In this document: one piece after another, positions 1 to 64,000 of the stretch
Layout of the letters: every line of letters starts with the position of its first letter
Position numbering within the stretch: position 1 is the stretch's first letter
Assembly: GCA_964530225.1 (NCBI GenBank)
Contig: CAZHBA010000104.1
Coordinates: 15,178 to 79,177, forward strand
Origin: an uncultured Rhodospirillaceae bacterium
GTDB lineage: Bacteria > Pseudomonadota > Alphaproteobacteria > UBA6615
Length of the DNA stretch: 64,000 nt
Reading direction: 5' to 3'
Program-made: the position numbers and the translations under genes
The notes under the pieces: model-generated
What the model was told of the DNA's origin: nothing
What the model saw: the letters and a program-made list of their open reading frames with translations, nothing else
The model's database searches: none

Positions 1-1
1 C

Positions 2-436
2 TCGGTGGGGTGCTGCCGCTATCTCGAGGAAGCCTACCCCGAGCCGCCGCTGATGGGCCGCAATGCGGTTGAGAGGGCCATCGTTGCCGACATGGAATGG
101 CGCATGGAAATCGACGGCTTCATGGCGGCGGGCGAGGCCTTGCGCAATCATGCCAAACGCCTGGAAAATCGGGCGATGGTCGGCCCTGACAACTATGCGC
201 AAATTCCCGAGCTCGCCGAGCGCGGCCGTCAGCGGGTGGCGCGTTTCCTGGAGAGGCTCGACACCATCCTGGCAACACGCAAATTTGTCGCCGGCGAGGC
301 GTTTTCCATCGCCGACATCACCGCCTACTGCACCACCGACTTCGCCAAGTGGGCGAAAGTGGAAATGCCCGAAGATGCGCCTAACCTGCAGCGCTGGTTC
401 GCCGCCATCGATGAGCGTCCAAGCGCCACGGTATAG
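2..436 (+). CDS. Glutathione S-transferase, C-terminal domain; 5'-partial, continues upstream of the window
   Basis: Open frame from the window edge (first in-frame codon GTG at 5). Alpha-helical GST C-terminal-domain-like sequence (…FVAGEAFSIADITAYCTTDFAKWAKVEM…). The N-terminal thioredoxin-like half is missing because the ORF runs off the window. Confidence 0.55.
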   Translation, partial: SVGCCRYLEEAYPEPPLMGRNAVERAIVADMEWRMEIDGFMAAGEALRNHAKRLENRAMVGPDNYAQIPELAERGRQRVARFLERLDTILATRKFVAGEAFSIADITAYCTTDFAKWAKVEMPEDAPNLQRWFAAIDERPSATV

Positions 437-698
437 GAAGCGCTGTGCGAGGCCATTCCAATCCATACCGATCCCCTGAAACTAGTGGTATCCGAACCCA
501 TAAAGGGCGACGGCGGTACACAGGACACTGACCTATTGGATGGTCTGCAAAAAGTTTTGCCGGTCCACGGTGCCAGCACCTCCTAACGCCCGAGACCTGC
601 AACACGGCATACGGCTCTACCGCCTTGCATTGGGGTAGCGAACTCGGCAAACTTCCCCGGCGCTCGCTGACGAGCGCCTTAATTTTGAGGGAAGTTAC

Positions 699-1160
699 AT
701 GACTTATCTGACAAAACTATTAGCGGGCCTTGCCGTGGTTACGATTCTGGCGCTGAACGGAGTCGCTGCGACGGCGCACGTCGCTACGACGGCGCACAAC
801 CACAAAACAGCAACAATAACCAAGAAGGTACTCGGCCAGCACTTGAAGGTGTTCGTCGAGGGTAACGTCGCCGCCATCATGGCCAATTACGCCGCCGATG
901 CAGTGTTCATCACGCAGGCCGGCGTACTGCGCGGCCGCGATCAGATCCGCCCCATTTTCGAGGGACTAGTTGCCGAGTTTGGCAAGCCGGGTACATCGTT
1001 CGAGATGATCCAGCAGGTCATCGATGGCAACCTCGCCTACATCGTCTGGAAAGCCGAGACCGCCGATAACGTTTACGAAATTGGCACCGATACTTTCGTG
1101 GTACGCAACGGCAAAATCGTTCAGCAGACCCTCGCCGCTAAAATTACACCAAAGTTGTAA
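699..1160 (+). CDS. Secreted SnoaL/NTF2-like (DUF4440-like) protein
   Basis: 153-aa ORF with a GAGGGA RBS 8 nt upstream. N-terminal hydrophobic signal peptide (LLAGLAVVTILALNGVAA). The mature part has an NTF2/SnoaL-like pattern (…VAAIMANYAADAVFI…GNLAYIVWKAE…). Confidence 0.6.
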   Translation: MTYLTKLLAGLAVVTILALNGVAATAHVATTAHNHKTATITKKVLGQHLKVFVEGNVAAIMANYAADAVFITQAGVLRGRDQIRPIFEGLVAEFGKPGTSFEMIQQVIDGNLAYIVWKAETADNVYEIGTDTFVVRNGKIVQQTLAAKITPKL

Positions 1161-1242
1161 GCGCCAGCGCTTCACGAAACCCCAAGGTTTCACCCCGAAC
1201 AGGTAGGCAGACTACTGCCGTCTGTTCGCGGTAAAGTGCCCC

Positions 1243-1821
1243 ATGCCCGATGGCCTTAAAATTTGCGCCGTGTCCCGCGTCGAATTCGACACGACGATTG
1301 AGTGGGCTACAAACGAGGGATGGAACCCGGGCCTAGACGGTGATGGCCTCAAGACTTGGCAGGTCAGCATGGCCCAACTCGGCGAGCGGGTCATCGGTCT
1401 CGACGGGGTTATCGACCAACAGGCCAATTATTGGAAATTGGGTTTCAAGCTCGCCCACCGCAATGTGCGCTATAGTGGCGACGTCGCTTGCGAGCCACCG
1501 ACCGATACGAAATTACGCCGCATCAACGGGCGTTAACAGACGCAATCCTGGACTATGACGCAGCGTTCTTTCCGGTACCCCGGTAAACTTTTCTGCGCCA
1601 GTGGATTACGCCGCAGGAAACCCGGTCGGGCTTTGCCCTGGTCAACGATGGCGCTCTCACCGACTATGGCATTATTCGCCAGTGCGGCGACGGCCGTAAG
1701 ATCGGCCCGCTTTTCGCCGACAACGAAAACGATGTCGATTTGCTGTTTCGCGCCCTGGCCAGCACCAATGGCGATCCACCCAGCCTACCGTCGGCGCAAA
1801 CCTTTGGCATCACCACGTTAG
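1243..1821 (+). pseudogene. Decayed GNAT-YitH family N-acetyltransferase gene (internal deletion, frame change and in-frame stop)
   Basis: Frame 1 (1243-1536) encodes MPDGLKICAVSRVEFDTTIEWATNEGWNPGL…IGLDGVIDQQANYWKLGFKLAHRNVRYSG, which are the ends of a GNAT core with roughly 50 aa of the core missing. The C-terminal YitH-like domain (LDYDAAFFPVPR / FLRQWITPQETRSGFALVNDGALTDYGIIRQCGDGRKIGPLFADNENDVDLLFRAL…) continues in frame 3 from about 1548. It is interrupted by a TAA at 1584-1586. Confidence 0.6.
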
Positions 1822-1847
1822 AACTCGGCTGACCCGGACGGCGTCGT

Positions 1848-2228
1848 TCAACCTTCGATGGGCGTATCACCGCGCGGCGGCAGGGGCGGGCTGTAGAGCA
1901 CCAACAGTTTCAGCGGCGCCTCGCCGCTATTGACAATCAAGTGATCAACTCGGGGCGGAATTTCCACCACCGCACCGGGCCCACATGTCACCGGCGCGTC
2001 ATCACCAAAGGTTACCGCCATCTCACCCTCGAGCACGTAGCAGACCTGGCTCTCGACCTCGTGGCGGTGGTACTCGGCTCTGCCGCCCGGCTCGAGGGTG
2101 CCGTGCACCAGCTCGAAGGTCCCGCAGAAATCCTTGTCAACCAGACGCCGGTTGACGGTGCCACTATGGCCGGGCGGCCCGTAGCAGCCGAAGTCGACGA
2201 GGTTTCGGATTGATGCGGCTCTGGTCAT
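1848..2228 (-). CDS. Cupin domain protein
   Basis: C-terminal 127 aa of the 249-aa minus ORF, starting at ATG 2228 (MTRAASIRN…). Cupin motifs G(X)5HXH…E (RAEYHRHEVESQVCYVLEGE) and a second His (PPRVDH). The upstream 120 aa of the ORF are low-complexity and probably not translated. Confidence 0.6.
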   Translation of the reverse strand: MTRAASIRNLVDFGCYGPPGHSGTVNRRLVDKDFCGTFELVHGTLEPGGRAEYHRHEVESQVCYVLEGEMAVTFGDDAPVTCGPGAVVEIPPRVDHLIVNSGEAPLKLLVLYSPPLPPRGDTPIEG

Positions 2229-2387
2229 TGCCTTGAAATCCTTTCGCGGAACGTCGTCTACAGGGCGCAAATTTTTGTTCCGCTTCTGCCCCGCCGATTG
2301 ATCCAGGTCAAGACTTAGCGACCCCAGGTACGACAATGTTTCTGCTGAGGCTGACAATGTGTTTGCCGGAGTCTGTGGCCCCGACAA

Positions 2388-3017
2388 TTGAGGGCAGATG
2401 TGATTAATTTTACTGCCATTGCTGGGGCAGAGGTGGCACGTGAGCCGTTTCAGTTTTTTGCCGCGCCCGACGTGCTGAATGAAGCAGACCTGGCTGCGGT
2501 CAGAGCAGATTTTCCCGATATCCGTAAGCCCGGTATCTTTCCGCTCTCGGTGCTTGCCTACGGGCCGGCCTTCGCCCAGCTGGTCGAAGACATCCAAAGC
2601 CAGGAAATGGCAGACGTCATGGCGCGGAAATATGGCTCCGACCTTTCAGACAAACCGTTAATGATTACAGTGCGCGGCCAGGCGCGAAAAAGGGATGGCC
2701 GCATCCATACCGATACAGAGACCAAAATCGTCACCTGCCTGCTTTATCTCAACGACACTTGGGATGATGGCGATGGCCGTCTGCGCATGCTGCGGGACCC
2801 TAACGACCTCGATGATTTTGCCGCGGAGATTCCACCGCACGGCGGCACCCTGGCCTCGTTCCTGCGCTCCGAGAATTCCTGGCATGGACACGAGCCCTTT
2901 AAGGGCGAACGGCGCTACGTGATGTTCAATTGGATGGCCTCGGTCGCCGCCCTGAAGCGTGAACTCGGCCGCCACCGCTTCTCGGCAAGGGTCAAACAGT
3001 TCAATCCATTTACCTAG
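2388..3017 (+). CDS. 2OG-Fe(II) oxygenase superfamily protein (start uncertain: TTG 2388 or GTG 2400)
   Basis: HxD…H iron-binding triad (RIHTDTE … SWHGHEPF). Paralog of the next gene, sharing the HTD / (S/T)WHG pattern and overall length. Confidence 0.6.
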   Translation: MRADVINFTAIAGAEVAREPFQFFAAPDVLNEADLAAVRADFPDIRKPGIFPLSVLAYGPAFAQLVEDIQSQEMADVMARKYGSDLSDKPLMITVRGQARKRDGRIHTDTETKIVTCLLYLNDTWDDGDGRLRMLRDPNDLDDFAAEIPPHGGTLASFLRSENSWHGHEPFKGERRYVMFNWMASVAALKRELGRHRFSARVKQFNPFT

Positions 3018-3055
3018 GAGCCGGTTGCGTAAATGCGCACACGAAGGAGACAAAT

Positions 3056-3730
3056 ATGGGTCAGTCCTTAAAGGCCGCCCCGGTTAAGCCAACATCATCG
3101 GAGCCAGTGGCCAAGTCATTCTTATCCTGCCTGCAACGCGCGCAGCACGAGACATGGCCGTTCGACTATTGGCTCTTGGACAAACCACTCCCCGTTGGCA
3201 CCTGCGACGACATTGTCGCGCTTCCTTTCCCACCGCCGGAGGGGGCGCTGTTCAATGGCAAGCGCGAAACTAACAATGCCATGCGGGTTTATTTCACGCC
3301 CGAGAACCAGGAAAAGTTCCCGGTTTGCCGCCGCGTGGTCGAAGGCTTCCAAGATCAGGTCGTAAAAAAGACTATTGAAGAAGTCACCGGCACGGACCTC
3401 TCCGACGGCCACCTGAGAATCGAATACTGCCAGGACACAGAAGGGTTCTGGCTGGAGCCCCACACCGATATTTTCGTGAAGAAATTCACTATGCTGGTTT
3501 ACCTGACCGATGATGCCAACCTGACAAAAGCTGGCACTAACATCCTGGAAGGACCGCCGGAGCACAGATATGTCGGCTCGGCGCCTTACGCAAAAAACAA
3601 GGGTGTGATCTTCATCCCCGGCGAAAACACGTGGCACGGCGTCGGCCACCATCCGGTCGAAGGTACCCGCAGGTCGATCATCATCAACTATGTGACGCCG
3701 GATTGGCGAGATAAATGGGAACTGGCTTAA
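3056..3730 (+). CDS. 2OG-Fe(II) oxygenase superfamily protein (tandem paralog)
   Basis: 224-aa ORF with an AAGGAG RBS. HTD…H triad (EPHTDIFVKK … NTWHGVGHHP). Architecture matches the upstream gene. Confidence 0.6.
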   Translation: MGQSLKAAPVKPTSSEPVAKSFLSCLQRAQHETWPFDYWLLDKPLPVGTCDDIVALPFPPPEGALFNGKRETNNAMRVYFTPENQEKFPVCRRVVEGFQDQVVKKTIEEVTGTDLSDGHLRIEYCQDTEGFWLEPHTDIFVKKFTMLVYLTDDANLTKAGTNILEGPPEHRYVGSAPYAKNKGVIFIPGENTWHGVGHHPVEGTRRSIIINYVTPDWRDKWELA

Positions 3731-3785
3731 ATCGCTGCAGGCCGGGGAACGCGACCAACATAATTCAGCTCAAGAGTGAAATACC

Positions 3786-4991
3786 GTGCACACATTATCA
3801 CCGGGAAAAGATTATGACGTGACCATCGTCGGGGCCGGACCCGCTGGTTTGAGTTTTGCCCGATCACTGGCGACGACAGGATTGCAGATTGCGGTCGTTG
3901 AACAGTTGCCGCAGAATGTTCTTGCAGATCCGCCGGTAGACGGTCGCGAGATCGCGCTTACCCACCTGTCCGTTGAGATATTGAAGAAACTGGGCGCTTG
4001 GCCGCGCATCCCTGTCGATGCAGTTTCCAAAATCAGGGAAGCCAGGGTGGTGAACGGTAGGTCTTCTTATTTCCTGCACTTCGAGCCTGGCGGTAACCGC
4101 AAAGAAGCGCTGGGCTACATAGTACCGAACCATCTCATTCGGAAGGCCGTCTACGAGACGCTGGATGGTTTCACTAACGTGAGCCTTATGACCGCTGTCG
4201 AGGTACAGTCGGTCAGCACTGACCGCCACGGTGCCTCTGCACACCTATCGGATGGCCAAACACTACGAAGCGCATTGCTGGTCGCCGCCGATAGCCGGTT
4301 TTCCAAGACACGCCGAGATTTAGGGATCTCCGCAGACATGCACGATTTTGGTAGAACGGCAGTCGTGTGCCGGATGGCGCACGATAAACCACACACCGAT
4401 ATCGCATATGAGTGCTTCCACTATGCCCAAACATTGGCCGTGCTACCGCTTGTCGGGGACCTCTCGTCCATCGTGATCACACTATCTACGGATATGGCCG
4501 ATATTGTGATGAACATGGGCGAAGATGCCTTCAACAGCGACGTTGAACAACGTTTCGAAAGCCGTCTAGGTAGAATGAAATTGGTCGGTAGCCGCTATGC
4601 TTATCCTCTGGTGGCAGTGCATGCGAACAGATTTACCGCCCATCGATTTGCGCTAATCGGCGATGCTGCCGTAGGCATGCATCCGGTCACGGCACATGGA
4701 TTCAATCTCGGTCTGCGGGGACAGGACACCCTGGCTAACGAAATCGCCACAACTCTGAGCAGACATGGCGACATTGCCTCACCAACAGTGTTGCAGCGTT
4801 ACCATGCCAAACATCGGCGTGTGACCAGACCCCTATATCTCGCAACCAACAGCATCGTGCAGCTCTACACGCGCGATGATTTGCCGGCCCGGATCGTAAG
4901 GGGCGCGGTGCTGAGACTGGGCAATCGTATACGGCCAGTAAAACACGTAATCGTAGAGCAGCTGATGGAAACCAGGGCGCTACCGAATTGA
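3786..4991 (+). CDS. FAD-dependent monooxygenase, UbiH/UbiF/COQ6 family
   Basis: GTG start. N-terminal dinucleotide-binding fingerprint DVTIVGAGPAGLSFARSL. Internal GD motif FALIGDAAVGMHPVTAHGFNLGLRG, typical of ubiquinone-pathway-type flavin hydroxylases. 401 aa. Confidence 0.75.
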   Translation: MHTLSPGKDYDVTIVGAGPAGLSFARSLATTGLQIAVVEQLPQNVLADPPVDGREIALTHLSVEILKKLGAWPRIPVDAVSKIREARVVNGRSSYFLHFEPGGNRKEALGYIVPNHLIRKAVYETLDGFTNVSLMTAVEVQSVSTDRHGASAHLSDGQTLRSALLVAADSRFSKTRRDLGISADMHDFGRTAVVCRMAHDKPHTDIAYECFHYAQTLAVLPLVGDLSSIVITLSTDMADIVMNMGEDAFNSDVEQRFESRLGRMKLVGSRYAYPLVAVHANRFTAHRFALIGDAAVGMHPVTAHGFNLGLRGQDTLANEIATTLSRHGDIASPTVLQRYHAKHRRVTRPLYLATNSIVQLYTRDDLPARIVRGAVLRLGNRIRPVKHVIVEQLMETRALPN

Positions 4992-5099
4992 TCCAGGTCA
5001 AAATATTGCGAATCTAGGTGTCGCAATCTTTCTGCCTAAACTGACAGCATGTCCGCTGGAGACCGTGACGCGACTCTTTGGGCTTTGGCTGTTGGAACA

Positions 5100-5438
5100 A
5101 TGCGGAGGAAGCTAACATTGCCCAAGGTCACGTTCGTCACGGCTGACGGTGCGCGCAACGAGGTCGTAGCCAAGAACGGGGAGACCCTGCTCAAAGCAGC
5201 CCACCACGCAAAAGTGAATGTCGAGGGCGCATGTGACGGCTCGCTGGCGTGCTCGACCTGCCACGTGCTCGTCGACGACACCCATTTCGGCACCTTGCCC
5301 GAACTACGGGAGGACGAAGCCGACATGCTTGACCTCGCCTTCGGTCGCGGTCCAACCTCGCGGCTGGCCTGCCAGATCGTGATCACCGACAAACTCGACG
5401 GCATGGCCGCCGTCGTTCCGAAGCCGTTCGATATCTGA
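5100..5438 (+). CDS. 2Fe-2S ferredoxin, adrenodoxin/FdxB type
   Basis: Cys ligand pattern CDGSLACSTCH…(35 aa)…C (CxxxxxCxxC…C) and PKVTFV…NGETLL. ATG 5100 (MRRKLTLPKVTFV) preferred over the upstream ATG 5049, giving the usual ~112 aa. Confidence 0.75.
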   Translation: MRRKLTLPKVTFVTADGARNEVVAKNGETLLKAAHHAKVNVEGACDGSLACSTCHVLVDDTHFGTLPELREDEADMLDLAFGRGPTSRLACQIVITDKLDGMAAVVPKPFDI

Positions 5439-5477
5439 CTGCCGCATCGGAGAGCAGACAAGAGGGAGGAAAAGAAC

Positions 5478-6314
5478 ATGCCACATTGGACCGACTTCGG
5501 CGTCTGGCAGGCAGAAGATATCCATTGGGACCGCTTCGATTCGTCGCGCGTCGACCTCGACCTCGTCAAGTTGGTCAAGGCGGCGAGCCTGGTCGAGCAC
5601 AACGCGCCGGTCTACGCCAAATACATGTGCAACGTATTCCACGATGATCCGGGTTTTGCCAAACTGGCCAGGGACTGGGCGGACGAGGAGGTCAAACACG
5701 GCAAGACGCTGGCCCGTTATGCCAAGCTCGCAGATCCCGAATTCGACTTCGACACTGCCTTCAAACGCTATACCGACGGTTTTCAGGTGCCGGTCGAAGT
5801 AAGCGAATCGGTGCGCGGTTCGCTGACTGGTGAAATCCTGGCGCGTTGCGTCGTGGAGACCGGCACCAGTTCCCACTACACGGCGATCCGACGGGTAACC
5901 AACGAGCCGGTCCTCGAGGAGCTATGCCGCAACCTGGCGGCCGACGAATTGCGCCACTACAAGACCTTCTGGGAGTTCTCCAAACTGCTCCGCGAGAAGG
6001 AGGGCATCGGCCTCGTGAAGCGCGCCCAGGTTGTCATTAACCGGGTTGCCGAAGCCCAGGACGAGGAGCTCGCTTACGCCTTCCATACGGCCAACGAGAA
6101 GTCCGGCGGCTTCAATCACAAACGCTCCAACGAGGCCTATGCGGGGCACCTCTACAAGCTCTATCCGCCCTATCTGGTGGAGCGCTTCGTCGCCATGCTG
6201 TTGAACGTGATCGGCCTCAAGCCACACGGTTGGCTGAGCCAGCGAATCAGCCGGTTAGTGTACCGAAAAATGCAAAAGCGCGCGCGCCGTTTCGCCGCTG
6301 GACAACCAGCGTAG
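5478..6314 (+). CDS. Ferritin-like diiron-carboxylate protein (acyl-ACP-desaturase-like / diiron oxygenase-like)
   Basis: 278 aa with two E-x-x-H motifs ~95 aa apart (WADEEVKHGKT and AADELRHYKTF), as in diiron oxygenases and soluble desaturases. A ferredoxin gene is immediately upstream, and AGGGAGGAAAAG precedes the ATG. Confidence 0.55.
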   Translation: MPHWTDFGVWQAEDIHWDRFDSSRVDLDLVKLVKAASLVEHNAPVYAKYMCNVFHDDPGFAKLARDWADEEVKHGKTLARYAKLADPEFDFDTAFKRYTDGFQVPVEVSESVRGSLTGEILARCVVETGTSSHYTAIRRVTNEPVLEELCRNLAADELRHYKTFWEFSKLLREKEGIGLVKRAQVVINRVAEAQDEELAYAFHTANEKSGGFNHKRSNEAYAGHLYKLYPPYLVERFVAMLLNVIGLKPHGWLSQRISRLVYRKMQKRARRFAAGQPA

Positions 6315-6393
6315 CCGGTTCGGACGAGGTTACTTATAAGCCGGCTATCACCAACTATGTGACATCGGACTGGCGATCGATATTTGCACAAAA

Positions 6394-6429
6394 ATGGTGC
6401 CGCCTGTTGGACTCGAACCTACGATCCTG
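6394..6429 (-). repeat. Partial copy of the tRNA-Thr 3' end (T-arm + acceptor 3' strand); imperfect direct repeat of 9957-9992 and candidate att site
   Basis: ATGGTGCCGCCTGTTGGACTCGAACC is 26/26 identical to 9957-9982, extending to 34/36 with 2 mismatches. It lacks the 5' half of a tRNA, so it cannot fold into a cloverleaf. Confidence 0.7.
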
Positions 6430-6879
6430 TTCCTACCAAAAATCACATCCGGACATAGGCATGATGTAATCCGCCGAGTTCCGGCGACGATGGTGTGAAT
6501 GTAAAGATTTTCATTGCCACCAGCCACATGCTGTCGCCGTACTTCACGCTTTCCTGCTCGATCGCCACCCGATCCAACTTATCGGGTGACGCCATTGCAA
6601 TCCATTTGTTGGTCGATTCGACCAAAAGATCGAAAAAACCAAAAAAACAGTCACGTTCTGTGGCCAATCCTTCTGACATGTCAGTTCCCGCCCATTTTAT
6701 AATTCCCGTGAATTATTTTCTTAATGCAGCGGGTCGTTCGCGTTCAGTACCAACTTCGATTTTGATGTCAGGCGCAGCAGCGATGGTTTCTTGGATGTGG
6801 CACCAATTAACGACGCTCCGAGCAATACGTCGCATGTTTTCAGTAATCGCATCGCTTAACGGCCGCGTTACCAGCGGTA

Positions 6880-7680
6880 TTATCTACCAACAAAGTTGGG
6901 TCTTCGCTTTTCGATGAAGGCCTGTTGAGCCTCTTTCGCATCTTCCGTTCGGGAGATTGCCGCTGTCATATCCTGCTCGTAGCGGTAACCATCGCGCAGT
7001 GTCATGTCCTCGATAGCGTTGAGCGTTTGCTTAGCCAACTTTACGGCCAACGGGCTCTTGGACGCAATGCTCAACGCAAGCTCCATTGCGTTCGCCATCA
7101 ACCTGTCGGGTACGACGCAGTCCTCGATTATCCCCAGACGATACAACTCGCGGGCCGGCACACGGTAGCCCGTCAGCACCATCCGGCGGAGTAGCGAATG
7201 CGAGAACAGACGTTTTGCGTGGCTTGCACCGCCCATGAGGCCAACATCGATCTCCGGTAAACCCAAGCTTGCAGACTCCGAAGCAACAATGACGTCGCAC
7301 GAAGCCACTATTGCCAGTCCCGCGCCCAATGCGTGGCCGTTGACCGCGGCTACGACGGGCTTGGTACATTCGCGGATCGCGTGAAAGCATTCCCGGGTAC
7401 GCCGCGAGTGGGCGGGCAAATCGCCCGGACCCTTGATAACGTCTTTGCGACCCTTAAGATCGGCACCAGCGCAGAACACCTTGCCCGCGCCAGTCAACAC
7501 GACCGAGCGCATCGCCTCGGTCTCGGAGATCACGTCGAGTGTCCGCGTGAGTTCTTCTGATAATGTCCGACTGAGTGCATTCACCGGCGGGAAATTCATC
7601 TCCAGCAGTGCAATGCCCTCCTCGCTGACCGTCACGTTTAGTTGGGTCAAGTTCTTCAATTGGCACATGGACAGAGACAT
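6880..7680 (-). CDS. Enoyl-CoA hydratase/isomerase (crotonase) family protein
   Basis: 266 aa with the crotonase signature (VVLTGAGKVFCAGADLKG … ALGAGLAIVASCDVIVASE). Oxyanion-hole region conserved. Confidence 0.75.
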   Translation of the reverse strand: MSLSMCQLKNLTQLNVTVSEEGIALLEMNFPPVNALSRTLSEELTRTLDVISETEAMRSVVLTGAGKVFCAGADLKGRKDVIKGPGDLPAHSRRTRECFHAIRECTKPVVAAVNGHALGAGLAIVASCDVIVASESASLGLPEIDVGLMGGASHAKRLFSHSLLRRMVLTGYRVPARELYRLGIIEDCVVPDRLMANAMELALSIASKSPLAVKLAKQTLNAIEDMTLRDGYRYEQDMTAAISRTEDAKEAQQAFIEKRRPNFVGR

Positions 7681-7708
7681 CGATTCTACTCCTTAGTAAA
7701 AATACGAT

Positions 7709-8572
7709 TCATACAACGCCGCACTCACGCAGCTGCGCCACTTCGCTGTTCCCGGTGCCGAATTCGGCAAGCACTTCACCGGTATGCTGACTCAATTCGG
7801 GTAGAGGTCGACTGGCGTTACCGTCGCTTTCGCCAAATCGGAATGGGCTCACTACCAGGGGAACTGAGCCGGCGGCCAGAAACTCGTAATTGCGCACCAT
7901 CTCTCGTTGACGCACCTGTGGATCGTTGAGCGCTTTCGGTATCGTATTAATCGGACCGGCCGGAACACCCGCTTCGATCAAGCCTACCAAACACTCAGAA
8001 CGATTTCTGGTTAGTAAGGAGTGCTCAAGTATCGACTGAGGTACCTCCTGATTCCGTACGCGCGCTCCATTTGTACGAAATCGCTCGTCTGACGACAGAT
8101 AGGGCATCTCAGGCACCTTACACAAGCTTGCGAATTGCTGATCGTTGCCGACTATGAGGATAATATCGCCACCACGGCACGAGTATACTTTCTGTGGTTG
8201 AATGTTCGGGTGCGCGTTACCGGTGCGTCGTGGTGCTTTGCCGGTTAACAGCAAATTCATCGCCTGGTTGGAGAGTAAGCTGACGCCCACGTCGAACATC
8301 GCCATGTCAATATACTTGCCTTTGCCAGTGACTACTCGTGCGGCAAGAGCGGCGACAACGGCTGTGGTCGCGTATATACCAGTGACCAGATCGACAATGG
8401 GTATCCCCACCTTCATCGGACCAGCGCTAGGCTGGTCATCTCGTACGCCCGTCACACTCATGAGCCCGCACATCGCTTGAGTTAGGAAGTCGTAGGCGGG
8501 CTGCAGCGCTCGCGGGCCTACCAGGACACGACTGAGATCAAGAACCCTAATGTGCGAAAGTGGCCCTGCCAT
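7709..8572 (-). CDS. Family III (CaiB/BaiF) CoA-transferase, apparently carrying an in-frame internal deletion of ~100-130 aa (possible pseudogene)
   Basis: From ATG 8572 (MAGPLSHIRVLDLSRVLVGPRA) the family N-terminal motif RVLDLSRVLAGPYA runs directly into LQPAYDFLTQAMCGLMSVTG. That sequence (GYDxxxQAxGGLMSxTG) normally lies ~130 residues further in. The rest of the protein is family-like. The upstream in-frame extension to 8818 has no family resemblance. Confidence 0.5.
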   Translation of the reverse strand: MAGPLSHIRVLDLSRVLVGPRALQPAYDFLTQAMCGLMSVTGVRDDQPSAGPMKVGIPIVDLVTGIYATTAVVAALAARVVTGKGKYIDMAMFDVGVSLLSNQAMNLLLTGKAPRRTGNAHPNIQPQKVYSCRGGDIILIVGNDQQFASLCKVPEMPYLSSDERFRTNGARVRNQEVPQSILEHSLLTRNRSECLVGLIEAGVPAGPINTIPKALNDPQVRQREMVRNYEFLAAGSVPLVVSPFRFGESDGNASRPLPELSQHTGEVLAEFGTGNSEVAQLRECGVV

Positions 8573-8855
8573 TCCCAACGCTCCCTCGGGCTGGATACCA
8601 TCCAGCTTGTTTTTCTTTATCGTCCGGCAGTGGGTGAGAATATGTGCAGCAAACGGATTTGCTCCGTTAAGCGCACAGCAAATAATGTGGTCACACAGCA
8701 TCATGATTCTCACTGTCACATCGCCAAACAGCCTCCGTCGACCGACGGCACGGCGCCCGTCACATAACTCAACAGGTACGAGTACCGCAGAACGACCGAA
8801 CCCGCCGGCGTGAGCCAAACTGTAGCCCCGCTATTCGATCTCGAATCACAAACCT

Positions 8856-9776
8856 TCAGCTGCGCTCCACCAGATGCTGGCGTACAAACTTAGCATTGCG
8901 CTTAGCAGCTTGGGTCTTGAAATCGTCAGATGAATACAGCCCGATATGAGTTACCTTCTTCATCACCGAAAGTTCCTTGTTGACAGACGGTATTCGATTA
9001 AATGCTTCAACTTGCAGATCCCAAGGAGTGTGTTCGTCGCCTTCTACAATGAGCATTTGGGTCGGTGTGTTGAGGTTCCGTTTGAGATGGCTCATTACCG
9101 AATACTGCATCAGATTTTCGGCCGATTCGACCGTACTCATCCGATTGTAATTAGGAGCGTAAGACTCGCGCGCCGACGAGAAAAATTTCATCGACGGCTG
9201 GAATGGCCAGACACAAAGCTCTTTGTCGGGGTCTTCTACATTGTGCGGAATATGGCCTTCCGGCTCGCCCCGGGAACGGCGTTCCCGGTCTTCCATGATT
9301 GCCGCTTCCAGCTTCGCGAAGCGGCCCTTTCCGTAACCATGGACAAGCCGCATCGATTCATAGCCATCAATAACCGGTATCACCGACACCGCACAACGCA
9401 CGCGCGGGTCTATGCCTGCGAGAATGAGCGCGTGACCGCCCGCAAAAGATATGCCCCAAACGCCAAGACGCTCAGCGTCCACCTCCGGCAGGGTGGCTGC
9501 AAAGCTGAGTGCGTTGCGGTAGTCTTCGATCTGCATCCAAGGGTCAATATGCTGACGCTGAACGCCGTCACTATCTCCGAAGCCCCTATAATCGAAACGC
9601 AGCGTCGCACAACCCACGGCAGCCAACTCAGCCGCGTAGGTAGGCATCACGATCTCTTTGACGTAGCACCAGCCCCCCGCAACCACCAGAAGCGGGTGAG
9701 GCCCGTCGCCCTCTGGCATATTTAGAACACCAACTAACTTGATGCCCTTGCTCATAAATTCTACGTTCTTTTCCAT
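8856..9776 (-). CDS. Alpha/beta-hydrolase fold protein
   Basis: 306 aa with the nucleophile-elbow GxSxG context (LGVWGISFAGGHA), a downstream Asp/His, and [10 protein letters not shown] near the N-terminus. Confidence 0.65.
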   Translation of the reverse strand: MEKNVEFMSKGIKLVGVLNMPEGDGPHPLLVVAGGWCYVKEIVMPTYAAELAAVGCATLRFDYRGFGDSDGVQRQHIDPWMQIEDYRNALSFAATLPEVDAERLGVWGISFAGGHALILAGIDPRVRCAVSVIPVIDGYESMRLVHGYGKGRFAKLEAAIMEDRERRSRGEPEGHIPHNVEDPDKELCVWPFQPSMKFFSSARESYAPNYNRMSTVESAENLMQYSVMSHLKRNLNTPTQMLIVEGDEHTPWDLQVEAFNRIPSVNKELSVMKKVTHIGLYSSDDFKTQAAKRNAKFVRQHLVERS

Positions 9777-9957
9777 TGCAGTCTCCAGCCTGAGCGCGTT
9801 AGTGGCTCTATATTATCCTTCGACAATTAGGCATTCTGGATTTCGAGTCGCCAATAAATCACGGTTCAGAGATCATCGGTAAGCCCTTAAAAAGCCGTAC
9901 TTATGTTACCCCAAAAGAAAAAAGAGCCAGCAGGTTTTCGCTAACTCTTTGAAATTA

Positions 9958-10033
9958 TGGTGCCGCCTGTTGGACTCGAACCAACGACCCCCGCATTACG
10001 AATGCGATGCTCTACCAACTGAGCTAAGGCGGC
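9958..10033 (-). tRNA. tRNA-Thr (anticodon CGU)
   Basis: Reverse complement GCCGCCTTAGCTCAGTTGGTAGAGCATCGCATTCGTAATGCGGGGGTCGTTGGTTCGAGTCCAACAGGCGGCACCA folds as a cloverleaf. It has a 7-bp acceptor stem, D-arm GCTC/GAGC, anticodon loop TTCGTAA (anticodon CGT), T-loop TTCGAGT and a 3' CCA. Confidence 0.85.
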
Positions 10034-10100
10034 GCCTAGGCTAGTATGTTCGCCCACTTAGGACCGGACGCGCTGCCGGTCAAGCCTTTTACGTCACCCC

Positions 10101-11155
10101 TTAAGAGGCTTGCGCGAATTGGCCCGCTGCGGCGCCGGCGATTTTGCCGAACACTGCGCCCGAGGTCAGACCGGTGCCGCCGGGATAATTGAAATAGAAG
10201 ATGCCGCCAACCAGCTCCCCGGCCGCATAAAGGCCGGGGATCGGCCGTGAGCCCAGGTCGAGCACGTTAGCCGCGTGGTCGATGCGCAGGCCGCCGAAGG
10301 TGAAGGTGAGCCCACAGATCACCGCGTAGGCCTCAAACGGCGACCCGTCGATGGTATTGGCCCAGTTGGTCTTGTCGACTGCCAGGCCGGTGGTGCCCCG
10401 CCCGTCCTTGACGTTGGGATCGAACGGGACAGCGGTCTGCACCGCCGTGTTGTAGACCTTGATTTCGGCCAGCGCGGCGGCGGTGTCAACACCGTCGAGC
10501 TTAGCGATCAATTCCTCCAACGTGTCGGCGCTCACCTTGGTCACCCGGCGAATGCGGTACTCGTCGCGCAACAGGTGGCTTACCTTGGCGTCGAAAATTT
10601 TCCAGGCGAACTGTCCCGGTTGCTCGAGGATCACCTTTCCGTATTTAGCGTAGGTGTAGTTGCGAAAGTCGGCCCCCTCGTCGACGAAGCGCCGGCCGGT
10701 GGAGTTGACCATGATGCCCCAGGGATAGGAGTGCTTCTGGAAATTATCGCCGACCGTGAGGTCGCCGAACTCGGGCGCATTGCGGTCCCAACCAACGGCG
10801 TGGCGCCCGACCAGTTGCCGTAGGGCTGGGCGCCGATATCGAGCGCCATGCGGATGCCGTCGCCCATGTTGAAGCGCGAGCCGCGCACCTTGGCGAGGTC
10901 CCAGCCAGGACCAAGATAGCGCGTGCGCCACTCAGTGTTGGCTTCGAAACCGCTGCTAGCTAGCACCACCGCCTTGGCACCGATGGTGATGGTGCTATCC
11001 AGTTGGCGCACGTGGCCGCCGTGCACCCCGGCGGCGTCGTGGACCAGGGAAACCGCACGGCTGTCGTAGAGTATGTCGATACCGCACGTCCGCGCCGACG
11101 CGATCAGGGCGTCGACTACAGGACATAAGGACTTGAAGATGTTGAAACGATACAC
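10101..11155 (-). pseudogene. FAD-dependent oxidoreductase (TcuA / fumarate-reductase-flavoprotein-like) remnant, frameshifted and 5'-truncated
   Basis: Two overlapping minus ORFs (10631-11155 and 10101-10931) carry consecutive parts of one flavoprotein (…ASSGFEANTEWRTRYLGPGWD…QPYGNWSG | HAVGWDRNAPEFGDLTVGDNFQKHSYPWGIMVN…GLYAAGE). They are joined by a -1 frameshift near 10805-10815. The N-terminal FAD-binding GxGxxG region is missing. The ORF stops being protein-like exactly at the AT-rich boundary at ~11156. Confidence 0.6.
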
Positions 11156-11409
11156 CTATCTCAAGGCTGAAGATCTGGCTCTTAAACTGGGGTGATAATA
11201 ATATACACCACTATCATTACTGATGAGTTTTTAGCATTTAATTAAACACCCGCTAGAATAGCCTGTATGGACTCAGGAGACTCATATCTGATGGGTATGG
11301 TGTGGGTTATGGTGTGTCCTGTTTGAGCCTCAGTGACTCCGTATGGGTCTCTATGACCCCTTTAGCTATGGTATTAACAATCGCCATGAAATGTGTCAGA
11401 CTTTTTGTT

Positions 11410-11784
11410 ATGAAAAAACTGACCACCACACTCTGCCTGACTGTTGCCCTGCTATTTGGATGTACGGGGGTGTGTATGAGCGCCGATCCAGCAAAAGGTT
11501 TGCTTGATTTAAAGTCTAGTTTGGTTGCTTATTCTTGTGATGATTATAAGGGTCCCATACCCCAAAATGCCAATCCCAACAATCGGGGCCCCTATTATTT
11601 TGAAATTGATTTTGATCAAAAAAAGGTCAGTGAAAAATCCGTATTAGATGGTTATTGGAGCCATTGGTATCAAGCCGCTATTACCAACGAAAAAATCGTC
11701 TGGTCTAATCACCACAAATGTAAAATTGCTTTCGATAAAGAAAATGAAGAAATAGAAATTACGTTTCCCGATAAGGTCGACTAA
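11410..11784 (+). CDS. Hypothetical lipoprotein (orphan, in AT-rich insert)
   Basis: ATG 11410 gives MKKLTTTLCLTVALLFGCTG, a signal peptide with lipobox-like LFGC. 124 aa in a region of ~40% GC. No family recognised. Confidence 0.45.
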   Translation: MKKLTTTLCLTVALLFGCTGVCMSADPAKGLLDLKSSLVAYSCDDYKGPIPQNANPNNRGPYYFEIDFDQKKVSEKSVLDGYWSHWYQAAITNEKIVWSNHHKCKIAFDKENEEIEITFPDKVD

Positions 11785-12642
11785 GGAATTTGGTCAGGAT
11801 GCTACAAGGTTGAGCCTCGAAAAAACTCCAAATGATTTGGGTCCATCAACCTCAGTTAGTAAGGACGATTCTTTTAATGAAGCAAAGATGACGACCTCTG
11901 ATGAGATCATCATCATTGGGTCTCCATACATAAAATATAAATAGAGAAGCGTGATATATCATTATACGACTGTTTTTTTAGGACGATAGACCCACAGTTC
12001 TAGCTGAGTAACTCCAGAAGCTATTATTACATTATTTATGCAGGGTGTATTTCTTTGGGTGGTCTTCCTTTCTTGCTCCAATTTTGCGCCAATGAAACCC
12101 GGATGGGACCCATAATAATTTTGTAGGATTCACATAAGTTCTTATTAATGCTACAATATTTTTCAGGATTAAAAGCTTGAGATGTCTACCCCCGCATTAC
12201 GCGTGTATTTACCGTTGACATCCTCCAGCTAATCGTAGGTTCGCCAAAAGTTGTTGGCCAAAAAGCGGGCATTGTTGGTGCAACCAGCACCATCAGGCTC
12301 GGCGCAAAGGCGGGCTCCACCAGCAACAGGTCCGCGGCCATCACCGTCGTTCGTGGTGACTGAAATCGAGGCCGTTGACTTCGTCGCCGGCATCGATATC
12401 GATGGCGATACCAGCATCGTCTAAAACCAGTTTTGTCAGTTTTGTTTCAGGGTCGCGCACCATCTCCGCAACGGGCGAATAGGCTGACGGGAAAAATAGC
12501 CGGTTTTTGTCGTGCAGGGTTGATTCGGCCATGTGCGAACAACGCTGTTGTAGCGGCGCGCCGATGGCGAGCCTTTCGGTGCCGCTCATTCAATACCCAT
12601 ATAATTAATGTAAGGTTAAAATGGACCGGAATGGCCTAGAAT

Positions 12643-14064
12643 TTAGCCAGTTTGAACCGCTTCGCCCGCATCCGCCTCTGCAGCACCCTCGTTCGGCACA
12701 GCGGAGTTCGGTTCCGGCCCGGATTCGTTCACTGTTTCCGGTGAAACGGTGGGTGCAATGACCGCCCGGTGCACACGTGGCGGCTGCTTCCACGATAGCG
12801 TTGCGAAAGAACTGCAATGGCCGCATACCGCCGACCAATCGTCGGCCACAGTCCCACAACTGGCGCACACCCACGCCTTATCGGCCTCGGCATCAACGGC
12901 TCTATCGATCCAGCGCCGCGCTCCCACATCGTTCTGCGTTTCAGCTTCTTCCAATTGCGCCCACAAACGGAACACCCGGGCAGTCGGCGCTAGCGTTTCT
13001 AGCGTTTCCAGTTGTTGTTTGGCTTCGCCCCACAACTTCGCCACCACCGCGACTTCGGCAATGGCGAATTGGCTTTCCGGATGGTCTCGATTATCCTTGG
13101 TCAACTGGGCAATAGCGCGATAGCGGTCGAGCGGCACCGCGTCGCCAGCAATATCCAGATAGACGGCGGCCAACCCCGGATGGGGTGCGTCGCGCCAGGT
13201 CCGCTCCAACACCTTGCGCGCCCGACGCACACGGCCGTCGTCCGCCACCAAGCGCGCCAAGAGTTCGGCAGCGGGTGGCAGTGCAGGATCGAGGTCGTGG
13301 GCTCGGCGAACCTGTTCGAAGGCATCGGACAAGGCGCCACGATCTAGCGCAGCGCGGGCCCGCTCGGTCAGCAATGCGGCTTGCTGGTGGCGGCCTACTT
13401 CGGCAGGCAGCCGTTTGCGACGCTGTGCTTCTTCCACAAGTTTTTGCGCCGCCCGCCAGCGACCAGCCTTACTGTGCAACGACACTAACGTATCGAGCAG
13501 CCACGGCGCTGAGGGCTGCAACGGATAGGCGCGCTGCGCATATTCCAACGCGCGCTCGTCATCGTTGTCGCGTAAGGCCTGTAGGATAAGGCCGCGAAGC
13601 CCCAGAAACTCTGTCTCCGGGCGCCCCAGCATTTGCTCGAAACAGCGCCGCGCGGTCGCCTCGTCACCGTCGAGTTGCGCGGCTTGCGCTGACAGCAGCA
13701 GCGTCAGGGGTGGCGCCTTCAACAGCGAGTCGGCGCGGCGCGCCAGCTTACGGGCGGCCATCGCGTCGCCCGCCGCGACCGCCGCCAGACCGTCGGTCAG
13801 CGCGCGATACCCGCCTGCTTCGCGGCGATGACGGCGTGCGACCATATACTCGCGCGGCCACCACCGCAACCAGCGCCATACGGCGTACAACATCGCCACC
13901 GCCACCACGACAGCGAATACGATCAGTGCCAACATTCCAACCGTCGTCTCTAACCGCCAACCCTGCCAGTCAATTGCCACAACGCCCGGTCGGTCAGCTA
14001 ACCAGACCGCAAGCGCCACAACAAATGTGACCTCAACAAAAAAGATTAACGCCCGGCGCATCAT
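12643..14064 (-). CDS. hemY: HemY-like heme-biosynthesis-associated TPR membrane protein
   Basis: N-terminal HemY_N pattern (two TM helices, WPREYMVARRHRREAGG), TPR-like helical body and a C-terminal Cys-rich zinc-ribbon (CASCG…CGHC). ATGA overlap with the upstream hemX-like gene. Confidence 0.75.
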   Translation of the reverse strand: MMRRALIFFVEVTFVVALAVWLADRPGVVAIDWQGWRLETTVGMLALIVFAVVVAVAMLYAVWRWLRWWPREYMVARRHRREAGGYRALTDGLAAVAAGDAMAARKLARRADSLLKAPPLTLLLSAQAAQLDGDEATARRCFEQMLGRPETEFLGLRGLILQALRDNDDERALEYAQRAYPLQPSAPWLLDTLVSLHSKAGRWRAAQKLVEEAQRRKRLPAEVGRHQQAALLTERARAALDRGALSDAFEQVRRAHDLDPALPPAAELLARLVADDGRVRRARKVLERTWRDAPHPGLAAVYLDIAGDAVPLDRYRAIAQLTKDNRDHPESQFAIAEVAVVAKLWGEAKQQLETLETLAPTARVFRLWAQLEEAETQNDVGARRWIDRAVDAEADKAWVCASCGTVADDWSAVCGHCSSFATLSWKQPPRVHRAVIAPTVSPETVNESGPEPNSAVPNEGAAEADAGEAVQTG

Positions 14065-15344
14065 GAGCCGCCGCTGTCCGCTTGCAAGCGCGCAATCGCC
14101 AGCGCTTCAAGCTCACCGACCGCGACCTCAACATCACGCCGCGACTGCGCATCAACCAGCCAGGTTGCCGCAGTCGTCGCCGCCGCGCCGGTCAAACCAT
14201 CCAATTCGGCTACCGCACCGCCCAAATCGCCAACGTTTAGTTTTGCCTCAGCGCGGGCGACCTGCGCGCCTGGCGTATCACCCGGCACATCTGCACCGAT
14301 ACGTCGGATCGACACGGTGTTGCGTATGCGGTGCCAGGTTCGTTCTGTCCAACCCCTAGCTGCCTCGGTATCGGCGGTGGCGACGATATTGCGTGCAATA
14401 CCCGGAAACGACTGCAGCAACGCGTCGCGGGTTGGAGCGCCGGTTGTGGCGCGCACAGCCAGCCGGTCGAGGATCATGCTAACAGTGTCATCGCCCACGG
14501 ACAAAGCGCGCAGGCTTACCAGCACATTTTCGTAAGCGCTGCCGTTGTCCAACGCGCGTTGCAATCTGCCGACGGCCAGAGCCATGCCAATGGAACCCGC
14601 AATACTTCGGCCTGGGTCTGATCTGGTTTCGCCAAGCGTGGAAAGTTGTTCGCGCAAATTAGCAATTTCACTCTGCGCCGCCGCAACCGCGGCCTTTGTG
14701 GACTTTGCTTCACGTGCAGCCTTGGCTTGGATCCAATCAATCTCCGTTTCCGTTTCTTCAAAGCGGTCAATGATTCGACCGATATCTTCGTTGGGCCCAG
14801 CGAATTCCACTTGCTTCTTGGCAATCCGATCAAGCGCTGTGCGCAATTTCGCGAGATCGTCGGCGAATTGCTGCTGGAATTTTCCCGTATCGCCAGTTCT
14901 CGGCTCCGTTTCCAATAACGTCAGCCGTTCAGCAATTTCGGTGAAATCGACGCCTTGGCGATCACTGAGCACCGACCAGCCACCGGCAGCAATGGCGGCG
15001 ATTAAAGCGATGACGGCGATGAAAAATGCACCACGGTCGCTTTGCTTCCAAGCACTGACGCCGGTTTGTGGTTGTGACCGCGAATTTACCGGTGATTCGG
15101 TAGCGAGCTCTTGTTGCACTCCAACGGGCTCGTGGGTCCCTGTGATATCGGTGAGATCGACATTGTGAGTTTTGGCAGCGGCAAATATGTTGGCGACGCG
15201 GTTTGCCGGGATAGCGTTGCGTTGTTTCCACCCTTGTACAGTGCTCACCGGCACGCCGAGCTTATGGGCCATTGGCCGAATGCCGCCAAATGCTGCGATA
15301 ACCGCAGCACATTCTTGCAGATTAGTATCTATGTGATCGTTCAT
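14061..15344 (-). CDS. HemX-like / mitofilin-type membrane protein of the hemCDXY cluster
   Basis: N-terminal HTH-like segment (MAHKLGVPVSTVQGWKQRNAIPANR), a single TM helix (FFIAVIALIAAIAAGGW) and a coiled-coil rich periplasmic part. Sits between hemD and hemY. Confidence 0.6.
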   Translation of the reverse strand: MNDHIDTNLQECAAVIAAFGGIRPMAHKLGVPVSTVQGWKQRNAIPANRVANIFAAAKTHNVDLTDITGTHEPVGVQQELATESPVNSRSQPQTGVSAWKQSDRGAFFIAVIALIAAIAAGGWSVLSDRQGVDFTEIAERLTLLETEPRTGDTGKFQQQFADDLAKLRTALDRIAKKQVEFAGPNEDIGRIIDRFEETETEIDWIQAKAAREAKSTKAAVAAAQSEIANLREQLSTLGETRSDPGRSIAGSIGMALAVGRLQRALDNGSAYENVLVSLRALSVGDDTVSMILDRLAVRATTGAPTRDALLQSFPGIARNIVATADTEAARGWTERTWHRIRNTVSIRRIGADVPGDTPGAQVARAEAKLNVGDLGGAVAELDGLTGAAATTAATWLVDAQSRRDVEVAVGELEALAIARLQADSGGS

Positions 15345-15452
15345 CCGAATTTAAGCTCCGTTTATGCGTACGTATGTACGTGTACGCTCTAAATATCAGA
15401 ACAACTATAGCAGAGTTGTCGTAAAACGTAAGCGTTTACACACGTACATACA

Positions 15453-16181
15453 TTAAATGTTGCCAATTAATTCGGCGAATAAACAGTCTTGATTGGGAGC
15501 CTCGGCAATGCGGATTTCGGCGAAGGTCAACGCTCTCAGGGCCTCGGCAACCGTCACGCTAAGGCAACAGGCGACAATCTGCCGGCAGTTCAGTTCCAAA
15601 CCAGCCACGGCAACCAATTTTACGAAATAGGCTGCAGTGCGGGGCGAATAAAACAGCACCGAGTCAATAGTCCCTTCAACAAGCGCGCTATGCGCGGTCT
15701 CCGGCAGTGTATCGACCGTTTGCGCCCGATAGAGCTGGCAACGGCGGACGACATATTGAAAACTGGCCAACTCTGTACCCAAATCACCAGCGACGGTGCT
15801 ACCGGTGACATGCACTAGCGCGCCCGCTAACGGATCGAGCTCCGTACACACAATCGCCGCCAACGCCCCGACATCACCCCCTGCGCTTGTCACATCGGTA
15901 AAACCGCATTCGGCTGCCGTCCGGGCGCTAGCATCGCCGACGGTGTAGACTGGCACGTCACGCTCTTGCATTGCCCGCGACAACGCACGCACGCCATTAG
16001 CACTGGTTACCAAGATCGCCTGCACGGCCGCCAGGTCGACGGTCGCGCCGGGGACATAGCTGATGTTGATCAGCGGCGCGATAACCGCCTCGATACCTTG
16101 AACCGTGAGCAGCCGCGCCGACTCTTCGGCGTCAGCGCGCGGCCGGGTCAGCAACACACGCATGGAAACTCCGCCAGTCAC
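15453..16181 (-). CDS. hemD: Uroporphyrinogen-III synthase
   Basis: 242 aa with a HemD-like N-terminus (RVLLTRPRADAEESARLL). 4-nt start/stop overlap with hemC. Confidence 0.7.
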   Translation of the reverse strand: MTGGVSMRVLLTRPRADAEESARLLTVQGIEAVIAPLINISYVPGATVDLAAVQAILVTSANGVRALSRAMQERDVPVYTVGDASARTAAECGFTDVTSAGGDVGALAAIVCTELDPLAGALVHVTGSTVAGDLGTELASFQYVVRRCQLYRAQTVDTLPETAHSALVEGTIDSVLFYSPRTAAYFVKLVAVAGLELNCRQIVACCLSVTVAEALRALTFAEIRIAEAPNQDCLFAELIGNI

Positions 16182-17098
16182 ACCAGTTCTTCGAAAAATT
16201 TGGGACCGGCGCGCCGGCGTAACTCCTCGCCAACAACAGTACCGATAGCGACGGCATCGACACTGTCGCCCGTCTGGGAAAAACGCTCCAACCCGCTACC
16301 GTTAGGCCATACCAGCAATCCGTCAAGCGAGAGCTGGTTGCCATCGAGAGTAGCAAGACCGCCAATAGGCGTGCGGCAAGTGCCGTCGAGTGCCGCTAGC
16401 ATCGCCCGTTCAGCGGTGACGCATAGCGCCGTTGGCCCATCGTTGAGTGGTGCCAGCAGCAACGCGGTTTGAGCATCGTCGGCACAGCGTTCGATGGCGA
16501 CTACGCCCTGAGCAATGGCGGGCAGAAACTCAGCCGGTTCGAGCACCGCGCCGATGGCGTCGGCCCGGCCGAGCCGCTTGAGACCGGCGACGGCGAGCAA
16601 GGTCGCATCTACTTCGCCAGCTGCGAGCTTGTCAAGGCGGGTACCGACATTGCCGCGCATCAGGGTGATCGTCAGATCGGGCCGTACTGCCAGCAGCTGC
16701 GCGCTACGGCGCAACGAGGCGGTGCCCACCCGCGCACCGCCGGGCAATGCGCCAATCGACGCCGCACCCAACAATGTGTCGCGGGGATCTTCGCGCGGTA
16801 TAAAGCAATCGACGGCCAACCAGTCGGGCAACCAGGTCTCGACATCCTTCATAGAATGCACGGCGATATCGATGGCGCCGTCGAGCAAGGCCTGCTCGAT
16901 TTCCTTGGTAAACAGTCCCTTGCCGCCAAGATCCGCCAGTGGCCGGTCGGTAATCTGGTCGCCGGTGGTCTTTATGACGTGCAGTTCGGGCTTGGGATTA
17001 TTGGGATACGCGGCAACCAACATGTCGCGCACCTGGTTGGATTGGGCCAACGCCAGCGGGCTGCCACGGGTACCGATGCGAAGGGGTTGCGGTGTCAT
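16178..17098 (-). CDS. hemC: Hydroxymethylbilane synthase (porphobilinogen deaminase)
   Basis: LRIGTRGSPLALAQSNQV…IAVHSMKDV…GSCRTPIGG-type motifs, 306 aa. Confidence 0.85.
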   Translation of the reverse strand: MTPQPLRIGTRGSPLALAQSNQVRDMLVAAYPNNPKPELHVIKTTGDQITDRPLADLGGKGLFTKEIEQALLDGAIDIAVHSMKDVETWLPDWLAVDCFIPREDPRDTLLGAASIGALPGGARVGTASLRRSAQLLAVRPDLTITLMRGNVGTRLDKLAAGEVDATLLAVAGLKRLGRADAIGAVLEPAEFLPAIAQGVVAIERCADDAQTALLLAPLNDGPTALCVTAERAMLAALDGTCRTPIGGLATLDGNQLSLDGLLVWPNGSGLERFSQTGDSVDAVAIGTVVGEELRRRAGPKFFEELV

Positions 17099-17181
17099 GG
17101 TTTGGTCATAGCCCTAGACACGCCGGATGAAAAGAAGTGCTTTCGCTAGTCCAGCGGCTCCTAAGGCGCTATATGCCACCC

Positions 17182-18225
17182 ATGTACGTCCTTGGCATCG
17201 AAACAAGCTGCGACGAGACGGCGGCAGCGGTGGTTGCGGACGACCGCCGGATTTTGTCGAACGTTGTGCTCAGCCAGCTCGACGAGCACCGGCCCTATGG
17301 CGGCGTCGTGCCCGAGATTGCCGCACGGGCCCATCTCGACCATCTCGATGGAATTATCAGTCAGGCCATGGATGAGGCCGAGATCGGCTTCGACGCGCTG
17401 GATGGCATCGCAGCGACCGGTGGGCCGGGCCTGATCGGCGGCGTCATGGTCGGGGTGATGACAGCCAAGGCAATCGCCGCCGTGCACGGCCTACCCTTTC
17501 TAGCAATCAACCACTTGGAGGGCCATGCCTTAAGCGCGCGTCTTACCGACGCGCCGGGCTTTCCCTATCTGCTGCTGCTGGTATCGGGTGGCCACTGCCA
17601 GCTGCTGGCGGTCGAGGGTGTTGGCGATTATGTCCGGCTCGGCGGCACCATCGACGATGCCATTGGCGAAGCGTTCGACAAAACCGCCAAGCTGCTCGGC
17701 CTCGGTTATCCTGGCGGACCGGCGCTTGAAACCGCGGCAGTGTCCGGCGACCCCAACCGGTTCGCCCTGCCGCGACCCCTGGCACACCGGCCCGGTTGCG
17801 ACTTTTCCTTTTCCGGCCTCAAGACCGCGGTGCGCCATGCCGCCGCAAAACTTCCCGGCAAAACTCTTTCGCCCGGCGATGCCATCGACCTCGCCGCATC
17901 ATTCCAGGCCACCGTCGGTGATATTCTGGTCGACCGTTGTCGAAACGCTTTGGAAAGTTACGTTCAGGCTTATCCCGATGCCGCGCCTCTGCTGGTGGTC
18001 GCTGGTGGCGTCGCAGCGAACCAACATTTGCGCAACTGTCTCAGCGAACTTTGCGAACGCCGCCAAACCCGTCTGATCGTACCGCCACCCGAGCTGTGTA
18101 CCGACAACGCGGCAATGATCGCCTGGGCCGGCATCGAGCATCTGCACAACGGCACATCTGACGGCCTCGATTTCGCGCCACGGCCTCGCTGGCCACTCGA
18201 TGAAAGCAGGGGTGCCACCGCCTGA
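17182..18225 (+). CDS. tsaD: tRNA N6-adenosine threonylcarbamoyltransferase TsaD (Kae1/Gcp family)
   Basis: [18 protein letters not shown]…[15 protein letters not shown]…[14 protein letters not shown], with metal-binding His pair and family length. Divergent from hemC as in many alphaproteobacteria. Start could instead be ATG 17137 or 17173. Confidence 0.85.
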
Positions 18226-18294
18226 CAGTGGCTTGCACCGGCTAGGCCGGTATGGCCATAAAGGGGCCATCCGAACGGGAAGGGCATTCGAAAG

Positions 18295-18936
18295 ATGGCC
18301 GAGACATCCAAACCAAGCGCCAAGATCGAGCTGCACACACTGTTCTCCACACCGGTTGCCGTCGCTATCCTACCCGACACCGGGCCGCTTAATAGAGCGC
18401 TGCACGCGACGATCCTGACGCAGGAAAAATCGTACCCTTCGACCAAACATTCGAACCTGGGCGGCTGGCAACCGACGGGGGATATCGACGAGTGGGGCGG
18501 TGAGAAAATACGTAATATCCTCACCTTCACGCGTCAATTCGCCGACAAGCTGACAGTCAATCGGCAGGGTCAGCCGGCGCTGCAAAATTGGCTGATGAAC
18601 GCTTGGGCCAACGTCAGCCAGCTAGGCCACGGTAACGAGTTCCACACCCACCCCAGCCGCGTTTTGTCGGCCTGCTATTATGTAGGGGATGGCGGCATCA
18701 CCGACGATCTCTCGGTAGGCGGTCAATTCAAGATACAAGATCCGCGCGGTGTCGCACCAGCGATATTCCAGCCCAATCTGGCGCCCAACGTTCCCAACAA
18801 CGCCGCGTTTGGCGCCAGAGAAATAATCAGCCCAACCGCCGGCACCATACTGACGTTCCCCTCCTGGCTGTCCCATGCGGCGCGGCCCTACACCGGCGGC
18901 GACGTGCGCATCTCCGCCGCCATGAATTTGAGCTGA
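18295..18936 (+). CDS. Conserved hypothetical protein, TIGR02466-like (PhyH/2OG-oxygenase-like fold)
   Basis: 213 aa with …GGWQPTGDI…NAWANVSQLGHGNEFHTHP…FPSWLSHAA. This pattern belongs to a widely conserved proteobacterial family of unknown function. Confidence 0.5.
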   Translation: MAETSKPSAKIELHTLFSTPVAVAILPDTGPLNRALHATILTQEKSYPSTKHSNLGGWQPTGDIDEWGGEKIRNILTFTRQFADKLTVNRQGQPALQNWLMNAWANVSQLGHGNEFHTHPSRVLSACYYVGDGGITDDLSVGGQFKIQDPRGVAPAIFQPNLAPNVPNNAAFGAREIISPTAGTILTFPSWLSHAARPYTGGDVRISAAMNLS

Positions 18937-18943
18937 GAGCGCG

Positions 18944-19933
18944 ATGCAGCGTATCGGCATCATCGGCGCAGGCGCCTGGGGGACGGCTCTGGCGACAGTG
19001 GCTCGGCGAGCTGGCCGCAACGTAGTTATTTGCGCCCATGAGCCCGAAGTCGTCGAAACGATTAACACTAAGCACATGAATCCTAATTTTTTACCCGGCA
19101 TTGCCTTGGACCCCGGCATCCATGCGGTTGGTGATCTCGCTGAAACGGTGGGCGCCGACGCCGTGTTGCTGGCGACACCAGCGCAGTTCACCCGAGCCAC
19201 GGTCGAGGCCATCGCGCCGCACATGACCAAACTCGTGCCTCTGGTCATCTGCTCCAAAGGCATCGAACAGGCGACCGGCAAATTACTCAGCGAAGTGGTC
19301 TCCGAGACCGCGCCTATACTCACCACTGCGGTTCTGTCCGGTCCGACCTTCGCCGACGAGGTAGCGCGCGGCCTACCAACCGCGGTAACGCTGGCTTGCA
19401 AAAACCCAGATATGGCAAACGCGCTGGTCGAGGCGCTCGGCACCGCAACCTTCCGCCCCTATGCATCGGGCGACGTGGTGGGCGCGCAGATCGGCGGTGC
19501 GGTGAAAAACGTTATCGCCATCGCCTGCGGCATCGTCGACGGACGCGGGTTCGGGCAAAACGCCCGCGCCGCCATCATCGCGCGGGGGCTGGCGGAGATA
19601 ACGCGCTTCGCCGAAGCGCTCAGTGTCGATCCGCGCACGCTGATGGGTCTCTCGGGGCTGGGTGATCTGACACTCACTTGCACTTCGGTCGCGTCGCGTA
19701 ACTACAGCGTGGGCAAGGCGCTGGGCGAGGGCGCGACGCCCGATGACGTTATGGGCGATCGGCGCACGATCGCCGAGGGTGTGTTTACGGCACCCGCCGT
19801 GCTCACCCGCGCAACGGCGCTCGGTGTCGAATTGCCAATTTGCGCCGCGATTAAATCGATCCTGCACGATGAAGCCAACATCGACGCTACCGTCGCCGAC
19901 GTACTTGCGCGCCCCTTCCGGCCGGAAATCTAG
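18944..19933 (+). CDS. gpsA: NAD(P)H-dependent glycerol-3-phosphate dehydrogenase
   Basis: MQRIGIIGAGAWGTALA Rossmann N-terminus and GpsA-specific central and C-terminal motifs (…NPNFLPGI…GAVKNVIAIACGI…), 329 aa. Confidence 0.85.
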   Translation: MQRIGIIGAGAWGTALATVARRAGRNVVICAHEPEVVETINTKHMNPNFLPGIALDPGIHAVGDLAETVGADAVLLATPAQFTRATVEAIAPHMTKLVPLVICSKGIEQATGKLLSEVVSETAPILTTAVLSGPTFADEVARGLPTAVTLACKNPDMANALVEALGTATFRPYASGDVVGAQIGGAVKNVIAIACGIVDGRGFGQNARAAIIARGLAEITRFAEALSVDPRTLMGLSGLGDLTLTCTSVASRNYSVGKALGEGATPDDVMGDRRTIAEGVFTAPAVLTRATALGVELPICAAIKSILHDEANIDATVADVLARPFRPEI

Positions 19934-19969
19934 CCGCACCCCTGTTTACCACCCAGCAAATCTGAGCAC

Positions 19970-20362
19970 ATGGCAGCACCAAAAAACTCAGATGAAAAGC
20001 CCGAGATGCGCGGCAATTTTCGCGTTATTTGCCACATCGATGATATCGGCGAAGCCGGTAAGGGTATTGTCTTGACACGTATCAGTAGGGGTGATCCCAA
20101 CCGCACACTGGATCTATTCCTGGTAACCAACGGCGGTGACGTACACGGCTATTTCAACATTTGCCCGCATCAGGGCACGTCGCTTGACCTCAAACCCGAC
20201 GTATTCCTCGATATCGAGCGCAAATATATCCAGTGCACAACCCACAGTGCCAAATTCCAAAAGCATGATGGGCTTTGTGTCGGTGGCCCGTGCACCGGCT
20301 CGAAATTAATGAAGCTGCCGATCACGGTAGATGACGACGGTGCCGTATTATTGGGCAGTTGA
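19970..20362 (+). CDS. Rieske [2Fe-2S] domain protein
   Basis: CPHQG…(18 aa)…CTTHSAKF matches the CxH…CxxH Rieske ligand pattern. ~130 aa; start could be ATG 20006. Confidence 0.7.
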   Translation: MAAPKNSDEKPEMRGNFRVICHIDDIGEAGKGIVLTRISRGDPNRTLDLFLVTNGGDVHGYFNICPHQGTSLDLKPDVFLDIERKYIQCTTHSAKFQKHDGLCVGGPCTGSKLMKLPITVDDDGAVLLGS

Positions 20363-20425
20363 GCCACCACTCCAATTTCCCGATAATAGGCACCAAGAAG
20401 TGGAAAAAAAGGGAGAGCACACCCG

Positions 20426-22369
20426 ATGTTTCGCGAAAAATTTCCGGTGTCCGACGAATGGGCTAACCGCGCCTGGGCCGACGAAGCCAAATACCAGGAG
20501 ATATACCAGGACTCGATCAGCGACCCAGAAAGGTTCTGGGGCAAGCAAGGTAAGCGGCTCAACTGGATCAAGCCTTACACCAAGGTCAAGGACACCTCGT
20601 TCGACGCCGGCGATCTGCACGTCAAATGGTATTACGACGGCGTTTTGAACGCCTCGGCCAACTGCCTCGATCGGCATTTGGATACGCGCAGCGATCAGGT
20701 GGCGATCATCTGGGAAGGCGACGACCCAGCCGAGGACGACAAGCTCACCTACCGCGACCTGCACGAGCGCGTGTGCCGCCTCGCCAACGGGCTCAAATCG
20801 CTAGGCGTCAAGAAGGGCGACCGCGTTACTATCTATCTGCCGATGATTCCCGAAATCGCCGTCGCCATGCTGGCCTGCGCGCGCATCGGCGCTATCCACT
20901 CAGTAGTGTTCGGCGGTTTCTCGCCGGAATCGATCGCCGGACGCATTCACGACTGCGAATCGTCGATGGTCATTACCTCCGACGAGGGATTGCGCGGCGG
21001 CCGCACCATTCCGCTGAAAGACAATGTTGATCAGGCGATAGAGCGCCTGACCGTCGAACACATCGACAAGGTCGTGGTAGTGAACCGCACCGGCGCCGAC
21101 ATCAACTGGGTCGAGGGCCGCGACGTCTGGTACCACGAGCTTGTCGAAGTGCAATCGGCCGATTGCCCGCCCGAGCCAATGGACGCCGAGGACCCGCTGT
21201 TCATCCTTTACACTTCGGGCTCGACCGGAAAGCCGAAAGGCGTGCTGCATACGACCGGCGGCTACATGGTCTACGTTTCGATGACACACCAATACGTCTT
21301 CGACTATCACGACGGCGATATCTACTGGTGCACGGCGGACTGCGGTTGGGTCACCGGCCACAGCTATATCGTCTACGGGCCGCTGGCCAACGGTGCGACG
21401 ACGACCATCTTCGAAGGCCTACCCAACTACCCCGACGCCTCGCGCCACTGGCAGGTTTGCGACAAGCACGGCGTCAATATCTATTACACCGCACCAACGG
21501 CGATCCGCGCGCTGATGCGCGAAGGCGACGAGCCAGTGAAAAAAACCTCGCGCCGGTCAATCCGCCTGCTCGGCACGGTAGGCGAGCCGATCAACCCCGA
21601 GGCCTGGCACTGGTATCATCAGGTGGTTGGCGACGATCGCTGCCCCATCGTCGATACGTGGTGGCAGACCGAGACCGGCGGCATTCTACTAACGCCGCTA
21701 CCCGGCGCGACAATGTTGAAACCGGGCTCGGCGGCCAAGCCATTTTTCGGCATCCAGCCGCTTATCGTCGACAATGACGGCAACGTGCTGGAAGGAGCCT
21801 GTGAGGGCGTTTTGTGCATAGACGGCAGCTGGCCCGGCCAGATGCGCACGGTCTATGGCGACCATCAGCGCTTCGTCGATACCTATTTCAAAGCCTACCC
21901 CGGCCTGTTCTTTACCGGCGACGGCTGCCGCCGCGACGAGGACGGCTATTATTGGATTACCGGACGGGTCGACGACGTCATCAACGTGTCGGGTCACCGC
22001 ATGGGCACGGCGGAAGTCGAAAGCGCGCTGGTCGAGCATAGCGATGTGGCGGAAGCCGCCGTGGTTGGCTACCCGCACGACATCAAGGGGCAGGGCATCT
22101 ATGCCTATGTCACCTTGAGGGCGGGCGTCGACCAAAGCGATGCATTGCACAACGAGCTAATCAAGTTCGTACGCAAGGAAATCGGCCCCATTGCCACGCC
22201 GGATCTGCTGCAATGGGCACCGGCGTTGCCAAAGACGCGCTCGGGCAAGATCATGCGCCGCATTTTACGCAAGATCGCCGCCAACGAGCACGATCAGTTG
22301 GGCGACACCTCGACCCTGGCTGACCCAACCGTGGTCGACGATCTGGTGGACAACCGGCAGAACCGGTAA
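20426..22369 (+). CDS. acs: Acetyl-CoA synthetase (AMP-forming)
   Basis: 647 aa with AMP-binding motif [12 protein letters not shown], characteristic N-terminus (…[19 protein letters not shown]…) and C-terminal …[18 protein letters not shown]. Confidence 0.9.
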
Positions 22370-22390
22370 GAGATGTAAAAAAAACATAAA

Positions 22391-22425
22391 AGCGAACGGG
22401 GAATAACTCCGCCCGTTTTTGGAGT
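22391..22425 (+). terminator. Probable rho-independent terminator downstream of acs
   Basis: GC-rich imperfect hairpin (AACGGGG…CCGCCCGTT) immediately followed by TTTTT, 22 nt after the acs stop. Confidence 0.45.
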
Positions 22426-22803
22426 CACTCCGATGGCGAGGATTACTGCGCCGTCGGCGAAGCGGGCGAAGTCGGTGAGCGACACCTCGAGCGTCACACC
22501 GCGTGCACCCAGCGCCACGTTGTCAATGCCGGTTAGTTGGATGAAATAACCAGAGAGCTCGGGATTGACGATCAGCCACACAAGCATATCGAGGGCATCA
22601 CGCTTAGCGAAGCCATCGCCGGCGTCAAAGCGAACCGCACCGATCTGAACTCCTTCGCAGTGCTCGTAACGACCACATCCTCGTACGGCCACGCGTATGC
22701 TGCCCCGGAATAAGTCGAATTTTCTCCACGCTTAAAGCTCAGGATATGGCTCCCTATATTCTGTGTGGCGAGAAACCGCATAAACAGTAGCGGGTGCAAA
22801 TGG

Positions 22804-23055
22804 TCAAAAGTCGACGCAACGACCGTCGCGCTCCCAATCGCCGTAGCGTGTTGGCTCAGGCCCCTTTGGGCCGCCGATCTCTTTGGGTTGCTTTTTGTCT
22901 GTTGCCGCCAGCGTCGCGTAAGGTTTCGAAATTGCCGTAATTTTGGCGGATTTAGCTGTTGGGCTTGCCGATGATGTTTCAGGTGATGGCCGCGCGCGGT
23001 GTTCGGTAAACCTAGGTCGCGGTGACGAAGTCTTCTTAGGACCAGCTTTTTTCAT
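22804..23055 (-). CDS. DUF1674-family small protein (SDHAF4-like)
   Basis: 83 aa ending …GGPKGPEPTRYGDWERDGRCVDF, the conserved C-terminal signature of DUF1674 proteins. Lys/Pro-rich N-terminus. Confidence 0.7.
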   Translation of the reverse strand: MKKAGPKKTSSPRPRFTEHRARPSPETSSASPTAKSAKITAISKPYATLAATDKKQPKEIGGPKGPEPTRYGDWERDGRCVDF

Positions 23056-23325
23056 AGGCCTGATATGGCCAAGGTTGGCGCATTTGCCAAGAGCAATCTG
23101 ACGGCGGAAAGGACGGAGGCCAAAACCGCAAAATTGGCGAACAGGAACTCAAGGAGCCCCAAAATGTGGATAGTCTATCAACAGATATTTCCACATATTG
23201 TAGTCGACACAGCATATTGTGTGCTTGTCCTGGATTGCCACATGATCTAGGCTTTGATTGGAAAAGAGGTGGAATCTGATGTTTTTCCGAATTGGCGACC
23301 ATTCGTAGACAGAAGGTGGACGAAA

Positions 23326-23802
23326 ATGGCATGGACGGACGATCGTGTTGCGATGCTTCGAGAGCTTTGGACGAAGGGACTGAGCGCAAGCCAAATTGCG
23401 GTGCAGTTAGGCGGTGTCAGTCGTAACGCCGTTATCGGCAAGGCACACCGCCTCGGCCTAGAAAGCCGGCCGTCGCCAATTCGCGGCGGGGGCGGGGGGT
23501 CGCGTAGCCGCCGTAACCGGGCTATCAGTAGAGCGATCGAAGCTCGCGCCTTGCGCGGGACCATGGCCAACGAGGAATTAGGCAGCGATACAGAGGCACC
23601 GGAGAACGGTGAAAAGGTTATGGAGCGGCCCCTTGCGCCGCCCGCCCGGCCGATCAGCGACGTCAAGGATTGCCTGTGGCCGATAGGTGATCCCGGCGAA
23701 GACGAGTTCGGTTTCTGCGGTGAGGAGACCTCGCCCGGCCGCCCCTATTGCGCCACACACTGCGCGGTAGCATATATCCGCAAAGACCGGACAGCAGCCT
23801 GA
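23326..23802 (+). CDS. gcrA: Cell-cycle transcriptional regulator GcrA
   Basis: MAWTDDRVAMLRELWTKGLSASQIAVQLGGVSRNAVIGKAHRLGL N-terminal GcrA domain and conserved C-terminal region (…CLWPIGDPGE…FCG…PYCATHC…). ATG 23326 preferred over the upstream in-frame ATG 23254. Confidence 0.85.
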   Translation: MAWTDDRVAMLRELWTKGLSASQIAVQLGGVSRNAVIGKAHRLGLESRPSPIRGGGGGSRSRRNRAISRAIEARALRGTMANEELGSDTEAPENGEKVMERPLAPPARPISDVKDCLWPIGDPGEDEFGFCGEETSPGRPYCATHCAVAYIRKDRTAA

Positions 23803-23857
23803 CGTCACGCGGTAACTTCACTAGCAGCAGGCTAGAAGTGGCCCTATAACGGGGCCG

Positions 23858-25189
23858 ATGAACTTGGCTAAACCCAAAGGCGGACGGGCGCCCGACGCCC
23901 GTTCTACCGCCCTCGATTTACTGGCTACGGTGCTCGATCGCGCTGTGCCGCTCGATGCTGCGCTCGCCCAGTCTGCCGCATTGGCTAAACTGTCGCCGCG
24001 CGACCGCGCCTTTGCCCGGCACCTTGTAGCAACGGTGATGCGCCGGCGCGGCCAGATCGACGCGGCCATCGACGAAAAACTCTCGCGCCCGCTGGCAAAG
24101 CGCCAAATCCAGGTGCGCAACGCATTGCGCCTGGGGGTCGCGCAATTGGCCTTTCTCGAAACGCCGCCACACGCGGCCGTCGATGGCAGCGTCAATCTGG
24201 TGCGTCACAGCGGTCGCGCCGGCATGGCCGATCTGGTCAATGCGATCTTGCGGAGGATCGACCGCGACGGGGCCGACGCGCTGGCAACAACCAAAGAGGC
24301 CGCACGGCGCAACACACCCGATTGGTTGCGGGCTAGCTGGATCACCGCCTATGGCGACGATACCGCTGACGCCATCATGGCGGCCCACCGCGCCGAGCCG
24401 CCGTTGGACTTTACTCTCGCCCAAGAAGAGCAGGCCGAAGCGTGGGCACCGCGGCTAAACGCCGAAATTCTGCCAACCAGGTCCTTGCGCCGACGCGCCG
24501 GCGGCCTGGTGGGCGAACTGGACGGCTATGCAGAGGGTGCCTGGTGGGTCCAAGACGCCGCCGCCGCCCTGCCTGCCCGGCTAATTGGCGATCTTGCCGG
24601 GCGCTCGGCGATCGATTTATGCGCCGCCCCCGGTGGTAAGACAGCGCAACTCGCCACGGCGGGCGCAACGGTCACTGCTGTAGACATTTCAGCCGAGCGC
24701 TTGCGGCTGGTGACAGAAAATATGGAGCGCCTGGGCCTCACCGCAGAAACCGTGTGTGCCAATGCCACCGAATTCACGCCAGCGGCACCGACCGACGCTG
24801 TTTTGCTCGATGCGCCATGTTCGTCGACCGGCGCGATCCGCCGCCACCCCGACATCGCCTGGCTGAAAACACCAGACGACGTGGCAGCAACAGCCGCGCT
24901 GCAAGCACGCTTACTAAACGCAGCGGTTTCGATGCTGGTCCCCGGCGGAACCTTGGTCTACGCCGTGTGCTCGCTGCAGCCCGAAGAAGGGCCAGTGCAA
25001 ATCGACACCCTGTTGGCCGGCGTGGCGGATATCGTGCGGGTACCGGTGGCCAGCGACGAGTTACCCGGCCTCGATGGTCTATCACCCACGGCGATTACCC
25101 CGGACGGCGACGTGCGTACGTTGCCCTGCCACCTTGCCGCGGCAGGTGGCATGGATGGATTTTACATCGCCAGGCTGCAACGGCTGTGA
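23858..25189 (+). CDS. rsmB: 16S rRNA (cytosine967-C5)-methyltransferase RsmB/Sun family
   Basis: N-terminal NusB-like RNA-binding domain and C-terminal SAM MTase with …DLCAAPGGKT…LLDAPCSSTGAIRRHPDI…VYAVCSL… motifs. 443 aa. Confidence 0.8.
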   Translation: MNLAKPKGGRAPDARSTALDLLATVLDRAVPLDAALAQSAALAKLSPRDRAFARHLVATVMRRRGQIDAAIDEKLSRPLAKRQIQVRNALRLGVAQLAFLETPPHAAVDGSVNLVRHSGRAGMADLVNAILRRIDRDGADALATTKEAARRNTPDWLRASWITAYGDDTADAIMAAHRAEPPLDFTLAQEEQAEAWAPRLNAEILPTRSLRRRAGGLVGELDGYAEGAWWVQDAAAALPARLIGDLAGRSAIDLCAAPGGKTAQLATAGATVTAVDISAERLRLVTENMERLGLTAETVCANATEFTPAAPTDAVLLDAPCSSTGAIRRHPDIAWLKTPDDVAATAALQARLLNAAVSMLVPGGTLVYAVCSLQPEEGPVQIDTLLAGVADIVRVPVASDELPGLDGLSPTAITPDGDVRTLPCHLAAAGGMDGFYIARLQRL

Positions 25190-25243
25190 CGAGACTCCTC
25201 TCTGACCTTGCGGCGCAGAGTTTAAATCGGGTACCAAAGCTTC

Positions 25244-25936
25244 ATGGCTGATTTGCCGGTTCTACGCATCGCTCCATCGATTCTGGCCGCCGATTTTGCG
25301 AAGCTCGGCGAAGAAATTCGCGCTGTCGAGGCGGCCGGCGCGGACTGGATTCATATCGATGTGATGGACGGCCACTTCGTACCTAATCTCACCATTGGGC
25401 CAGCGGTAGTAAAGGCGCTAAGGCCGCACACCAGTCTGCCGTTCGACGTTCATCTGATGATCGCACCCGCCGATCCGCTGATCGAAGCGTTTGCCGACGC
25501 TGGCGCCGACACCATCTCGGTGCATCCCGAATCCGGACCTCACCTGCACCGCACCCTGCAAACCATCCGCAGCCTCGGCAAACGTGCCGGCGTGGTGCTG
25601 AATCCGGCAACGCCAGTCGACGAGATCGACCATGTTATGGATATGATCGACCTTATTCTGATGATGACCGTCAACCCCGGCTTCGGCGGCCAGAAGTTTC
25701 TCACCAGCCAGTTGGATAAGATCAAGACCTTACGCCAGAGCATCGATAAGCACGTTACCGGCGGCGGCGCTTCGATCGATCTGGAAGTGGATGGTGGGAT
25801 CGACACCAACACCATACCGCTGGCGGCAGGTGCCGGCGCAGATGTATTCGTCGCCGGCACGGCAACCTTTCGCGGCGGACCCAGCGCCTACGCCGATAAT
25901 ATAAGCGCCCTGCGCAGTGCCGCCGAGGTCAATTAA
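25244..25936 (+). CDS. rpe: Ribulose-phosphate 3-epimerase
   Basis: [17 protein letters not shown]…[14 protein letters not shown]…GGI, 230 aa. TAATG overlap with the next gene. Confidence 0.9.
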
Positions 25937-27597
25937 TGAGCGCGGCCCTGCTATACGACTGGCACTACAATGTCAGCAAGCTGCTCTACGCGACCCCAGT
26001 TTACCGTTACACCCTGTTAAGCCGGGTACCGCGCGATTTGATCCTGGTGCCGCCCGATGCCTGGCCGGGTAGTGCCGATGCTGGCGCAGCAATCGTCAGC
26101 GGCGAATTCAGTTTCTTCGGCGAAACCGTACGCGGCGACCTGCGGGCTTGGCGGCCGGGCGGCATGAGCGATGCCTGGTTGGCCGAACTACATGGCTTCG
26201 ACTGGCTGCGCGATCTTCGCACACTTGGCGGTGACGGCGCCCGGCGGCAGGCGCGCGAGTTGGTTGGCGATTGGCTGGTTCGACAATCGAACTGGCATGA
26301 GATCGCCTGGCGCCCCGATGTGCTGGGCAACCGCTTGTTTGCCTGGCTCGGCCAGCACGATTTCTTTTGCGCCTCCGCCGATGATGATTACCGCCGGGAT
26401 TATCTGGCGAGCCTGACGCGTCAAGCCAAACACCTATCGCGGGTGCTGCCGCGCGGCGCTCACGGCGCCAGACTCATCCTCGCCACAAAGGGCTTGATCA
26501 CCGCCGGTTTGTCGCTGCCCGGACACAATAACTGGATCAGCCAAGGGCTAAAATTGCTGGAACGCGCCTGCGCTCAGCAGATTCTCGCCGATGGCGGTCA
26601 CATTTCGCGCAGCCCAGCGGTGCAAACCCAAGTTCTACGTCATCTGGTTGATATCCGCAGCGCATTACTCGCCACGCAAAAGGAAGTGCCCGCTTTTTTA
26701 ATGGTGGCGATCGACCGCGCCGTACCGTTTTTACGCATGCTCCGCCACAACGATGGCGGACTTGCCTTGTTCAACGGCAGCAACGAGGGACGCGGCCGGT
26801 TGATCGATATGCTACTGGCGCAGGCCGACTCCCGTGGCCGCCCACTTACCTCGGCGCCCCATTCGGGGTTTGAACGTATCGTCGCCAACCGCACCATCAT
26901 TTTAATGGATACCGGCGGGCCGGCAGCTGGAGCGGCGGACACCGACACCCACGCCGGCACTCTGTCGATGGAAATTTCAATCGGGCGCGAACGGATAATC
27001 GTCAACTGCGGCACCCGTTCCGGTGCACGTGAGCCCTGGTCACAAGTTCAACGGTCGACCGCCGCCCACTCGACGATGATTGTCGACGATACCAATTCGT
27101 CCGCTTTACTGGCAGCCGGCAAGATTGGCCGGCGGCCCGGCGATGTTGCAGTCGACCGCAACGACGAGAACGGCAACGTCTGGATAACCACGAGCCACGA
27201 CGGCTACGGCCCCTTGTACGGCATCACCCATCAGAGACGGCTCTATGTGGATACCAGCGGCAACGATATTCGTGGCGAAGATTCGATGGTGCAGGAAAGC
27301 GAGGGCAAACACCCGTCGCGCGGCTATGCCCTGCGGTTCCATCTGCCCCCCAGCGTGCAAGCTTCGCTGGTGCAAAACGGCAGCGCGGTACTATTGCGGC
27401 CGCCGAGCGGCGTGGGCTGGCAGCTGAGGGCCGATGGCGGCACTGTTTCACTCGCTGAAAGCGTCTATTTAGGCGGCAATGACGAGATCAGACGCAGCGA
27501 ACAGGTCGTCGTTTCGGGCATCTTCGACCCGCCGGATGCTAACGGCACCATCGCCTGCGTTAAATGGGCGCTAAAAAAGGTGCCCAAGAAGGGTTAG
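25936..27597 (+). CDS. Heparinase II/III-like family protein
   Basis: 553 aa, alpha/alpha-toroid plus beta-sandwich type sequence. The position immediately downstream of rpe is conserved for this family in many alphaproteobacteria. Family assignment is from overall resemblance only. Confidence 0.5.
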   Translation: MSAALLYDWHYNVSKLLYATPVYRYTLLSRVPRDLILVPPDAWPGSADAGAAIVSGEFSFFGETVRGDLRAWRPGGMSDAWLAELHGFDWLRDLRTLGGDGARRQARELVGDWLVRQSNWHEIAWRPDVLGNRLFAWLGQHDFFCASADDDYRRDYLASLTRQAKHLSRVLPRGAHGARLILATKGLITAGLSLPGHNNWISQGLKLLERACAQQILADGGHISRSPAVQTQVLRHLVDIRSALLATQKEVPAFLMVAIDRAVPFLRMLRHNDGGLALFNGSNEGRGRLIDMLLAQADSRGRPLTSAPHSGFERIVANRTIILMDTGGPAAGAADTDTHAGTLSMEISIGRERIIVNCGTRSGAREPWSQVQRSTAAHSTMIVDDTNSSALLAAGKIGRRPGDVAVDRNDENGNVWITTSHDGYGPLYGITHQRRLYVDTSGNDIRGEDSMVQESEGKHPSRGYALRFHLPPSVQASLVQNGSAVLLRPPSGVGWQLRADGGTVSLAESVYLGGNDEIRRSEQVVVSGIFDPPDANGTIACVKWALKKVPKKG

Positions 27598-27696
27598 GGT
27601 GGTTTTCCCCCATTCGTTACCAGTCCTTAACTATAACCGGCTACGACACTCCCCAATCGCACACATCAAGATCGGGGAATAAAACGCGTGCTGGGA

Positions 27697-28971
27697 TTAC
27701 AGCTGCCAGCGCCGTAAGCCATCGGGCAGTGTCAGGCCACGCCACATGCCCTTGATGTCAGCGACGACCCCGTCGACCACCGCCAACCGAACCAGGTCGG
27801 CGGCATCGAATTTTCTGTATACATCATGTTGGACGGCACCGATTACCGCATCGTAGCCTTCGGCCCCGTCGAGCCCTGGCAGTAGCTCTAGGTCGTACAG
27901 GGACTTTGCTTCCGCAGCGTCGGCGTGGGGATCGTGAACGTCAACCCGGTGGCCCCGGTCACGCAGAGCACCAATGATATCGATAACCTTGGTGTTGCGC
28001 AGGTCGGGCACGTTTTCCTTAAAGGTTAAGCCGAGCACCAAAACGCGGCCGTTTTCCCGGCCCATTGCGGTATCTATATTGGCGGCAGCAAATGCGCCAA
28101 CACCGTCATTGATGCGCCGACCAGCGAGAATGATCTCAGGATCATGTCCGGCCTGCTTGGCAGCATAGGCCAAATAGTAGGGATCAACCCCGATACAGTG
28201 GCCGCCAACAAGGCCGGGCCGGAAGGATAGGAAATTCCACTTGGTGCTAGCGGCATCGAGAACGTTCTGTACGTCAATACCTAGCCGGCCGAGGATCATC
28301 GCGACTTCGTTGACGAAGGCGATGTTTATATCACGCTGGGCGTTTTCTATAACTTTTGCCGCTTCGGCGGTGCGAATATCGCGGGCCTGATGGATGTCAC
28401 CACCATTGATCGCGCCATAGATGCCCGCCAGTCGTTCGGCGACTTCCGGCGTCTGTCCGGCCACGACTTTCGTAATTTGCTCGACGGTATGTTCGCGGTC
28501 GCCGGGATTGATGCGCTCTGGCGAGTAGCCGAGAAAGAAGTCTTTGCCGCAGGTCAACCCTGACGCGGCCTCCAATGCCGGGCCGCAGATACCTTCCGTG
28601 ACACCCGGATAGACCGTGGATTCATATACGACGATGGCGCCTGGTTTAAGCACCCGGCCCACCGCATCAGTCGCTGCGAGAACCGCGGACAGATCGGGCC
28701 GGTTATCTGCTCCAACCGGCGTAGGAACGGTGATTATTAAGACGCCGCTGCCATCGATTTCGGCCGGGTCGTCGGTAAAACCAAGCGCGCTGGACGCCAA
28801 GGCATCAGACGATATTTCTGCCGTTCGATCGTACCCACCCTTTAGTTCGGTAATTCGTTCGCCGCTTATATCAAACCCAAGCACAGCGCTATGCTTCGCC
28901 AAGGCTATCGCCACCGGCAAACCGACATATCCAAGACCGACAACTACGATTGGCCCCTTGTCGTTCATCAT
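27697..28971 (-). CDS. UDP-N-acetyl-D-glucosamine/galactosamine (or mannosaminuronic) dehydrogenase, nucleotide-sugar dehydrogenase family (WbpA/TviB/VipA-like)
   Basis: N-terminal Rossmann VVVGLGYVGLPVAIALA, catalytic Cys region GGHCIGVDPYYL, C-terminal UDP-binding domain. 424 aa. Confidence 0.8.
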   Translation of the reverse strand: MMNDKGPIVVVGLGYVGLPVAIALAKHSAVLGFDISGERITELKGGYDRTAEISSDALASSALGFTDDPAEIDGSGVLIITVPTPVGADNRPDLSAVLAATDAVGRVLKPGAIVVYESTVYPGVTEGICGPALEAASGLTCGKDFFLGYSPERINPGDREHTVEQITKVVAGQTPEVAERLAGIYGAINGGDIHQARDIRTAEAAKVIENAQRDINIAFVNEVAMILGRLGIDVQNVLDAASTKWNFLSFRPGLVGGHCIGVDPYYLAYAAKQAGHDPEIILAGRRINDGVGAFAAANIDTAMGRENGRVLVLGLTFKENVPDLRNTKVIDIIGALRDRGHRVDVHDPHADAAEAKSLYDLELLPGLDGAEGYDAVIGAVQHDVYRKFDAADLVRLAVVDGVVADIKGMWRGLTLPDGLRRWQL

Positions 28972-29328
28972 TACCTCAACTCGTTTTCAGTACGGCTCTT
29001 AACCGAGGAAGGGTTGCAAGAAAACCACATATGCGCGTATACGCGATAAAATTTGGTGCCGCCATCGACGAGTCGCACGTAAACAGATATTTCACCTGTG
29101 GCAGGGCACATAGCGATCTTTGTAATTGTCAACTAATGCAAGACGACCGGACCCTATGAACCGTCTCGATCGACTGGAAGCCCTCAGTGTCAACATACCG
29201 TGCAAAGCCTATAAACAGGCCCGGCCATTGGCCATGCTATGGTCGAACGGCATGGACTCCAATCTTCCGCCGATGACGCGTGCGGCTACAAGTAAGAACG
29301 CCGGGCTGCGCTCTTCGGGTTATAGGTC

Positions 29329-31125
29329 ATGAACAAAGCCACTAAACCAGCCGCTTCCGCATCAGATCAGCCGGCGGCGACAGAGCAGTTGCGCGTCGTC
29401 ATCGTCGGTCATGGCAAGTCGACCCTGGTTGGGCGCTTGCTCCACGACACCAACATGCTACCCAAAGGTAAGCTCGAAGCTATCGAGGAGATTGAGTTTC
29501 GCCACGCCGAGCGCGAATACGTTTTAATCGACGCGCCGAGCCACCGTGAAATTATCCGTAATATGGTGACCGGCACTTCCAGCGCCGATGCAGTGCTGCT
29601 GCTAATCGATGCCAACCAGGGGACGCGTGGCCAATTGTCCCGCCATGGCTATCTGCTGCAGTTGCTCGGATTCCACCAGGTCGCAGTCATGGTCAACAAG
29701 ATGGACCTAATCGGTTATAGCGAAGCGCGTTTCCGGGAAATTGAGCGCGAATACAGCAGTCACCTCGAAGGCATCGGCGTTACGCCGACCTGCGTTATCC
29801 CAATTTCAGCGCGCAACGGCGACAATGTCGCAACGGCTTCGAAAAATTTAGGCTGGCAGAATGGGTCCACGGTCCTCGATGCGCTGGCCGAGTTTACCCC
29901 GCCGGAGAGCCACGAAGATGCACCGCTACGCTTGCCGCTTCAGGCCGTCGACAAATCCGACGACCGCTGGGTTTTTGTCGGCCGCATCAAAAGCGGTCGG
30001 CTCAGCGTCGGTGACGAACTGTTGTTTTCACCCAATAACCTCACCGCTAAAGTCGCTAGTATCGAAGTTCGGAGCACCAAAGAACCCGTCGCCCAGGCAA
30101 ATGCTGGCTTATCGGTTGGCTTCACTCTGGACGAACAAATATTCGTCGAGCGCGGTGAGATCGCTAGCCATGTCGAGAATCCGCCCATTGAAACCGATGT
30201 ATTTCACGTGCGGTTATATTGGCTGTCTGAGCACGCACTGGCAGCCGGCGATACGGTTACCCTCAAGATCGGTCCCACGTCGGTGCGTGCGACGATCGAT
30301 CAGATCGAACAAGTCATCAACGTCGATGCGCTAACCGACCGGACGGCCGACAAGGTGGTGCGTGACGAGATTGCCGACGTTGTCGTACGCACCGCGCACC
30401 TTGTCGCTATCGACCCCCATCAAACCTTACTGCGCACCAGCTGTGTCGTGTTCACCGACAAGCACAAAACCTTGGGTGGCGGCGTTGTCTCGATGGGCCA
30501 TTACCCAGACCAGCGGAAACTGGTCACGGTGCGCGCAACCAATGTCGTCGCCGAGGCCCATCGGGTAACGACGCCACAACGTATCGATCGTAATCGTCAC
30601 GAGCCTGGCGTTTTGTGGTTCACCGGGCTGTCCGGGTCTGGCAAATCAACCTTGGCGATGACGCTGGAACAACGCCTGTTCGACCAAGGTTATCAGGTCT
30701 ACGTACTCGACGGCGACAATGTGCGCGGCGGCCTCAACGCCAACCTTGGGTTTTCACCTGAAGACCGGGCCGAGAACATTCGCCGGGTCAGTGAGGTGGC
30801 GGCCCTGTTGACCGACGCCGGCGTCATCGTCATTACCGCCTTTATCTCGCCCTACCTCGCCGACCGCGAACGCGCGCGCGCTGTCGCAGGTGATAATTTC
30901 CACGAAATTTATATTGAGGCCGACCTGGAAACTTGTGAGGCGCGCGACCCCAAGGGTCTGTATAAACGCGCGCGCAACGGTGAAATCGGCGAATTCACAG
31001 GTATTTCTGCTCCCTACGAGACGCCCAGTCATCCCAACCTAGTGATCAACACGGCAATAAACGATATCAATACCTGTATCAATCAGCTGGAGGCCTATAT
31101 CACTAAAAATTTCCAGCGGGGTTAA
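29329..31125 (+). CDS. CysN-like (degenerate GTPase) / CysC adenylylsulfate-kinase fusion protein
   Basis: C-terminal APS kinase with P-loop GLSGSGKSTLA and …ITAFISPY…. N-terminal EF-Tu/CysN-like domain with NKMD and SAR motifs. Its P-loop is shortened (VGHGKST), switch I is deleted (~35 aa missing vs CysN) and DxxG is replaced by DAPSH. No cysD partner in the window. Confidence 0.7.
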   Translation: MNKATKPAASASDQPAATEQLRVVIVGHGKSTLVGRLLHDTNMLPKGKLEAIEEIEFRHAEREYVLIDAPSHREIIRNMVTGTSSADAVLLLIDANQGTRGQLSRHGYLLQLLGFHQVAVMVNKMDLIGYSEARFREIEREYSSHLEGIGVTPTCVIPISARNGDNVATASKNLGWQNGSTVLDALAEFTPPESHEDAPLRLPLQAVDKSDDRWVFVGRIKSGRLSVGDELLFSPNNLTAKVASIEVRSTKEPVAQANAGLSVGFTLDEQIFVERGEIASHVENPPIETDVFHVRLYWLSEHALAAGDTVTLKIGPTSVRATIDQIEQVINVDALTDRTADKVVRDEIADVVVRTAHLVAIDPHQTLLRTSCVVFTDKHKTLGGGVVSMGHYPDQRKLVTVRATNVVAEAHRVTTPQRIDRNRHEPGVLWFTGLSGSGKSTLAMTLEQRLFDQGYQVYVLDGDNVRGGLNANLGFSPEDRAENIRRVSEVAALLTDAGVIVITAFISPYLADRERARAVAGDNFHEIYIEADLETCEARDPKGLYKRARNGEIGEFTGISAPYETPSHPNLVINTAINDINTCINQLEAYITKNFQRG

Positions 31126-31128
31126 TCA

Positions 31129-31983
31129 TTGCCGGTTCTAGAAACCTTACGCCGTCTGCGCCACGGTCCGCTTTCGCGCTTCGATCGCATCTGGGTTTCG
31201 CTTGGCCGTCTGGCGCGGTTCGTAATTGCCGCCCTGCCGCGCTCGACAGTGAAACAGCGTATCGGTCCATTCGGACCCTTCCGGCTGGATGCGTACTTCG
31301 CCTTTAGTAATTTCTCCGCCTGGGGCCAGGGCCACAACAACGGCTTCCTGGCAACGGTCGAGGCTTGCCGCGGTAAAAATTGCATATTCGATATCGGCGG
31401 CCATATCGGGCTGGTCACCTTGCCGATGAGCCGAGTCGTTTCGCCGGCCGGCCGTGTCTTTAGCTTCGAACCTGGTAAAGCCAACCTCGAATTCCTGCGG
31501 TTTCACCTGGCACGCAACAACGCCACCAATGTCGAGGTCGTAGACACGCTGGTGGGGGATAGCGACGGCTGGATGGACTTCTTCGAACAAAGCGGCGCCG
31601 CCGGACAGAACTCAGTGGTGTTGAAGAAGAACCAAGAAGCCTATCAACGTGTCCGTCGGCGTCAGGTTACGCTAGACCGATTCTGTGCGGACAGCGAATT
31701 GCGGCCTGAAGTTATCAAGGTTGATGTCGAGGGAGCCGAACTAGCGGTTCTGCGCGGCGCACGCGAAACCCTCCGACGCAACCGCCCAACCCTTTTCCTC
31801 AGCGTCCATCCAACCGAACTTCGCTTGCTAGGCGAATCCGTCGACAGCCTGATGCACGAAATCGAAGATTTGGGGTATGTCTGTCTTGAGATTGGCGGGG
31901 AACCAGTCGCCGCATTTCGCCTGGCAGAGTATTTAATGTTACCGAAGGAACAAGCCAGTGGGCCTGCTAAACAGCGCGATTGA
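31129..31983 (+). CDS. FkbM-family SAM-dependent methyltransferase
   Basis: FDIGGHIGLVT (motif I) and IKVDVEGAELAVLRGA (FkbM hallmark). 284 aa. Confidence 0.7.
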   Translation: MPVLETLRRLRHGPLSRFDRIWVSLGRLARFVIAALPRSTVKQRIGPFGPFRLDAYFAFSNFSAWGQGHNNGFLATVEACRGKNCIFDIGGHIGLVTLPMSRVVSPAGRVFSFEPGKANLEFLRFHLARNNATNVEVVDTLVGDSDGWMDFFEQSGAAGQNSVVLKKNQEAYQRVRRRQVTLDRFCADSELRPEVIKVDVEGAELAVLRGARETLRRNRPTLFLSVHPTELRLLGESVDSLMHEIEDLGYVCLEIGGEPVAAFRLAEYLMLPKEQASGPAKQRD

Positions 31984-32908
31984 AACCCTGCGGGACCGGG
32001 GAGTAGCAGCCCTTTCCAAGGCTTGCTGGGGCGTGGCCCGCACTGCCGTCCTTAAGCTACTTGGCCGGCGCTTCGCGTTGTGCCGTGTCTATGACTACAA
32101 ACTCTGGGTCGACCTGGAGGACAGAGGTATTTCGCGTACTCTAATGTTGTTCGGCGAACGCGAACTGGAACACAAGATTATGCTCGAGCGTGTCGTGCAA
32201 CCTGGTATGAGAATTTTCGATATCGGCGCTAATATCGGCTACTACGCCGTCATGGAAAGCCAACTTACCGGCCCGTCGGGCCAAGTTGTAGCGATCGAAC
32301 CGTCGCCTGAGAACGTCGCGCTGTTGCGGCGCAACCTGGAGCAAAACGCGGTCGACAATGTGGTCGTGCGCGAGGGTGCGGTGTCCAACAGCACCGGCGA
32401 CCGTGAGCTCCATCTGTCCGCCCAAAGCAATCTCAACACCTTCCACGACGTGGGTAGCGGTGCCGTGCATTTGGCGGGAAAGACGGTCTCCGTTCAACTG
32501 AAAACAGTTCCTGCCCTGGCCGAAGAATTTGGCCAGCCGGACATTCTGCGTATGGATGTGGAGGGGCACGAAGTGGAGGTTATCGGCGGCCTGCTAGAGG
32601 CGGCGGAATCCGGAAAGACGCGGCCGATGATCATTTTCGAGACGCATTTGTCGCGCTATACAGACGATCACAGCTTCGAGCCCGTACTGCAGCGTCTGTT
32701 CGCGGCCGGGTACCGAGTCAGCCTCGCGGCTTCCTCATGGAAGCGGGGAACGACGCTGGTGCAGAGCTTCGGCTATCGCGGTGGGGAAACCGTGCGCAGC
32801 GACGGGGTGACGCGCACCTTGTTCGAGGATATCGCACCTGGTGATGCTGTGGACTTAATCTGCCACCGTGGCGGCCTGCGTACCGTGTTGCTGGTGCCAA
32901 CTCCTTAG
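31958..32908 (+). CDS. FkbM-family SAM-dependent methyltransferase (second copy)
   Basis: FDIGANIGYYAV and LRMDVEGHEVEVIGG. 316 aa; overlaps the upstream gene by 26 nt. Confidence 0.7.
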   Translation: MGLLNSAIETLRDRGVAALSKACWGVARTAVLKLLGRRFALCRVYDYKLWVDLEDRGISRTLMLFGERELEHKIMLERVVQPGMRIFDIGANIGYYAVMESQLTGPSGQVVAIEPSPENVALLRRNLEQNAVDNVVVREGAVSNSTGDRELHLSAQSNLNTFHDVGSGAVHLAGKTVSVQLKTVPALAEEFGQPDILRMDVEGHEVEVIGGLLEAAESGKTRPMIIFETHLSRYTDDHSFEPVLQRLFAAGYRVSLAASSWKRGTTLVQSFGYRGGETVRSDGVTRTLFEDIAPGDAVDLICHRGGLRTVLLVPTP

Positions 32909-32922
32909 AAGCGGTCATCCTG

Positions 32923-34020
32923 TTAGTGCGCCACCTCTTCGCAGATGGCAAGCCATGCACGCGCGATCTTCTGGGGTTCCAGTGCCTCGACTTGGCGGCG
33001 GGCCTGTGTACCGAATTTGCAGGCCAGCTCTTCGTCTGCCGCCAACTCCGACATAGCCTCAGCCAATGCCTGCGGATCCTCCGGTGGAACGGCGCGCGTT
33101 CCGGTACCGCCACGCACAGGGTCCAGCGCGCCGGTTATGGTGCCTGCCGTGGCAACCGTCGGACAGCCATGCCCCATCGCCTCTAAAAGGGCGTTGGGCA
33201 TGCCCTCAAAGCGCGACGGCAGCACAAACATCCGACAACGTTGATAGTAGAAGGCCGGGTCCACAAAACCTTCCAAACGCACCCGGTTGGCTAAACCTAG
33301 GCTATCCACCCGCCGTGTCAGAGCTTCACGTTCCGGCCCCTCGCCTAGGATCACGAGGCGCCAATCCTTGTGTCGCGGGGCGAACAGGGCAAACGCATCC
33401 AACAGTACATCGAATCCCTTCTGGCGATTCAGCCTCCCAACCGCCAGCACGAAGGGATTTTCAGCATCGGGTGCCCAGGGATCCAAGTGCGGCGGCAGCA
33501 AATTTGGAATATGTCGAAGCTTCGCTACCGGCACATAACTCTGCATGGCAACGACCGCGCCGGTAGAGTTGGCGGTCACGAGCGCGGCTTTGCGGTAGAG
33601 CATCCGGCGCAGCACGTCCCATATACGCCCAAGTGATTGCCGGGCCGGATCGTTGCGTTCGGAAATTATCACCGGCACGCCCAATCCGATGCAAGCGAGA
33701 ATGGTGAGAATGTTCGTGGTGCCGACGAAAGCGATCACAATATCCGGCTGGGTGCGACGCACCATGGAACGCAGGCCCGCGATCCGCCGGGCATTGCCCA
33801 ACAGAGCACTTAACGCATGGCGCGACGCCCCCCCCAGGCGGGCGGACAGACGTTCCACCCGCGGATCCAAAACAACGGCGTCCGGCCCATTATCGGCATA
33901 GGTAACCACACTGACCTGCTGGTCGAGATCGCAAAGCTCCGTTGCCAACAACGACAAAACACGCTGCGCACCGCCACCACCCAGACTCTCAATGACGAAT
34001 GTCAGATGCAAGTTCGCCAT
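32923..34020 (-). CDS. Glycosyltransferase family 4 (GT-B, 'group 1')
   Basis: N-terminal GGGAQR-type sugar-donor loop and C-terminal EGMPNALLEAMGHGCPTV (E-x7-E region). 365 aa. Confidence 0.75.
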   Translation of the reverse strand: MANLHLTFVIESLGGGGAQRVLSLLATELCDLDQQVSVVTYADNGPDAVVLDPRVERLSARLGGASRHALSALLGNARRIAGLRSMVRRTQPDIVIAFVGTTNILTILACIGLGVPVIISERNDPARQSLGRIWDVLRRMLYRKAALVTANSTGAVVAMQSYVPVAKLRHIPNLLPPHLDPWAPDAENPFVLAVGRLNRQKGFDVLLDAFALFAPRHKDWRLVILGEGPEREALTRRVDSLGLANRVRLEGFVDPAFYYQRCRMFVLPSRFEGMPNALLEAMGHGCPTVATAGTITGALDPVRGGTGTRAVPPEDPQALAEAMSELAADEELACKFGTQARRQVEALEPQKIARAWLAICEEVAH

Positions 34021-35161
34021 AGATATCGGCTAGGATTGCAGCGTGCCGGTGGGCATCGTAACGCTGGTGAGTGGCTGTCCTACCAGCTTCCGCAAGCTTC
34101 GTGCGGAGTTCCCGGTCACCGAGCAGCATCGACAACTGGTCGGCAAAATCACCGGCATCGTCCGGCCCAGCCAGAAGACCAGTTTTCCTGTGCGCGACGA
34201 TATCGTGATGGCCGCCATCATCGGCCGCGATAACCGCGGTGGACAGCAGCATCGCCTCAATTACCGTGCGGCCCAACCCTTCACCGACGCCCGGCGCCAC
34301 CAAAACATCGAAGCCGGCCATATAAGGCAGGATTGGAAAACACGGACCCGGCAGGTGCACCCGGCCTGCCAAATTTTCTCGCTGCAGTTCGGCTTGGCGC
34401 TCAATCGTCAAAAAGCCCCGCGTGTCACCAATCATTACGAAATGGCAATTGTTACCGGCTCTTTGCGTGTGCAATGCGGCAATTTTCAAAAACAGCTCGG
34501 GACGCTTCTGCGCCTCCATATTGCCAACAAAGCCGACAATCGCCGCGTCCGGCGGAATAGAGAGTTCTTGTACCAGGCGGTGGCGGTGCCCAGCCCTGAC
34601 GTCGTTCGACATCTCGGGCAGGTCGAATGGTTCATCAACCACGCGCGCCCGCGCCGCCATCGCCGCGGGCAAACCGCTGCGGCAAAATTCCGAAATCGTG
34701 AGTACACGGGCGGGAAACCAGCTGTACAATCCCAGCCGTCGCGACGGGTTTATTGTGCGCTGGTGCCAAACATGGGCGCAACCGGCGCGCCGGGCCGCCA
34801 GCGTCCAGGTCATATGCATGCGCGCATCATTGGTGTGAATAAAGCGCCAAGAGCGGTTCCGCAGCATCGGCGCCAAGCGAACGGACGCCCGCTGCATGAA
34901 GTACAATTCAATAGGCAGCGGGCCGCCGATAACAACATCATCTGGCGGAAGTGTTTCGAAAGGCGTGCCACGACTCTCGAGATGCGCCGCCAGCAGGCCA
35001 TCGGTCTGGTGCAACCCGACGACCGGTTGAATACCTAAGGCGGGCAGGGCGTCGATTAGCGTCAAGGCCGAGACATGACTACCGCCAAGGCTGTCACCGA
35101 CGAATGGGAACAAAACACTGCCTATGGTGGCTTCCGCCTCCGGCATGTAGCGACCGTTCAT
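33989..35161 (-). CDS. Glycosyltransferase family 4
   Basis: C-terminal …PGVGEGLGRTVIEAMLLSTAVIAADDGG… GT4 signature and N-terminal GGSHVSAL. 390 aa. ATGA overlap with the upstream gene. Confidence 0.75.
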   Translation of the reverse strand: MNGRYMPEAEATIGSVLFPFVGDSLGGSHVSALTLIDALPALGIQPVVGLHQTDGLLAAHLESRGTPFETLPPDDVVIGGPLPIELYFMQRASVRLAPMLRNRSWRFIHTNDARMHMTWTLAARRAGCAHVWHQRTINPSRRLGLYSWFPARVLTISEFCRSGLPAAMAARARVVDEPFDLPEMSNDVRAGHRHRLVQELSIPPDAAIVGFVGNMEAQKRPELFLKIAALHTQRAGNNCHFVMIGDTRGFLTIERQAELQRENLAGRVHLPGPCFPILPYMAGFDVLVAPGVGEGLGRTVIEAMLLSTAVIAADDGGHHDIVAHRKTGLLAGPDDAGDFADQLSMLLGDRELRTKLAEAGRTATHQRYDAHRHAAILADIYGELASDIRH

Positions 35162-36252
35162 GCCCGGGCCGCTTCCGCCGAACGGCTAGTGACGACGGCC
35201 TGTAATTGCTCGATAAACAATGGCGCTGCGTCAGAGCTTATCAGGTGGCAAGCGTATCGCGCCTGGCCCTCTGTGGCGATCTGTAGCCAGTTCGGATAGT
35301 CGGCCAAGATCGCATCCAGTCTCTCCTCGAAATCACTCAGGTCCCAGCGATGAGCGACGTATGTCTGGCCATCGACAAACAAATTTGGCCACGTCTCGAT
35401 GCCGGACATATCGGGCTTGAATAAAAGCCCGCCAGTGAGAAAAACTTCAAAGTCCTTGAGGGTGATTTCGCCCCACCCGAAGGGCGAGACGATAACCTTA
35501 CTACGGCGCAACTCAGCGAGGTAACGCCGACGTGACAGTTTGCCGGTCGGCATGCGCGCTGCCATTCGCTCTCTTATGAGCCATCGCTGCGCCGCCACCG
35601 AGGCACGGGAATAGGTGGTGCCAAAGCGGCAGGAAATAGGTTGTTGGCGGGAATCGGAAGGAGGCGTGAAGCGGGTTGGTGCGCGCAGCAAGGGCGCCAG
35701 CGGTAGGCGGTTATAAAGCGCCATACGGTAGGGCCCGAATGCGGAATAGTTGGCGAGCCCAGAGTGCCAGGAGATTCGTAATTTGCCCAGAAGCGCCGCC
35801 TTCGGTACCGGTCGCGACCAGGCCGGCTCGAAATCCACGATGCCCAGAGTGCGGTGATAGTAGTCGGCGAAGGCGCGGTAAGCGTATTGTGGCTTTAAAT
35901 ATGCGCTGCGATCGCGCATCAACTGGCCCTTGGCGTAGATGTCCACGATGGGTAGGAGCTTGCTAATGAGCCATCCTGCGGAATCGGAAGTGTCGCAAAA
36001 CACCGTAGTCGTCCGCTGCGACCATTCCGCAAAATCCGCCAAGATTTCCGCTTCTTGGGACGGCCACAGCGGCTCATGAAATTTGCGGTCGACCAACAGG
36101 CAATCGCAATCGGTAAGTGCGGGTGCGGCCGTATCGAACAGCCGAATGCAGATTCCCGCCTGCGCCAGCGCACGGCGGTGCACGATCAGAGGGAACAGGA
36201 AGGCCCGTCCGTTCGGTGTCGTGAAGCCTGGTGTTAGGATATGAAGCAGCAT
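35158..36252 (-). CDS. Glycosyltransferase-like protein (CgeB / Glyco_trans_1_2-like C-terminal domain)
   Basis: C-terminal …RRSKVIVSPFGWGEITLKDFEVFLTGGLLFKP… resembles the GT1-like domain found in CgeB/YkvP-type proteins. 364 aa. Confidence 0.5.
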   Translation of the reverse strand: MLLHILTPGFTTPNGRAFLFPLIVHRRALAQAGICIRLFDTAAPALTDCDCLLVDRKFHEPLWPSQEAEILADFAEWSQRTTTVFCDTSDSAGWLISKLLPIVDIYAKGQLMRDRSAYLKPQYAYRAFADYYHRTLGIVDFEPAWSRPVPKAALLGKLRISWHSGLANYSAFGPYRMALYNRLPLAPLLRAPTRFTPPSDSRQQPISCRFGTTYSRASVAAQRWLIRERMAARMPTGKLSRRRYLAELRRSKVIVSPFGWGEITLKDFEVFLTGGLLFKPDMSGIETWPNLFVDGQTYVAHRWDLSDFEERLDAILADYPNWLQIATEGQARYACHLISSDAAPLFIEQLQAVVTSRSAEAARA

Positions 36253-36271
36253 CTGCGTGAGATACCCTGGA

Positions 36272-36535
36272 TCAGGTCCATGCCTCGGCCATTAAGGTGC
36301 CGGAAGTTTCGACGCGTTCGTGAGCCTCGCGGTAATACTCCTCTGGCTGTTCATAGCGTTCGAACGCGAGAAAACCGGTCTCCCGGTCGCGATGCACGGC
36401 AATGGACTTATCTCTTGTGCGGGTATGAAACAATTCCATACGCGATGGGTCGGCGGCGCCAATAGAAACTAGGTTCCGGAAGGCGGGATTTTCAATTTTG
36501 GACATACGGAAGTTCATTCTTGACGTGCGCGGCAT
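36272..36535 (-). CDS. Small hypothetical protein (77-87 aa)
   Basis: ORF in the 350-bp gap between two coupled glycosyltransferase genes on the same strand. No recognisable motif. Confidence 0.3.
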   Translation of the reverse strand: MPRTSRMNFRMSKIENPAFRNLVSIGAADPSRMELFHTRTRDKSIAVHRDRETGFLAFERYEQPEEYYREAHERVETSGTLMAEAWT

Positions 36536-36602
36536 ACCGTCCCAAATACACTCGGGTGATCAGCATCCACAGCACCATTAGGGCTTATATACCAGTTGGT
36601 TC

Positions 36603-37805
36603 CTAACAATTTGGCGGCACGTCAGGGGGCATGAAATCGGCGGAAACGCCGTAGCCCTGAAGCAAAGATCGGTACAAGCGCGCATAGGCTTGCATACTCG
36701 CGTCCTGGCCGAATAGGCTTATCGCACGGTCGCGTCCAGCAGCGCCGAGACGGTGGCATAACTCCTTATCAATAATTAGTTTCTCCAAGGCTTCGGCAAG
36801 GTCTCGCGGTTGCTTAGGGGGAACGAGCAGACCTGTTCCCCTATCGACAACAGCCTCAATATTACCGCCTACCGCAGTCGCAACAACGGGTAGCGCGCGC
36901 TCCATATATTCCAAAAGCGCGTTGGAGAAACCTTCCTCATGGGAGCACAGAACGCCAATATCACAGCCATCCAGTACACGGCCCACATCCGCTGTTTCGC
37001 CAAGAAAGCGAGTCCGATCAGCGATACCCAAGACCTCCGCACACCGCTCTAGCACGATGCGGTAACCAATAGCGTCTGCGCCGAGGACGAGCACGTTCCA
37101 ATCACGGTCCACCGTCAGCAGAGCCAACGCCTCCAACAAATCGATATGGCCCTTGTAGGGAATTAGATTGGCCACAATTACTAGAGCAACACTGGAGGGC
37201 TCAATCAGAAGCTCAGTTCGAATTTGCGCCCGCCGCCCATCGGTGGGAAGCTCGCTAACCGTAACACCGTTGCGCAGCAGGATGAGCTTATCTCTAGGCA
37301 CCCCCTCATCGGAGAAAAGTTCCATGATAATCCGTTCGGAGTTTCCCGAGATTACTGTCATGCGTTGGTGCAGCCATCTTTCCAATCGCGCAAAGATCGG
37401 TGGTTTCAAGGCGTGATATGCGTTTTGGCTTCGTCGGCTCATAAGCTTTGTGCGAATGCCCAACAGCACGGCTATCGGCCCGGCCAGGCAATAGCTTTCC
37501 GGCAGATAAAAATGAACGATTGACGAACGCAGCCACAAAAGCCGCCAGATCAATTCGGGAACCAGCCCTGCCAACAAGAAGAATCGCCCGAAGCTGCTCC
37601 TATTAGCGGACAGGAACCGAGTAATGGCGGGCGTCACGACGGGAACACCGGTCTCACGCATAGAATCGATTAATACACCCCGGCCGGAAAGAACGAATAT
37701 CTCGACCGCAAGTCCTCTGGCACGCAGACCCGGTAAGGTCCGCAGTAGATGCATTTCTGTACCGCCCCTTTCAAGGCTGCCAATAAATATTACGATGCGA
37801 GACAT
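36603..37805 (-). CDS. Glycosyltransferase family 4
   Basis: GSLERGGTEMHLL N-terminus (WbuB/RfaG-like) and C-terminal …SHEEGFSNALLEYMERALPVVATAVGGN… signature. 400 aa. Confidence 0.75.
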   Translation of the reverse strand: MSRIVIFIGSLERGGTEMHLLRTLPGLRARGLAVEIFVLSGRGVLIDSMRETGVPVVTPAITRFLSANRSSFGRFFLLAGLVPELIWRLLWLRSSIVHFYLPESYCLAGPIAVLLGIRTKLMSRRSQNAYHALKPPIFARLERWLHQRMTVISGNSERIIMELFSDEGVPRDKLILLRNGVTVSELPTDGRRAQIRTELLIEPSSVALVIVANLIPYKGHIDLLEALALLTVDRDWNVLVLGADAIGYRIVLERCAEVLGIADRTRFLGETADVGRVLDGCDIGVLCSHEEGFSNALLEYMERALPVVATAVGGNIEAVVDRGTGLLVPPKQPRDLAEALEKLIIDKELCHRLGAAGRDRAISLFGQDASMQAYARLYRSLLQGYGVSADFMPPDVPPNC

Positions 37806-37921
37806 GTTGTCGTGTGCGGACCTCTTGAAAGTAATCGCAAGCTGTGCTCCAGCACCTTATCGCTGGATAGTATATCGAGATATCAAAACTCCGTCGGTGG
37901 CTACTAATTGACTGAACGTGC

Positions 37922-39421
37922 CTACGTCCTGGCACCGGTGTTGCCTAATGCAGCAGCCTCCACCCGATCCTCTGTCGCCAGCTGAAATCCCGCCCGAAGA
38001 AAACTGCTCCGGGATGCTTGGTTTTCCGGGTGGATGTCGGCCCACATCGCTTCCTCCCTCAGCAGGCGCCGCAAAGCGCGCAGCACCGCCGTACCCGTTC
38101 CTTGCCCCTGCTCGGAACCAGAGACGAGGATGGAAACCTCCCTAGGCGCCTCCCCTGACAGCGGGTCATTCCGGTCGACGCGCACCAGTCCAATGGGGAG
38201 TCCATTGGCCTCTATGATCTCACAAATGCCGAAGGGGTCGGCCAGGCGCGCTTCGCACCAGGCACGATGTGCTACGGGATCGGGCGCTGCCGGATTGCGG
38301 AAGAACCGCCGTATCCTCGGCTCTCTTTGCCAAGACAACAACGCCTCAGCATCCTCCACCCGGAAGCGCCGTAGTGTCACCGCTCTTCCTGCGCGGTCCT
38401 TTTCCGGCCGCGCTGCAAGAACAACTCTACGCGCGCCCAGCCCATCCACCAATGCGGCCCCCCGCCGCCACATGGAGTCACGCGCCGTCACATCTTCGAG
38501 CAACTCATCAAGAGCCTGCCGGGTGGCCTCAAAAATTTCTTCCGGCCCGTGCGAACGGGCATCGATTGGCAGAACACAGCCCTGCGCCGCCAGCCCCTCG
38601 ACCGTCCCACACTGGTTGTCGGCGACAACGGCGGCCAGCGATGGCAGGCCGAGACAGAGCTTTTCCTGTAGTGTAATCCCCCCGGGACCAACCGAACAAT
38701 CCGCGTCACCGAACAACTGGTCGATGTCCAGCATGTCGCGGTGACAGCGGATTCGGTCCGGTACCGAGACTGCAAGGTCCTCGACCGCTTGCCAGGATGC
38801 GGCTTGCCCGCCGAGCACCAATTCAATATTGCAATTCTCCGCCTCCCGAGATGCGAGAACCGCCCTCAAAAAGATCGGAGCAAGCCCACGGCCGTCGAGC
38901 CCCCCGGCTGTCACCAACATAGTTTTCGCGCGCGCACCGCGCCTTTCCCTGTTACGTAGCACCGCCGGGCGACGCTGGCGTATAGCTGCGCGCAGCGGCG
39001 CAAAGGTCGGGCCGAGCAAAAGCCGCGCGCTGGATGCCACAGCCTCTGAATAGGATTCCGGGCGCGCGTTGGGGGCTACATTGACGACAAGGCCACCAGC
39101 GAACTCGCAATCACCCAAATCGTCTAACACAACGGTAACGCGCGCGCCTTGCCCAATCGCCTGTATTTGGTCGCAGTCGGCAGCGTAGCTGTCGATGACG
39201 GCGACATCGCAACTGCCTTGCGCATCAGCAGACGATGGTGAAATTGGATACCGGCCTGGCGCCATCCAGCCTAACGCCTCCTGCCCCGCCTGCCCGGTCA
39301 CGAAAACCGGCCGCAGCCCGTCCTCCTCAAACGCTTCCGCCAGGGCAAGGCAGCGCGCAACATGGCCCAACCCGACACCCGGTCCCGCTTCGCAGAAAAG
39401 TCTCGCCTCGTCAGCGCTCAT
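37922..39421 (-). CDS. PseG-like UDP-2,4-diacetamido-2,4,6-trideoxy-beta-L-altropyranose hydrolase fused to a C-terminal GNAT N-acetyltransferase domain
   Basis: N-terminal ~330 aa MurG-like GT-B fold beginning …EAGPGVGLGHVARCLALAEAF (PseG glycine-rich start). C-terminal ~160 aa GNAT fold (…VRVDRND…EVSILVSGSEQGQGTGTAVLRAL…). 499 aa. Confidence 0.65.
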   Translation of the reverse strand: MSADEARLFCEAGPGVGLGHVARCLALAEAFEEDGLRPVFVTGQAGQEALGWMAPGRYPISPSSADAQGSCDVAVIDSYAADCDQIQAIGQGARVTVVLDDLGDCEFAGGLVVNVAPNARPESYSEAVASSARLLLGPTFAPLRAAIRQRRPAVLRNRERRGARAKTMLVTAGGLDGRGLAPIFLRAVLASREAENCNIELVLGGQAASWQAVEDLAVSVPDRIRCHRDMLDIDQLFGDADCSVGPGGITLQEKLCLGLPSLAAVVADNQCGTVEGLAAQGCVLPIDARSHGPEEIFEATRQALDELLEDVTARDSMWRRGAALVDGLGARRVVLAARPEKDRAGRAVTLRRFRVEDAEALLSWQREPRIRRFFRNPAAPDPVAHRAWCEARLADPFGICEIIEANGLPIGLVRVDRNDPLSGEAPREVSILVSGSEQGQGTGTAVLRALRRLLREEAMWADIHPENQASRSSFLRAGFQLATEDRVEAAALGNTGART

Positions 39422-39953
39422 CGTTTTGTAATAATCCCATGAATATACCGTCCACCCACACGCCGTCGCAGAAAAAATGCGAAGGACGGATCGCCTCCTC
39501 GGTAAAGCCGGCGCGCAGAAAAGCTTTCAGGGAGGCAAAGTTCGGCGCGTAGCAGCCAGCGGTCACTTTGGCGAGGCCGAGCGTGCCGAAACCATAGCGG
39601 CATATGGTGCAGATGGCCGAGGTGCCGATCCCAAGGTCTCGCAGGGTGCTATCGCCGACGAGGATGCCGATGTCGCCGCGGTTATGATGGGGATCGACCT
39701 GCAGCTTTATATTGCCGACATGGCGACCACCCTCCAGCAGGCGAATCGCAAACAGATGCTGGTTGGGCGACCGGTCGCAGGCGTCGACGAAGGATCGTAG
39801 ACCTTCGTGCGTCCAATCGGAAAACCTAGCCTCCAAATAACGCAACACCTCGGGGTCCTGCATCCAGTCAAAATAGGGGCCGTCGCAGATCTCGACCGTA
39901 GCCGGATCGAGCCAGATCTTGCCGTCAGATAACGCACTACGTGTCAATTGCAT
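39411..39953 (-). CDS. GNAT-family N-acetyltransferase (PseH/RimL-like)
   Basis: 180 aa with acetyl-CoA-binding motif A (…IGILVGDSTLRDLGIGTSAI…) and …HVGNIKLQ… beta-strands. Immediately upstream of the PseG-GNAT fusion. Confidence 0.65.
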   Translation of the reverse strand: MQLTRSALSDGKIWLDPATVEICDGPYFDWMQDPEVLRYLEARFSDWTHEGLRSFVDACDRSPNQHLFAIRLLEGGRHVGNIKLQVDPHHNRGDIGILVGDSTLRDLGIGTSAICTICRYGFGTLGLAKVTAGCYAPNFASLKAFLRAGFTEEAIRPSHFFCDGVWVDGIFMGLLQNDER

Positions 39954-40033
39954 GTCTCGGTTTCGTCGCGTCCAAAAACTTTCCAGAAGCGATCCACGGC
40001 TGCTCCGTGAACCGCGATATCGGCACTTCGGAT

Positions 40034-41917
40034 TTAGCCCGGCTCGGTCGCCGCAACCCTTGGGCTTTCCTTTATGAGATTACTAATCAGGGCGGTCAGC
40101 GACCAACGGTGTGCATCTCCAAACACTGGAGCAAGGGCCGTTTCACGTTGCGCTTGGCGGCTCGCCCAGTCCGCCAAGATGGCTTCCCTAGGGCGCGATA
40201 GCCAAGTGCGCAGAGCGGCAAAATGATCCGGATCGGTCTGATCAAAATAACTGGCGCACTCACGAAAAACAGGTACCAAGTCGGATCTGAGGCGCAAATT
40301 TGCGCAAGGGGGATCTAGATAAGCAAAGGGTCTACCGCTCCAGTAGACCCAGCTCAAGGTGCTCGTTGCTCCAAGCGTAACCACCGCGAAGTAATCGGAC
40401 AACAAGAACCGCATGTCCCAGCCCATGGTGTCAATCGTTACATTCGGCAAAGACCGGCAGGCCGTCATGGCGGGATCTTCGTCCAAATAAGCCGACTCAG
40501 GATAGGGCTTGAACACGACCGGGTGCGGTAGCGCTTGAAAAACGTCCCGACACAAGCGCACCTCCGTAAGAGAGGCTTGCCGATCGTCGCGATAGCCTGC
40601 ACCTGAAAATATTCCTCCTACTCGGGTATGGCATTGCGGATAAAGGATCGCCCGAGCGCTATGCAGCAAGCTTCGACGTTCACAGGTTCGGCGGAGGTTG
40701 CGAAACGCGCGCGGCAGTCCAGCATGGATTGCGTGGCCGTCGGGGCGGCGAAAAGGCGAAGCGTTAGACAGCTCGGTTCCACGCTGTGTCAGGCACAGCA
40801 AAACAGGCGTGGTTGCGTTTTCATAGTTTACCTCGTTCTGCGGCTTCTCAACCAGTTCGCGTGTGATGGCATGCTGCACACCAACCAGCGGAATTTCCCG
40901 CTCTTGCAAGGTGTCGGCCAGAGCCAAAAAGGCCGCATCCTTTGGGTAGTTCGTCGTTACCAGTACCGGCCGGCGACCCCATCCCGCCAATTGGGGGGAA
41001 TGCAATAACTCACGGGTTTCCCGGTATAATCGCAGCTGATCGTCTATCAGGCGTAAAAGTTCGGCGCGCAAAGGTGCTAGCGCGAAGGCCGGAACGATTT
41101 CACCCAAGGCCTCACCATATCTGCTCCACACCTTAGCCATGATCGGTTCCGACAGAAGTTCGGTTTCATCTCCAGCGGGAAAGTCTGTAAATCTTGGAAG
41201 TTTGAGGCTCCGAGCCTTGTAAAGACGGAAGGCCAGCGCAACACCGATATCGTTCCCCAACTCCGTCCCATTGATGTTGATGTAGTCACCTCTGAAAAGC
41301 CAGTCTGGCAGACGATCGCCGACAATCTCATACAGGCGGCGCGCAAAATGCCCCACTCCCCGAACCTGCAGACGTTTTAGAAGCGGCTCGGTCTGCGAGC
41401 GTAAAGTCATATGTTCCGGGAGCTGCACCGGAATTTTCATGTGGACGGCCTGCGGATTATCTGCCATCAGCATCATCCAGGGATAACCGATGAAGGCCGC
41501 TAATCGGTCCGCTTCCAACGCGACATCGAGGATTAAACGCGGCTCTTCCCCGTCGCAGTCCTGCAAGAAAGCCGCGCACAGTGCCCGCCTCTGGAAGATC
41601 CAGATGGTTTGCAACGCAATCCGGGCGAACGGCGCCATTGCGCGGTCCGCCTCCAGCATCGCCAAACATGCGGACAGCGTTTCACTTGTGGAGGCGCTAA
41701 ATTTTTCCAAGTCCTCCGGTGTGGCCTTACCTCTCGTATCTAAATAGGAAACGGCGGAATTATCGCTAGCAAGCAATGCGGGAGAGCGGGTAAGGACCGT
41801 CACGTCCTTTGGCAACCCCAGACCGTAGGCTTTCTCCAAGGCCGCTTTGCTTGAACAAAAGACAGCCCCTGTCTTGTCCGAGCATAACCTGGCGAAGGAA
41901 TCGGTCGCTGTGGTCAA
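40034..41917 (-). CDS. Large hypothetical protein with TagF / capsule-synthesis (KpsC/KpsS-like) GT-B-type C-terminal region
   Basis: 627 aa. The C-terminal region (…PHPVVFKPYPESAYL…NVTIDT…DMRFLLSDYFAVVTLGATSTLSWVYWSGRPFAYLDPP) resembles the KPHP / SS…F…P part of the CDP-glycerol glycerophosphotransferase and Capsule_synth families. Assignment is tentative. Confidence 0.4.
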   Translation of the reverse strand: MTTATDSFARLCSDKTGAVFCSSKAALEKAYGLGLPKDVTVLTRSPALLASDNSAVSYLDTRGKATPEDLEKFSASTSETLSACLAMLEADRAMAPFARIALQTIWIFQRRALCAAFLQDCDGEEPRLILDVALEADRLAAFIGYPWMMLMADNPQAVHMKIPVQLPEHMTLRSQTEPLLKRLQVRGVGHFARRLYEIVGDRLPDWLFRGDYININGTELGNDIGVALAFRLYKARSLKLPRFTDFPAGDETELLSEPIMAKVWSRYGEALGEIVPAFALAPLRAELLRLIDDQLRLYRETRELLHSPQLAGWGRRPVLVTTNYPKDAAFLALADTLQEREIPLVGVQHAITRELVEKPQNEVNYENATTPVLLCLTQRGTELSNASPFRRPDGHAIHAGLPRAFRNLRRTCERRSLLHSARAILYPQCHTRVGGIFSGAGYRDDRQASLTEVRLCRDVFQALPHPVVFKPYPESAYLDEDPAMTACRSLPNVTIDTMGWDMRFLLSDYFAVVTLGATSTLSWVYWSGRPFAYLDPPCANLRLRSDLVPVFRECASYFDQTDPDHFAALRTWLSRPREAILADWASRQAQRETALAPVFGDAHRWSLTALISNLIKESPRVAATEPG

Positions 41918-42028
41918 GTTCGTAATTCGAAAGTTTGCATTAAGCGGATCATGCGTCAGGCGGCCGATCGTCAGCCATTACAAACAAGTTGACACGCCGG
42001 CATACAGCTTCATCCTCGAGCGTCACGA

Positions 42029-43069
42029 TCAGACCCGCAACAGCGTCTTGTAGGGAAGTACGGTATGGCCCGCGACGGGCGATGCCGCGCTTGTGGTATT
42101 GCCCTTGGCAAGCGCTATCATATTCTCAAACAACGGGACTCCCGCGGCGACCGTCACCGCGGCACTGCCACTGGGCCGCGGATTAATCTCGAGAATACGA
42201 GGATGACCGGCTTGATCGTACATAATGTCGCAATCGTAGAGCCACGACAGGGAAAAGGCGCGGACCAGGTTGGTCCCCAGCTCCTGCAATTCGGGCTCAT
42301 CGACGAAGATATGGCCCTCGTTTGGCAACTGCGAATTTGCCCGCCGTCGTGGCACGACATGCACGGGCTCTCCCTGCCACGCCAGCATGTCGATGTCGAA
42401 TACCGGCTCTGATAGACGCTCCATCGCAATCAGCGGGAACGCGAACTCTGTTTGGCCGGCGCATAACTCCTTGAAGGCCATCTCGCTCAAATGAGTTTCG
42501 CGTCCATTGTATTCATCAGGCAATGAGGCCGTACCTTCCGTGTTGCCGATGACGAACACATCCCGTCCACCGCGGCCGGTCGCGGGCTTTACGACGCAGG
42601 CACCTGCCAACGCCATTACTTCACCAACCGCCGAGACTAAAGCCTGGAGATTCTCTACCTTGCGCCAGAGGGGTACAGGGATACCCTTCTCCGCCAAAAC
42701 CTCATAACAACGCGTCTTGTCGGAAAAAACGTCGAGGGTTGCGTGATCCACACACGCCAGCGTGCAGCCGGCATCGGCGATATCCTCGCGCCTGGCGCTG
42801 AGGCTCAACGCTTCTTCATCCGAACAAGGCACCAACAAATCTACCTTCGTCTGCCTCAGGATGGCCAGAACGGCGTCCGCGTAGCCCGGATCTTTGCCAT
42901 GAGGTATCGTCCAGAATCCATCCGCCAGATAGCGCGAGATATTTCCGTCGCCGGCATCAATCGCCAAAACTCGGGGCGCATGGTTTGGCGATGCCTTTAG
43001 CTGGGTTATGAGGAAGGGAATCATCTCCCCACCCGCCGACGTAAGCATGATCGTGAAGGCCACCGTCAA
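42029..43069 (-). CDS. ATP-grasp domain ligase
   Basis: CPSase-L-chain-like ATP-grasp pattern (…ACVVKPATGRGGRDVFVI…EFAFPLIAMERL…LEINPRPSGSAAV…). 346 aa. Confidence 0.65.
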   Translation of the reverse strand: MTVAFTIMLTSAGGEMIPFLITQLKASPNHAPRVLAIDAGDGNISRYLADGFWTIPHGKDPGYADAVLAILRQTKVDLLVPCSDEEALSLSARREDIADAGCTLACVDHATLDVFSDKTRCYEVLAEKGIPVPLWRKVENLQALVSAVGEVMALAGACVVKPATGRGGRDVFVIGNTEGTASLPDEYNGRETHLSEMAFKELCAGQTEFAFPLIAMERLSEPVFDIDMLAWQGEPVHVVPRRRANSQLPNEGHIFVDEPELQELGTNLVRAFSLSWLYDCDIMYDQAGHPRILEINPRPSGSAAVTVAAGVPLFENMIALAKGNTTSAASPVAGHTVLPYKTLLRV

Positions 43070-44058
43070 TCCTCAATGCTCGACGGCGTTATCGGCTCAT
43101 CGGCTTCAATGTCGACAAGCGCACGCCGTCCGAGAACCGCTTTATACTGATCTGCGGCTATTCCACGGCGATCCGGAAGAGGCCGCTTCACGGCCATGTT
43201 TTCGACGCTCAGTGGCGTTCCAGCAGGAATCGGCTCGTTCGCCACGACGCAACGCAGATAGCGCTCTCGCGCCTGACGCAAATCACCTGTCAGTGGTTTA
43301 CCTGCTACGCCCAATATCAGCTGCGTGCGGCGAATCGAATCGACCATTTGCGCAAACTGTTGCGGGCCCAGCGATATAGGGTGATCGAATCCGGCGCGCG
43401 ACGGGTCCAGTGTGAGGTGCTTTTCGATACACATCGCACCAGCAGCCACGGCCATCGACGCTACATCCGTACCCAGAGAATGGTCGGAAAATCCGCACGG
43501 CACGCCGAACCGTTCCGCCATCCAACCAATGGCCCGCAGGTTTATGCTGTCTTCCGGCACGGGATAGATCGAGGTGCATTGCAGCAGGATAGCGGGGGCC
43601 TGTCCGGCAACGGCTACCAAGGCCGCACCGATCTCGGTTCCATCGGACATGCCCGTGGACAAAATGATCGGGCGACCCGTCGCAGCGGCCTGCTGGATAA
43701 GCGCCGTATGGGTCAGCAGCCCAGAGCTTATCTTATGCGCTACGGGCTCCAACCGGTTGATCCATTCTAGCGTCTCAAAATCGCCAACCGTCGTAAAACA
43801 TGCTATGCCGCACGTGCGCGCATAGGCAAAGACTTCAGCAGTCTGTTCCTGGTTCAGACAGGCTTGCGAAAAGATGGCGTGGCTCTCTGTTCCACGCACA
43901 TAATTCTTGTCGGGATCGATCGTCTGCAGCTTCACTGCATCCGCGCCCGCCGCCATGGCGACATCGATCATACGCACGCAGGTCTCGACGCTACCTTCAT
44001 GGTTGATGCCGATTTCGGCGATAACGAACACCTCCCCAGCAGGCGGCGGAAAAATCAT
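43066..44058 (-). CDS. NeuB-family nonulosonic acid synthase (PseI-like pseudaminic acid synthase)
   Basis: VIAEIGINHEGS motif, …ILSTGMSD…, …LLQCTSIYP…, …GFSDHSLG… and a C-terminal SAF/antifreeze-like domain. 330 aa; ATGA overlap with the ATP-grasp gene. Confidence 0.8.
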   Translation of the reverse strand: MIFPPPAGEVFVIAEIGINHEGSVETCVRMIDVAMAAGADAVKLQTIDPDKNYVRGTESHAIFSQACLNQEQTAEVFAYARTCGIACFTTVGDFETLEWINRLEPVAHKISSGLLTHTALIQQAAATGRPIILSTGMSDGTEIGAALVAVAGQAPAILLQCTSIYPVPEDSINLRAIGWMAERFGVPCGFSDHSLGTDVASMAVAAGAMCIEKHLTLDPSRAGFDHPISLGPQQFAQMVDSIRRTQLILGVAGKPLTGDLRQARERYLRCVVANEPIPAGTPLSVENMAVKRPLPDRRGIAADQYKAVLGRRALVDIEADEPITPSSIED

Positions 44059-44094
44059 GTTGGGTTCCTTGGCAATGACAGCTTACCGGTAATG

Positions 44095-44823
44095 TCAGGC
44101 CAGTGAGGCCCGTACGAGCGAGAAAGCCTCGCCATGGCGAAAGCCATGCGTGGCACCGCGTAACTGCGCCAGGGAAAGCACATTTGCTTGGGAGCGCGGG
44201 TGCGGCGGCGCCCGTAATTCTTTTTCATAAACGCTCAGCGCAGCGACCTTGCGATCAATCTGTGCGTCGATATCGATTACGATGTTGAAGGGAGTGTCGC
44301 TGTCAGAATCGAACCCCCACTCGGTACTGGAGGGGACCTCGAAAGCAAGGATTGCAGCAACGCTCTGGCCCGGCAACGGACGAGCGGCCGTTCGAACTAC
44401 CCGTGCCGCGATCCGGTGATCGACATTGAGGTCGGCAAGACTATGCGTATAGATCAAATTATACTTTTTGGATCCAAGTGCGGTCTCAACAGATTGAACA
44501 ACATCAAGCAAAGGTACGCTGTCCATACGATTGTCCGGGAAGTTCAGGAAGTGCGGTGGCTGGGCCCCCAAAATTTCTGCCGCAACGATGGCGGCTTGCG
44601 ATCTCTCTTCTATATCCGAGGATTTGGTTGCACCGCGAGAAGACAAACCATCGGCCAGGAACAAAATATCGACAGTAGCGCCCGCGTCCGCGTGACGTGC
44701 TATCGTACCGCCGCACCCCAAGACCTCGTCGTCGGGATGGGCGGCCACGACTAGCACCGAGGCTGCATTCAGTAGCATGGCACTCTCCACGTTCGGGCAA
44801 TGACCAGCGGGGGCCGTCGCCAA
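44095..44823 (-). CDS. PIG-L/LmbE-family N-deacetylase
   Basis: VLVVAAHPDDEVLGCGGT zinc-binding signature and downstream HxxH (HSLADLNVDH). 242 aa. Confidence 0.75.
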   Translation of the reverse strand: MATAPAGHCPNVESAMLLNAASVLVVAAHPDDEVLGCGGTIARHADAGATVDILFLADGLSSRGATKSSDIEERSQAAIVAAEILGAQPPHFLNFPDNRMDSVPLLDVVQSVETALGSKKYNLIYTHSLADLNVDHRIAARVVRTAARPLPGQSVAAILAFEVPSSTEWGFDSDSDTPFNIVIDIDAQIDRKVAALSVYEKELRAPPHPRSQANVLSLAQLRGATHGFRHGEAFSLVRASLA

Positions 44824-44833
44824 ATAAACTTCA

Positions 44834-46912
44834 TTATGGCCGAACCTGGAATACCGGGCTGACCAGTTTGCAGTTTAGCCGTTCGCGCAGCGTTCCCGTC
44901 CGCATCGCATCTTTGAGTTCAGGAAGGACGCGCGCATAGGCCGCTTCGATCAGTGCAAGCGCCCCGGCGTCATGGGCATAGCTCATATTGTGACTAGCCG
45001 TCAGAAGTACGCCAAGGTTCATCATCTCTTTCAGGAAAAAAGTCTTGATCTCAGCGGCGCTGAAGCCGTCCTGCCCGGTAAACGAAACTAAGACCCAAGG
45101 ATCGATGCCGTTTAGCTGGATTACCTCTTGTAAATTGTTGTCGCGCACCAGGATATTCACACGATTACGCAGTTTAGCGCCTTGGCTCCACAGATGCTCA
45201 ATCACCGGCTCGTCGCGCATCTTTTTCAAAGTTGCCAACCCCGCCGCCAAAGACAAAGTCTCACCGCCAAACGTCGCCGAAAGAAACACCTCGCGCGCTT
45301 CGGCCATGACATCAGCACGCCCAGCGAGGCAGGACAAAGGATGCCCATTAGCCATGCCCTTGCCGAGGACCGTTAGATCCGGCTGGACGCCGTAATAGGT
45401 TTGCGCGCCGCCTAACGCGGTCCGAAATCCGGTGATCGTTTCGTCGAACACCAAAAGACACCCGTGCTTATCGGCTAGTTGGCGCAAATCAGTAAGGTAG
45501 CGATTTCCGGTGTCATAGTCCGGAACCACCGGCTCCAGCATGACGCACGCCACTTTGCCATCTAGCGTCTTTAGGATGTCCTCGATTTCGCAAAGATCGC
45601 CGGAGGCGACCATGTGGGTCAACTCATGGCTTTGCGGAGGAACGCCACGATTGCGCACCGTCGTTCCAATGTACCAGTCCTGCCAACCGTGATAGCCGGT
45701 GACCAGGACATGATCGCCGCCGGTAAAGGCGCGCGCCACGCGCACCGCCCCCGAGGTTGCGTCCGTGCCGTTTTTTCCAAACCTGACACTCTGCGCCGAG
45801 GGGACGAGCTCGGCGATAAGCTCGGCCAATTCGCACTCCAGTTCGCTAGCCAAACTCAGACTAACGCCAGCCTTCATCTGCTGACGCACCGCCGCGTCAA
45901 CATCCGAATCGCAATAGCCGAGGCTAACGGCAAGGAGCGACATCATCAGATCGACATATTCGTTCCCGTCGATGTCCCAGGCCCGGCACCCCATGCCATG
46001 CGACAGAAACAGCGGCGAACGCCCTTCCGGCAGCACCAGGCGTGACTTACTAAAAGTCTGGCTGGCCAGCGGCACTCTTTGGTCGACCTTGCCTATCGCC
46101 ATGTTCGAGCGATCATAGTTACGTTGTGTTTTAGCCCGAGCCTCCAAATCCTCCAGCAAGGCGGCTGGTATTGCATTTCGCGTCCGACCGATTTTATGCG
46201 TTACACCGGCATCGGACAGCCGGTCCTCTTGCGCGGCCACTTCGAGAAAACTCGGCACGTGGTCGGCTAGGAAACATTCAGCAAGCCGGTCGAGAAACTC
46301 GAGATCCTCTGGCGTATCCAGGGTCCAATGTCTGCCGGCGAGCCCCGGCAAGGGACATTCCAGCGTGCGAATTGAAAAGCGGCTTCGGTTCGCCCGTATC
46401 CACCGGGTCACATGTTCGCGGTGCGACGGCAGATCTGCCTCCGTATCTGCCTGGCGCAAAGTTTCGACCCAGAACGCCTCCACATCCAGCCCATCGGGCC
46501 ACGTCCAAGGAGACGTGTTACAGGCATAATCACAGCCCGCGTTAATCAACAACCAGGCGACCTGATCGATCACGGCCGGATCGAGAAAGGGACAGTCGGC
46601 GGTTAGACGGACAATGACATCGGCGTCCTGTGCCTCCGCCGCACCCAACATCCGATGAAGCACGTCGCTCTCCGAACCGCGATAGCAAGAAATCCCAGCC
46701 TGCTCGCACCAATCGGTGATTGCCCTATCACCATCCTGGATCGACGTCGCAACAACCACATCATCACACAGCCGAGATCTTCGCGCTGCCTGGACCACCC
46801 TTGCCAGCACAGGCTGGCCGCTGATCGGCCGAAGCGCTTTTCCCGGCAGCCGACTAGAGCCCATACGGGCCTGAATTACCGCAATCGTTCGATTTCTCGG
46901 CTGCTGGCTCAT
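44834..46912 (-). CDS. Bifunctional protein: N-terminal SpsF/NeuA-like cytidylyltransferase fused to a class-III (GSA-aminomutase-like) PLP aminotransferase
   Basis: N-terminus IAVIQARMGSSRLPGKAL…VVVATS…VIVRLTADCPF (CTP_transf_3). C-terminal half has an aminotransferase class-III pattern (…GTDATSGAVRVARAFTG…LVFDETITGFR…TVLGKGMANGHPLSCL…, Lys in GKGMA). ATG 46912 chosen: ATGA overlap with the upstream Gfo/Idh/MocA gene, while the ORF-track start 46924 is TTG. Confidence 0.65.
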   Translation of the reverse strand: MSQQPRNRTIAVIQARMGSSRLPGKALRPISGQPVLARVVQAARRSRLCDDVVVATSIQDGDRAITDWCEQAGISCYRGSESDVLHRMLGAAEAQDADVIVRLTADCPFLDPAVIDQVAWLLINAGCDYACNTSPWTWPDGLDVEAFWVETLRQADTEADLPSHREHVTRWIRANRSRFSIRTLECPLPGLAGRHWTLDTPEDLEFLDRLAECFLADHVPSFLEVAAQEDRLSDAGVTHKIGRTRNAIPAALLEDLEARAKTQRNYDRSNMAIGKVDQRVPLASQTFSKSRLVLPEGRSPLFLSHGMGCRAWDIDGNEYVDLMMSLLAVSLGYCDSDVDAAVRQQMKAGVSLSLASELECELAELIAELVPSAQSVRFGKNGTDATSGAVRVARAFTGGDHVLVTGYHGWQDWYIGTTVRNRGVPPQSHELTHMVASGDLCEIEDILKTLDGKVACVMLEPVVPDYDTGNRYLTDLRQLADKHGCLLVFDETITGFRTALGGAQTYYGVQPDLTVLGKGMANGHPLSCLAGRADVMAEAREVFLSATFGGETLSLAAGLATLKKMRDEPVIEHLWSQGAKLRNRVNILVRDNNLQEVIQLNGIDPWVLVSFTGQDGFSAAEIKTFFLKEMMNLGVLLTASHNMSYAHDAGALALIEAAYARVLPELKDAMRTGTLRERLNCKLVSPVFQVRP

Positions 46913-47895
46913 CCACTCACCCAAAACCCGCTCAGCGCACGCGCATCTGTAGCCTGGCGCAGCGCGTTGAGGGCTTCCCTGCCGTCACAGGGTGGATTAT
47001 CGCCACCCCGAACGGCGTCGACGAACTGCGTCAGCACGGCCTGGTATTCCTTGTTCGGTTCGAAGGCGTAGCGAGTCTCGGACTGCGGACTTCCAGTCGC
47101 ATCGAAACGCTGGAGATATCCTTGCCGTAGATCCGCAACGATAGCCCCAACCTCGCCAGACACCTCCAGGTATCGACGGCGAACGCGCGACCCAAAATCC
47201 AGATGCAGCGATGAAATACACCCGGCCGCATGCTGTAGAATAACTTCCGCCATGTCTTCTGTTTGAAGCTCCATCACGCCAGTCTTACGCAACACCGCGG
47301 ACACGGCCTCGGCGGGCCCAAGCAAATGGTTGGCAAGATCAATCTCGTGAATCACATCGAGAACCACACCTCCGCCGACGACGTCGTTGGCGTATCCTGT
47401 CCGGTAGTCGCGATCCGCACGCCAATCCGGGAGCCAAGATGCGCTGACAAAACGCGCCCAACGGGGTGGTCCGAGTGCTGCTATCTCGGCGGGCAGCGCC
47501 GCGACAATTTCGCGTTGGCGCAAATTGAAGACGCCGCCAACCTGTAAATGTTGTTTGGTGGCCTGATCCAGAAGGGCCCCCACCGCACCGGGGTCGTGGC
47601 CAATGGGTTTCTCGACCAAGGTCGGAACATCGGCCGACAGACTCAAAGCGAGATCGGCCTGATGCTGGCCGGTGGGTGAAGCCACCAGCGCGATGTCGGC
47701 ATTCTCCAACGCGTCCTGCGCCGTGTTAGCCAATGCCAAGCCCAGACCAGCGGCCTGCTCTCGCGCTACATCGCCCGGGTCATAGCCGACAACAGAAAGA
47801 TCCAGAGCATTAGCGTTTTTGGCATGACGCGACCCTATCGAACCCAAGCCGAGAATGGCGATGCGTTCGACCTTTCTCGGCGGAAACTCGCTCAC
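46909..47895 (-). CDS. Gfo/Idh/MocA-family NAD(P)-dependent oxidoreductase
   Basis: N-terminal Rossmann IAILGLGSIGSRHAKN and …LVEKPIG… motif. 328 aa. Confidence 0.7.
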   Translation of the reverse strand: MSEFPPRKVERIAILGLGSIGSRHAKNANALDLSVVGYDPGDVAREQAAGLGLALANTAQDALENADIALVASPTGQHQADLALSLSADVPTLVEKPIGHDPGAVGALLDQATKQHLQVGGVFNLRQREIVAALPAEIAALGPPRWARFVSASWLPDWRADRDYRTGYANDVVGGGVVLDVIHEIDLANHLLGPAEAVSAVLRKTGVMELQTEDMAEVILQHAAGCISSLHLDFGSRVRRRYLEVSGEVGAIVADLRQGYLQRFDATGSPQSETRYAFEPNKEYQAVLTQFVDAVRGGDNPPCDGREALNALRQATDARALSGFWVSG

Positions 47896-49133
47896 GCGGC
47901 CGTCTCACCAAGTACTTGGACGAGGGCGGCGATCACCCGCTCGATGTCCTCGGCCTGCATGTCCACGAATATCGGCAGCGACAGGACGCGGCAGAAATAG
48001 CTATCGCCACCAGGCAAGTCGGACAGGCCATATCGCTCAACATAATAAGGTTGCCGGTGGACTGGAATATAATGGACCTGGGTGCCAATCCCAGCGTCCC
48101 GCAATGCCGTCATGATCTGTCCCCGTATGGGCGCGAACTCCGGCGTCAGCAGGATCGGATAAAGATGGTAAGAGGGACGGCAGTCGTCGCTCCAACTTAT
48201 CGGCTGAGCGTAAGATTCCAGCGCGCCCATATGCGCGTCATAGGAAGCAGCAAGTGCTCTTCGCTGCTCGATAAATTGGTCCAACCGAGCTAGCTGGCTC
48301 GTGCCCAGCGCACATTGCAGGTCGGTCAGGCGATAGTTGAAACCGATCTCCGACATTTGATAGGCGCCAGCATAGCCTGCACCCAGCCCCAGACCAGCGA
48401 GAAAATCGGGCGCCGACGCACCTTCCTCCCGAACCAAACCATGGTTTCGCAGCCGACGAATGCGTTTCGCAAGGAAACTATCGCGGAGCGCGACCGCCCC
48501 GCCCTCGCCTGTGGCGATCGACTTGACGGGATGAAAAGAAAAACACGCCGCGAGGCTTTCCGTACAGGCTCCGACGGTGACCCAGTCTGACAGCTCAGCG
48601 GCGTAATACTCCGCACCCAACGCGTGGCAGGCGTCTTCGACGATCGTCATTTCAGCCGCACGCGCCACCGGCGCCACGGTGGTCAAATCGACGGTTTGCC
48701 CGTTGAGGTGCACCGGCAGAACCACCGTCGGCCGCAAACCTGGGAAGCGTCGAGGGAGCGTCTCGATACAGGCGGCGAGGTCTTGCTCGCGCATCAGACC
48801 CGTTTTGGGGTCCACATCGCAGAATGCTACCTCGGCGCCGGTCATGCGAACGGCGTTCGCCGTCGCCACAAAGGTCATGGCCGGCACGATCGCCACAGTT
48901 TCTGGACCCAGACCCGCCGCCATAGTGGCCAGATGGAGCGCTGCGGTCCCCGAACCGCAGACGATTATTTCGGCGCCCCCCAACCGCTCGGAAAGCGCCG
49001 CCTCGAAAGCCTCGACCCTAGGGCCTTGGGTCAACCAGTCGGATCGCAGGCAATCTGTAACCGCAGCGATGTCCTCTTCGCTAATCTGTTGGCGGCCGTA
49101 TGAAAGAAACGGTGGTTTTCCGGAGTCCGACAT
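47892..49133 (-). CDS. pseC: DegT/DnrJ/EryC1-family PLP aminotransferase (PseC-like UDP-4-amino-4,6-dideoxy-N-acetyl-beta-L-altrosamine transaminase)
   Basis: …SGTAALHLA…, …FSFHPVKSIATGEGGAVAL… (PLP Lys in HPVKS) and …DWLTQGPRV…. 413 aa, immediately downstream of pseB. Confidence 0.8.
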   Translation of the reverse strand: MSDSGKPPFLSYGRQQISEEDIAAVTDCLRSDWLTQGPRVEAFEAALSERLGGAEIIVCGSGTAALHLATMAAGLGPETVAIVPAMTFVATANAVRMTGAEVAFCDVDPKTGLMREQDLAACIETLPRRFPGLRPTVVLPVHLNGQTVDLTTVAPVARAAEMTIVEDACHALGAEYYAAELSDWVTVGACTESLAACFSFHPVKSIATGEGGAVALRDSFLAKRIRRLRNHGLVREEGASAPDFLAGLGLGAGYAGAYQMSEIGFNYRLTDLQCALGTSQLARLDQFIEQRRALAASYDAHMGALESYAQPISWSDDCRPSYHLYPILLTPEFAPIRGQIMTALRDAGIGTQVHYIPVHRQPYYVERYGLSDLPGGDSYFCRVLSLPIFVDMQAEDIERVIAALVQVLGETAA

Positions 49134-49191
49134 TAATTCGTTAGCCAGCTATTCGGCGCCGATGGGCAGGCGTGCGCAAACTGCGCTGCTG

Positions 49192-50193
49192 TTAGCCAAT
49201 CTCTGACAGTAGTTCGGAGATTTCTTGTTCGTTCAGAAACTGGCTATTGCGGTCACTCGAATAGGTAAAATCCTCCCCAACGGGTGTTGCGTCCGGCAGA
49301 GGATCGCGCGTACGTGACCAGAATACGAAGGAGGGTTCGATGATGTAGCGGTCGTCAAGCTCGACCGTGTTGCGCGCATCATCGCGCGTGATCATGATTT
49401 CGTGCAGCTTCTCGCCGGGGCGAATTCCCACCACGCGCTGCTCCAGATCGGGCGCGATGGCGCGGGCAAGGTCGGGAATATGCACGCTCGGGATTTTTGG
49501 CACGAAAATTTCGCCGCCTCGCATCATGTCAAGAGAGGCCAGTACGAACTGCACACTCTGGTCGAGCGTAATCAAAAAGCGCGTCATGTTCGGATCGGTG
49601 ATCGGCAGATGGTCGTTGCCGTCCTTGACGAGCTTGCAGAAGAAAGGAACGACGCTACCCCGCGAATTTACGACATTACCATAACGCACCACGGAAAACC
49701 GTGTACCGTCGGTTCCGGCGACATTGTTGGCGGCAATAAAGATTTTGTCCGACGCGAGCTTACTTGCGCCATACAGGTTCACCGGGTTTGCGGCCTTATC
49801 CGTCGACAACGCTACGACCTTCTTCACCCCCGCCCTAATCGCGGCCTGCGCCACATTTTCGGCCCCGATCACATTGGTCTGGATACATTCAAAGGGGTTG
49901 TATTCCGCCAGCGGCACATGCTTTAGCGCGGCAGCATGGATGACATAGTCAATCCCGTGCATCGCGGTCACCAGCCGCTCGCGGTCGCGCACATCGCCAA
50001 TGAAAAGCCGGACCTTGCTTCGTGCCGCTGGATTGAGGCCGAGCTCCAACTCATGGTGCTTGTGTTCGTCGCGGCTGAAAACGACCACTCTGGCCGGGTT
50101 GTGCGTTGCCAGTACCTTTTTCAGAAAATTACTCCCGAAAGAGCCCGTGCCACCGGTGATGAGGACAGACGAATTCTGCAAATTCATCGCCAA
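49192..50193 (-). CDS. pseB: UDP-N-acetylglucosamine 4,6-dehydratase (inverting), PseB/FlaA1 family
   Basis: VLITGGTGSFG, …VRDRERL…IHAAALKHVPLAEYNPFECIQTNVIGAENV…ALSTDKAANPVNLYGASKLASDKIF…TRFSVVRYGNVVNSRGSVVPFF…, near-identical in motif order to Campylobacter/Helicobacter PseB. 333 aa. Confidence 0.85.
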   Translation of the reverse strand: MAMNLQNSSVLITGGTGSFGSNFLKKVLATHNPARVVVFSRDEHKHHELELGLNPAARSKVRLFIGDVRDRERLVTAMHGIDYVIHAAALKHVPLAEYNPFECIQTNVIGAENVAQAAIRAGVKKVVALSTDKAANPVNLYGASKLASDKIFIAANNVAGTDGTRFSVVRYGNVVNSRGSVVPFFCKLVKDGNDHLPITDPNMTRFLITLDQSVQFVLASLDMMRGGEIFVPKIPSVHIPDLARAIAPDLEQRVVGIRPGEKLHEIMITRDDARNTVELDDRYIIEPSFVFWSRTRDPLPDATPVGEDFTYSSDRNSQFLNEQEISELLSEIG

Positions 50194-50746
50194 AAGAACC
50201 CTCTAAAATTCTAGAAAACAGCGTCAGGTCGAAGGTGGAAGCCTTCGCCATCGCCTATTCCGGGCCAAGTAATCTTGGGCCGGGGTGTATCTTAGATAGA
50301 AATTGAAAGACCTGGAGGCGAGACACATCCCCCGTTCGTAAAGCTACCGCACTCCCGCTCCTCTGAACCGAGGGGGAGTGCTTCCGCCGAAAAGGATTGG
50401 TACCACGGGCAAAATCGCACGGCAACTGTGTAGGTGCCACCATGACATATCATAGGTCGTATTTTGAAAGGTGGTCGCACGATTCACCGCTAACGGCGAT
50501 ACACGACGAAACGGATATTCGAGCGCCCTCGCAGCAACGTCCGTCTCTCCCTTGTCAACGGAAAGTCGTTCACGCATGTGTTGCTTGGAATGTTAAAATA
50601 GGAATCCGAGACTATCGCTGTTCGCTTCGTAGAGAGTACCACCGACAGCGCCTTGTTCGCGACCGTCCTGTCATGCTTACCTAAGGCCCACCTTCACGCG
50701 CCACACCCCAAGTAAATGCGGCCAATATCAGCGCCACCAAATCGAG

Positions 50747-51658
50747 TCAGCCCAACGCACAATCAACTAGCCTGTTGTAAACGCCATCCATTTTTTGCTT
50801 TAGGGATGGATCGGCCTTCCCCCAATCAAGCGTGCGATCTTTTTTCGGCTCCCGAATATCGCCCAGAAGGGAATCGGTTTTGGGCCCGAAATTCATACCA
50901 AAAAAATCGCAAATTTTACCGAGATCTGATTTAGCGTCCTGAACAAAGCGATCATAGTCAATTATCAAGTTGAATGTGGCCGCGTCTACCTTGTCATATT
51001 GATGAATGTAAGCAAGGCAGCAACGGTCGATAGGCGTCATAGTTTTCCAGTCGGATTCATATTTCGGCTCCAACCAGAAAGGAAAGTTGAATTTCCTGTC
51101 AGACTTTAGGGGCCATTTTAGCGAGGGGCCAGTGAGCGTGCTGTCGTCAAACCAGCCTTTTATCAAGATCGAGGCCACAACGCTCTCGGGCTGTCGAACA
51201 GTTGCCAGCATTTTCATTTGCGGATAATAGCCGGATAGAGTTCCTGCAAGATGAGTCATTTCAGGAATCTTGAAGGCAATTCGTGACTGTAACGAAGCCT
51301 CCACCAAGTCCCGATGTTTATGAGGTGTACGTTGACGTGCTTCGACGTCCGAAGGCTCTTTCATCGTCAAAATGTGAGTCAAATCCGCTTTATTGAGATT
51401 GAGATTTCTCCCTGCGAGGGCGGGAAGCAAGCAGTCCTCGTACAACGCCGCTTCGAACAGCAATTGCCATTGTTCGCGGGGAAGATCTTCGATCAGGGGA
51501 AGCAATACGTAACACAAAGGGGGTTCGATAAAGATTTCCGTACCGGCGAATGAACCCACAAGCCGGGCCATCATGGTCGTCCCGGTTCTCATCGCACCTG
51601 TCAAAAAAATGGCCTGCGACACCGCTGTGCTCGCTTCGGGAAGAAGGCGAAGTGTCAT
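50747..51658 (-). CDS. Sulfotransferase-family protein
   Basis: 5'-PSB-like PAPS-binding loop IFLTGAMRTGTTMM near the N-terminus. Later …RQPESVVASI… region (3'-PB-like). 303 aa; lower GC than the flanks. Confidence 0.6.
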   Translation of the reverse strand: MTLRLLPEASTAVSQAIFLTGAMRTGTTMMARLVGSFAGTEIFIEPPLCYVLLPLIEDLPREQWQLLFEAALYEDCLLPALAGRNLNLNKADLTHILTMKEPSDVEARQRTPHKHRDLVEASLQSRIAFKIPEMTHLAGTLSGYYPQMKMLATVRQPESVVASILIKGWFDDSTLTGPSLKWPLKSDRKFNFPFWLEPKYESDWKTMTPIDRCCLAYIHQYDKVDAATFNLIIDYDRFVQDAKSDLGKICDFFGMNFGPKTDSLLGDIREPKKDRTLDWGKADPSLKQKMDGVYNRLVDCALG

Positions 51659-51688
51659 GAAATCCGGTGTTCTTCGGTATGGCTAATT

Positions 51689-52876
51689 TCAAACATCACT
51701 GAGTGGCGTATCCTGGAAAAATTTTTGACGTGGCAAATCCCACATCTTGGATTGGGAAAGAATGTCTGTAAACCGCCGGCCGGAATCACCGTCACCAAAT
51801 TCGATGGCGGCGTCGACGCGGTCAGGCAGGGACTGGATGGCCACAAGAATTTCTTCCTTTTTTGCCTCTACGTGAGCAATTGAAGGGCAGAAACTACGAT
51901 TTCTCTGTCGGGTTCCTATGTTGATGCTGGGTACACCAAACACCGGAGCTTCGCGGACACCAGAACTGGAATTTCCAATAATGAAGCGTGCATTTTTCAT
52001 CAGGGTGAGAAAATATTTGAAACGGATAGAGGGATAAAGAACGACATTATCTTTTGCCGCAAATCGCTCGAGTGTTTCAACGAGGGTTTCTGCACCGATA
52101 TCATTGTTAGGCCGTATGGCAATAACATTGCCGCCATGTTCGTCTAGTGCCGATAGGACCTCCTCGAACTGCTGCCCAATATTTCCGGTCTCGGTCGTAA
52201 CCGGATGGAACAACAGAATAGAATAATTCGTGAAGGACAAATCGTAGTGTTGTTGAACCTCCGAAAGCGAGGGCAGGTTTTCACTTTTCATCAGATCGAC
52301 TTCGGGAGAACCAATCACGAAAATGGTTTGTTCTGCTTCACCCAGCTGCAAAATTCTCGTCCGGGAATCCCGATTGGCTACAAAATGAATGTGGGAAAAT
52401 TTGGTCACCGCATGTCGAATTGACTCGTCGATGGTTCCGGAGACTTCGCCACCTTCGATATGCGCCACCCGCGTATTATTCATAGCGCCGGCAATAGCTC
52501 CCGCCAGGGTTTCGACCCGGTCTCCATGAACTACAAGCATGTCCGGTTTCCGCTCATTCAGGTAATGGCTCATGGGGACAATGGTGTTGGCCAGAACGAC
52601 ATCCATTTTTGACGACGTCGATGATTCCTGATTGAAAATCGGGAAGACCACCTTGTGCCCCGATTTATGAATTTCATTTATAGTATAACCGTGGCTCTCC
52701 AGCATGTGCATACCGGTGGCGATAATCTCGATTTCAAAGCTTTCAGTCGCCTCAAGGCTCTCAATCAAGGTTTGCATCTTGCCGTAGTCGGCACGGGTTC
52801 CCGTAAGGAACGCCACTCTCTTTACACGGTCTGGCTGCTCACTAGTCACTGACACAATTCCAGGATAATTGTTCAT
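51689..52876 (-). CDS. neuC: UDP-N-acetylglucosamine 2-epimerase (hydrolysing), NeuC/LegG family (start uncertain: ATG 52942/52876 or GTG 52816)
   Basis: …VAFLTGTRADYGKM…, …VHGDRVETLAGAIAGAMNNTRVAHIEGGEVSG… and …HPVTTE…, the hallmark NeuC (epimerase_2, hydrolysing) motifs. Confidence 0.75.
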   Translation of the reverse strand: MNNYPGIVSVTSEQPDRVKRVAFLTGTRADYGKMQTLIESLEATESFEIEIIATGMHMLESHGYTINEIHKSGHKVVFPIFNQESSTSSKMDVVLANTIVPMSHYLNERKPDMLVVHGDRVETLAGAIAGAMNNTRVAHIEGGEVSGTIDESIRHAVTKFSHIHFVANRDSRTRILQLGEAEQTIFVIGSPEVDLMKSENLPSLSEVQQHYDLSFTNYSILLFHPVTTETGNIGQQFEEVLSALDEHGGNVIAIRPNNDIGAETLVETLERFAAKDNVVLYPSIRFKYFLTLMKNARFIIGNSSSGVREAPVFGVPSINIGTRQRNRSFCPSIAHVEAKKEEILVAIQSLPDRVDAAIEFGDGDSGRRFTDILSQSKMWDLPRQKFFQDTPLSDV

Positions 52877-53891
52877 GTTCTTCAAGATCGCGCGTGGCGG
52901 TCTTTCCCACAACGGCCTCGTATTCATTTGCCAGAATTTCACCTGTCCCTGGACGCTTTACCCAGACGTTTTCACGCGTGAATTTATCGCCTTTGGTAAT
53001 TGCCCTTGTTGCGACGACACAGGCATAAGCGAACGCAATCGTCGGAGCTTCGTCTTCGAGAATATCCTTGGAGCCACCCCGCGCTTCAAATATCGCCCGG
53101 CTCCCCTTGACCAGGTCTGCAAGCTCAGGAGGCGACATTGAAATCGAAATGTCGGGGCCCGGCCATGACTTGTCTGAAGTGAAATGACGCTCAACAGCAA
53201 CGGCCCCCAAAGCCACGGCGGCCAGCGCAGCATAATTATCCAGAGTATGATCGCTTAACCCAATCATTTCAGTTTGAAACCGGTTCTTCATATCCTGCAT
53301 GGCGCCCAGCCTGACAGCCGAATAGGGCGTTGGATAAATGGACGTACAATGCAAAAGTAGAAGCGGTATATCGGCGGCGCGGATTATATCCACCGAGCGT
53401 TCAATGGAAGCGAGGTCGTTCATGCCGGTACTGAGAATAACCGGCCTTCCGAATGACGCTATATGTTCGACAAGGGGATAGTTATTGCATTCTCCAGAAC
53501 CGATCTTATACGCCCCGACATTCATTCCCCTGAGTTCATCGGCAGCCGCGCGGGAAAATGGCGTAGACAAATAGACCATACCCTTTTCTTCGGTATATCG
53601 CTTGAGCAAAATATCTTCGTCCAGGGTTAATGCGCAGCGCCCCATGATGTCCCAGATGCTTTCCTTGGCATTGCCTGGAATGACCTCGTTGGGGATCATT
53701 TCATCTTCAATAACATGGCGTTGAAATTTGACGCATTCACAGCCTGTAGCCGCCGCGTCATCGATCATCTGGTGAGCTTTCTCTATCGAACCCTCGTGAT
53801 TGATGCCGATCTCGGCAATGATCAACGGCAGCTGATTCGACCCAACCTCACGGTCGCCGAGAAAAAAGGGTTTATCTGTATTTACAGTCAT
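52842..53891 (-). CDS. neuB: NeuB-family N-acylneuraminate/legionaminate synthase
   Basis: From ATG 53891 (MTVNTDKPFFLGDREVGSNQLPLIIAEIGINHEGS). …VILSTGMND…, …LLHCTSIYPTP…, …GLSDHTLDN… and a C-terminal SAF domain. ATGA overlap with neuA upstream. Confidence 0.8.
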   Translation of the reverse strand: MTVNTDKPFFLGDREVGSNQLPLIIAEIGINHEGSIEKAHQMIDDAAATGCECVKFQRHVIEDEMIPNEVIPGNAKESIWDIMGRCALTLDEDILLKRYTEEKGMVYLSTPFSRAAADELRGMNVGAYKIGSGECNNYPLVEHIASFGRPVILSTGMNDLASIERSVDIIRAADIPLLLLHCTSIYPTPYSAVRLGAMQDMKNRFQTEMIGLSDHTLDNYAALAAVALGAVAVERHFTSDKSWPGPDISISMSPPELADLVKGSRAIFEARGGSKDILEDEAPTIAFAYACVVATRAITKGDKFTRENVWVKRPGTGEILANEYEAVVGKTATRDLEEHEQLSWNCVSD

Positions 53892-54628
53892 GGGTTCTTG
53901 TCCAGAAACGGAAGTTTTACGTATCCCCCGATCAGCAAGAATTCTCCCAGAGGAAATTCTAGCGGGCCATCGGCATCGAATCCCCAAATGGTGTCAACTA
54001 GAATTGGCAGGGACGGGTTTGCAAATACGAAGTCCTGTTCGAGGCAAGGTAGGGCGCGCAATACGATTACGTTTCCAAAAAGAAAGTGCTTTTGCTTTTT
54101 CTGTTTATTGTAGTTTTCGCGGATCAACTCCGGTTCCGAAAAACGCACATACCCTTCTTCTATCACCCGTTGGTTCATTGCGTGGAGTTGATGCGGGCAA
54201 TCGGTCACAGTCTGCGACGACCCCGCCTGAGAGTCTTTCTTCAAGACCGCAATGCAGTCGGTTATATGCTGCGGCAGTATGAACGGCGACGTCGGCTGAA
54301 GAAAGGCGATGTATTCCGGGATCACCCCCTCGCGGTCCTGTACCGTTTCCAGAAAATCGCGAAACACATCCATGACAGGGGTCATGTCACCGCCCAAGGC
54401 GTCCGGACGACCAATTGTTTCGATTTGCAGTTTCTCGCAATTTTCTCTGATTTCCCTGGAGTCGGTGCTACAAATTATTCGTGTGACGTCAGAACATGCC
54501 TTCGCTGCCAGTACACAGTAATCCATCAACGGCCGGCCAGCGAAAGGATGGATGTTTTTCAACGGGATGCTCTTGGAGCCGCCACGGGCGGGGACAAACC
54601 CCCAACACTCGCCTTTTTTGACATTCAT
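53888..54628 (-). CDS. neuA: N-acylneuraminate cytidylyltransferase (CMP-nonulosonic acid synthetase)
   Basis: GFVPARGGSKSIPLKN… and …IAFLQPTSPF… (CTP_transf_3). 246 aa. Confidence 0.75.
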   Translation of the reverse strand: MNVKKGECWGFVPARGGSKSIPLKNIHPFAGRPLMDYCVLAAKACSDVTRIICSTDSREIRENCEKLQIETIGRPDALGGDMTPVMDVFRDFLETVQDREGVIPEYIAFLQPTSPFILPQHITDCIAVLKKDSQAGSSQTVTDCPHQLHAMNQRVIEEGYVRFSEPELIRENYNKQKKQKHFLFGNVIVLRALPCLEQDFVFANPSLPILVDTIWGFDADGPLEFPLGEFLLIGGYVKLPFLDKNP

Positions 54629-54668
54629 AAGATCGCGCCCGCTTTAACTGAAAAAATTCGTCTGAGCA

Positions 54669-56033
54669 TCATGGTCTTGCTTCCTGAACAAGATGCTCAA
54701 TCCGGTCACAATAGGTACCGGTTGCTGAACTGGTAATACTGGAAACGTATTTTTCGAAAATCGCTCGTCTTTGCAACCCAACTTCATCAGGCACGACAGG
54801 GTTCCTCAAACAATCAAGATAAAGATTTTTCAGCGCGACCCTGTCTTCCGCGATATCGAAAAGATCAAACTCATCCTCCAGCATAATATTGCCTTTATAT
54901 GCCGGCGCCCTCATCTCTTTCGTAAACGGGATAATGACGCGTTTGTTCGCAATGGCGGCCTCAAGGAGCACGGTTGAGCCATAGCCACAAACAACTGTGG
55001 ACTGAAGAATAAGTCTTTGTGAATCGGCATCGGGTTCGATCGTCAAGTTTGGCAACTCGTCAAGATCAAAATTGGCTAAGGTCAGGGTCTCGACAATTCT
55101 AGTTTTCCAAGACCCTCCCCATTTTGGCTTAATAACAAACCGCACCTCCGGATTTTCAGAAGCCAGCTCGGCAACGACCACGTGACACATGTCGAATGTC
55201 TCAAAAAAGCCGATCTCCCTTGATGCGGGAAACGGTTGGGGACCACCAAAAAGAAGACCAAGCCCAACACCGGGAGCGAAAGAAAAAAACGTCACCAGGG
55301 GCGGGACTTCCCGATCAACGATGTGGTTTTCGATTGAGTCGATGTAGTCATCCATCCTCATGCAACCGAGGGCCTCGACATTTGCGGGAGCTACGTATCC
55401 GGATGCGCAGAATGCCCGCTGAACCAATGGATTATGGACAATGAGGTGCGTCCCGTGAAATTTGCCAAGCGAGGAGGACCAATCCACAAATCTCTTCTGC
55501 AATGCACTGCTAACGACCAAGTTTTCCTTATGCAATGTCACCGCCGGTGTGCCAATCTCATGAGAAATTGCGGCCCAATCGTAATCCTGCGGATAATCAA
55601 CGCAGGCATTAACAACGCAATCAACACGTAACGCCTTAAACAGATTCGGCAGGAAATTTCGGAGGAAATTTCGGTACTGCTTCTGGCCATGTTCAAAGCG
55701 TTCGTCTTCATAAGGACGAAATACCGTCCTGCGTTCGACACCCCTTGGATAGAACTGACTGTACATAATACCCAGCCATTTGAATCTAAGGGCCAGGACC
55801 CTGAATCTGCCAGTACTAGACAGCAGTTCCAGGTCTTGTCTGAAGCGGTCGCTAGTCAGAGCTAGAATTGTTATCTGTGGGTCGCCAGGAGACTTAATCT
55901 CTTCAATAATTCGGCGGAAAAGCAAAACCACTGGCCAGGAAACGCCAAGGCGTACCAACACACGGAATAGCAGCTTCAGCGGCAAACGGAAAAAACCAAC
56001 GTCGGTCGCTAAAGAAATCAGTCGGTCTCGCAT
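54669..56033 (-). CDS. Membrane-anchored TagF/Capsule_synth-like GT-B protein (paralog A); candidate nonulosonic-acid/polymer transferase
   Basis: N-terminal TM helix (VLVRLGVSWPVVLLF). C-terminal …RFVIKPKWGG… / …LILQSTVVCGYGSTVLLEAAIANKRVIIP… resembles the KPHP…TDYSS motifs of the TagF/KpsS-type fold. Shares ILAL(T/S)…DLE(L/A)L, GCMRMD and RA(I/V)FEKYV blocks with the 56848-58197 gene. Confidence 0.45.
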   Translation of the reverse strand: MRDRLISLATDVGFFRLPLKLLFRVLVRLGVSWPVVLLFRRIIEEIKSPGDPQITILALTSDRFRQDLELLSSTGRFRVLALRFKWLGIMYSQFYPRGVERRTVFRPYEDERFEHGQKQYRNFLRNFLPNLFKALRVDCVVNACVDYPQDYDWAAISHEIGTPAVTLHKENLVVSSALQKRFVDWSSSLGKFHGTHLIVHNPLVQRAFCASGYVAPANVEALGCMRMDDYIDSIENHIVDREVPPLVTFFSFAPGVGLGLLFGGPQPFPASREIGFFETFDMCHVVVAELASENPEVRFVIKPKWGGSWKTRIVETLTLANFDLDELPNLTIEPDADSQRLILQSTVVCGYGSTVLLEAAIANKRVIIPFTKEMRAPAYKGNIMLEDEFDLFDIAEDRVALKNLYLDCLRNPVVPDEVGLQRRAIFEKYVSSITSSATGTYCDRIEHLVQEARP

Positions 56034-56061
56034 AACGTCCAGTTTTGTAGATCACTCAAGA

Positions 56062-56796
56062 TTAGTGGCCCCGCTCGACAATATCTGACAGTTTCCACAA
56101 CCCTAGACACTTTCCTTTGTGCCGTTCGTGGCTATTGTCCAGCTCTTCATCGATAATTTTTAGCGGCTCCGGGAAATTGAATGGTGGCAAAGTCATGTTC
56201 AATGGCCGCCACATGCCCGTAACAATGTCTTCATTCTTCTCGATCGGTGGGAATGTTGTTGCCAGCAAATAGGTGGAATCACTGCAGACAAAATTTTTAA
56301 TTGCCGCCTTGATGTCCCTGTTCGACAAATGAACCAGTGCATCCCTACACAGCAGGAGGTCTCCGGTTGGCGGCACTGTTTGGCAGAAGTCCATTACCAG
56401 AAATTCTCGATTATTGTTCCCGAACTTCTCGCGATTAGCTTCAATCAGGGGCTCAACAATATCGCATCCAATATAGCGACAATCCTGGATATCAATATCC
56501 TGCATCCAGAAAAAGTCGCCACAGGGCACATCGAGAAGGGTTTTAATATCGAGCTCTGCCAAGATTGCAGGCAAAGTTTCCCGTATAGCTCTTGGCCCAT
56601 TCAGACCAGACCCAGCACCAGAGCGTGAATGCGTGTTGCTCCATCGATTGGTGTGAAAATACTCCGAGAAAATTACCTGACGATCCATTGACGCCAGGCG
56701 ACGCCTTCTGAGCTTCCTCAGAAGGCGAGCCTTCAACATTGCAAGCCGGGAAATTGGTGGAAACGCCCAAACTAATTTCTGTCGGATAGTTGTCAT
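56062..56796 (-). CDS. Class I SAM-dependent methyltransferase
   Basis: Motif I LLDVPCGDFFWM and downstream acidic motif II (…YIGCDIVE…). 244 aa. Confidence 0.6.
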   Translation of the reverse strand: MTTIRQKLVWAFPPISRLAMLKARLLRKLRRRRLASMDRQVIFSEYFHTNRWSNTHSRSGAGSGLNGPRAIRETLPAILAELDIKTLLDVPCGDFFWMQDIDIQDCRYIGCDIVEPLIEANREKFGNNNREFLVMDFCQTVPPTGDLLLCRDALVHLSNRDIKAAIKNFVCSDSTYLLATTFPPIEKNEDIVTGMWRPLNMTLPPFNFPEPLKIIDEELDNSHERHKGKCLGLWKLSDIVERGH

Positions 56797-56847
56797 GCCG
56801 GTTCAATTCGGTTTTTCCATGGATTGGGCATCAACAAGCCCGTGAAC

Positions 56848-58197
56848 CTAAACGGAAACAGCCTCCACTCTGGCACCCTGCATTAAATCGATTGTTTGCT
56901 GCCTTTCTCGGGACAGCTTGCGGAAAAAGTCGACATAACGCCGTACGGCGTTGCCGTCCAAGGCAGTAACGTATTTTTCAAACACGGCACGCCGACCCGG
57001 CATCAACTCGTTATCCACCAACGGATTTTCCATACGCAGCGACAGCAATCTTTCGAGCGCCTGTCCGTCCTTGGCGACGTCAAAATACTGGTGGGCGTCG
57101 CGGAAGCGGACGGTCCCGCGGATCGATTGCTGGTCGAACACCGTGAAAACCGGCACGATAACCGGTTTCCCAGCGACACCGGCTTCCAGCAGCGTCGTCG
57201 TGTTCATGCCAAGAATGACATCACTGACCCGGATCGCTTCATGCGCGTCGAGCTGGGCGTTGAACTCCACATTCCCAACCTGCTCCAAATTCAGTCCGGA
57301 TCCGACCAGCGCCTTTTCGACTACGGCCCGCTCATAATTAAGCTGCTTTAGCTTGGGTTTAATGATGAGCCGGTAATTCGGATTGCGAGCGAAAAACCTG
57401 ATGAGTGAGCAGTAGAGTTCTTGAAAATAGGCGTCCGTCTCTTCGGGGCTGGCAACATGTTGAGCGGTCGTGAAGAAGGTCGCGGTCCCTCCATTCGGGG
57501 TTTGGTTAAATGCGCCGGCTTCGATTTCGCGCAAAAAACTATCCATCCGCATACACCCCATCGCCCATGTCTGATCATCGCGCGAATACCCCTCCGCAAC
57601 GCAAAAATCCCGTGCCGAGGTGGTGTGAACCAGGAAGTGGTCGCCCTGAAAACGGCCTAACCTTTCGAAGAAAATCCGCATTTGGCTCTTAATTTTATTC
57701 GATGAAGTTAACAAGCCCTCGCGGAAAATCGTACAATAGGGCACGTTCAGGGCCATCGTAGCGCGGCCTAAATCAATATCCGCCGGCGTGCGGATGTGAA
57801 ACGAGATCACGCTATCGCAGGGCCGTAATCGGAAATAACTTTGCAGCACCCGTCCGTAGAACTTTATTAGCCTCTGTTTGGCTTTCTCGAAGCGGCTACC
57901 GGGAGCGGGGTTCATCACGTCACGATTACGGAACCGGGATCCGTAGAAGGCAAGAACCAACGCGGTTTGCCACCAGACCGGAAACAGATAAACCTCTACC
58001 TCGCCACTGTCGGCAAGCGCCTCAAGATCGCCACGGAATCCAAAATGCGACAAGGCGAGAATCCGCAAAGGCTCCGGCGAACGCATGGGAACGGAACTGG
58101 GCTTACGTACAGTACGCCAAGCAAGAAAGCGCGCCCAAACCAGCGCGGGTAACAAAGTCACGGCGAGACGCAAGACAAATCGAAGAATTAATGTCAT
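56848..58197 (-). CDS. Membrane-anchored TagF/Capsule_synth-like GT-B protein (paralog B)
   Basis: ATG 58197 (MTLILRFVLRLAVTLLPALVW) gives an ATGA overlap with the upstream cytidylyltransferase stop. The longer ORF-track start 58341 would overlap that gene by 148 nt. Paralog of 54669-56033. Confidence 0.45.
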   Translation of the reverse strand: MTLILRFVLRLAVTLLPALVWARFLAWRTVRKPSSVPMRSPEPLRILALSHFGFRGDLEALADSGEVEVYLFPVWWQTALVLAFYGSRFRNRDVMNPAPGSRFEKAKQRLIKFYGRVLQSYFRLRPCDSVISFHIRTPADIDLGRATMALNVPYCTIFREGLLTSSNKIKSQMRIFFERLGRFQGDHFLVHTTSARDFCVAEGYSRDDQTWAMGCMRMDSFLREIEAGAFNQTPNGGTATFFTTAQHVASPEETDAYFQELYCSLIRFFARNPNYRLIIKPKLKQLNYERAVVEKALVGSGLNLEQVGNVEFNAQLDAHEAIRVSDVILGMNTTTLLEAGVAGKPVIVPVFTVFDQQSIRGTVRFRDAHQYFDVAKDGQALERLLSLRMENPLVDNELMPGRRAVFEKYVTALDGNAVRRYVDFFRKLSRERQQTIDLMQGARVEAVSV

Positions 58198-58916
58198 CGC
58201 GACGGGCCAGTTGATGTTTCTTGCGATAGAAAGAATTCGGCCAACAACAGATCGAACGCCGTATCGATATTGGCCTGCACGCCTTCCAGAATTACGGCCC
58301 CGGCCCGGTTCCCCAGAAGCGATCTCTGCTCGGCCAGGCATTCCCGAGTGAAAACATATGCTACGCCGTTACGATGATAGATCGGCACGAGCTGCTGACG
58401 GGCGATAATGGTTGCACCGTCAGGATCGTAGTAGCCGAGACCCGATTCCGAGACCACAAGCTGCTTGAGAGGGTGCGCTTTTGAATCCGTTTCAGAAACG
58501 GTCCAGACGGCGTCGAGCTCTTCCTCGACGAGCTTTCGTACGGCGGACGTTACGTCCTCGGCCTGCCGCAAGGGCGAGGTCGGCTGCAACATGACGACAA
58601 TGTCGTATCGTTTACCGTCAAGTTGCTCCATGCTTTGCAGGGCGTGCATAAGCACGTCGACGTCGCCGATCCGGTCGCCGGAAAGGAATTCTGGCCGGCG
58701 GAAGGGCGCGGCAATGCCGGCCGCCTCAGCGACCCGAGCAATCTCCTCGTGATCGGTGGAAACCACCGCGCAATCAACCCAGGAGAGCTCGCGTAGTACG
58801 TCGCCCACCCGGGCGACCAGCGGCTTGCCACCAATCTCCCGGAGATTTTTCAAGGGAATACCCTTGCTTCCGCCACGCGCCGGAACAACCACAAGACAAG
58901 TTTTGCCGGCAAACAT
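58194..58916 (-). CDS. Acylneuraminate cytidylyltransferase-family protein (PseF-like CMP-pseudaminic acid synthetase candidate)
   Basis: LVVVPARGGSKGIPLKNL…VVSTD…VMLQPTSPLR. 240 aa. This is the second free-standing CTP_transf_3 gene in the locus. Confidence 0.7.
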   Translation of the reverse strand: MFAGKTCLVVVPARGGSKGIPLKNLREIGGKPLVARVGDVLRELSWVDCAVVSTDHEEIARVAEAAGIAAPFRRPEFLSGDRIGDVDVLMHALQSMEQLDGKRYDIVVMLQPTSPLRQAEDVTSAVRKLVEEELDAVWTVSETDSKAHPLKQLVVSESGLGYYDPDGATIIARQQLVPIYHRNGVAYVFTRECLAEQRSLLGNRAGAVILEGVQANIDTAFDLLLAEFFLSQETSTGPSR

Positions 58917-58922
58917 TTCTCG

Positions 58923-60776
58923 TCAGTTTCCGGTCGTGCCGCTTAATGGTGAGGCCTTCCAGATTTCCGTGGACTCGGCGTTCACAAAAGCCTTCACCGC
59001 GCCGTCCTCGATATGGATCACAACATCGGCGATGTTTGCTAAAGCAGGCCTGTGCGTGATCGACACCACTGTAACTTGTGGCGTCAAAGAACGTACGGTC
59101 TGAGCGATTTCCTGCTCTGTTCGGCTGTCTAGAGCGCTGGTGGCTTCATCAAGAATAAGCAGTTGCGGCCGACGCACCAAGGCGCGGGCGATACAGATAC
59201 GCTGACGTTCTCCGCCGGAAAGAGTTACACCGCGTTCACCTACCTGGGCGTCCATCCCGCGGCTAAGCCTAGATATAAAATCTTCGGCTCCGGCGCGATA
59301 AGCAGCATCAGCGATTTCGTCATCCAAATAAATGTCATCGCCCATGGTTATGTTATCGCGGATAGTTCCATTGAACAGAAACACGTCTTGCGGAACATAG
59401 CCGATGGATCGGCGCCACGCGTGCAGCTTGAGCTCCTCGAGCGGCGTATCGTCGATCAGGATTTGGCCTTCCTGCGGCTGAACTAAACCGACTAGCAGAT
59501 CGGCAAGCGTCGTTTTGCCAGCACCAGAACCTCCCAGCAGACACACGAACTCGCCAGCGCAAATCCGCAGGTCCATATTCTTGATGATAGGAGCGGTTGG
59601 CGCCTCGGCCTCGGATGACTGAAAATATAGATCGCCAGCCTCTCCTCCGTCTGTGGAATAGGCGAAGCCAACACCCTCGAACCGAATATCACGATTGAAT
59701 TCGACACCAGAGATATCGCCCATATCTCGCTCCTCATTGGCGCAGACATAGTCGAGCAAACCCCTTACATGGCGGTACGGCATTTCCGTCTGGGAAACCG
59801 ACTGCCACTGCTTCTGAAAGCGCCCAACAGTCTCGAGCGACCGCAGAAACACAAATGCAATGGCTAGCAGAGCCTCAATCGAGGTGGGTTTAAACGTGGA
59901 AAAAACATAAATCACACCAATCAGTGCAACCGTTCGTATGACTTCCTGTGACGAACCAAGGGCCTTCTTAAGCAGCAATAACTTGATCATAACCTGGCGG
60001 AGCACCCGAATATCTTTGTGCAATATCGGCTGCAAGTGCGCCGCCATACCCATGGCCTTCAACGGTTTCATGCCCATCAAGCTGTCGATTAGACGCGTCG
60101 AAAAACTCGACATCAACATGGTCAAACGACGGCTGTTGCGCTGGGTGCTGCCAATAAAGCGGGCCAACAGAAGCAACATTAAAGCGCCGACCGCGATGGC
60201 GCCGAGGGTAACTTCCCAGGAAATGATTAGTGCCGAAATCAGATAGGCAATGGCCTGTAGGGTCGTTGCGACAATGTCGGCAAACTGCGAATAAAGCTGG
60301 CCATAACTTTGTGAGGCATTAGTAATCGCGTTGGAGAGTCGGCCAGTTGGCTGCCGCGTAAACACTTCCCAGCGTGCTTGGAGCAGGCCAGAAATTAAGT
60401 CGCGTCTTATTTCCTCGACCGCTTGCGATTGCGCCACGCTAACCTGAATCTGAGCGACCAAAGTGGCGCCCACTTTGAGAACGATCACAACCAGGATGAA
60501 TCCCAGAAGAGCCTCGAGCGTGAACGGTATCCCATACCTTTCGAAGGCGCTGACAAAGCCTTGAATGACCGGATGGGGTTCTGCCGCCATATCCGCACCC
60601 TCGAGAAACACCCCGATAGCCGGAAGCAACGCGAGGACTCCAATTCCATCCAGAATAGCGGAGATCAATAGAAAGGCGACCGATAGCGACATCTGCACCG
60701 GCCGCGTTCGAGCAACGCCAAATAATAGCGAGACACGGCCCGCCGTCGATATATTCTTGGAGCGTTTAACCGTCAT
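58923..60776 (-). CDS. ABC exporter, fused transmembrane + ATPase domains (MsbA/PglK-like lipid-linked-glycan or lipid flippase family)
   Basis: Six-helix N-terminal TMD. C-terminal NBD with Walker A LLGGSGAGKTT, signature LSGGERQR and Walker B LLILDEATSALD. 617 aa. Confidence 0.8.
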   Translation of the reverse strand: MTVKRSKNISTAGRVSLLFGVARTRPVQMSLSVAFLLISAILDGIGVLALLPAIGVFLEGADMAAEPHPVIQGFVSAFERYGIPFTLEALLGFILVVIVLKVGATLVAQIQVSVAQSQAVEEIRRDLISGLLQARWEVFTRQPTGRLSNAITNASQSYGQLYSQFADIVATTLQAIAYLISALIISWEVTLGAIAVGALMLLLLARFIGSTQRNSRRLTMLMSSFSTRLIDSLMGMKPLKAMGMAAHLQPILHKDIRVLRQVMIKLLLLKKALGSSQEVIRTVALIGVIYVFSTFKPTSIEALLAIAFVFLRSLETVGRFQKQWQSVSQTEMPYRHVRGLLDYVCANEERDMGDISGVEFNRDIRFEGVGFAYSTDGGEAGDLYFQSSEAEAPTAPIIKNMDLRICAGEFVCLLGGSGAGKTTLADLLVGLVQPQEGQILIDDTPLEELKLHAWRRSIGYVPQDVFLFNGTIRDNITMGDDIYLDDEIADAAYRAGAEDFISRLSRGMDAQVGERGVTLSGGERQRICIARALVRRPQLLILDEATSALDSRTEQEIAQTVRSLTPQVTVVSITHRPALANIADVVIHIEDGAVKAFVNAESTEIWKASPLSGTTGN

Positions 60777-60873
60777 GGTCGCCCTCGCGTTTGAGGCAAC
60801 CCACCAAGAAGGATCCCGCGCACTAGCGCAGAACTAGTGGCAATGGGCGAACGTACCGTTTTTTTAAGGTTGT

Positions 60874-61362
60874 TCATACGACTCTAATGTGACTGAGCGG
60901 TGTCGTGACCTTGACTTGACGACCCATCAGGTGAAGCAAGACCTCGGCACGCCGATGTCCAGGTAGGCGAATAATTACACCGAACTGCTGATCCAGCGGG
61001 CCATCGGCCAGAACGACTTTATCCCCGGCCCGCAGTGAGGGATCTTCTGGCTGAAGCATGATCAGCCCGTCCGCATTTTCACGGCTCATGATTTCCTCGA
61101 CAACACCGGCAGGCACAGCGCTTGGTTTGGGTCCAAACTGCACGAGATTGGCGACGCCAAAAGTACCGTTCACCGACCGCCAGCGCGCCGTTTCAAGATC
61201 CAGTTCCACAAAGAGGTAACGCGGAAATAGCGGGATACGGCGAACGTTCGCTCGGACACCAGCAATATAAGGGCAGTAGCTGCGAAAACCCTGCCGCTGC
61301 AGGTTGATTTCGGCCACCCGCTCTGAGCTTGGCTTCGTCCGGACGACAAACCAGCAGCTCAC
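60874..61362 (-). CDS. NusG-paralog transcription antiterminator (RfaH/UpxY/LoaP-like)
   Basis: GTG 61362 (GGAGA RBS 7 nt upstream) gives (M)SCWFVVRTKPSSERVAEINLQRQGF…, the NGN-domain start typical of NusG paralogs. C-terminal KOW-like segment (…GDKVVLADGPLDQQFGVII…). The 500 nt upstream within the same long ORF are low-complexity Gly/Arg/Cys-rich and not protein-like. GTGA overlap with the regulator gene upstream. Confidence 0.65.
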   Translation of the reverse strand: MSCWFVVRTKPSSERVAEINLQRQGFRSYCPYIAGVRANVRRIPLFPRYLFVELDLETARWRSVNGTFGVANLVQFGPKPSAVPAGVVEEIMSRENADGLIMLQPEDPSLRAGDKVVLADGPLDQQFGVIIRLPGHRRAEVLLHLMGRQVKVTTPLSHIRVV

Positions 61363-62030
61363 TTTAGGTCTCCACGATTTACCAGCCCAGCCCGAGAAAT
61401 CTTCAACAGCCCAGCAGCAAATACATTTTGCTTGCCGAGCCTCTCTGACCACAGGTCGTAACTCTTCTGGGGGGACCGCATATCGCTGATGATAACCGCC
61501 TCCACCGAGTCCAAGTCCACGAGATCGGCAACCACTGGCAGACCCGCAACCCGACCCCCGGCCGCCGAAGCATCTACAATGCCGGTAATTTCCAAGGTGC
61601 TGTCCAGTGCGGTCAGGGCCATAATCTCGGCCAAATCTCCGGCTCCAACCAAGGCAAGCCGTTTTTTTTGATGCTGCTCCGCTAACGCGCAAACTTCCTT
61701 GGCCTGTTCTCGCGCGAGCCGAAAAAATTCCAGCGATGTGGAAAGATACTCCCCCGTCAGCCTTGCTTTTTCCGTAAACCCTATTGGCGTTAAGTAATAG
61801 GCATACCGATTGGCAGGCACTTGCTGGACCTTTACCCAACCTTTCTTGATGCATCTTTTCAGATAAGCGTTGGCGAGGCCCAATGCGATTCCAAGCTCTT
61901 TTGCCAGACTGCGTTGGGAAAGAGTGCTGCTTTCTTCAATCGCGGACAGCATCCCGAGCGTAATCGTTACCTCGTTGGAGGTCTGTTCATCGGCTGTATC
62001 TAGCTCCAGCTTTCTCTTGTTATCGTTCAT
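61359..62030 (-). CDS. Winged-helix transcriptional regulator with C-terminal Rossmann-like domain
   Basis: N-terminal wHTH (…LSQRSLAKELGIALGLANAYLKRCIKKGWV…) and C-terminal …RLALVGAGDLAEIMALTAL…ITGIVD… domain. 223 aa. The start codon lies inside a GTTCA-N5-TGAAC palindrome. Confidence 0.55.
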   Translation of the reverse strand: MNDNKRKLELDTADEQTSNEVTITLGMLSAIEESSTLSQRSLAKELGIALGLANAYLKRCIKKGWVKVQQVPANRYAYYLTPIGFTEKARLTGEYLSTSLEFFRLAREQAKEVCALAEQHQKKRLALVGAGDLAEIMALTALDSTLEITGIVDASAAGGRVAGLPVVADLVDLDSVEAVIISDMRSPQKSYDLWSERLGKQNVFAAGLLKISRAGLVNRGDLK

Positions 62031-62061
62031 ACTATGAACATAGAGTGTTCACGCCATGAAC
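62025..62061. promoter_or_regulatory. Two tandem inverted repeats GTTCA-N5-TGAAC (62025-62039 and 62047-62061) in the divergent promoter region; candidate operator
   Basis: Perfect 5-5-5 palindromes GTTCATACTATGAAC and GTTCACGCCATGAAC spaced 22 bp centre to centre. The first contains the ATG of the minus-strand regulator. They lie between the divergently transcribed regulator/NusG operon and the 62326 gene. Confidence 0.5.
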
Positions 62062-62325
62062 GTCAAGCGTTGTGCCGTTGTGCGGACAGTCATAATCACC
62101 GCTGCCTTAACACTGTCTTAACTAAGATGTCAGCGAATCATGGTAAGGACCCGCAATGATCATGACTGCCCCAGTTTCATTCTTGGCGCATCGCGCCATG
62201 TTGATTGGTCTGGTAACAAGAGGCAGAGTGGCCCGGGGGATTTCACGCCGAGTAATTTCTATGCTTGAGGTTGACAGAAGCGGCGCGTTAACAAAACACC
62301 CCCTTTACGCACATAAGATAAATCC

Positions 62326-63411
62326 ATGACGAGTGTAAAAATCATCGGAGCCGGGTCGATTGGCAACCACCTGGCGCATGCCGCGCGTAGCAAAAGCTGG
62401 GACGTGACACTTTGTGATATCAACCCCGAGGCCCTGGAACGCACCAAAACATCGATTTATCCGTCACGTTATGACAGTTGGGATAATTCTATCCACCTAA
62501 CCACAATTGATGATGCACCACGCGGAGAATTTGACTGGATTTTCATCGGCACGCCACCGGACGTTCACATGACCCTTGCTCTAGACGCTCTGGAAGAGCA
62601 TCCGCGCGGAATTTTGATCGAAAAGCCACTTGCAACCCCGAACCTCGCCAATTGCCAGGATGTGATCGACAAGGCCACAGAACTCGGCGTCAGAGCATTT
62701 GTTGGCTACGACCACGTCGTTTCCAGTAGCGCCCAAAGGTTCTGCGAACATGCGCGCAATCTGAAGGGCGTCAAAACGCTCGACGTTTCTTTCCGGGAGC
62801 ACTGGCAAGGTATCTTTAACGCCCACCCTTGGCTGTCGGGCCCTTCGGATACTTATCTCGGATTCTGGAAACGCGGCGGTGGCGCTTGCGGAGAGCACTC
62901 GCATGCGCTCAACTTATGGCAGCATTTCGGCCATGTTCTGGGCGCGGGCCGGATTAATGTTGTCTCAGCTATGATGGATTACGTTGAGCGCGACGGGGCA
63001 AGCTATGATCAGCTTGCCTTGATAAACCTTGGGACTGAAACAGGCTTGATCGGACGCGTGGTCCAGGATGTGGTGACACATCCTCCGTTAAAGTGGGCCC
63101 GCCTACAAGGTGACGAGGCAGCGGTCGAATGGCAATGTATCCCCTCGCCTTATCAGGATATCGTGCGAACTAACGGCATCACACCCGACGAGGAAGTGTT
63201 CGCGAAAACACGGCCGCAGGACTTCATACAGGAACTTGACCATCTCGAGCATGTAGTAACCACAGGCGACCTATCGCCGATCGATCTGGAGCGCGGCCTG
63301 GATTCTATGCTGGTAATAGCCGCAGCGCATATTTCCGCCCAGCAGGGTTGTGCCGTTGAGATCAACTATGAAGTGGGATATTCCAGCGAGGCGTTACGGC
63401 CCACCCCGTAA
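62326..63411 (+). CDS. Gfo/Idh/MocA-family NAD-dependent oxidoreductase (sugar-nucleotide dehydrogenase-like)
   Basis: VKIIGAGSIGNHLAHAA Rossmann start and …ILIEKPLA… motif. 361 aa. Confidence 0.65.
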   Translation: MTSVKIIGAGSIGNHLAHAARSKSWDVTLCDINPEALERTKTSIYPSRYDSWDNSIHLTTIDDAPRGEFDWIFIGTPPDVHMTLALDALEEHPRGILIEKPLATPNLANCQDVIDKATELGVRAFVGYDHVVSSSAQRFCEHARNLKGVKTLDVSFREHWQGIFNAHPWLSGPSDTYLGFWKRGGGACGEHSHALNLWQHFGHVLGAGRINVVSAMMDYVERDGASYDQLALINLGTETGLIGRVVQDVVTHPPLKWARLQGDEAAVEWQCIPSPYQDIVRTNGITPDEEVFAKTRPQDFIQELDHLEHVVTTGDLSPIDLERGLDSMLVIAAAHISAQQGCAVEINYEVGYSSEALRPTP

Positions 63412-63430
63412 CGGTGAATCGGAGATTGAA

Positions 63431-64000
63431 ATGATAGCAGACGCGTTGCCATACGACTTCGGCGGCCTTGTCGTATTCGACCTCGCCAACAATCACCAGG
63501 GCGACGTCGATCATGGCTGCAATATTATCCGGACCATGGGCGATCTAGCGCGCAAGCATGGCGTGCGGGCGGCCATGAAGTTTCAATTCCGCCAACTGGA
63601 TAGCTTCATCCACAAGGCCCACCTAAGTGGTAGCGAGAACAAGCACGTCTCACGTTTCCTGTCGACACGGCTGGACCGGGCCGCCGTGCAAAGTCTTTTC
63701 GACGAAGTGAAAACAGCTGGCTTAATATCCATGTGCACGCCCTTCGACGAGGCTTCGGTCGACGTCATCCAGGAAATGGGCTTCGACATTCTAAAGATCG
63801 CCAGCTGTTCCGCGACTGACTGGCCGCTCCTGGAGAAGGCGACCAACTCCGGCCTCCCTATCGTGTGCTCCACCGGTGGCCTGGACCTGTCCCAGATCGA
63901 CGATCTCTATAGCTTCTTTACCCACCGTGGTGTTGACTTTGGCTTGATGCATTGCGTGTCTATCTATCCCACACCTCCAAACATGCTGGAATTAAACCAG
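63431..64000 (+). CDS. Third NeuB-family (sialic-acid-synthase-like) protein, 3'-partial at window edge
   Basis: Open frame from ATG 63431 (GGAG RBS 7 nt upstream) to the end of the window without a stop, so it is absent from the ORF track. …VVFDLANNHQGD… (variant of the EIGINHNG block), …LPIVCSTGG…, …GLMHCVSIYPTP… match NeuB-family block order. Confidence 0.6.
   Translation, partial: MIADALPYDFGGLVVFDLANNHQGDVDHGCNIIRTMGDLARKHGVRAAMKFQFRQLDSFIHKAHLSGSENKHVSRFLSTRLDRAAVQSLFDEVKTAGLISMCTPFDEASVDVIQEMGFDILKIASCSATDWPLLEKATNSGLPIVCSTGGLDLSQIDDLYSFFTHRGVDFGLMHCVSIYPTPPNMLELNQ

Follow-up and report, generated by a model that had tools for sequence, protein, structure and literature searches.

Islands and prophages that integrate at tRNA genes are flanked by a full tRNA on one side and by a partial copy of its 3′ end on the other, the attL and attR sites; PMC9897764 cites the surveys of Reiter 1989 and Williams 2002 on this. 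Integration of an element is known to leave such partial tRNA copies behind (PMC9897764), and two sublocations of integration within the tRNA, the T loop and the anticodon loop, have been described (bioRxiv 10.1101/2020.11.02.365908). The name CIME (cis-mobilizable element) was coined for derivatives of ICEs from Firmicutes, and for some of them mobilisation has been demonstrated. The locus considered here lies in a 64,000-nucleotide stretch of DNA from an uncultured Rhodospirillaceae bacterium, which was analysed as a whole and is called the window below. Within it, an islet of about 3.5 kb is bracketed by an intact tRNA-Thr(CGU) gene and a displaced copy of the 3′ part of that gene. With a probability of roughly 60%, the islet is a degenerate, immobile remnant of an integrative element that inserted into the 3′ end of tRNA-Thr(CGU) and was later reshaped by deletions. 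The phenomenon itself is ordinary, a known type of tRNA integration scar.

The tRNA gene and its partial copy

The tRNA-Thr(CGU) named in the initial annotation was called by both ARAGORN and Rfam (RF00005, 71.4 bits) as an intact gene at 9958-10033 on the minus strand, where it would represent the target gene on the attL side. Repeat search and direct reading of the sequence place one copy of the repeat at 9957-9990 (minus strand), running from one base beyond the CCA end through the 3′ acceptor strand and the T arm into the variable loop. The other copy, at 6394-6427 on the same strand, is a displaced partial tRNA 3′ end resembling an attR scar. The two are direct repeats in the same orientation, identical at 32 of 34 positions and perfectly so over the first 26. 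The orientation and the 26 perfect positions had been reported correctly in the initial annotation, but its identity of 34/36 had not, the count over those 36 nt being 32. Position, direction and register of the repeat support the attL/attR-like geometry that it had proposed, and a tRNA island is arranged in this way, with an intact tRNA at one end and its 3′ part directly repeated at the other.

The 21-nt core of the repeat occurs exactly twice in the window (0 expected, 100 shuffles), and the core search found no second fragment or further att copy there. Sequence similarity by itself might be taken to indicate coincidence, or a working tRNA or tRNA-like RNA that had escaped recognition, a reading whose probability is negligible: no chance match is expected, and ARAGORN together with Rfam at E<=1 detects only the gene at 9958-10033, with no tRNA at 6394. 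The fragment at 6394-6427 also has a broken T stem, its 5′ strand reading GTAGG with loss of the pairing to CCAAC; it forms no cloverleaf, and the 77-nt span at 6394 folds worse than shuffled sequences (z +1.3). A second, intact tRNA overlooked at this position, which had been considered a danger to the original interpretation, is excluded by the same searches and folding. The repeat is real, and is neither a chance match nor a second tRNA.

Islet genes between decay and constraint

The bracketed DNA carries an alpha/beta hydrolase, a family-III CoA-transferase, a crotonase and the N-terminal third of a DinB-family gene, all on the minus strand. The first three had already been listed, and Pfam finds hydrolase, CoA_transf_3 and ECH_1 domains accordingly. 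Their best homologues (63-81% identity) belong to a chromosomal acyl-CoA catabolic cluster elsewhere (L018), composed of an ECH, a CoA-transferase, LysR, a double acyl-CoA dehydrogenase, a hydrolase and TctC, which is not linked to a tRNA. The hydrolase (8856-9776; Peptidase_S15/Hydrolase_4-like in Pfam, 306 aa) is intact, shares 81% amino acid identity with its counterpart in that cluster, and has no match above 49% identity among plasmids. Its dN/dS of 0.047, measured against a strain that is 96-97% identical (L010), denotes strong purifying selection. The crotonase (6880-7680, 266 aa) is a full-length enoyl-CoA hydratase/isomerase (ECH_1, 6.8e-54) with 74% amino acid identity to the ECH of the cluster, and is colinear with the CoA-transferase as it is there.

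The CoA-transferase (7709-8572, with CoA_transf_3 assigned to 7709-8818) is a pseudogene, which matches the CoA_transf_3 profile only at positions 126-366 and has a dN/dS of 0.54 relative to L010. The internal deletion suspected from the start was confirmed and mapped by BLASTP to the 405-aa homologue in the cluster, of which residues 1-20 and then 137-405 align while 21-136 are missing. About 116 codons have thus been lost in frame, with the junction near 8513-8518 between two Gly-Pro dipeptides. The DinB-family gene (6443-6679) is truncated as well, retaining only its N-terminal ~58 residues within a 78-aa ORF that matches nothing in PHROGs or Pfam. Its DinB link was revealed solely by an exhaustive phmmer search, which matched P0362, a 73-aa homologue on a 1.5-kb Logan contig, and P0364, a 177-aa protein that hits Pfam DinB at 3.7e-6. 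The fragment points toward the tRNA fragment and ends 14 nt before it. Because a truncated gene lies there, the present borders were shaped by deletion and are no pristine element end, so that the three genes are no more than possible cargo of the element behind the repeat. The term "decayed" fits the CoA-transferase deletion and the truncated DinB gene but not the hydrolase, constrained as it is. It is proposed that what has survived is part of an acyl-CoA catabolic cluster in rearranged form, with the hydrolase, and probably the crotonase, still in use; having stayed strongly constrained as the genes around it decayed, the hydrolase has probably been co-opted.

As initially stated, there is no integrase, and a Pfam search of all ORFs and of six-frame translations of 6428-6882 detected no excisionase or other mobility gene either, even as a remnant. 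The islet thus lacks the tyrosine or serine recombinase gene of an integrase-mediated tRNA island, whose customary place is beside the tRNA, and the 180-nt spacer beside the tRNA is too short for a recombinase gene. In IMG/VR, the att core has 0 matches. The pattern of tRNA end plus trailer has one (L028), which was rejected: it contains no tRNA, it is located among repeats between the genes of a phage, and by our own estimate such a count fits chance. The initial annotation had suggested comparing GC skew and codon usage with the core genes; base composition gave no foreign signal, as GC and GC3 of the three genes fall within the window range (z -0.9 to +0.6 versus 38 other window genes), so that the atypical composition of tRNA-integrated islands is lacking. 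The AT-rich stretch noted earlier does have a lower GC content, but only mildly so (0.48 at 6430-6879 versus 0.57 for the whole window).

These features bear on a different account, in which the scar is genuine but traces back to an older element, to a different one or to a tandem array. The 3.5 kb would not be its cargo and would have reached this place afterwards, through deletions, accretion or homologous replacement within a flexible region tied to the tRNA. This account is favoured by the deletion-made border, where a truncated gene adjoins the fragment on the side of the islet, by the host-like composition of the islet, and by the hydrolase, which is inverted relative to the CoA-transferase/ECH pair when compared with the L018 cluster. 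Moreover, tRNA-linked islands of marine Prochlorococcus hold scattered partial tRNAs and degenerate elements (bioRxiv 10.1101/2020.12.28.424599). This account is possible but doubtful, in that it requires more events than one insertion followed by deletions, and the window has neither a second fragment nor another att copy.

The locus in relatives and its flanks

tRNA-Thr(CGU) is held at the matching locus in six relatives (L011, L013, L023, L015, L016 and L024; HemY identity 77-85%), where the gene order is hemC-hemD-hemY...FAD oxidoreductase, then tRNA-Thr. The tRNA follows an FAD_binding_2 gene in the first three of these and a CTP-transferase gene or gene fragments in the last three. In the window, the FAD_binding_2 oxidoreductase on the 5′ side of the tRNA (10101-11155, minus strand; Pfam profile positions 144-410 in two frames) is a pseudogene, N-terminally truncated and frameshifted, with 84% amino acid identity to L011 and L013. 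In relatives, its orthologue is an intact 495-aa gene that stands before tRNA-Thr, and its counterpart in L010 is an intact 508-aa ORF.

The islet genes are absent at this locus in all six relatives, as expected of island content, and the DNA downstream of the tRNA differs in nearly all of them. It comprises a GST (L011, L016 and L023), another crotonase, an AlpA island or luciferase-like fragments, and never the 278-aa gene that flanks the islet in the window. The ECH after tRNA-Thr in L011 and L015 was considered as an orthologue of the islet crotonase and rejected (26-30% identity). In L013, an AlpA-type excisionase/regulator gene lies 283 nt past the tRNA, and beyond it come an IS110 fragment and metal-resistance genes; mobile DNA thus uses the tRNA-Thr site. 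Extending that island by 14 kb revealed metal-resistance genes, MucR and a kinase, and neither an integrase nor a tRNA repeat. A whole-tRNA search of metagenomes returned a single contig, that of L010, in which the tRNA is 100% identical. Since L010, 3-4% diverged, carries the same islet, the islet is not recent. Samples containing the population include JGI 3300035250 and ENA ERZ27286381. No empty site, as envisaged in the initial annotation, was found in any collection searched: the exact junction pattern (left flank, core, true tRNA) has 0 matches in metagenome contigs.

To the left of 6394 lies TTTTTGTGCAAATATCGAT, and then a gene for a 278-aa ferritin-like/diiron protein (5478-6314, plus strand; FA_desaturase_2-like in Pfam), which forms the outer flank. 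It is convergent with the fragment and a member of an old 205aa-224aa-Fer2-278aa linkage, whose synteny with L001-L004 stops at ~6328. A search of genome contigs with the 278-aa protein yielded four relatives, in which synteny stops at the gene end and no tRNA is present, so they are uninformative on the empty site. The outer flank of the fragment resembles the L011 trailer over 18 nt, in register, a similarity that is not significant.

On the other side, a non-coding arm adjoins the tRNA (9818-9956, minus strand), containing the motif TGGGGTAAC and a hairpin (9921-9950) that, together with a T run, resembles a terminator. This trailer of ~140 nt is homologous to the post-tRNA-Thr sequence beside the AlpA island of L013 (local alignment score 43, against 15.7 +/- 2.2 for shuffled sequences), the hairpin showing compensatory changes between the two, and its first ~25 nt are homologous to L024 as well. 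In L023, the trailer comes after a degenerate tRNA-like piece located upstream of the GST. L011 is without it despite 92% identity to L013 up to 5 nt beyond the tRNA. Common to L013, L024 and L023, the trailer could instead be the ancestral tRNA terminator; the tRNA-proximal side would in that case be native, which misfits a simple insertion.

An ancestral trailer is also part of a reading without site-specific integration, according to which the fragment derives from a second tRNA-Thr gene that was formerly complete, whether a tandem or segmental duplicate or an import, and was cut by the deletion that truncated the DinB gene. The 5′ limit of the fragment indeed coincides with a deletion endpoint, the anticodon-loop positions match at 5 of 7 on reading the sequence, and the trailer motif is common to four relatives. 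The identity nevertheless has its 3′ limit exactly at CCA+1, which fits an att core, unlike a duplicated gene with its flank, and it does not extend past tRNA position 44. A further tRNA-like match, 6863-6891 versus 9991-10019 (72%), was rejected as chance, since it runs into conserved codons of the crotonase and a stretch of 8 kb is expected to yield matches of such quality. None of the six relatives has two tRNA-Thr(CGU) copies at the locus. A once complete second tRNA is accordingly an unlikely source of the fragment.

The flanks further favour the doubtful but possible account in which the 3.5 kb is not the cargo of the element that left the scar. Measured against L011, the variable segment spans 6.2 kb (3731-9957) and has the fragment in its middle, and gene loss or replacement has occurred repeatedly on both sides of the tRNA, as seen for maf, a 259-aa gene, FAD_binding_2 and the AT-rich 11117-12201. 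In this uncultured marine alphaproteobacterial lineage, the DNA that follows tRNA-Thr(CGU) is a hot spot where genes are gained and lost.

A probable integration remnant and its known counterparts

Under the preferred explanation, a remnant of one integrative element, a Campbell-type insertion, most likely by a tyrosine recombinase acting site-specifically, would have targeted the 3′ end of tRNA-Thr(CGU), with the crossover inside the 26-nt perfect block between the T loop and the CCA, thereby creating the repeat. The incoming DNA would have rebuilt the tRNA and supplied the sequence just downstream, so that the tRNA-proximal 140 nt, terminator hairpin included, would be derived from the element, with which the three genes presumably arrived. 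The original tRNA 3′ end would have been displaced by 3.56 kb, surviving at 6394-6427 beside the older chromosomal block of the 278-aa gene. Deletions may then have removed the integration and excision genes and much else, one of them cutting the DinB-family gene at the fragment and another taking 116 codons from the CoA-transferase.

The old, decayed integration of the initial annotation is upheld by the repeat geometry, the CoA-transferase deletion, the lack of an integrase and the absence of the content in six relatives, and is weakened by the constrained hydrolase, the lack of an empty site and the host-like composition. The last two also count against the remnant reading, along with the absence of any mobility gene or intact model element and the fact that the 278-aa gene is never the neighbour of the tRNA in relatives. 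A further and very improbable idea is that the islet is one of a family of cassettes, flanked by att sites but devoid of an integrase, that share the ~140-nt arm (terminator hairpin plus TGGGGTAAC, found also beside the AlpA gene of L013) and would still be moved in cis or trans by an integrase encoded elsewhere, with tRNA-Thr(CGU) as a site of cassette exchange in these marine alphaproteobacteria. In annotation, 6394-6427 should be marked as an att-type tRNA fragment and not as a gene, and the CoA-transferase, DinB-like and FAD-oxidoreductase ORFs as pseudogenes; beyond that, the finding matters little.

Like tRNA-linked islands, the islet has a direct 3′-end repeat downstream of an intact tRNA, with identity running from inside the tRNA to its 3′ end, and its DNA is missing in relatives, where the same tRNA is occupied by other DNA. 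Unlike them, it has no integrase or excisionase, bears a truncated gene at one border, shows no compositional signal, and measures 3.5 kb against the 9-120 kb of the examples in PMC9897764. It resembles a CIME in being att-like-flanked, devoid of recombination and transfer genes, and probably derived by deletion from a larger element. It differs in that the attR arm beside the core is replaced by the truncated DinB gene and there is no known partner element that encodes a matching integrase. The att sites retain the 26-nt perfect core with two mismatches flanking it, and mobilisation looks unlikely. Compared with tycheposons, the host is alphaproteobacterial, no tycheposon hallmark genes are seen and there is a single partial tRNA; like tycheposon-type islands of marine Prochlorococcus (bioRxiv 10.1101/2020.12.28.424599), it is a variable region from a marine setting that is anchored at a tRNA and bears signs of recurrent integration.

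The tRNA-Thr(CGU) 3' end and its displaced copy

The 3.5-kb islet between tRNA-Thr(CGU) and a partial copy of its 3' end is probably, with a likelihood of roughly 0.6, the remnant of an integrative element that inserted at this tRNA and was later deleted down. The gene, at 9958-10033 on the minus strand, is the single tRNA in the 64-kb window (ARAGORN; confirmed by Rfam, 71.4 bits). A repeat search of the window recovers a direct repeat, 6394-6427 versus 9957-9990, with 32/34 identical positions, the first 26 of which are perfect on reading the sequence. The initial annotation had described a 36-nt repeat with 34 matches; the repeat and its 26 perfect positions are real, and the identity over the same 36 nt is 32/36. 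The window contains exactly two copies of a 21-nt repeat core (0 expected in 100 shuffles), and the repeat spans the tRNA variable loop, T arm, 3' acceptor strand, CCA, and one further base. Another weak tRNA-like match (72%) is rejected as chance level; it falls at 6863-6891, where it overlaps conserved codons of the crotonase.

A second intact tRNA at 6394, raised earlier as a possible objection, is not what the lower copy encodes: neither ARAGORN nor Rfam (E<=1) calls a tRNA at 6394-6427, the 5' strand of its T stem, GTAGG, is unable to pair with CCAAC, and the 77-nt span around it folds more poorly than shuffled sequence. That the fragment is instead a truncated second tRNA copy is unlikely, because repeat identity stops exactly at CCA+1 and none of six relatives examined at this locus has two copies. 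The T stem shows compensatory pair changes between lineages, being GTTGG/CCAAC in the window and in L010 (a metagenome contig of a close strain), GCTGG/CCAGC in the relatives' loci L013, L015, and L016, and GCAGG/CCTGC in L011, L023, and L024; outside the T stem, the tRNA is almost invariant.

Islet genes and their state

All genes between the repeats lie on the minus strand and read the same way as tRNA-Thr: an intact alpha/beta hydrolase (8856-9776, Pfam), a family-III CoA-transferase with an in-frame deletion (7709-8572, Pfam and homologue alignment), a full-length enoyl-CoA hydratase (crotonase; 6880-7680, Pfam), and a truncated 78-aa ORF (6443-6679). The internal deletion previously noticed in the CoA-transferase is borne out, as the gene covers Pfam profile positions 126-366 only and aligns with residues 1-20 and then 137-405 of a 405-aa homologue, ~116 codons having been lost in frame between two Gly-Pro dipeptides. 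Neither Pfam nor PHROG matches the 78-aa ORF; an exhaustive phmmer search identifies it with the N-terminal ~58 residues of a DinB-family protein 177 aa long. Just one other truncated DinB-like ORF was found, P0362 (73 aa, on a Logan contig). The 78-aa ORF is directed toward the tRNA fragment and ends 14 nt short of it; thus, the far border of the islet was set by a deletion and is no pristine element end. As initially reported, there is no integrase, nor any other mobility domain, in any ORF or in six-frame translations of 6428-6882.

The best homologues of the hydrolase, crotonase, and CoA-transferase (81%, 74%, and 63% identical, respectively) sit in a chromosomal cluster (ECH, CoA-transferase, LysR, double acyl-CoA dehydrogenase, hydrolase, TctC) with no tRNA nearby; the crotonase and CoA-transferase are colinear with this cluster, and the hydrolase is inverted relative to it. 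Comparison of islet with core composition, proposed earlier, gives no sign of foreign origin, since all three genes fall inside the window's range of GC and GC3. The same arrangement is present in 99.97-100% identical contigs from one NCBI MAG (GCA_035092285.1), two JGI metagenomes, and one ENA assembly. In L010, 96-97% identical, the tRNA, the hydrolase, and the CoA-transferase with its deletion are all present, so the islet is older than the window/L010 split. Between these two, dN/dS is 0.05 for the hydrolase, 0.54 for the CoA-transferase remnant, 0.09-0.24 for seven of eight neighbour genes (hemY to acs), and 0.68 for the eighth, a 2OG-FeII_Oxy_5 gene. These ratios show a hydrolase in use and a CoA-transferase that is drifting.

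The locus in relatives and turnover nearby

Six relatives were found via HemY homologues (HemY identity 77-85%), and all keep the order hemC, hemD, mitofilin-like, hemY, maf...(FAD_binding_2), tRNA-Thr(CGU), indicating that this tRNA, like its neighbour on the upstream side, is ancestral. The tRNA is followed by GST in L011, L016, and L023, by a crotonase other than the window's (26-30% identity between the two) in L015, by luciferase-like fragments in L024, and in L013 by an AlpA-type excisionase/regulator gene 283 nt away, with an IS110 fragment, a kinase, MucR, and metal-resistance genes. The islet genes occur at the locus in 0/6 relatives. The DNA after tRNA-Thr(CGU) is a hot spot. Identity between L011 and L013 is ~79% across the hem cluster and rises to 92% in a segment (L011 13545-16122, L013 13474-16052) with the 259-aa gene, FAD_binding_2, and tRNA-Thr; this high similarity ends 5 nt beyond the tRNA, which suggests a recently exchanged segment with its breakpoint at the tRNA end.

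On the outer side, 224-aa, 205-aa, and cupin genes are common to the window and L011 (69-85% identity), and the gene pair adjoining the fragment, Fer2 and a 278-aa ferritin-like/diiron protein gene (5478-6314), is linked to them in a Kiloniellaceae MAG that is more distantly related. The sequence left of the fragment therefore resembles older chromosomal DNA, which is what the outer arm of an attR should look like. The fragment's outer flank also resembles the L011 trailer over 18 nt in register, at a level that is not significant. An empty site, with tRNA-Thr followed directly by the sequence left of 6394 as sought by the initial annotation, was found neither by exact junction search of metagenome contigs nor at the relatives' loci, and genome contigs, metagenomes, IMG/VR, and 14 kb of the L013 island yielded no relative of the element that is intact and carries an integrase.

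Homology to the corresponding sequence of L013 extends over the ~140 nt that follow the tRNA (9818-9956; alignment score 43 versus 15.7 +/- 2.2 in shuffles). This arm holds a terminator-like hairpin with compensatory changes and carries the TGGGGTAAC motif, duplicated in L013; L024 has its first ~25 nt in common, and L023 has a similar hairpin downstream of a degenerate tRNA-like piece. L011, which has the GST arrangement as do L016 and L023, lacks the arm, although it matches L013 at 92% until 5 nt beyond the tRNA. We read the arm as element-derived, a putative P' side of attL; alternatively, it could be an ancestral terminator, which would complicate a simple insertion model. In L023 (19826-19935), the degenerate tRNA-like 3' piece (GGGGTCGTAGGTTCGCGTCCCCGTGCGCTCTCCA) lies 30 nt after tRNA-Thr(CGU), followed by the hairpin like the window/L013 trailer, GST, and a Mu-type transposase gene; this piece may represent a further integration scar at this hot spot, and it matters for deciding between an ancestral and an element-borne trailer.

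Upstream, a 1.1-kb AT-rich segment (11117-12201; GC 0.41, z -3.9) holding a lipoprotein-like 160-aa ORF (11302-11784; no Pfam or PHROG match) replaces the 5' ~510 bp of FAD_binding_2 and the region upstream, with no terminal inverted repeats seen. L010 has native sequence there, with an intact 508-aa FAD_binding_2 ORF, so this replacement/pseudogenisation is very recent and specific to the window's strain. In the relatives, hemY is followed by a flagellin-modification type cluster (maf/MptE-like, NeuB, epimerase, 259-aa protein, methyltransferase, CTP-transferase), of which 12184-12589 is a remnant comprising the first ~50 maf codons (12386-12589) and scraps of the 259-aa gene (12184-12379); the maf truncation is common to the window and L010. 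A low-GC block at 50747-56796 (GC 0.48-0.51, z about -2), encoding a sulfotransferase, UDP-GlcNAc 2-epimerase, NeuB, and methyltransferase, is a nonulosonic-acid or polysaccharide cluster and may be the functional counterpart of the one lost beside hemY. At 1255-1829, an Acetyltransf_18 homologue (40-56% identity) is broken across two frames and is probably another pseudogene in the neighbourhood; in L011 and L015, its counterpart adjoins the cupin gene.

Proposed integration and known remnants

In the integration model, the best-supported account, an element would have inserted into the 3' end of tRNA-Thr(CGU), the insertion would have duplicated that end, and deletions would then have removed the recombination genes and most of the content. 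The main rival takes the scar as real and holds that the three genes were perhaps not that element's cargo; it draws on the far border being a deletion endpoint, on the altered order of the genes, and on the turnover seen generally to either side of tRNA-Thr, and we regard it as less likely than the integration model. The original reading of an old, decayed, integrase-less integration is broadly right, with qualifications for the deletion border, the constrained hydrolase, and the host-like composition.

Such an islet is an ordinary phenomenon. It is recognised that integration pervasively gives rise to partial tRNA copies (PMC9897764), crossovers in the T loop or anticodon loop have been described (bioRxiv 10.1101/2020.11.02.365908), and the name CIMEs is used for att-flanked elements whose integrase is gone (PMC6323972). 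Marine tRNA-linked islands likewise contain degenerate remnants and scattered partial tRNAs (bioRxiv 10.1101/2020.12.28.424599).

Follow-up and report, generated by a model that had tools for sequence, protein, structure and literature searches.

In the 64,000-nucleotide stretch of DNA analysed here (the window), a single gene cluster is predicted to encode three non-redundant pathways for sialic-acid-like sugars, together with genes for sulfation and methylation (table 1). The best explanation of the whole, to which we give a probability of roughly 0.6, is that this region forms the variable portion of an O-antigen-type surface-glycan locus in a marine Rhodospirillaceae-like alphaproteobacterial host. 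GcrA and Mitofilin/MICOS genes lie upstream, the closest named relatives are Rhodospirillaceae MAGs, and identical contigs are present in Tara and other marine metagenomes. The locus had been described as largely co-directional, and 24 minus-strand genes indeed run from 62030 to 32923. An assembly artefact is ruled out as the source of this arrangement, since in independent assemblies (NCBI GCA_035092285.1, ENA ERZ841001, one Tara scaffold and ERZ908531) the proteins spanning both junctions of the low-GC block discussed below are identical and their order is unchanged.

Table 1. Features of the glycan locus in the window (> and <, score above or below the model cutoff). NeuB1, NeuB2, PseG, the three cytidylyltransferases, RfaH, MarR-EPS and the ABC exporter fall below NCBIfam equivalog cutoffs.
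Feature	Position	Strand	Evidence
NDP-sugar 6-dehydrogenase, TviB-like	27697..28971	-	three UDPG_MGDP_dh Pfam domains; left locus edge
Degenerate CysN-like GTPase::APS kinase	29329..31125	+	APS_kinase 218 bits; apsK 241.6 > 138.7
FkbM-family methyltransferase 1	31129..31983	+	Methyltransf_21 66 bits
FkbM-family methyltransferase 2	31958..32908	+	Methyltransf_21 77 bits
GT4 glycosyltransferase a	32923..34020	-	Glycos_transf_1 + Glyco_trans_4_4
GT4 glycosyltransferase b	33989..35161	-	Glycos_transf_1 86 bits
364-aa protein, possible GT	35158..36252	-	Glyco_trans_1_2 20 bits < 25
GT4 glycosyltransferase c	36603..37805	-	Glycos_transf_1 109 bits
PseG-like UDP-sugar hydrolase::GNAT, candidate PseH function	37922..39421	-	PseG 146.7 < 153.6
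Stand-alone GNAT N-acyltransferase, 180 aa	39411..39953	-	Acetyltransf_3 58 bits; PseH only 23.5 bits
627-aa protein, possibly module 1 transferase	40034..41917	-	conserved within module
ATP-grasp ligase, candidate N-acyl/amide-forming enzyme	42029..43069	-	ATPgrasp_Ter + PylC-like_N
NeuB1, divergent NeuB-family synthase	43066..44058	-	NeuB + SAF
PIG-L family de-N-acetylase	44095..44823	-	PIG-L 88 bits
CTP_transf_3 cytidylyltransferase::class-III (GSA-aminomutase-like) aminotransferase (CT::AT)	44834..46924	-	Pfam
GFO/IDH/MocA oxidoreductase 1	46909..47895	-	Pfam; overlaps CT::AT gene start
PseC aminotransferase	47892..49133	-	TIGR03588 429.4 > 423.5
PseB inverting UDP-GlcNAc 4,6-dehydratase	49192..50193	-	TIGR03589 491.9 > 407.75
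PAPS-dependent sulfotransferase, first low-GC cassette gene	50747..51658	-	Sulfotransfer_3 44 bits > 27
NeuC-type hydrolysing nucleotide-HexNAc 2-epimerase	51689..52876	-	TIGR03568 407 > 236
NeuB2, Neu5Ac-type synthase	52842..53891	-	NeuB_NnaB 363 < 400
CT2, NeuA-like cytidylyltransferase	53888..54628	-	CTP_transf_3 73 bits
GT-B family protein, 454 aa, candidate module 2 CMP-sugar transferase	54669..56033	-	paralogue of 449-aa protein
Class-I SAM methyltransferase, 225 aa	56062..56739	-	Methyltransf_25 27.8 bits; start from independent gene call
GT-B family protein, 449 aa, candidate module 3 CMP-sugar transferase	56848..58197	-	paralogue of 454-aa protein
CT3, cytidylyltransferase of NeuB::cupin module	58194..58916	-	CTP_transf_3 82 bits
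ABC exporter, fused TMD-NBD, HepA/MsbA/PglK-like	58923..60776	-	ABC_membrane + ABC_tran
RfaH-like NusG paralogue, 162 aa	60874..61362	-	TIGR01955 106.7 < 144.5; UpxY 63; L081 gene call
MarR-family EPS-associated regulator, 223 aa	61359..62030	-	HTH_24; TIGR04176 65.8 < 88
GFO/IDH/MocA oxidoreductase 2 (GFO2), first NeuB::cupin module gene	62326..63411	+	Pfam
NeuB3, N-terminal part of 516-aa NeuB::cupin fusion	63431..64000	+	NeuB 95 bits; exits window

Domain identities, non-redundancy of paralogues, module conservation and gene order were observed directly. The three NeuB-family synthases share 26–34% mutual identity and the three CTP_transf_3 cytidylyltransferases 27–33%, and the best reference differs for each paralogue in both families. 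The preliminary description had proposed three distinct sets and named recent duplication of a single type as the alternative; by this comparison, the synthases and cytidylyltransferases are not recent duplicates and fall into three modules. Substrates, products, acceptor and transcription model are predictions throughout, each sugar being assigned by homology or context.

Module 1 (37.9–50.2 kb) reads as a modified pseudaminic-acid pathway. Profile searches recovered PseB, PseC, PseG::GNAT, the 180-aa GNAT and the CTP_transf_3::Aminotran_3 fusion at the coordinates first given. Of the full pseudaminic-acid pathway then claimed, PseB and PseC stand, both above their cutoffs, whereas PseH and PseF are assigned from context and NeuB1 is not a canonical PseI. 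NeuB1 scores below cutoff against both NeuB_NnaB (256) and PseI (228), shares 32% identity with the solved PseI 8h2c and 31% with Neisseria NeuB, and keeps the metal-binding His residues. A canonical PseI-type NeuB (41–50% identical to 8h2c) occurs in 31 of 33 loci with the CT::AT fusion; NeuB1 and its orthologues in two related contigs (L095 and L096) form a lineage apart from it, always accompanied by PIG-L and the ATP-grasp ligase, which is kept beside them in those contigs at 65–86% identity.

The CT::AT fusion has at least 595 genomic relatives. Among the 80 related loci in which co-location was counted, it occurs with PseB in 60, PseC in 62, PseG in 55 and NeuB in 64, while a second cytidylyltransferase lies nearby in only 6–7; from this context we infer that the fusion is the PseF-equivalent of module 1. 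A PseG-type gene follows it in 56 related loci, and the oxidoreductase directly upstream belongs to the aldo/keto reductase family in 33 and to the GFO family in 19. In the PDB, the CT domain matches 6oew best, and the closest entries to the AT domain are GSA aminomutases or C-6' aminotransferases. In the proposed route, PseB and PseC would open the pathway from UDP-GlcNAc, and PseG::GNAT would remove UDP, its GNAT half (Acetyltransf_3 at aa 348–480) probably carrying out the N-acetylation expected of PseH. An N-acyl group would be exchanged by PIG-L, the ATP-grasp ligase and the additional GNAT, the divergent NeuB1 would condense PEP with the altered hexose, and the fusion would activate the product, possibly acting with the upstream GFO oxidoreductase in oxidation and transamination at one further position. 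The 627-aa protein matched nothing in Pfam or NCBIfam, and its only six homologues each lie within the same Pse-like module. It had been counted among three TagF/KpsS-like proteins, from which it now drops out (hhalign probability 1.5% against the GT-B family; AF2 model pLDDT 38.5); the other two are retained as paralogous GT-B enzymes of 454 and 449 aa (28% identity, E 2e-52).

Module 2 (50.7–56.7 kb) is probably an acquired low-GC cassette. GC content is 0.485–0.515 over ~50.2–57.0 kb versus 0.55–0.64 in the flanks, and the cassette is absent from relatives with 78–87% identical flanking genes. Profile searches recovered the domains of the NeuC/NeuB2/CT2 triad first read at 51689–54628; the ATGA coupling ascribed to it exists only at the NeuA/NeuB2 junction, whereas NeuB2 and NeuC overlap by 14–35 nt. 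The NeuC start comes from an independent gene call, and corrected starts make NeuB2, the methyltransferase and a '497-aa' protein shorter than first read (349, 225 and 449 aa, respectively). NeuB2 is 56% identical over 324 aa to the N. meningitidis Neu5Ac synthase NeuB, scoring 405 bits to 1xuu versus 126 to PseI; the best PDB matches are LegG 5zlr (206 bits) and human GNE (193) for NeuC, and NeuA 9ftb and 6ifd (~65 bits) for CT2. The predicted joint product of these enzymes is CMP-Neu5Ac, with CMP-legionaminic acid a less likely alternative; the 454-aa GT-B enzyme (weak BFO_1060 match, 25 bits) would transfer it. The sulfotransferase, which shows RTGTT and RQPxxxxxS motifs, and the methyltransferase would modify the glycan.

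The suggested third nonulosonic-acid pathway is real as a NeuB::cupin module, for which a nine-carbon product is a possibility. Profile searches recovered CT3 and the partial NeuB3 where they had been placed, and the extension past 64000 that had been called for reached just 810 nt. A 100% identical contig (L081) extends NeuB3, and the full NeuB::cupin protein (P0001) has NeuB, Cupin_2 and Lyx_isomer domains; further neighbours are known from relatives only. The cupin motifs (HxH..E..G and PG..H) and the NeuB metal-binding His residues are intact, and the best PDB match is 3g8r (301 bits). Judged by its sequence relatives, module 3 is a conserved cassette of GFO, NeuB::cupin (with HAD) and cytidylyltransferase present in distant phyla. 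The cassette is kept in a 1.86-Mb JGI contig and a Geobacteraceae MAG (L093/L094), with identities of 64–69% for NeuB3, 52–54% for GFO2 and 60–62% for CT3, and the GFO2 orthologue stands directly upstream of NeuB::cupin in both. In the 78% relatives (L086–L088), the cytidylyltransferase next to the module shares just 32% identity with CT3. The HAD gene is placed just outside the window from relatives, and no relative of its product with a solved structure was found.

GFO2, NeuB::cupin, the HAD phosphatase, CT3 and the 449-aa GT-B enzyme would produce a third CMP-ulosonic acid by way of a putative phosphorylated intermediate and transfer it, a logic that parallels KdsD-KdsA-KdsC-KdsB (isomerase, synthase, phosphatase, cytidylyltransferase). 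Our best guess for the product is a Kdn-like acid from a mannose-type substrate. The 449-aa protein may instead be epimerase- or hydrolase-like, a possibility raised by a Foldseek search in which UDP-GlcNAc 2-epimerases rank above glycosyltransferases (TM only ~0.5). The protein after the module 3 cytidylyltransferase in L093/L094 is not in the 449-/454-aa GT-B family.

The dehydrogenase at the left edge, taken initially for a plain UDP-glucose dehydrogenase, is TviB-like instead (NDP-sugDHase 373 > 190; best NCBIfam model TviB, 397 bits, below the cutoff of 592); it probably converts UDP-HexNAc to UDP-HexNAc-uronic acid and would supply HexNAc-uronic acid to the glycan. PAPS would be supplied by the CysN::APS kinase fusion. 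The degeneracy attributed to its CysN-like part is confirmed by motif loss seen by eye (P-loop shortened to VGHGKST, switch I missing, DxxG replaced by DAPSH; G1, G2 and G3 lost) and by an HMM alignment that begins only at profile position 75–99; no CysD partner was found in the window. Profile searches agree with the calls of a sulfotransferase (Sulfotransfer_3), an APS kinase, two FkbM methyltransferases (29% identical to each other) and one class-I methyltransferase.

Of four reported GT4/GT1-like transferases, three are firm GT4 enzymes and the fourth (the 364-aa protein) has only its 20-bit match, with none in NCBIfam. GT4 a best matches PglH (136 bits, below cutoff), and a 59% identical orthologue of GT4 c adjoins a sulfotransferase in L095. 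The PglK/MsbA-like ABC exporter is borne out by its TMD-NBD domains (HepA-family 288, MsbA 240 and PglK 187 bits, each short of its cutoff) and is 74–78% identical in relatives. The GT4 enzymes would build a backbone on undecaprenyl phosphate, and the exporter would translocate the glycan, linked to its lipid, across the inner membrane. Wzx, Wzy, Wzz, KpsMT and initiating transferase domains were absent from the 50 ORFs scanned, as the preliminary description had stated; the acceptor, which it left unknown, is narrowed by relatives. Their right flank encodes, in this order, HAD, AsnB-like amidotransferase, GT4, Wzy_C, Glycos_transf_4 (WecA/MraY family) and 638-aa Polysacc_synt_2 proteins, followed by purH; the HAD, initiating transferase and Wzy_C were seen only in these relatives, whose flanking genes are 78–87% identical. 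The WecA/MraY-family initiating transferase, Wzy_C protein and WbpM/PglF-like dehydratase just past NeuB3 point to a glycan carried on undecaprenyl, whether an O-antigen or an O-linked protein glycan, which the Wzy_C protein, known from relatives alone, would ligate or polymerise.

A 326-aa 'NusG'/'RfaH' ORF read earlier is actually two genes, for the RfaH-like protein (60874–61362) and the MarR-EPS regulator (61359–62030). These would head a ~29-kb minus-strand operon as antiterminator and regulator, with a divergent plus-strand operon beginning at GFO2; a promoter and terminator scan did no better than chance, and a search of the leaders turned up no ops-like element.

We found no published description of two of the three pathways, which are widespread in environmental bacteria. 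The combination had been called unusual, and its three modules, sulfation and methylation are confirmed; however, related environmental contigs repeatedly carry ulosonic-acid loci with several modules, and also a Pse-like module accompanied by a sulfotransferase, so that the architecture is a recurring, chemically undescribed theme rather than a one-off.

The glycan locus (30 genes, 27.7–64 kb) and a further 20 ORFs between 1 and 27.6 kb were listed and scanned with Pfam and NCBIfam models, and almost all of the domain calls made by eye in the preliminary description were recovered in the former. Four proteins score above curated equivalog cutoffs: PseB (TIGR03589, 491.9 against 407.75 bits), PseC (TIGR03588, 429.4 against 423.5), a NeuC-type hydrolysing epimerase (TIGR03568, 407 against 236) and the APS kinase part of a CysN fusion (apsK, 241.6 against 138.7). 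Below the NCBIfam cutoffs lie the PseG::GNAT fusion, the three NeuB-family synthases (NeuB1, NeuB2 and NeuB3), the three CTP_transf_3 cytidylyltransferases (CT2, CT3 and the N-terminal domain of CT::AT, a fusion with a class-III aminotransferase), an RfaH-like NusG paralogue, a MarR-EPS regulator and an ABC exporter. The locus further encodes a Sulfotransfer_3 protein, two FkbM methyltransferases and one class-I methyltransferase, three firm GT4 enzymes, PIG-L, an ATP-grasp ligase, two GFO/IDH/MocA oxidoreductases (GFO1 and GFO2) and a TviB-like NDP-sugar 6-dehydrogenase. The 20 ORFs to the left are housekeeping genes, including hemC/D, tsaD, gpsA, acs, rsmB and rpe, and the host is placed in the Alphaproteobacteria because GcrA and a Mitofilin/MICOS-like protein are among them. 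The gene that follows rpe, on the left border of the glycan locus, encodes a heparinase II/III-like protein, which may be part of the locus, for instance as a glycan lyase, or may be a conserved housekeeping neighbour; the sole tRNA of the window lies far from the locus and at neither border of its low-GC cassette.

Contigs from independent assemblies carry genes for the same proteins, and their gene calls amend several models. The 326-aa 'NusG' ORF of the preliminary description is two genes instead, and shorter models apply to NeuB2 (349 aa), the class-I methyltransferase (225 aa) and the '497-aa' protein (449 aa). The ATGA coupling described for the NeuC-NeuB-NeuA triad holds for the NeuA/NeuB2 overlap, while NeuB2 and NeuC overlap by 14–35 nt. 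One contig (L081) is 100% identical to the window, compared base by base over 701 nt, and supplied 810 nt of sequence past the window end; an exact 44-nt search of metagenome_contigs for such an extension gave no match. Both edges of the low-GC block are crossed by contigs of marine metagenomes, Tara Oceans among them, from which we take the source organism to be marine. A chimera of assembly or binning at this block is ruled out, since independent contigs cover both junctions.

Features of the window and its glycan locus, with coordinates and strand
Feature	Coordinates	Strand	Size	Basis or remark
tRNA-Thr (CGT)	9958-10033			
Heparinase II/III-like gene	25936-27597		553 aa	
CT::AT fusion gene	44834-46924	(-)		
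Sulfotransferase/PseB gap	50194-50746		554 bp	at GC transition
ORF in sulfotransferase/PseB gap	50344-50577	(-)	77 aa	called by independent contigs
GT-B paralogue	54669-56033		454 aa	
GT-B paralogue	56848-58197		449 aa	
RfaH-like gene	60874-61362	(-)	162 aa	gene calls in independent contigs
HTH_24/MarR-EPS gene	61359-62030	(-)	223 aa	gene calls in independent contigs
Small ORF upstream of GFO2	62156-62329		57 aa	
Conserved sequence upstream of GFO2	62258-62300			

The finding of the preliminary description, that several nonulosonic-acid pathways share one surface-glycan locus, is real and was correctly read in outline. Pairwise identities among NeuB1, NeuB2 and NeuB3 are 34, 26 and 27%, no two of the synthases share a best reference, and the cytidylyltransferases are equally far apart (CT2 and CT3 27%, CT3 and the CT::AT N-domain 33%). 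Recent duplication of a single type, raised in the preliminary description as the alternative, is thereby ruled out for the synthases and for the cytidylyltransferases. We tentatively propose, with a probability of roughly one in three, that the locus contains two ulosonic-acid routes, one comprising GFO, NeuB::cupin, HAD and cytidylyltransferase and leading to a Kdn-like or wholly new acid, the other a CT::AT Pse-type route leading to an additionally aminated nonulosonic acid, and that sialic acid and the products of both routes would appear together on a single sulfated, methylated glycan. Our searches found no description of either the NeuB::cupin or the CT::AT route, both of which are widespread in environmental bacteria.

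Loci with more than one nonulosonic pathway are known from the Campylobacter jejuni flagellar glycosylation island and the Leptospira NulO cluster. The present locus resembles these in holding more than one NeuB/cytidylyltransferase set, but differs in having three sets, one of the NeuB::cupin type, in the lack of flagellar context, and in the addition of an ABC exporter, RfaH, GT4 enzymes, a supply of PAPS and a sulfotransferase. Each enzyme family is known; what sets this locus apart is the presence of three non-redundant modules in one locus and the combination of a CT::AT/oxidoreductase variant of the Pse route with a non-PseI synthase, and the NeuB::cupin module is, as far as we found, undescribed. 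Mass spectrometry reveals nonulosonic acids in environmental microbes more and more frequently, in many cases as unassigned masses (cf. PMC8157484, PMC10483923), and the locus offers concrete gene sets for part of this chemistry. Its value is mainly as a pointer to two widespread ulosonic-acid routes and one GT-B family without annotation. If the products were confirmed, the locus would enlarge the known routes to sialic-acid-like sugars, provide new enzymes for chemoenzymatic synthesis and show that in free-living marine bacteria a single surface polymer unites sialic acid mimicry with sulfation and methylation; such a polymer would bear on recognition by phages and grazers and on the turnover of marine polysaccharides.

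Module 1 (37.9–50.2 kb) was described as a full pseudaminic-acid pathway. PseB and PseC uphold this, both scoring above the cutoffs of models for the CMP-pseudaminic acid pathway, but the synthase is not of PseI type: NeuB1 reaches 228 bits on the PseI model (cutoff 340), less than its own NeuB_NnaB score of 256, and at 31–32% identity is equidistant from PseI, NmNeuB and SpsE (32% to the solved PseI). The PseG part of PseG::GNAT aligns to the full length of its model and falls just below the cutoff (TIGR03590, 146.7 against 153.55). Of the two GNAT domains, the free one scores 23.5 bits on the PseH model (cutoff 93) and the fused one has no match. The N-domain of CT::AT scores 40 bits on PseF (cutoff 206) and 71 bits on KdsB-type models. 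Compared with the CMP-pseudaminic pathway of C. jejuni and Helicobacter pylori, module 1 shares PseB, PseC, a PseG-type hydrolase, GNATs, a NeuB-family synthase and a CTP_transf_3 enzyme in co-directional order, but departs from it in its synthase, in the fusion of PseG to GNAT, in the fusion of the cytidylyltransferase to a class-III aminotransferase paired with a GFO oxidoreductase, and in the insertion of PIG-L and an ATP-grasp ligase.

Relatives of CT::AT gave at least 595 genomic matches, spread over many phyla (Rhodospirillaceae, Magnetospirillum, Acidobacteriota, Bacillus, Paenibacillus, Nitrospirota and others), of which 80 loci (L001–L080) were kept for counts of genes within 10 kb of the fusion. 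PseB was present in 60/80, PseC in 62/80, a PseG-type gene in 55/80 and NeuB in 64/80, with a second cytidylyltransferase in only 6–7 of the 80; because another cytidylyltransferase is so rarely near the fusion in Pse-type loci, we take the N-domain to be the probable equivalent of PseF despite its score of 40 bits. De novo clustering of the neighbourhoods placed an oxidoreductase directly upstream of CT::AT (aldo/keto reductase family in 33 loci, GFO family in 19) and a PseG-type gene directly downstream in 56. The common operon, PseB-PseC-oxidoreductase-CT::AT-PseG-PseI, is nearly always kept, and in about 24 loci the CT and AT halves are separate genes. The Legionella pneumophila Sg6/Sg12 O-antigen cluster, where PseG, a GSA-like aminotransferase and an acylneuraminate cytidylyltransferase are listed as neighbours without functional study (PMC3694923), is a split version of this arrangement. 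No functional study of the aminotransferase half of CT::AT was found in the literature searched. This domain is glutamate-semialdehyde-aminomutase-like, and its solved relatives include aminoglycoside C-6' aminotransferases. The latter act on an oxidised sugar position. The synthase of CT::AT loci is canonical PseI type in 31/33 cases (41–50% identical to 8h2c); the divergent NeuB1 lineage, known from the window and two marine contigs (L095 and L096, whose proteins are 70 and 86% identical to NeuB1 and 34–36% to PseI), is always encoded between the PIG-L deacetylase and the ATP-grasp ligase.

From these parts a modified route may be sketched. PseB, PseC and PseG would produce the altrose-type intermediate; PIG-L, the ATP-grasp ligase and the extra GNAT could then exchange its N-acyl group before condensation, which would account for the divergent synthase. 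The oxidoreductase adjacent to CT::AT, with the fused aminotransferase, suggests an extra step of oxidation and transamination, by which an amino group would be added or moved. Module 1 also encodes a 627-aa protein with only six homologues, all in the same module context; its AlphaFold model, built from a 6-sequence alignment, has a pLDDT of 38.5, and profile–profile comparison with the GT-B family discussed below gave a probability of 1.5%. Between PseB and the sulfotransferase lies a gap with one small ORF (see table), and no repeats, tRNA or Rfam match were found at this junction.

Module 2 coincides with a block of low GC (0.485–0.515 over about 50.2–57.0 kb, against 0.55–0.64 on both sides) that encodes NeuC, NeuB2 and CT2 together with the sulfotransferase, the class-I methyltransferase and the 454-aa protein. 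It has no counterpart at the corresponding site in relatives whose flanking genes are 74–87% identical, and is probably an acquired cassette; scans for flanking repeats and Rfam families were at chance or empty. Its product is predicted, with Neu5Ac favoured, from the resemblance of NeuB2 to a proven Neu5Ac synthase and from a cassette without LegB, LegC or LegH. NeuB2 is 56% identical over 324 residues to the Neisseria meningitidis enzyme (in a reference set without a characterized LegI) and scores 405 bits against 1xuu, compared with 126 against the solved PseI. In the window as a whole, the LegB and LegC models reach only 67 and 197 bits, on PseB and PseC and far below their cutoffs, LegH was likewise not found, and PseB and PseC are the sole dehydratase and DegT genes; genes of this kind may be located past the window end, as they are in relatives.

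We consider it possible, though rather unlikely, that module 2 instead makes legionaminic acid, from UDP-diNAcBac provided by a PglF/E/D-like set outside the window. The best solved relative of NeuC is LegG, the hydrolysing diNAcBac 2-epimerase of Acinetobacter baumannii (206 bits), but the epimerase domain of human GNE is nearly as close (193 bits), and the NeuC model, TIGR03568, does not separate NeuC from LegG. Nor does TIGR03569, the NeuB_NnaB model, separate Neu from Leg enzymes, and NeuB2 scores 363 on it, below the cutoff of 400. Past the window end, relatives have a long Polysacc_synt_2 dehydratase just downstream, accompanied in one by DegT and an acetyltransferase. Against a legionaminic product stand the identity of NeuB2 to a bona fide Neu5Ac synthase and the self-contained appearance of the low-GC cassette, which nevertheless lacks the Leg genes. 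The favoured Neu5Ac cassette has the same three enzyme families in one tight group as the NeuC-NeuB-NeuA sets of N. meningitidis and Escherichia coli K1, but is without polysialyltransferase, KpsMT and NeuD/NeuE and has a sulfotransferase, a methyltransferase and a GT-B enzyme without annotation in their place. CT2 differs from known NeuA in being short (246 aa) and devoid of an esterase domain; it scores 73 bits on CTP_transf_3, passes no equivalog cutoff and has NeuA entries as its best, though weak, PDB matches at about 65 bits.

The synthase of module 3, NeuB3, runs past the window end; L081 and a 100% identical full-length protein (P0001) reveal a NeuB domain followed by a C-terminal cupin, with a length of about 516 aa from the ATG at 63431 or, in P0001, 537 aa from an earlier start. 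The metal-binding motifs of the cupin are intact, and it is weakly similar to D-lyxose/D-mannose and mannose-6-phosphate isomerases (E 2e-5 to 8e-5). All 120 best matches, one per 90%-identity cluster and 58–100% identical, have this architecture, of which we found no mention in the literature searched; the NeuB::cupin module ranges from Alphaproteobacteria to Geobacteraceae. In related Rhodospirillaceae MAGs and in phylogenetically distant contigs, NeuB::cupin always has a GFO2 orthologue before it and an HAD hydrolase after it, and the cassette of the distant contigs includes a cytidylyltransferase 60–62% identical to CT3. We therefore regard GFO2, NeuB3, CT3 and the HAD seen in relatives as one conserved module. 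In two distant genomes, the Geobacteraceae MAG GCA_009773645.1 (L094) and L093, the cassette stands beside a legionaminic-type set (CBS-NTP_transferase, a PglD-like acetyltransferase, HisF/HisH and a second NeuB and cytidylyltransferase), and thus its pairing with another nonulosonic pathway recurs.

The predicted order of functions in module 3 (isomerase, synthase, phosphatase, cytidylyltransferase) mirrors that of the Kdo pathway, and as a working hypothesis its product could be a Kdn-like acid made from a mannose-type substrate. A Kdn-9-phosphate route is known in Bacteroides thetaiotaomicron and in vertebrates. In its predicted functions module 3 shares the four-step logic of this route and of Kdo synthesis by KdsD-KdsA-KdsC-KdsB, including the HAD phosphatase and the CTP_transf_3 cytidylyltransferase. 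The Kdo route, however, uses an SIS-domain isomerase and a DAHP-synthase-fold enzyme where module 3 has a cupin fused to a NeuB-family synthase, and module 3 differs from both routes in its HAD_2-type HAD, which has no solved relative (a PDB sequence search gave no match), and in the obligatory partnership of a GFO oxidoreductase. Literature searches for a bacterial Kdn route with these parts, or for gene clusters combining nonulosonic-acid and sulfotransferase genes, returned nothing relevant.

An unlikely alternative is that GFO2, NeuB::cupin and CT3 make a 3-deoxy-2-ulosonic acid of another chain length, leaving only two true nonulosonic acids in the locus. NeuB3 is only 24–34% identical to synthases of the Neu, Pse or SpsE type, reaches 115 and 104 bits on the two NulO synthase models and has no recorded match to the SAF domain; its best solved match, 3g8r of Chromobacterium violaceum (301 bits, against 37–83 bits for other solved NeuB-family synthases), has no assigned function. 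CT3 also weakly matches the KdsB family, and the low similarity of the cupin to mannose/lyxose isomerases fits this alternative as well. The best matches of CT3, by contrast, are CMP-NeuAc synthetases (6ifd, 96 bits; PseF, 125 bits), a mannose-type isomerase fused to NeuB is what a Kdn route needs, and distant genomes place the module among legionaminic-type genes.

The 449- and 454-aa proteins are paralogues (28% identity, E 2e-52) of a GT-B family for which Pfam has no model; a profile search of a 1.84-billion-protein library gave 1,919 clusters at 50% identity, and for 517 of these the match had E <= 1e-30. Each adjoins a cytidylyltransferase, and distant members also stay beside cytidylyltransferase or NeuB genes. 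With 25.3 and 34.0 bits on NF046086 (BFO_1060) against a cutoff of 200, and only the C-terminal half aligned, they are not members of the BFO_1060 family, to which the genetically validated Pse/Leg-derivative transferases of Tannerella forsythia, Tanf_01245 and TFUB4_00887, belong (PMC5420450). They resemble these in being GT-B-type, in their location beside nonulosonic-acid genes and in their weak C-terminal HMM matches, but they have an invariant K-P-K in place of the HP motif, and their family, of about 1,900 clusters, is separate. The best inference is that they are CMP-sugar transferases; an epimerase- or hydrolase-like role is possible. The proteins that follow the module-3 cytidylyltransferase in L093 and L094 were rejected as family members, the HMM search being negative.

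The sulfotransferase and a dedicated supply of PAPS are co-located in the locus, and a related marine contig also joins a Pse-like module with a sulfotransferase and methyltransferases. In the CysN::APS kinase protein the G1–G3 motifs are lost; the bifunctional model scores 516 (cutoff 715) and no CysD gene is adjacent, so the protein does not qualify as an active CysN/CysC (NodQ-type) enzyme. The RfaH-like protein scores 106.7 on TIGR01955 (cutoff 144.5), yet this is its best NusG-family model. The leaders lack the ops core GGCGGTAG, whose three matches in the window are at chance, the element being that of E. coli and perhaps not that of this lineage; a promoter and terminator scan of the window was at chance or empty.

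Domain scans agree with the preliminary description that Wzx, Wzy, Wzz, KpsMT and an initiating transferase are absent from the window. The sole transporter is a half-transporter with fused ABC_membrane and ABC_tran domains, best matched by HepA, MsbA and PglK models, and the window has no Wzm/Wzt-type pairing of a separate ABC-2 permease with a CBM-bearing ATPase. In relatives, NeuB::cupin is followed by HAD, an AsnB-type amidotransferase, optional bacillosamine-type genes, a GT4, a Wzy_C protein, a WecA/MraY-family transferase, a 638-aa WbpM/PglF-like dehydratase and purH. This flank, the RfaH-like factor and the conserved ABC half-transporter together point to a glycan that is linked to undecaprenyl phosphate and built in the cytoplasm. 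The ABC protein would export it and the Wzy_C protein would subsequently ligate or polymerize it, most likely as LPS O-antigen.

The same genes could build a glycan attached to protein rather than to lipid A-core, by PglL-type Wzy_C O-glycosylation or on an S-layer or flagellin; PglL-type O-glycosylation is a serious competitor of the O-antigen reading, though we judge it less likely. The Wzy_C family includes O-oligosaccharyltransferases of PglL type alongside WaaL and Wzy, and no NCBIfam model matches the Wzy_C protein of the relatives; the exporter is PglK/MsbA-like rather than Wzm/Wzt, GT4a has PglH and PglJ as its best NCBIfam models, the only annotated family touching the GT-B paralogues consists of the Tannerella protein-O-glycan Pse/Leg transferases, and one relative has a bacillosamine-like dehydratase, DegT and a NeuD/PglB-type acetyltransferase. 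The PglH, PglJ and PglK scores are, however, all far below cutoffs, and neither the window nor the relatives' flanks examined contain a flagellin, Maf, FlmG or S-layer gene. An initiating transferase followed by a WbpM-like dehydratase is, moreover, the flank order of Pseudomonas O-antigen clusters. A capsule or K-antigen of the rhizobial rkp or group-2 type, in place of a lipid-linked oligosaccharide or O-antigen, is very unlikely: Sinorhizobium K-antigens with pseudaminic acid and Kdn are known, and an RfaH-type regulator with a uronic-acid dehydrogenase is typical of capsule loci, but KpsM, KpsT, KpsC, KpsS, KpsD and KpsE domains are absent from the window and the relatives' flanks, the latter carrying the WecA-family initiating transferase and Wzy_C protein instead, and a Capsule_synth (KpsC/S-like) gene occurs only in the distant Geobacteraceae locus L094.

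At the site of modules 1 and 2, the loci of related Rhodospirillaceae MAGs (L086–L089) have a DHDPS/NanA-like gene, an MBOAT acyltransferase and a different cytidylyltransferase (32% identical to CT3). The locus thus resembles an O-antigen serotype locus in having a hypervariable centre with conserved flanks. About 30–85 nt upstream of the GFO2 start codon there is a conserved sequence, TCTnTGCTTGAGG...CGnCGCGnTAACA, which may be a promoter, leader or regulator site of the plus-strand operon, or the end of the small ORF listed in the table; it is kept in relatives L086, L088 and L090 (about 8830–8870), where the intergenic surroundings have otherwise diverged.

Follow-up and report, generated by a model that had tools for sequence, protein, structure and literature searches.

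A CysN-CysC fusion gene with a decayed GTPase half and a conserved APS-kinase half in a marine alphaproteobacterial glycan locus

Introduction

What does a CysN-CysC fusion gene still do when its GTPase half is damaged and its cysD partner is no longer whole? In the NodP/NodQ system, a CysD-like subunit and a CysN-CysC fusion supply PAPS for Nod-factor sulfation (PMC1780047). The gene described here lies inside a surface-sugar gene cluster of a marine alphaproteobacterium, within a 64-kb stretch of DNA that was analyzed as a whole and is called the window below. The JGI annotation of its 598-aa product reads "bifunctional CysN/CysC".

Results

Architecture of the gene

ORF calling, profile searches and alignment identified the gene as a CysN-CysC fusion of the NodQ type, and its parts and neighbors are listed in Table 1. 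Four Pfam domains were found in the protein: GTP_EFTU (residues 26-191, 86 bits), GTP_EFTU_D2, GTP-eEF1A_C, and APS_kinase (residues 427-574, 218.3 bits). Its scores fell below the cut-offs of the NCBIfam CysN model TIGR02034 (265.1 vs 336.1), the CysNC model NF004035 (515.8 vs 715) and NF003478 (247.7 vs 590), and its matches to the CysN and CysNC models were broken into two stretches. The protein was aligned with its close homologues (alignment A1), within a wider set of 120 homologues, and 116 homologues served as the intact reference set. The Pfam and NCBIfam searches and the alignment confirmed a sequence-only reading of the gene as a CysN-CysC fusion with a decayed GTPase half.

Table 1. 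Positions of the cysNC-derived gene, its parts and the related features in the window
Feature	Position	Strand	Evidence or remarks
Conserved upstream motif GGGTTGCAAGAAAACCACATATGCGCGTATACGCGA	29011..29046	+	Conservation; candidate promoter/operator of the (former) cysD-cysNC operon
cysD remnant micro-ORF, 58 codons	29156..29332	+	DNA and protein alignment (A4); L002, L005 and L086 have intact cysD here
cysNC-derived gene, 598 aa	29329..31125	+	Decayed CysN (GTPase and domains II-III) fused to intact APS kinase (CysC)
GTPase-domain remnant, aa 1-195	29329..29913	+	Alignment to intact homologues; P-loop, switch-I/G2 and G3 damaged; NKMD and SAR kept
CysN domains II-III, aa 196-395	29914..30513	+	Full length; substitutions at conserved columns
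Linker and APS-kinase (CysC) domain, aa 396-598	30514..31125	+	Pfam, NCBIfam, PAPSS1 alignment
Sulfotransferase, 303 aa, presumed PAPS consumer	50747..51658	-	Pfam Sulfotransfer_3; conserved PAPS-binding motifs
neuC-like UDP-GlcNAc 2-epimerase	51689-52942	-	Pfam Epimerase_2, 254 bits
neuB-like nonulosonic-acid synthase	52842-53987	-	Pfam NeuB, 244 bits

Lesions in the CysN half

The sequence-only reading had claimed a shortened P-loop, a missing switch I and a changed G3 motif, and had named an alignment of G1, G2 and G3 as the check that could refute it. All three motifs proved to be damaged. The G1 P-loop, GHVDHGKS in relatives, is G---HGKS here, a 9-bp deletion having removed three residues (nt 29407-29424, GHGKST), and the GxxxxGK[ST] pattern of the CysN/NodQ GTPase is thus absent. 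Among the aligned homologues, this shortened loop is confined to the window protein and P0001. A further 32 residues of the intact homologues (MCRRRGMPFEWAFLMDSLKAERDQGxTIDTSQ) are missing through a 96-bp deletion, whose junction is 29490|29491; it takes out helix A'/switch I together with the G2 Thr (GxTID). The segment that an intact relative has in place of this deletion matches switch I of archaeal EF-1alpha in an alignment. G3 reads DAPSH (29530-29544) and no longer follows the DxxG(H) pattern. The Gly at this column, replaced by Ser in the window (G71S), is present in 116/116 intact homologues. The sequence-only reading had compared DAPSH with DTPGH; DAPSH and the loss of its Gly stand, but the clade's usual motif is DAPGH, as in EF-1alpha, so the Ala is no lesion and the damage at G3 is limited to the Gly-to-Ser change. 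G4 (NKMD, aa 123-126; nt 29695-29706) and G5 (SAR, aa 160-162) are both present and invariant in A1.

The intact reference set gave 89 columns in the GTPase part that are at least 97% conserved; the window protein lacks 24 of these and has a different residue at 7. At columns conserved to the same degree, its domains II-III show 10 substitutions, whereas the 116 intact proteins average 0.41 and none exceeds 3. From these lesions, the protein would be expected to have lost both GTPase activity and a role in ATP sulfurylase activity. Two of the homologues are shorter. P0092 (569 aa) differs only in its start and retains the motifs intact, and in P0076 (536 aa) cysN is split by a TGG-to-TGA change, which may be real or a sequencing error.

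The same lesions were found outside the window. A JGI metagenome contig (L003) holds a gene identical to that of the window, and an NCBI metagenome contig (L001, GCA_002998485.1) encodes a 97%-identical protein that has the same deletions and its own point differences. A metagenome scan for the junction of the 96-bp deletion, with wobble-degenerate codons, recovered the contig of L001 only; the allele is rare in metagenomes.

The APS-kinase half

The kinase half was described earlier as intact on the basis of its GLSGSGKST motif, and this was borne out by profile searches and conserved motifs. Its scores exceeded the curated cut-offs of PF01583 (218.3 vs 21.1), TIGR00455 (241.6 vs 138.7) and NF003013 (258.1 vs 163), and it was aligned to the kinase domain of human PAPSS1. 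Only 3/90 conserved columns are changed in the window protein, none of which we take to be catalytic. The P-loop GLSGSGKST (433-441; nt 30625-30651), LDGDN (460-464), FISPY (505-509) and lid residues C536 and K542 are invariant in A1. The feature list used here (P-loop, LDGD, lid with Cys and Lys) was taken from Mycobacterium tuberculosis CysC (PMC4373884). The C-terminal half is predicted to convert APS to PAPS.

The cysD remnant and the upstream region

The sequence-only reading had stated that no cysD was nearby. This holds for an intact gene throughout the 64 kb, but a relic of 58 codons lies immediately upstream of cysNC. What survives of CysD is residues 1-36, an internal stretch of 15 aa (LPPMTRAATSKNAGL) and the final 7 aa; two in-frame deletions of 177 and 444 bp account for the missing parts. 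The first deletion begins within the PP-loop (SIGKDS to SNG|). The stop codon of the relic overlaps the start of cysNC (ATGA). In place of an adjacent functional cysD/nodP partner, then, the fusion gene has a relic with a broken PP-loop, and by alignment cysD appears to be functionally gone. A Pfam search of the approximately 54 ORFs of the window found no intact cysD, sat or cysH and no PAPS_reduct, ATP-sulfurylase or cysQ domain. No sulfate permease was found in the window either.

A motif upstream of the relic is conserved in a DNA alignment of the window, L001, L002, L004 and L005, and contains the perfect palindrome CGCGTATACGCG (29034-29045). The exact pattern was matched in L002, L003, L004 and L007 and is single-copy in the window. 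Scans of the upstream region gave no Rfam match, no sigma-70 consensus and no terminator match. Its conservation suggests a candidate promoter or operator.

Relatives and parallel decay

At the syntenic position, L002, L005 and L086 carry an intact cysD-cysNC pair. The neighbors shared by these loci are RsmB, Rpe and a heparinase-II/III-like gene, followed by a UDP-sugar dehydrogenase on the minus strand. Relatives with the intact pair have 71-74% protein identity, the closest intact relative being 74% identical. In species-representative genomes, G1, G2 and G3 were complete in 22/22 cysD-bearing loci whose cysNC is at least 69% identical to P0004. By these comparisons, the arrangement in the window is not a designed architecture: it arose recently, through decay within this lineage of a cysD-cysNC pair that was intact in its ancestor.

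A second decayed locus, L004 (protein P0019, 607 aa), has a cysD cut down to 69 codons by a single 585-bp in-frame deletion. A 90-bp deletion in its cysNC takes out the switch-I Thr, and its G3 reads DAPGD. The deletion borders are unlike those in the window, and L004 lost cysD and switch I independently of the window lineage. The P0019 kinase is unchanged at the conserved columns (0/90). IS elements surround the L004 locus, and no sulfotransferase lies within 10 kb of it.

The window has deletions of 9, 96, 177 and 444 bp and L004 has two of 585 and 90 bp, and each of the six lengths is divisible by 3. By our arithmetic, the chance of six in-frame deletions is about 0.0014, or (1/3)^6, which argues that translation downstream of them mattered. 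Short direct repeats such as CATG...CATG and AGAT...AGAT are found at the deletion junctions.

Selection within the reading frame

Selection was assessed by comparing the window with L001, a single sequence pair with few substitutions. The GTPase part had 11 nonsynonymous and 3 synonymous changes (omega about 1.15) and evolves neutrally, as read from the few substitutions of this one pair. Domains II-III had 6 nonsynonymous and 8 synonymous changes (omega 0.24; binomial p against neutrality 0.009). CysC had 16 synonymous changes and 0 nonsynonymous, which marks the kinase as the part under selection, and the GTPase part and CysC differed with a Fisher p of 6.7e-6. For the neighboring genes, omega in the same pair ranged from 0.07 to 0.40. 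Silent divergence is uneven along the cysNC ORF, and this may reflect recombination. In a relative-rate test against outgroups, the window lineage was longer in the GTPase part (+0.065), domains II-III (+0.080) and CysC (+0.038), although it may simply branch outside the set taken as its sisters. The acceleration of P0019 in the same test was confined to CysN.

The sulfotransferase and its neighbors

The sulfotransferase proposed earlier as the consumer of PAPS passed the profile search, with 44.0 bits to Pfam Sulfotransfer_3 (PF13469) against a cut-off of 27 (E 4e-11); no NCBIfam model matched it. It keeps a 5'-PSB loop, GAMRTGTT (21-28), and a 3'-PB motif, RQPESVVAS (155-163), whose general forms we take to be xRxGTT for the 5'-phosphosulfate-binding loop and RxPxxxxxS for 3'-phosphate binding. 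R24, G26, T27, T28, R155, P157 and S163 are invariant among four homologue clusters (alignment A3). Compared with the sister population, the ORF is intact and has 4 nonsynonymous and 5 synonymous changes (omega 0.23).

The neuB- and neuC-like genes lie directly upstream of the sulfotransferase gene on the same strand, and L091 has the same order of CTP-transferase, NeuB, NeuC and sulfotransferase. In L002, cysD, cysNC and a Sulfotransfer_3 gene form a complete glycan-locus PAPS module, and the sulfotransferase there is non-orthologous to that of the window. Of the parts of such a module (ATP sulfurylase, APS kinase and sulfotransferase), the kinase and the sulfotransferase alone are intact in the window. 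These two genes lie on opposite strands at a distance of 20 kb, so that their pairing, which we infer from the shared locus, is a probable one, as is the sulfated glycan that would result.

Discussion

The locus is probably a NodPQ-like PAPS module that has been reduced to its kinase and is fed with APS by an ATP sulfurylase encoded elsewhere in the genome. The ancestor would have been a NodPQ/CysD-CysNC-type module that made PAPS in a surface-glycan locus rich in nonulosonic-acid genes. ATP-sulfurylase function would then have been lost as cysD shrank to its relic and the CysN GTPase was deprived of the whole of switch I, the glycine of G3 and some of the P-loop. The APS kinase would still be made and functional, turning APS from the other ATP sulfurylase into PAPS, which the sulfotransferase most likely uses to sulfate a glycan containing nonulosonic acid. 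Because no working ATP sulfurylase is found in the locus, the kinase would need APS from elsewhere in the genome. In-frame deletions alone were tolerated, and the kinase is read in the same frame as CysN. Its translation is probably also coupled to that of the cysD relic, which keeps its start codon and a stop codon overlapping the cysNC start.

In a genome with no other source of APS, the kinase would be without a substrate, and the whole sulfation module could be a dying relic whose kinase and sulfotransferase are not yet visibly damaged. The window holds no alternative ATP sulfurylase, and look-ups of the proteins at its edges gave shorter contigs of other assemblies with no new sulfur genes. 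A scan of species-representative genomes with a relative's CysD recovered one locus per genome, but with near-exact peptide patterns that find close relatives of this cysD only and let a divergent housekeeping cysD escape. The IS elements at L004, the lack of a sulfotransferase within 10 kb there and the rarity of the allele in metagenomes would also fit a dying module. However, the four deletions predate the split between the window and L001, and since then the kinase has collected 16 silent and no replacement changes, compared with 3 and 11 in the GTPase part, a pattern that requires ongoing purifying selection. The P0019 kinase is unchanged at 90/90 conserved columns, the six in-frame deletions argue that downstream translation mattered, and the sulfotransferase ORF is intact with its low omega. 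We therefore consider a dying module unlikely.

Another possible explanation is that the decayed CysN has become a pseudo-GTPase scaffold, in which domains II-III and the core of the G domain serve kinase folding, oligomerization or partner docking. The omega of domains II-III resembles that of functional neighbors and lies significantly below neutrality, NKMD and SAR are retained, and two independent lineages hold a near-full length of CysN with no trimming to a stand-alone cysC. Against this stand the 10 substitutions at conserved columns of domains II-III, more than in any intact protein, and the small number of changes (14) from which that omega comes. Passive retention is expected as well, since CysN is preceded by the sole start codon and promoter, and selection against misfolding of the translated N-terminal region would also lower omega with no new function needed. 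A scaffold role is thus improbable. We give equally little weight to a related proposal that domains II-III and the translated cysD relic, twice kept with its start and overlapping stop, form a minimal expression and scaffold unit, with the kinase receiving APS from a non-CysDN source, for example a Sat-type sulfurylase, or AprAB acting in the oxidation of organosulfur compounds or sulfite. If this were true, the sulfation of surface glycans in a marine heterotroph would be tied to a different branch of sulfur metabolism. Although the window belongs to a 96,095-bp contig of an environmental assembly, assembly or sequencing errors in a metagenome-derived contig have a negligible chance of explaining the lesions; the same four deletions are present in the independent assemblies L003 and L001, every deletion is in frame and many point substitutions accompany them, and the cysNC allele is not an assembly artefact.

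The reduced, kinase-only module can be compared with several known systems. NodP/NodQ of Sinorhizobium meliloti shares its form, with the same fusion of an EF-1alpha-like GTPase, domains II-III and APS kinase in an alphaproteobacterial host. As in that system, the window gene sits in a specialized glycoconjugate locus with a sulfotransferase and not in a cysteine regulon. The intact NodP/NodQ arrangement is exactly that of the relatives L002 and L005, whereas in the window CysD is a relic of 58 codons, the GTPase has a shortened G1, no G2 and no glycine in G3, and the kinase third alone is conserved. Sinorhizobium has one CysN besides two NodQ proteins (PMC1780047), and with redundancy of this type one copy could decay. 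The CysD-CysNC complexes of Pseudomonas syringae and M. tuberculosis are homologous throughout, 1zun_B aligning to residues 57-378 and 4bzp to residues 428-573. Compared with PDB 1ZUN, the window protein has no equivalents of switch I, the match starting only past the deletion, and no functional CysD; the kinase features of M. tuberculosis CysC are all present. In the CPS cluster of Cobetia marina, sulfate-activation genes lie among glycosyltransferases, an ABC exporter and a sulfotransferase (PMC11766843), and in cluster VI of Campylobacter jejuni HS:19 they adjoin sialylation genes (PMC8743553). Those clusters have complete cysD, cysN and cysC, often with cysQ and a sulfate permease, whereas the window would provide kinase activity only.

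Enzymes with one inactive half also occur elsewhere in sulfate activation. Fungal ATP sulfurylase has an APS-kinase-like allosteric domain, and in the ATPS-APSK fusion of Thiobacillus denitrificans (PDB 3CR8), as in the fungal enzyme, one domain is catalytically dead. The window protein resembles these two-domain proteins in having one half inactive and the other apparently working. In the fungal and T. denitrificans enzymes, however, the dead half is the kinase-like domain and is ancient, with a regulatory or structural role, while here it is the GTPase, its decay is recent given the 74% identity of the closest intact relative, and the GTPase part is neutral. In the literature searched, the coverage of which was incomplete, no CysNC was described as having a dead GTPase but a live kinase, so that the absence of such a description is unproven. 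The kind of system is itself already known; what the locus shows with unusual clarity is the death of one domain in a fusion gene whose other domain survives. Selection in a single ORF spans neutral in the GTPase to absolute in the kinase, and this domain-specific pseudogenization removed the same functions in two lineages through in-frame deletions only.

Taken at face value, the annotation "bifunctional CysN/CysC" would ascribe sulfate activation to the organism in error, when the conversion of APS to PAPS alone is expected. The 598-aa protein should therefore not be scored as an ATP sulfurylase when the metabolism of this marine alphaproteobacterial group is reconstructed. The pattern of decay suggests that ATP sulfurylase is redundant in these genomes and APS kinase is not, a reading that fits alphaproteobacteria that assimilate sulfate via APS and need PAPS for sulfation only. 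The conserved module of NeuB, NeuC and sulfotransferase points to a sulfated surface glycan containing nonulosonic acid.

Decay of the GTPase half

The cysNC-derived gene was confirmed as open, and Pfam assigned its product a GTP-binding domain of the EF-Tu type (residues 26-191, 86 bits), a weak match to EF-Tu domain 2, the C-terminal domain of eEF1A, and a strong match to APS kinase (residues 427-574, 218 bits). Among the NCBI curated models, TIGR00455 (APS kinase) passed its cut-off (241.6 vs 138.7). All CysN and CysNC models fell below theirs (TIGR02034, 265 vs 336; NF004035, 516 vs 715), and their matches were broken into two stretches with about 40 profile positions skipped between. The match to Pseudomonas syringae CysN (1ZUN chain B) started at query residue 57, which is chain residue 99. 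A search of 5.8 billion proteins returned one 97%-identical cluster, P0001, of equal length; the next-best homologues were 633-635 aa and 72-74% identical.

Features of the sulfate-activation genes and glycan locus in the window
Feature	Position	Strand	Description
heparinase II/III-like gene	25936-27597	+	553 aa; between rpe and glycan locus
wider glycan locus	~27.7-61.9 kb		two NeuB paralogues, PseB-/PseC-like enzymes, cytidylyltransferases, GT4 glycosyltransferases, two FkbM methyltransferases, ABC exporter, NusG-like regulator
36-bp motif	29011-29046		GGGTTGCAAGAAAACCACATATGCGCGTATACGCGA
12-bp perfect palindrome	29034-29045		CGCGTATACGCG
cysD relic	29156-29332		open, 58 codons
cysNC-derived ORF	29329-31125	+	598 aa
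large ORFs	35158-36252, 40034-41917, 54669-56033, 56848-58341	-	no Pfam family at E <= 1e-4
fusion ORF	44834-46924	-	696 aa; cytidylyltransferase (CTP_transf_3) + class-III aminotransferase
sulfotransferase	50747-51658	-	Pfam Sulfotransfer_3
sulfotransferase with upstream neuB-/neuC-like genes	50747-53987	-	directly adjacent

Alignments with close homologues (A1) and with 120 homologues bore out most of the GTPase lesions claimed by the sequence-only reading. The P-loop is three residues short in the window protein and P0001 (G---HGKS vs GHVDHGKS in the others). Switch I is also lost: 32 residues (MCRRRGMPFEWAFLMDSLKAERDQGxTIDTSQ) are gone from both. The equivalent stretch of an intact relative aligned with helix A'/switch I of archaeal EF-1alpha, and the GITID Thr is among the aligned residues. 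The third claim, DAPSH in place of DTPGH, was half right: the Gly-to-Ser change is real in both proteins, but every intact homologue has DAPGH, so Ala is the usual residue of the clade. The NKMD and SAR motifs survive.

The APS-kinase half had been called intact, and it is. Besides its TIGR00455 score, only 3 of 90 conserved columns were changed (G488S, R510L, and A519V), none of which we take to be a catalytic position. In the alignment, the human enzyme has Ala at the position of G488S and Thr at that of R510L. The P-loop, LDGDN, FISPY, and lid Cys and Lys, features given for Mycobacterium tuberculosis CysC (PMC4373884), are all present.

Substitutions were counted between the window gene and its counterpart in a sister population (L001:6945-8741). 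Since both already had all the deletions, these differences postdate them.

Conservation and selection by domain (columns at least 97% conserved among 116 intact homologues; Nei-Gojobori counts for one sequence pair, window vs L001)
Part	Conserved columns	Deleted in window	Substituted in window	Mean substituted in intact homologues	Nonsynonymous	Synonymous	Omega
GTPase	89	24	7	0.56	11	3	1.15 (not distinguishable from neutral)
Domains II-III	60	0	10	0.41	6	8	0.24 (p 0.009 below neutral)
Kinase	90	0	3	0.28	0	16	0

The GTPase and kinase counts differed (Fisher p = 6.7e-6), and omega in seven neighbouring genes was 0.07-0.40. Silent divergence was itself uneven, with synonymous changes at 3 of 140 sites in the GTPase part vs 16 of 151 in the kinase part (Fisher p 0.004). 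Intragenic recombination, or mutation or selection differing at silent sites, may be the cause.

A relic of cysD

Upstream gene order in the window is the same as in the intact relatives L002 and L005 (L005 is part of a closed 4.33-Mb chromosome): GcrA, RsmB, Rpe, the heparinase-II/III-like gene, and a UDP-sugar dehydrogenase (minus strand). The position of the heparinase-like gene is kept in L001, L002, L004, and L005. In L002 and L005, cysD (PAPS_reduct) and cysNC are both intact, and the stop codon of the first overlaps the start codon of the second. The gap at the cysD site in the window is 357 bp. No cysD had been reported nearby; an intact gene is indeed missing, but a relic survives. 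By protein (A4) and DNA alignment, it comprises CysD residues 1-36, a 15-residue internal piece, and the last 7 residues. The remainder was lost through in-frame deletions of 177 and 444 bp, the first starting within the PP-loop (SIGKDS to SNG). The original ATG is kept, and the stop overlaps the cysNC ATG (ATGA).

The 36-bp motif occurs once in the window. It is conserved ahead of cysD (or the cysD relic) in the window and in L001, L002, L004, and L005; exact-pattern matching also places it in L003 and L007. The motif had no Rfam or sigma-70 consensus match. Within the sulfate-activation operon, it may act as promoter or operator.

Parallel decay

The decayed allele is genuine: a JGI metagenome contig (L003) carries an identical gene, and L001, from an NCBI metagenome, carries a 97%-identical version with all four deletions. 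The neighbours are shared by L004 (L004:9792-11824, ERZ26166120 contig_6; P0019, 607 aa), but its deletions have different borders, so its decay is a parallel event. There, a single 585-bp in-frame deletion left 69 codons of cysD, and a 90-bp in-frame deletion removed the switch-I Thr; G3 is DAPGD, the P-loop is unbroken, and the kinase has no changes at conserved columns. The L004 locus is flanked by IS transposases. On L086 (L086:5701-7611, ERZ24794600 k141_160908), cysD is intact, but the Trp codon of IWF, just past switch I, reads TGA instead of TGG, which leaves cysN as two ORFs of 91 and 536 aa. Either the GTPase half has been hit a third time or the stop codon is a sequencing error. G1, G2, and G3 were complete in 22 of 22 cysD-bearing loci from species-representative genomes with cysNC at least 69% identical to the homologue P0004; therefore, cysD loss and GTPase decay coincide.

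All six deletions across both lineages are multiples of three (chance (1/3)^6, about 0.0014 by our arithmetic). Several of the junctions coincide with short direct repeats (CATG...CATG, AGAT...AGAT), pointing to slippage. An in-frame deletion within cysN is expected if the kinase downstream must stay translated. The in-frame cysD deletions, kept start, and overlapping stop suggest translational coupling of the relic to cysNC, although the three cysD deletions alone give p ~0.04.

The sulfotransferase and glycan locus

The proposed sulfotransferase scored above its profile threshold (44 vs 27 bits). It belongs to a very small family, whose four other clusters are 38-45% identical to it, and the PAPS-binding residues R24, G26, T27, T28, R155, P157, and S163 are invariant. 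The sister population's copy is also unbroken (omega 0.23). L002 has a different, non-orthologous sulfotransferase, and locus content therefore differs among relatives.

The order CTP-transferase, NeuB, NeuC, sulfotransferase is repeated on an unrelated contig, L091 (L091:7045-10906), which hints at a nonulosonic-acid-linked sulfation module in both. The natural prediction is that sulfate is added to a glycan containing a nonulosonic acid, this glycan being the putative acceptor. The four large ORFs with no Pfam family may be nonulosonic-acid transferases or polymerases; L091 has similar unannotated ORFs (464 and 458 aa) between two cytidylyltransferases. The 696-aa fusion adjoins a PIG-L deacetylase, the second NeuB, and an ATP-grasp enzyme, suggesting a second, modified nonulosonic-acid pathway.

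Proposed mechanism

We propose a NodPQ-like PAPS module cut down to its kinase. The protein would phosphorylate APS supplied from elsewhere, and the locus sulfotransferase would use the resulting PAPS. Many alphaproteobacteria assimilate sulfate through APS reductase and require PAPS for sulfation only. Sinorhizobium has one CysN besides two NodQ (PMC1780047). Together, these argue for ATP sulfurylase redundancy. Another ATP sulfurylase was not found by scanning species representatives for close cysD relatives or on contigs sharing window-edge proteins, and this is the weak point of the mechanism. The alternative that the whole module is a relic lacking APS, with kinase and sulfotransferase simply not yet visibly damaged, would gain if no other ATP sulfurylase exists. 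The 0:16 ratio of nonsynonymous to synonymous changes in the kinase argues against such a relic, which we consider improbable.

Fusions for sulfate activation in which one half is inactive are known, with the kinase-like domain as the inactive part, whereas here the GTPase is predicted to be inactive. In Vulcanimicrobiota MAGs (L033, L034, and L036), a full-length cysNC follows cysD, but a simple pattern test did not detect a canonical GLSGxGKS P-loop in its C-terminal domain. These may be cases of the reverse, with a dead kinase-like domain, or the strictness of the pattern may have produced an artefact. A dedicated cysD/cysNC set in a glycan locus is already known from NodPQ, the Cobetia CPS cluster (PMC11766843), and Campylobacter jejuni HS:19 (PMC8743553). 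In the literature searched, we found no description of a selected CysNC kinase joined to a dead GTPase and accompanied by a relic cysD. The window cysNC is not a new system but a tidy evolutionary case and a caveat for annotation.
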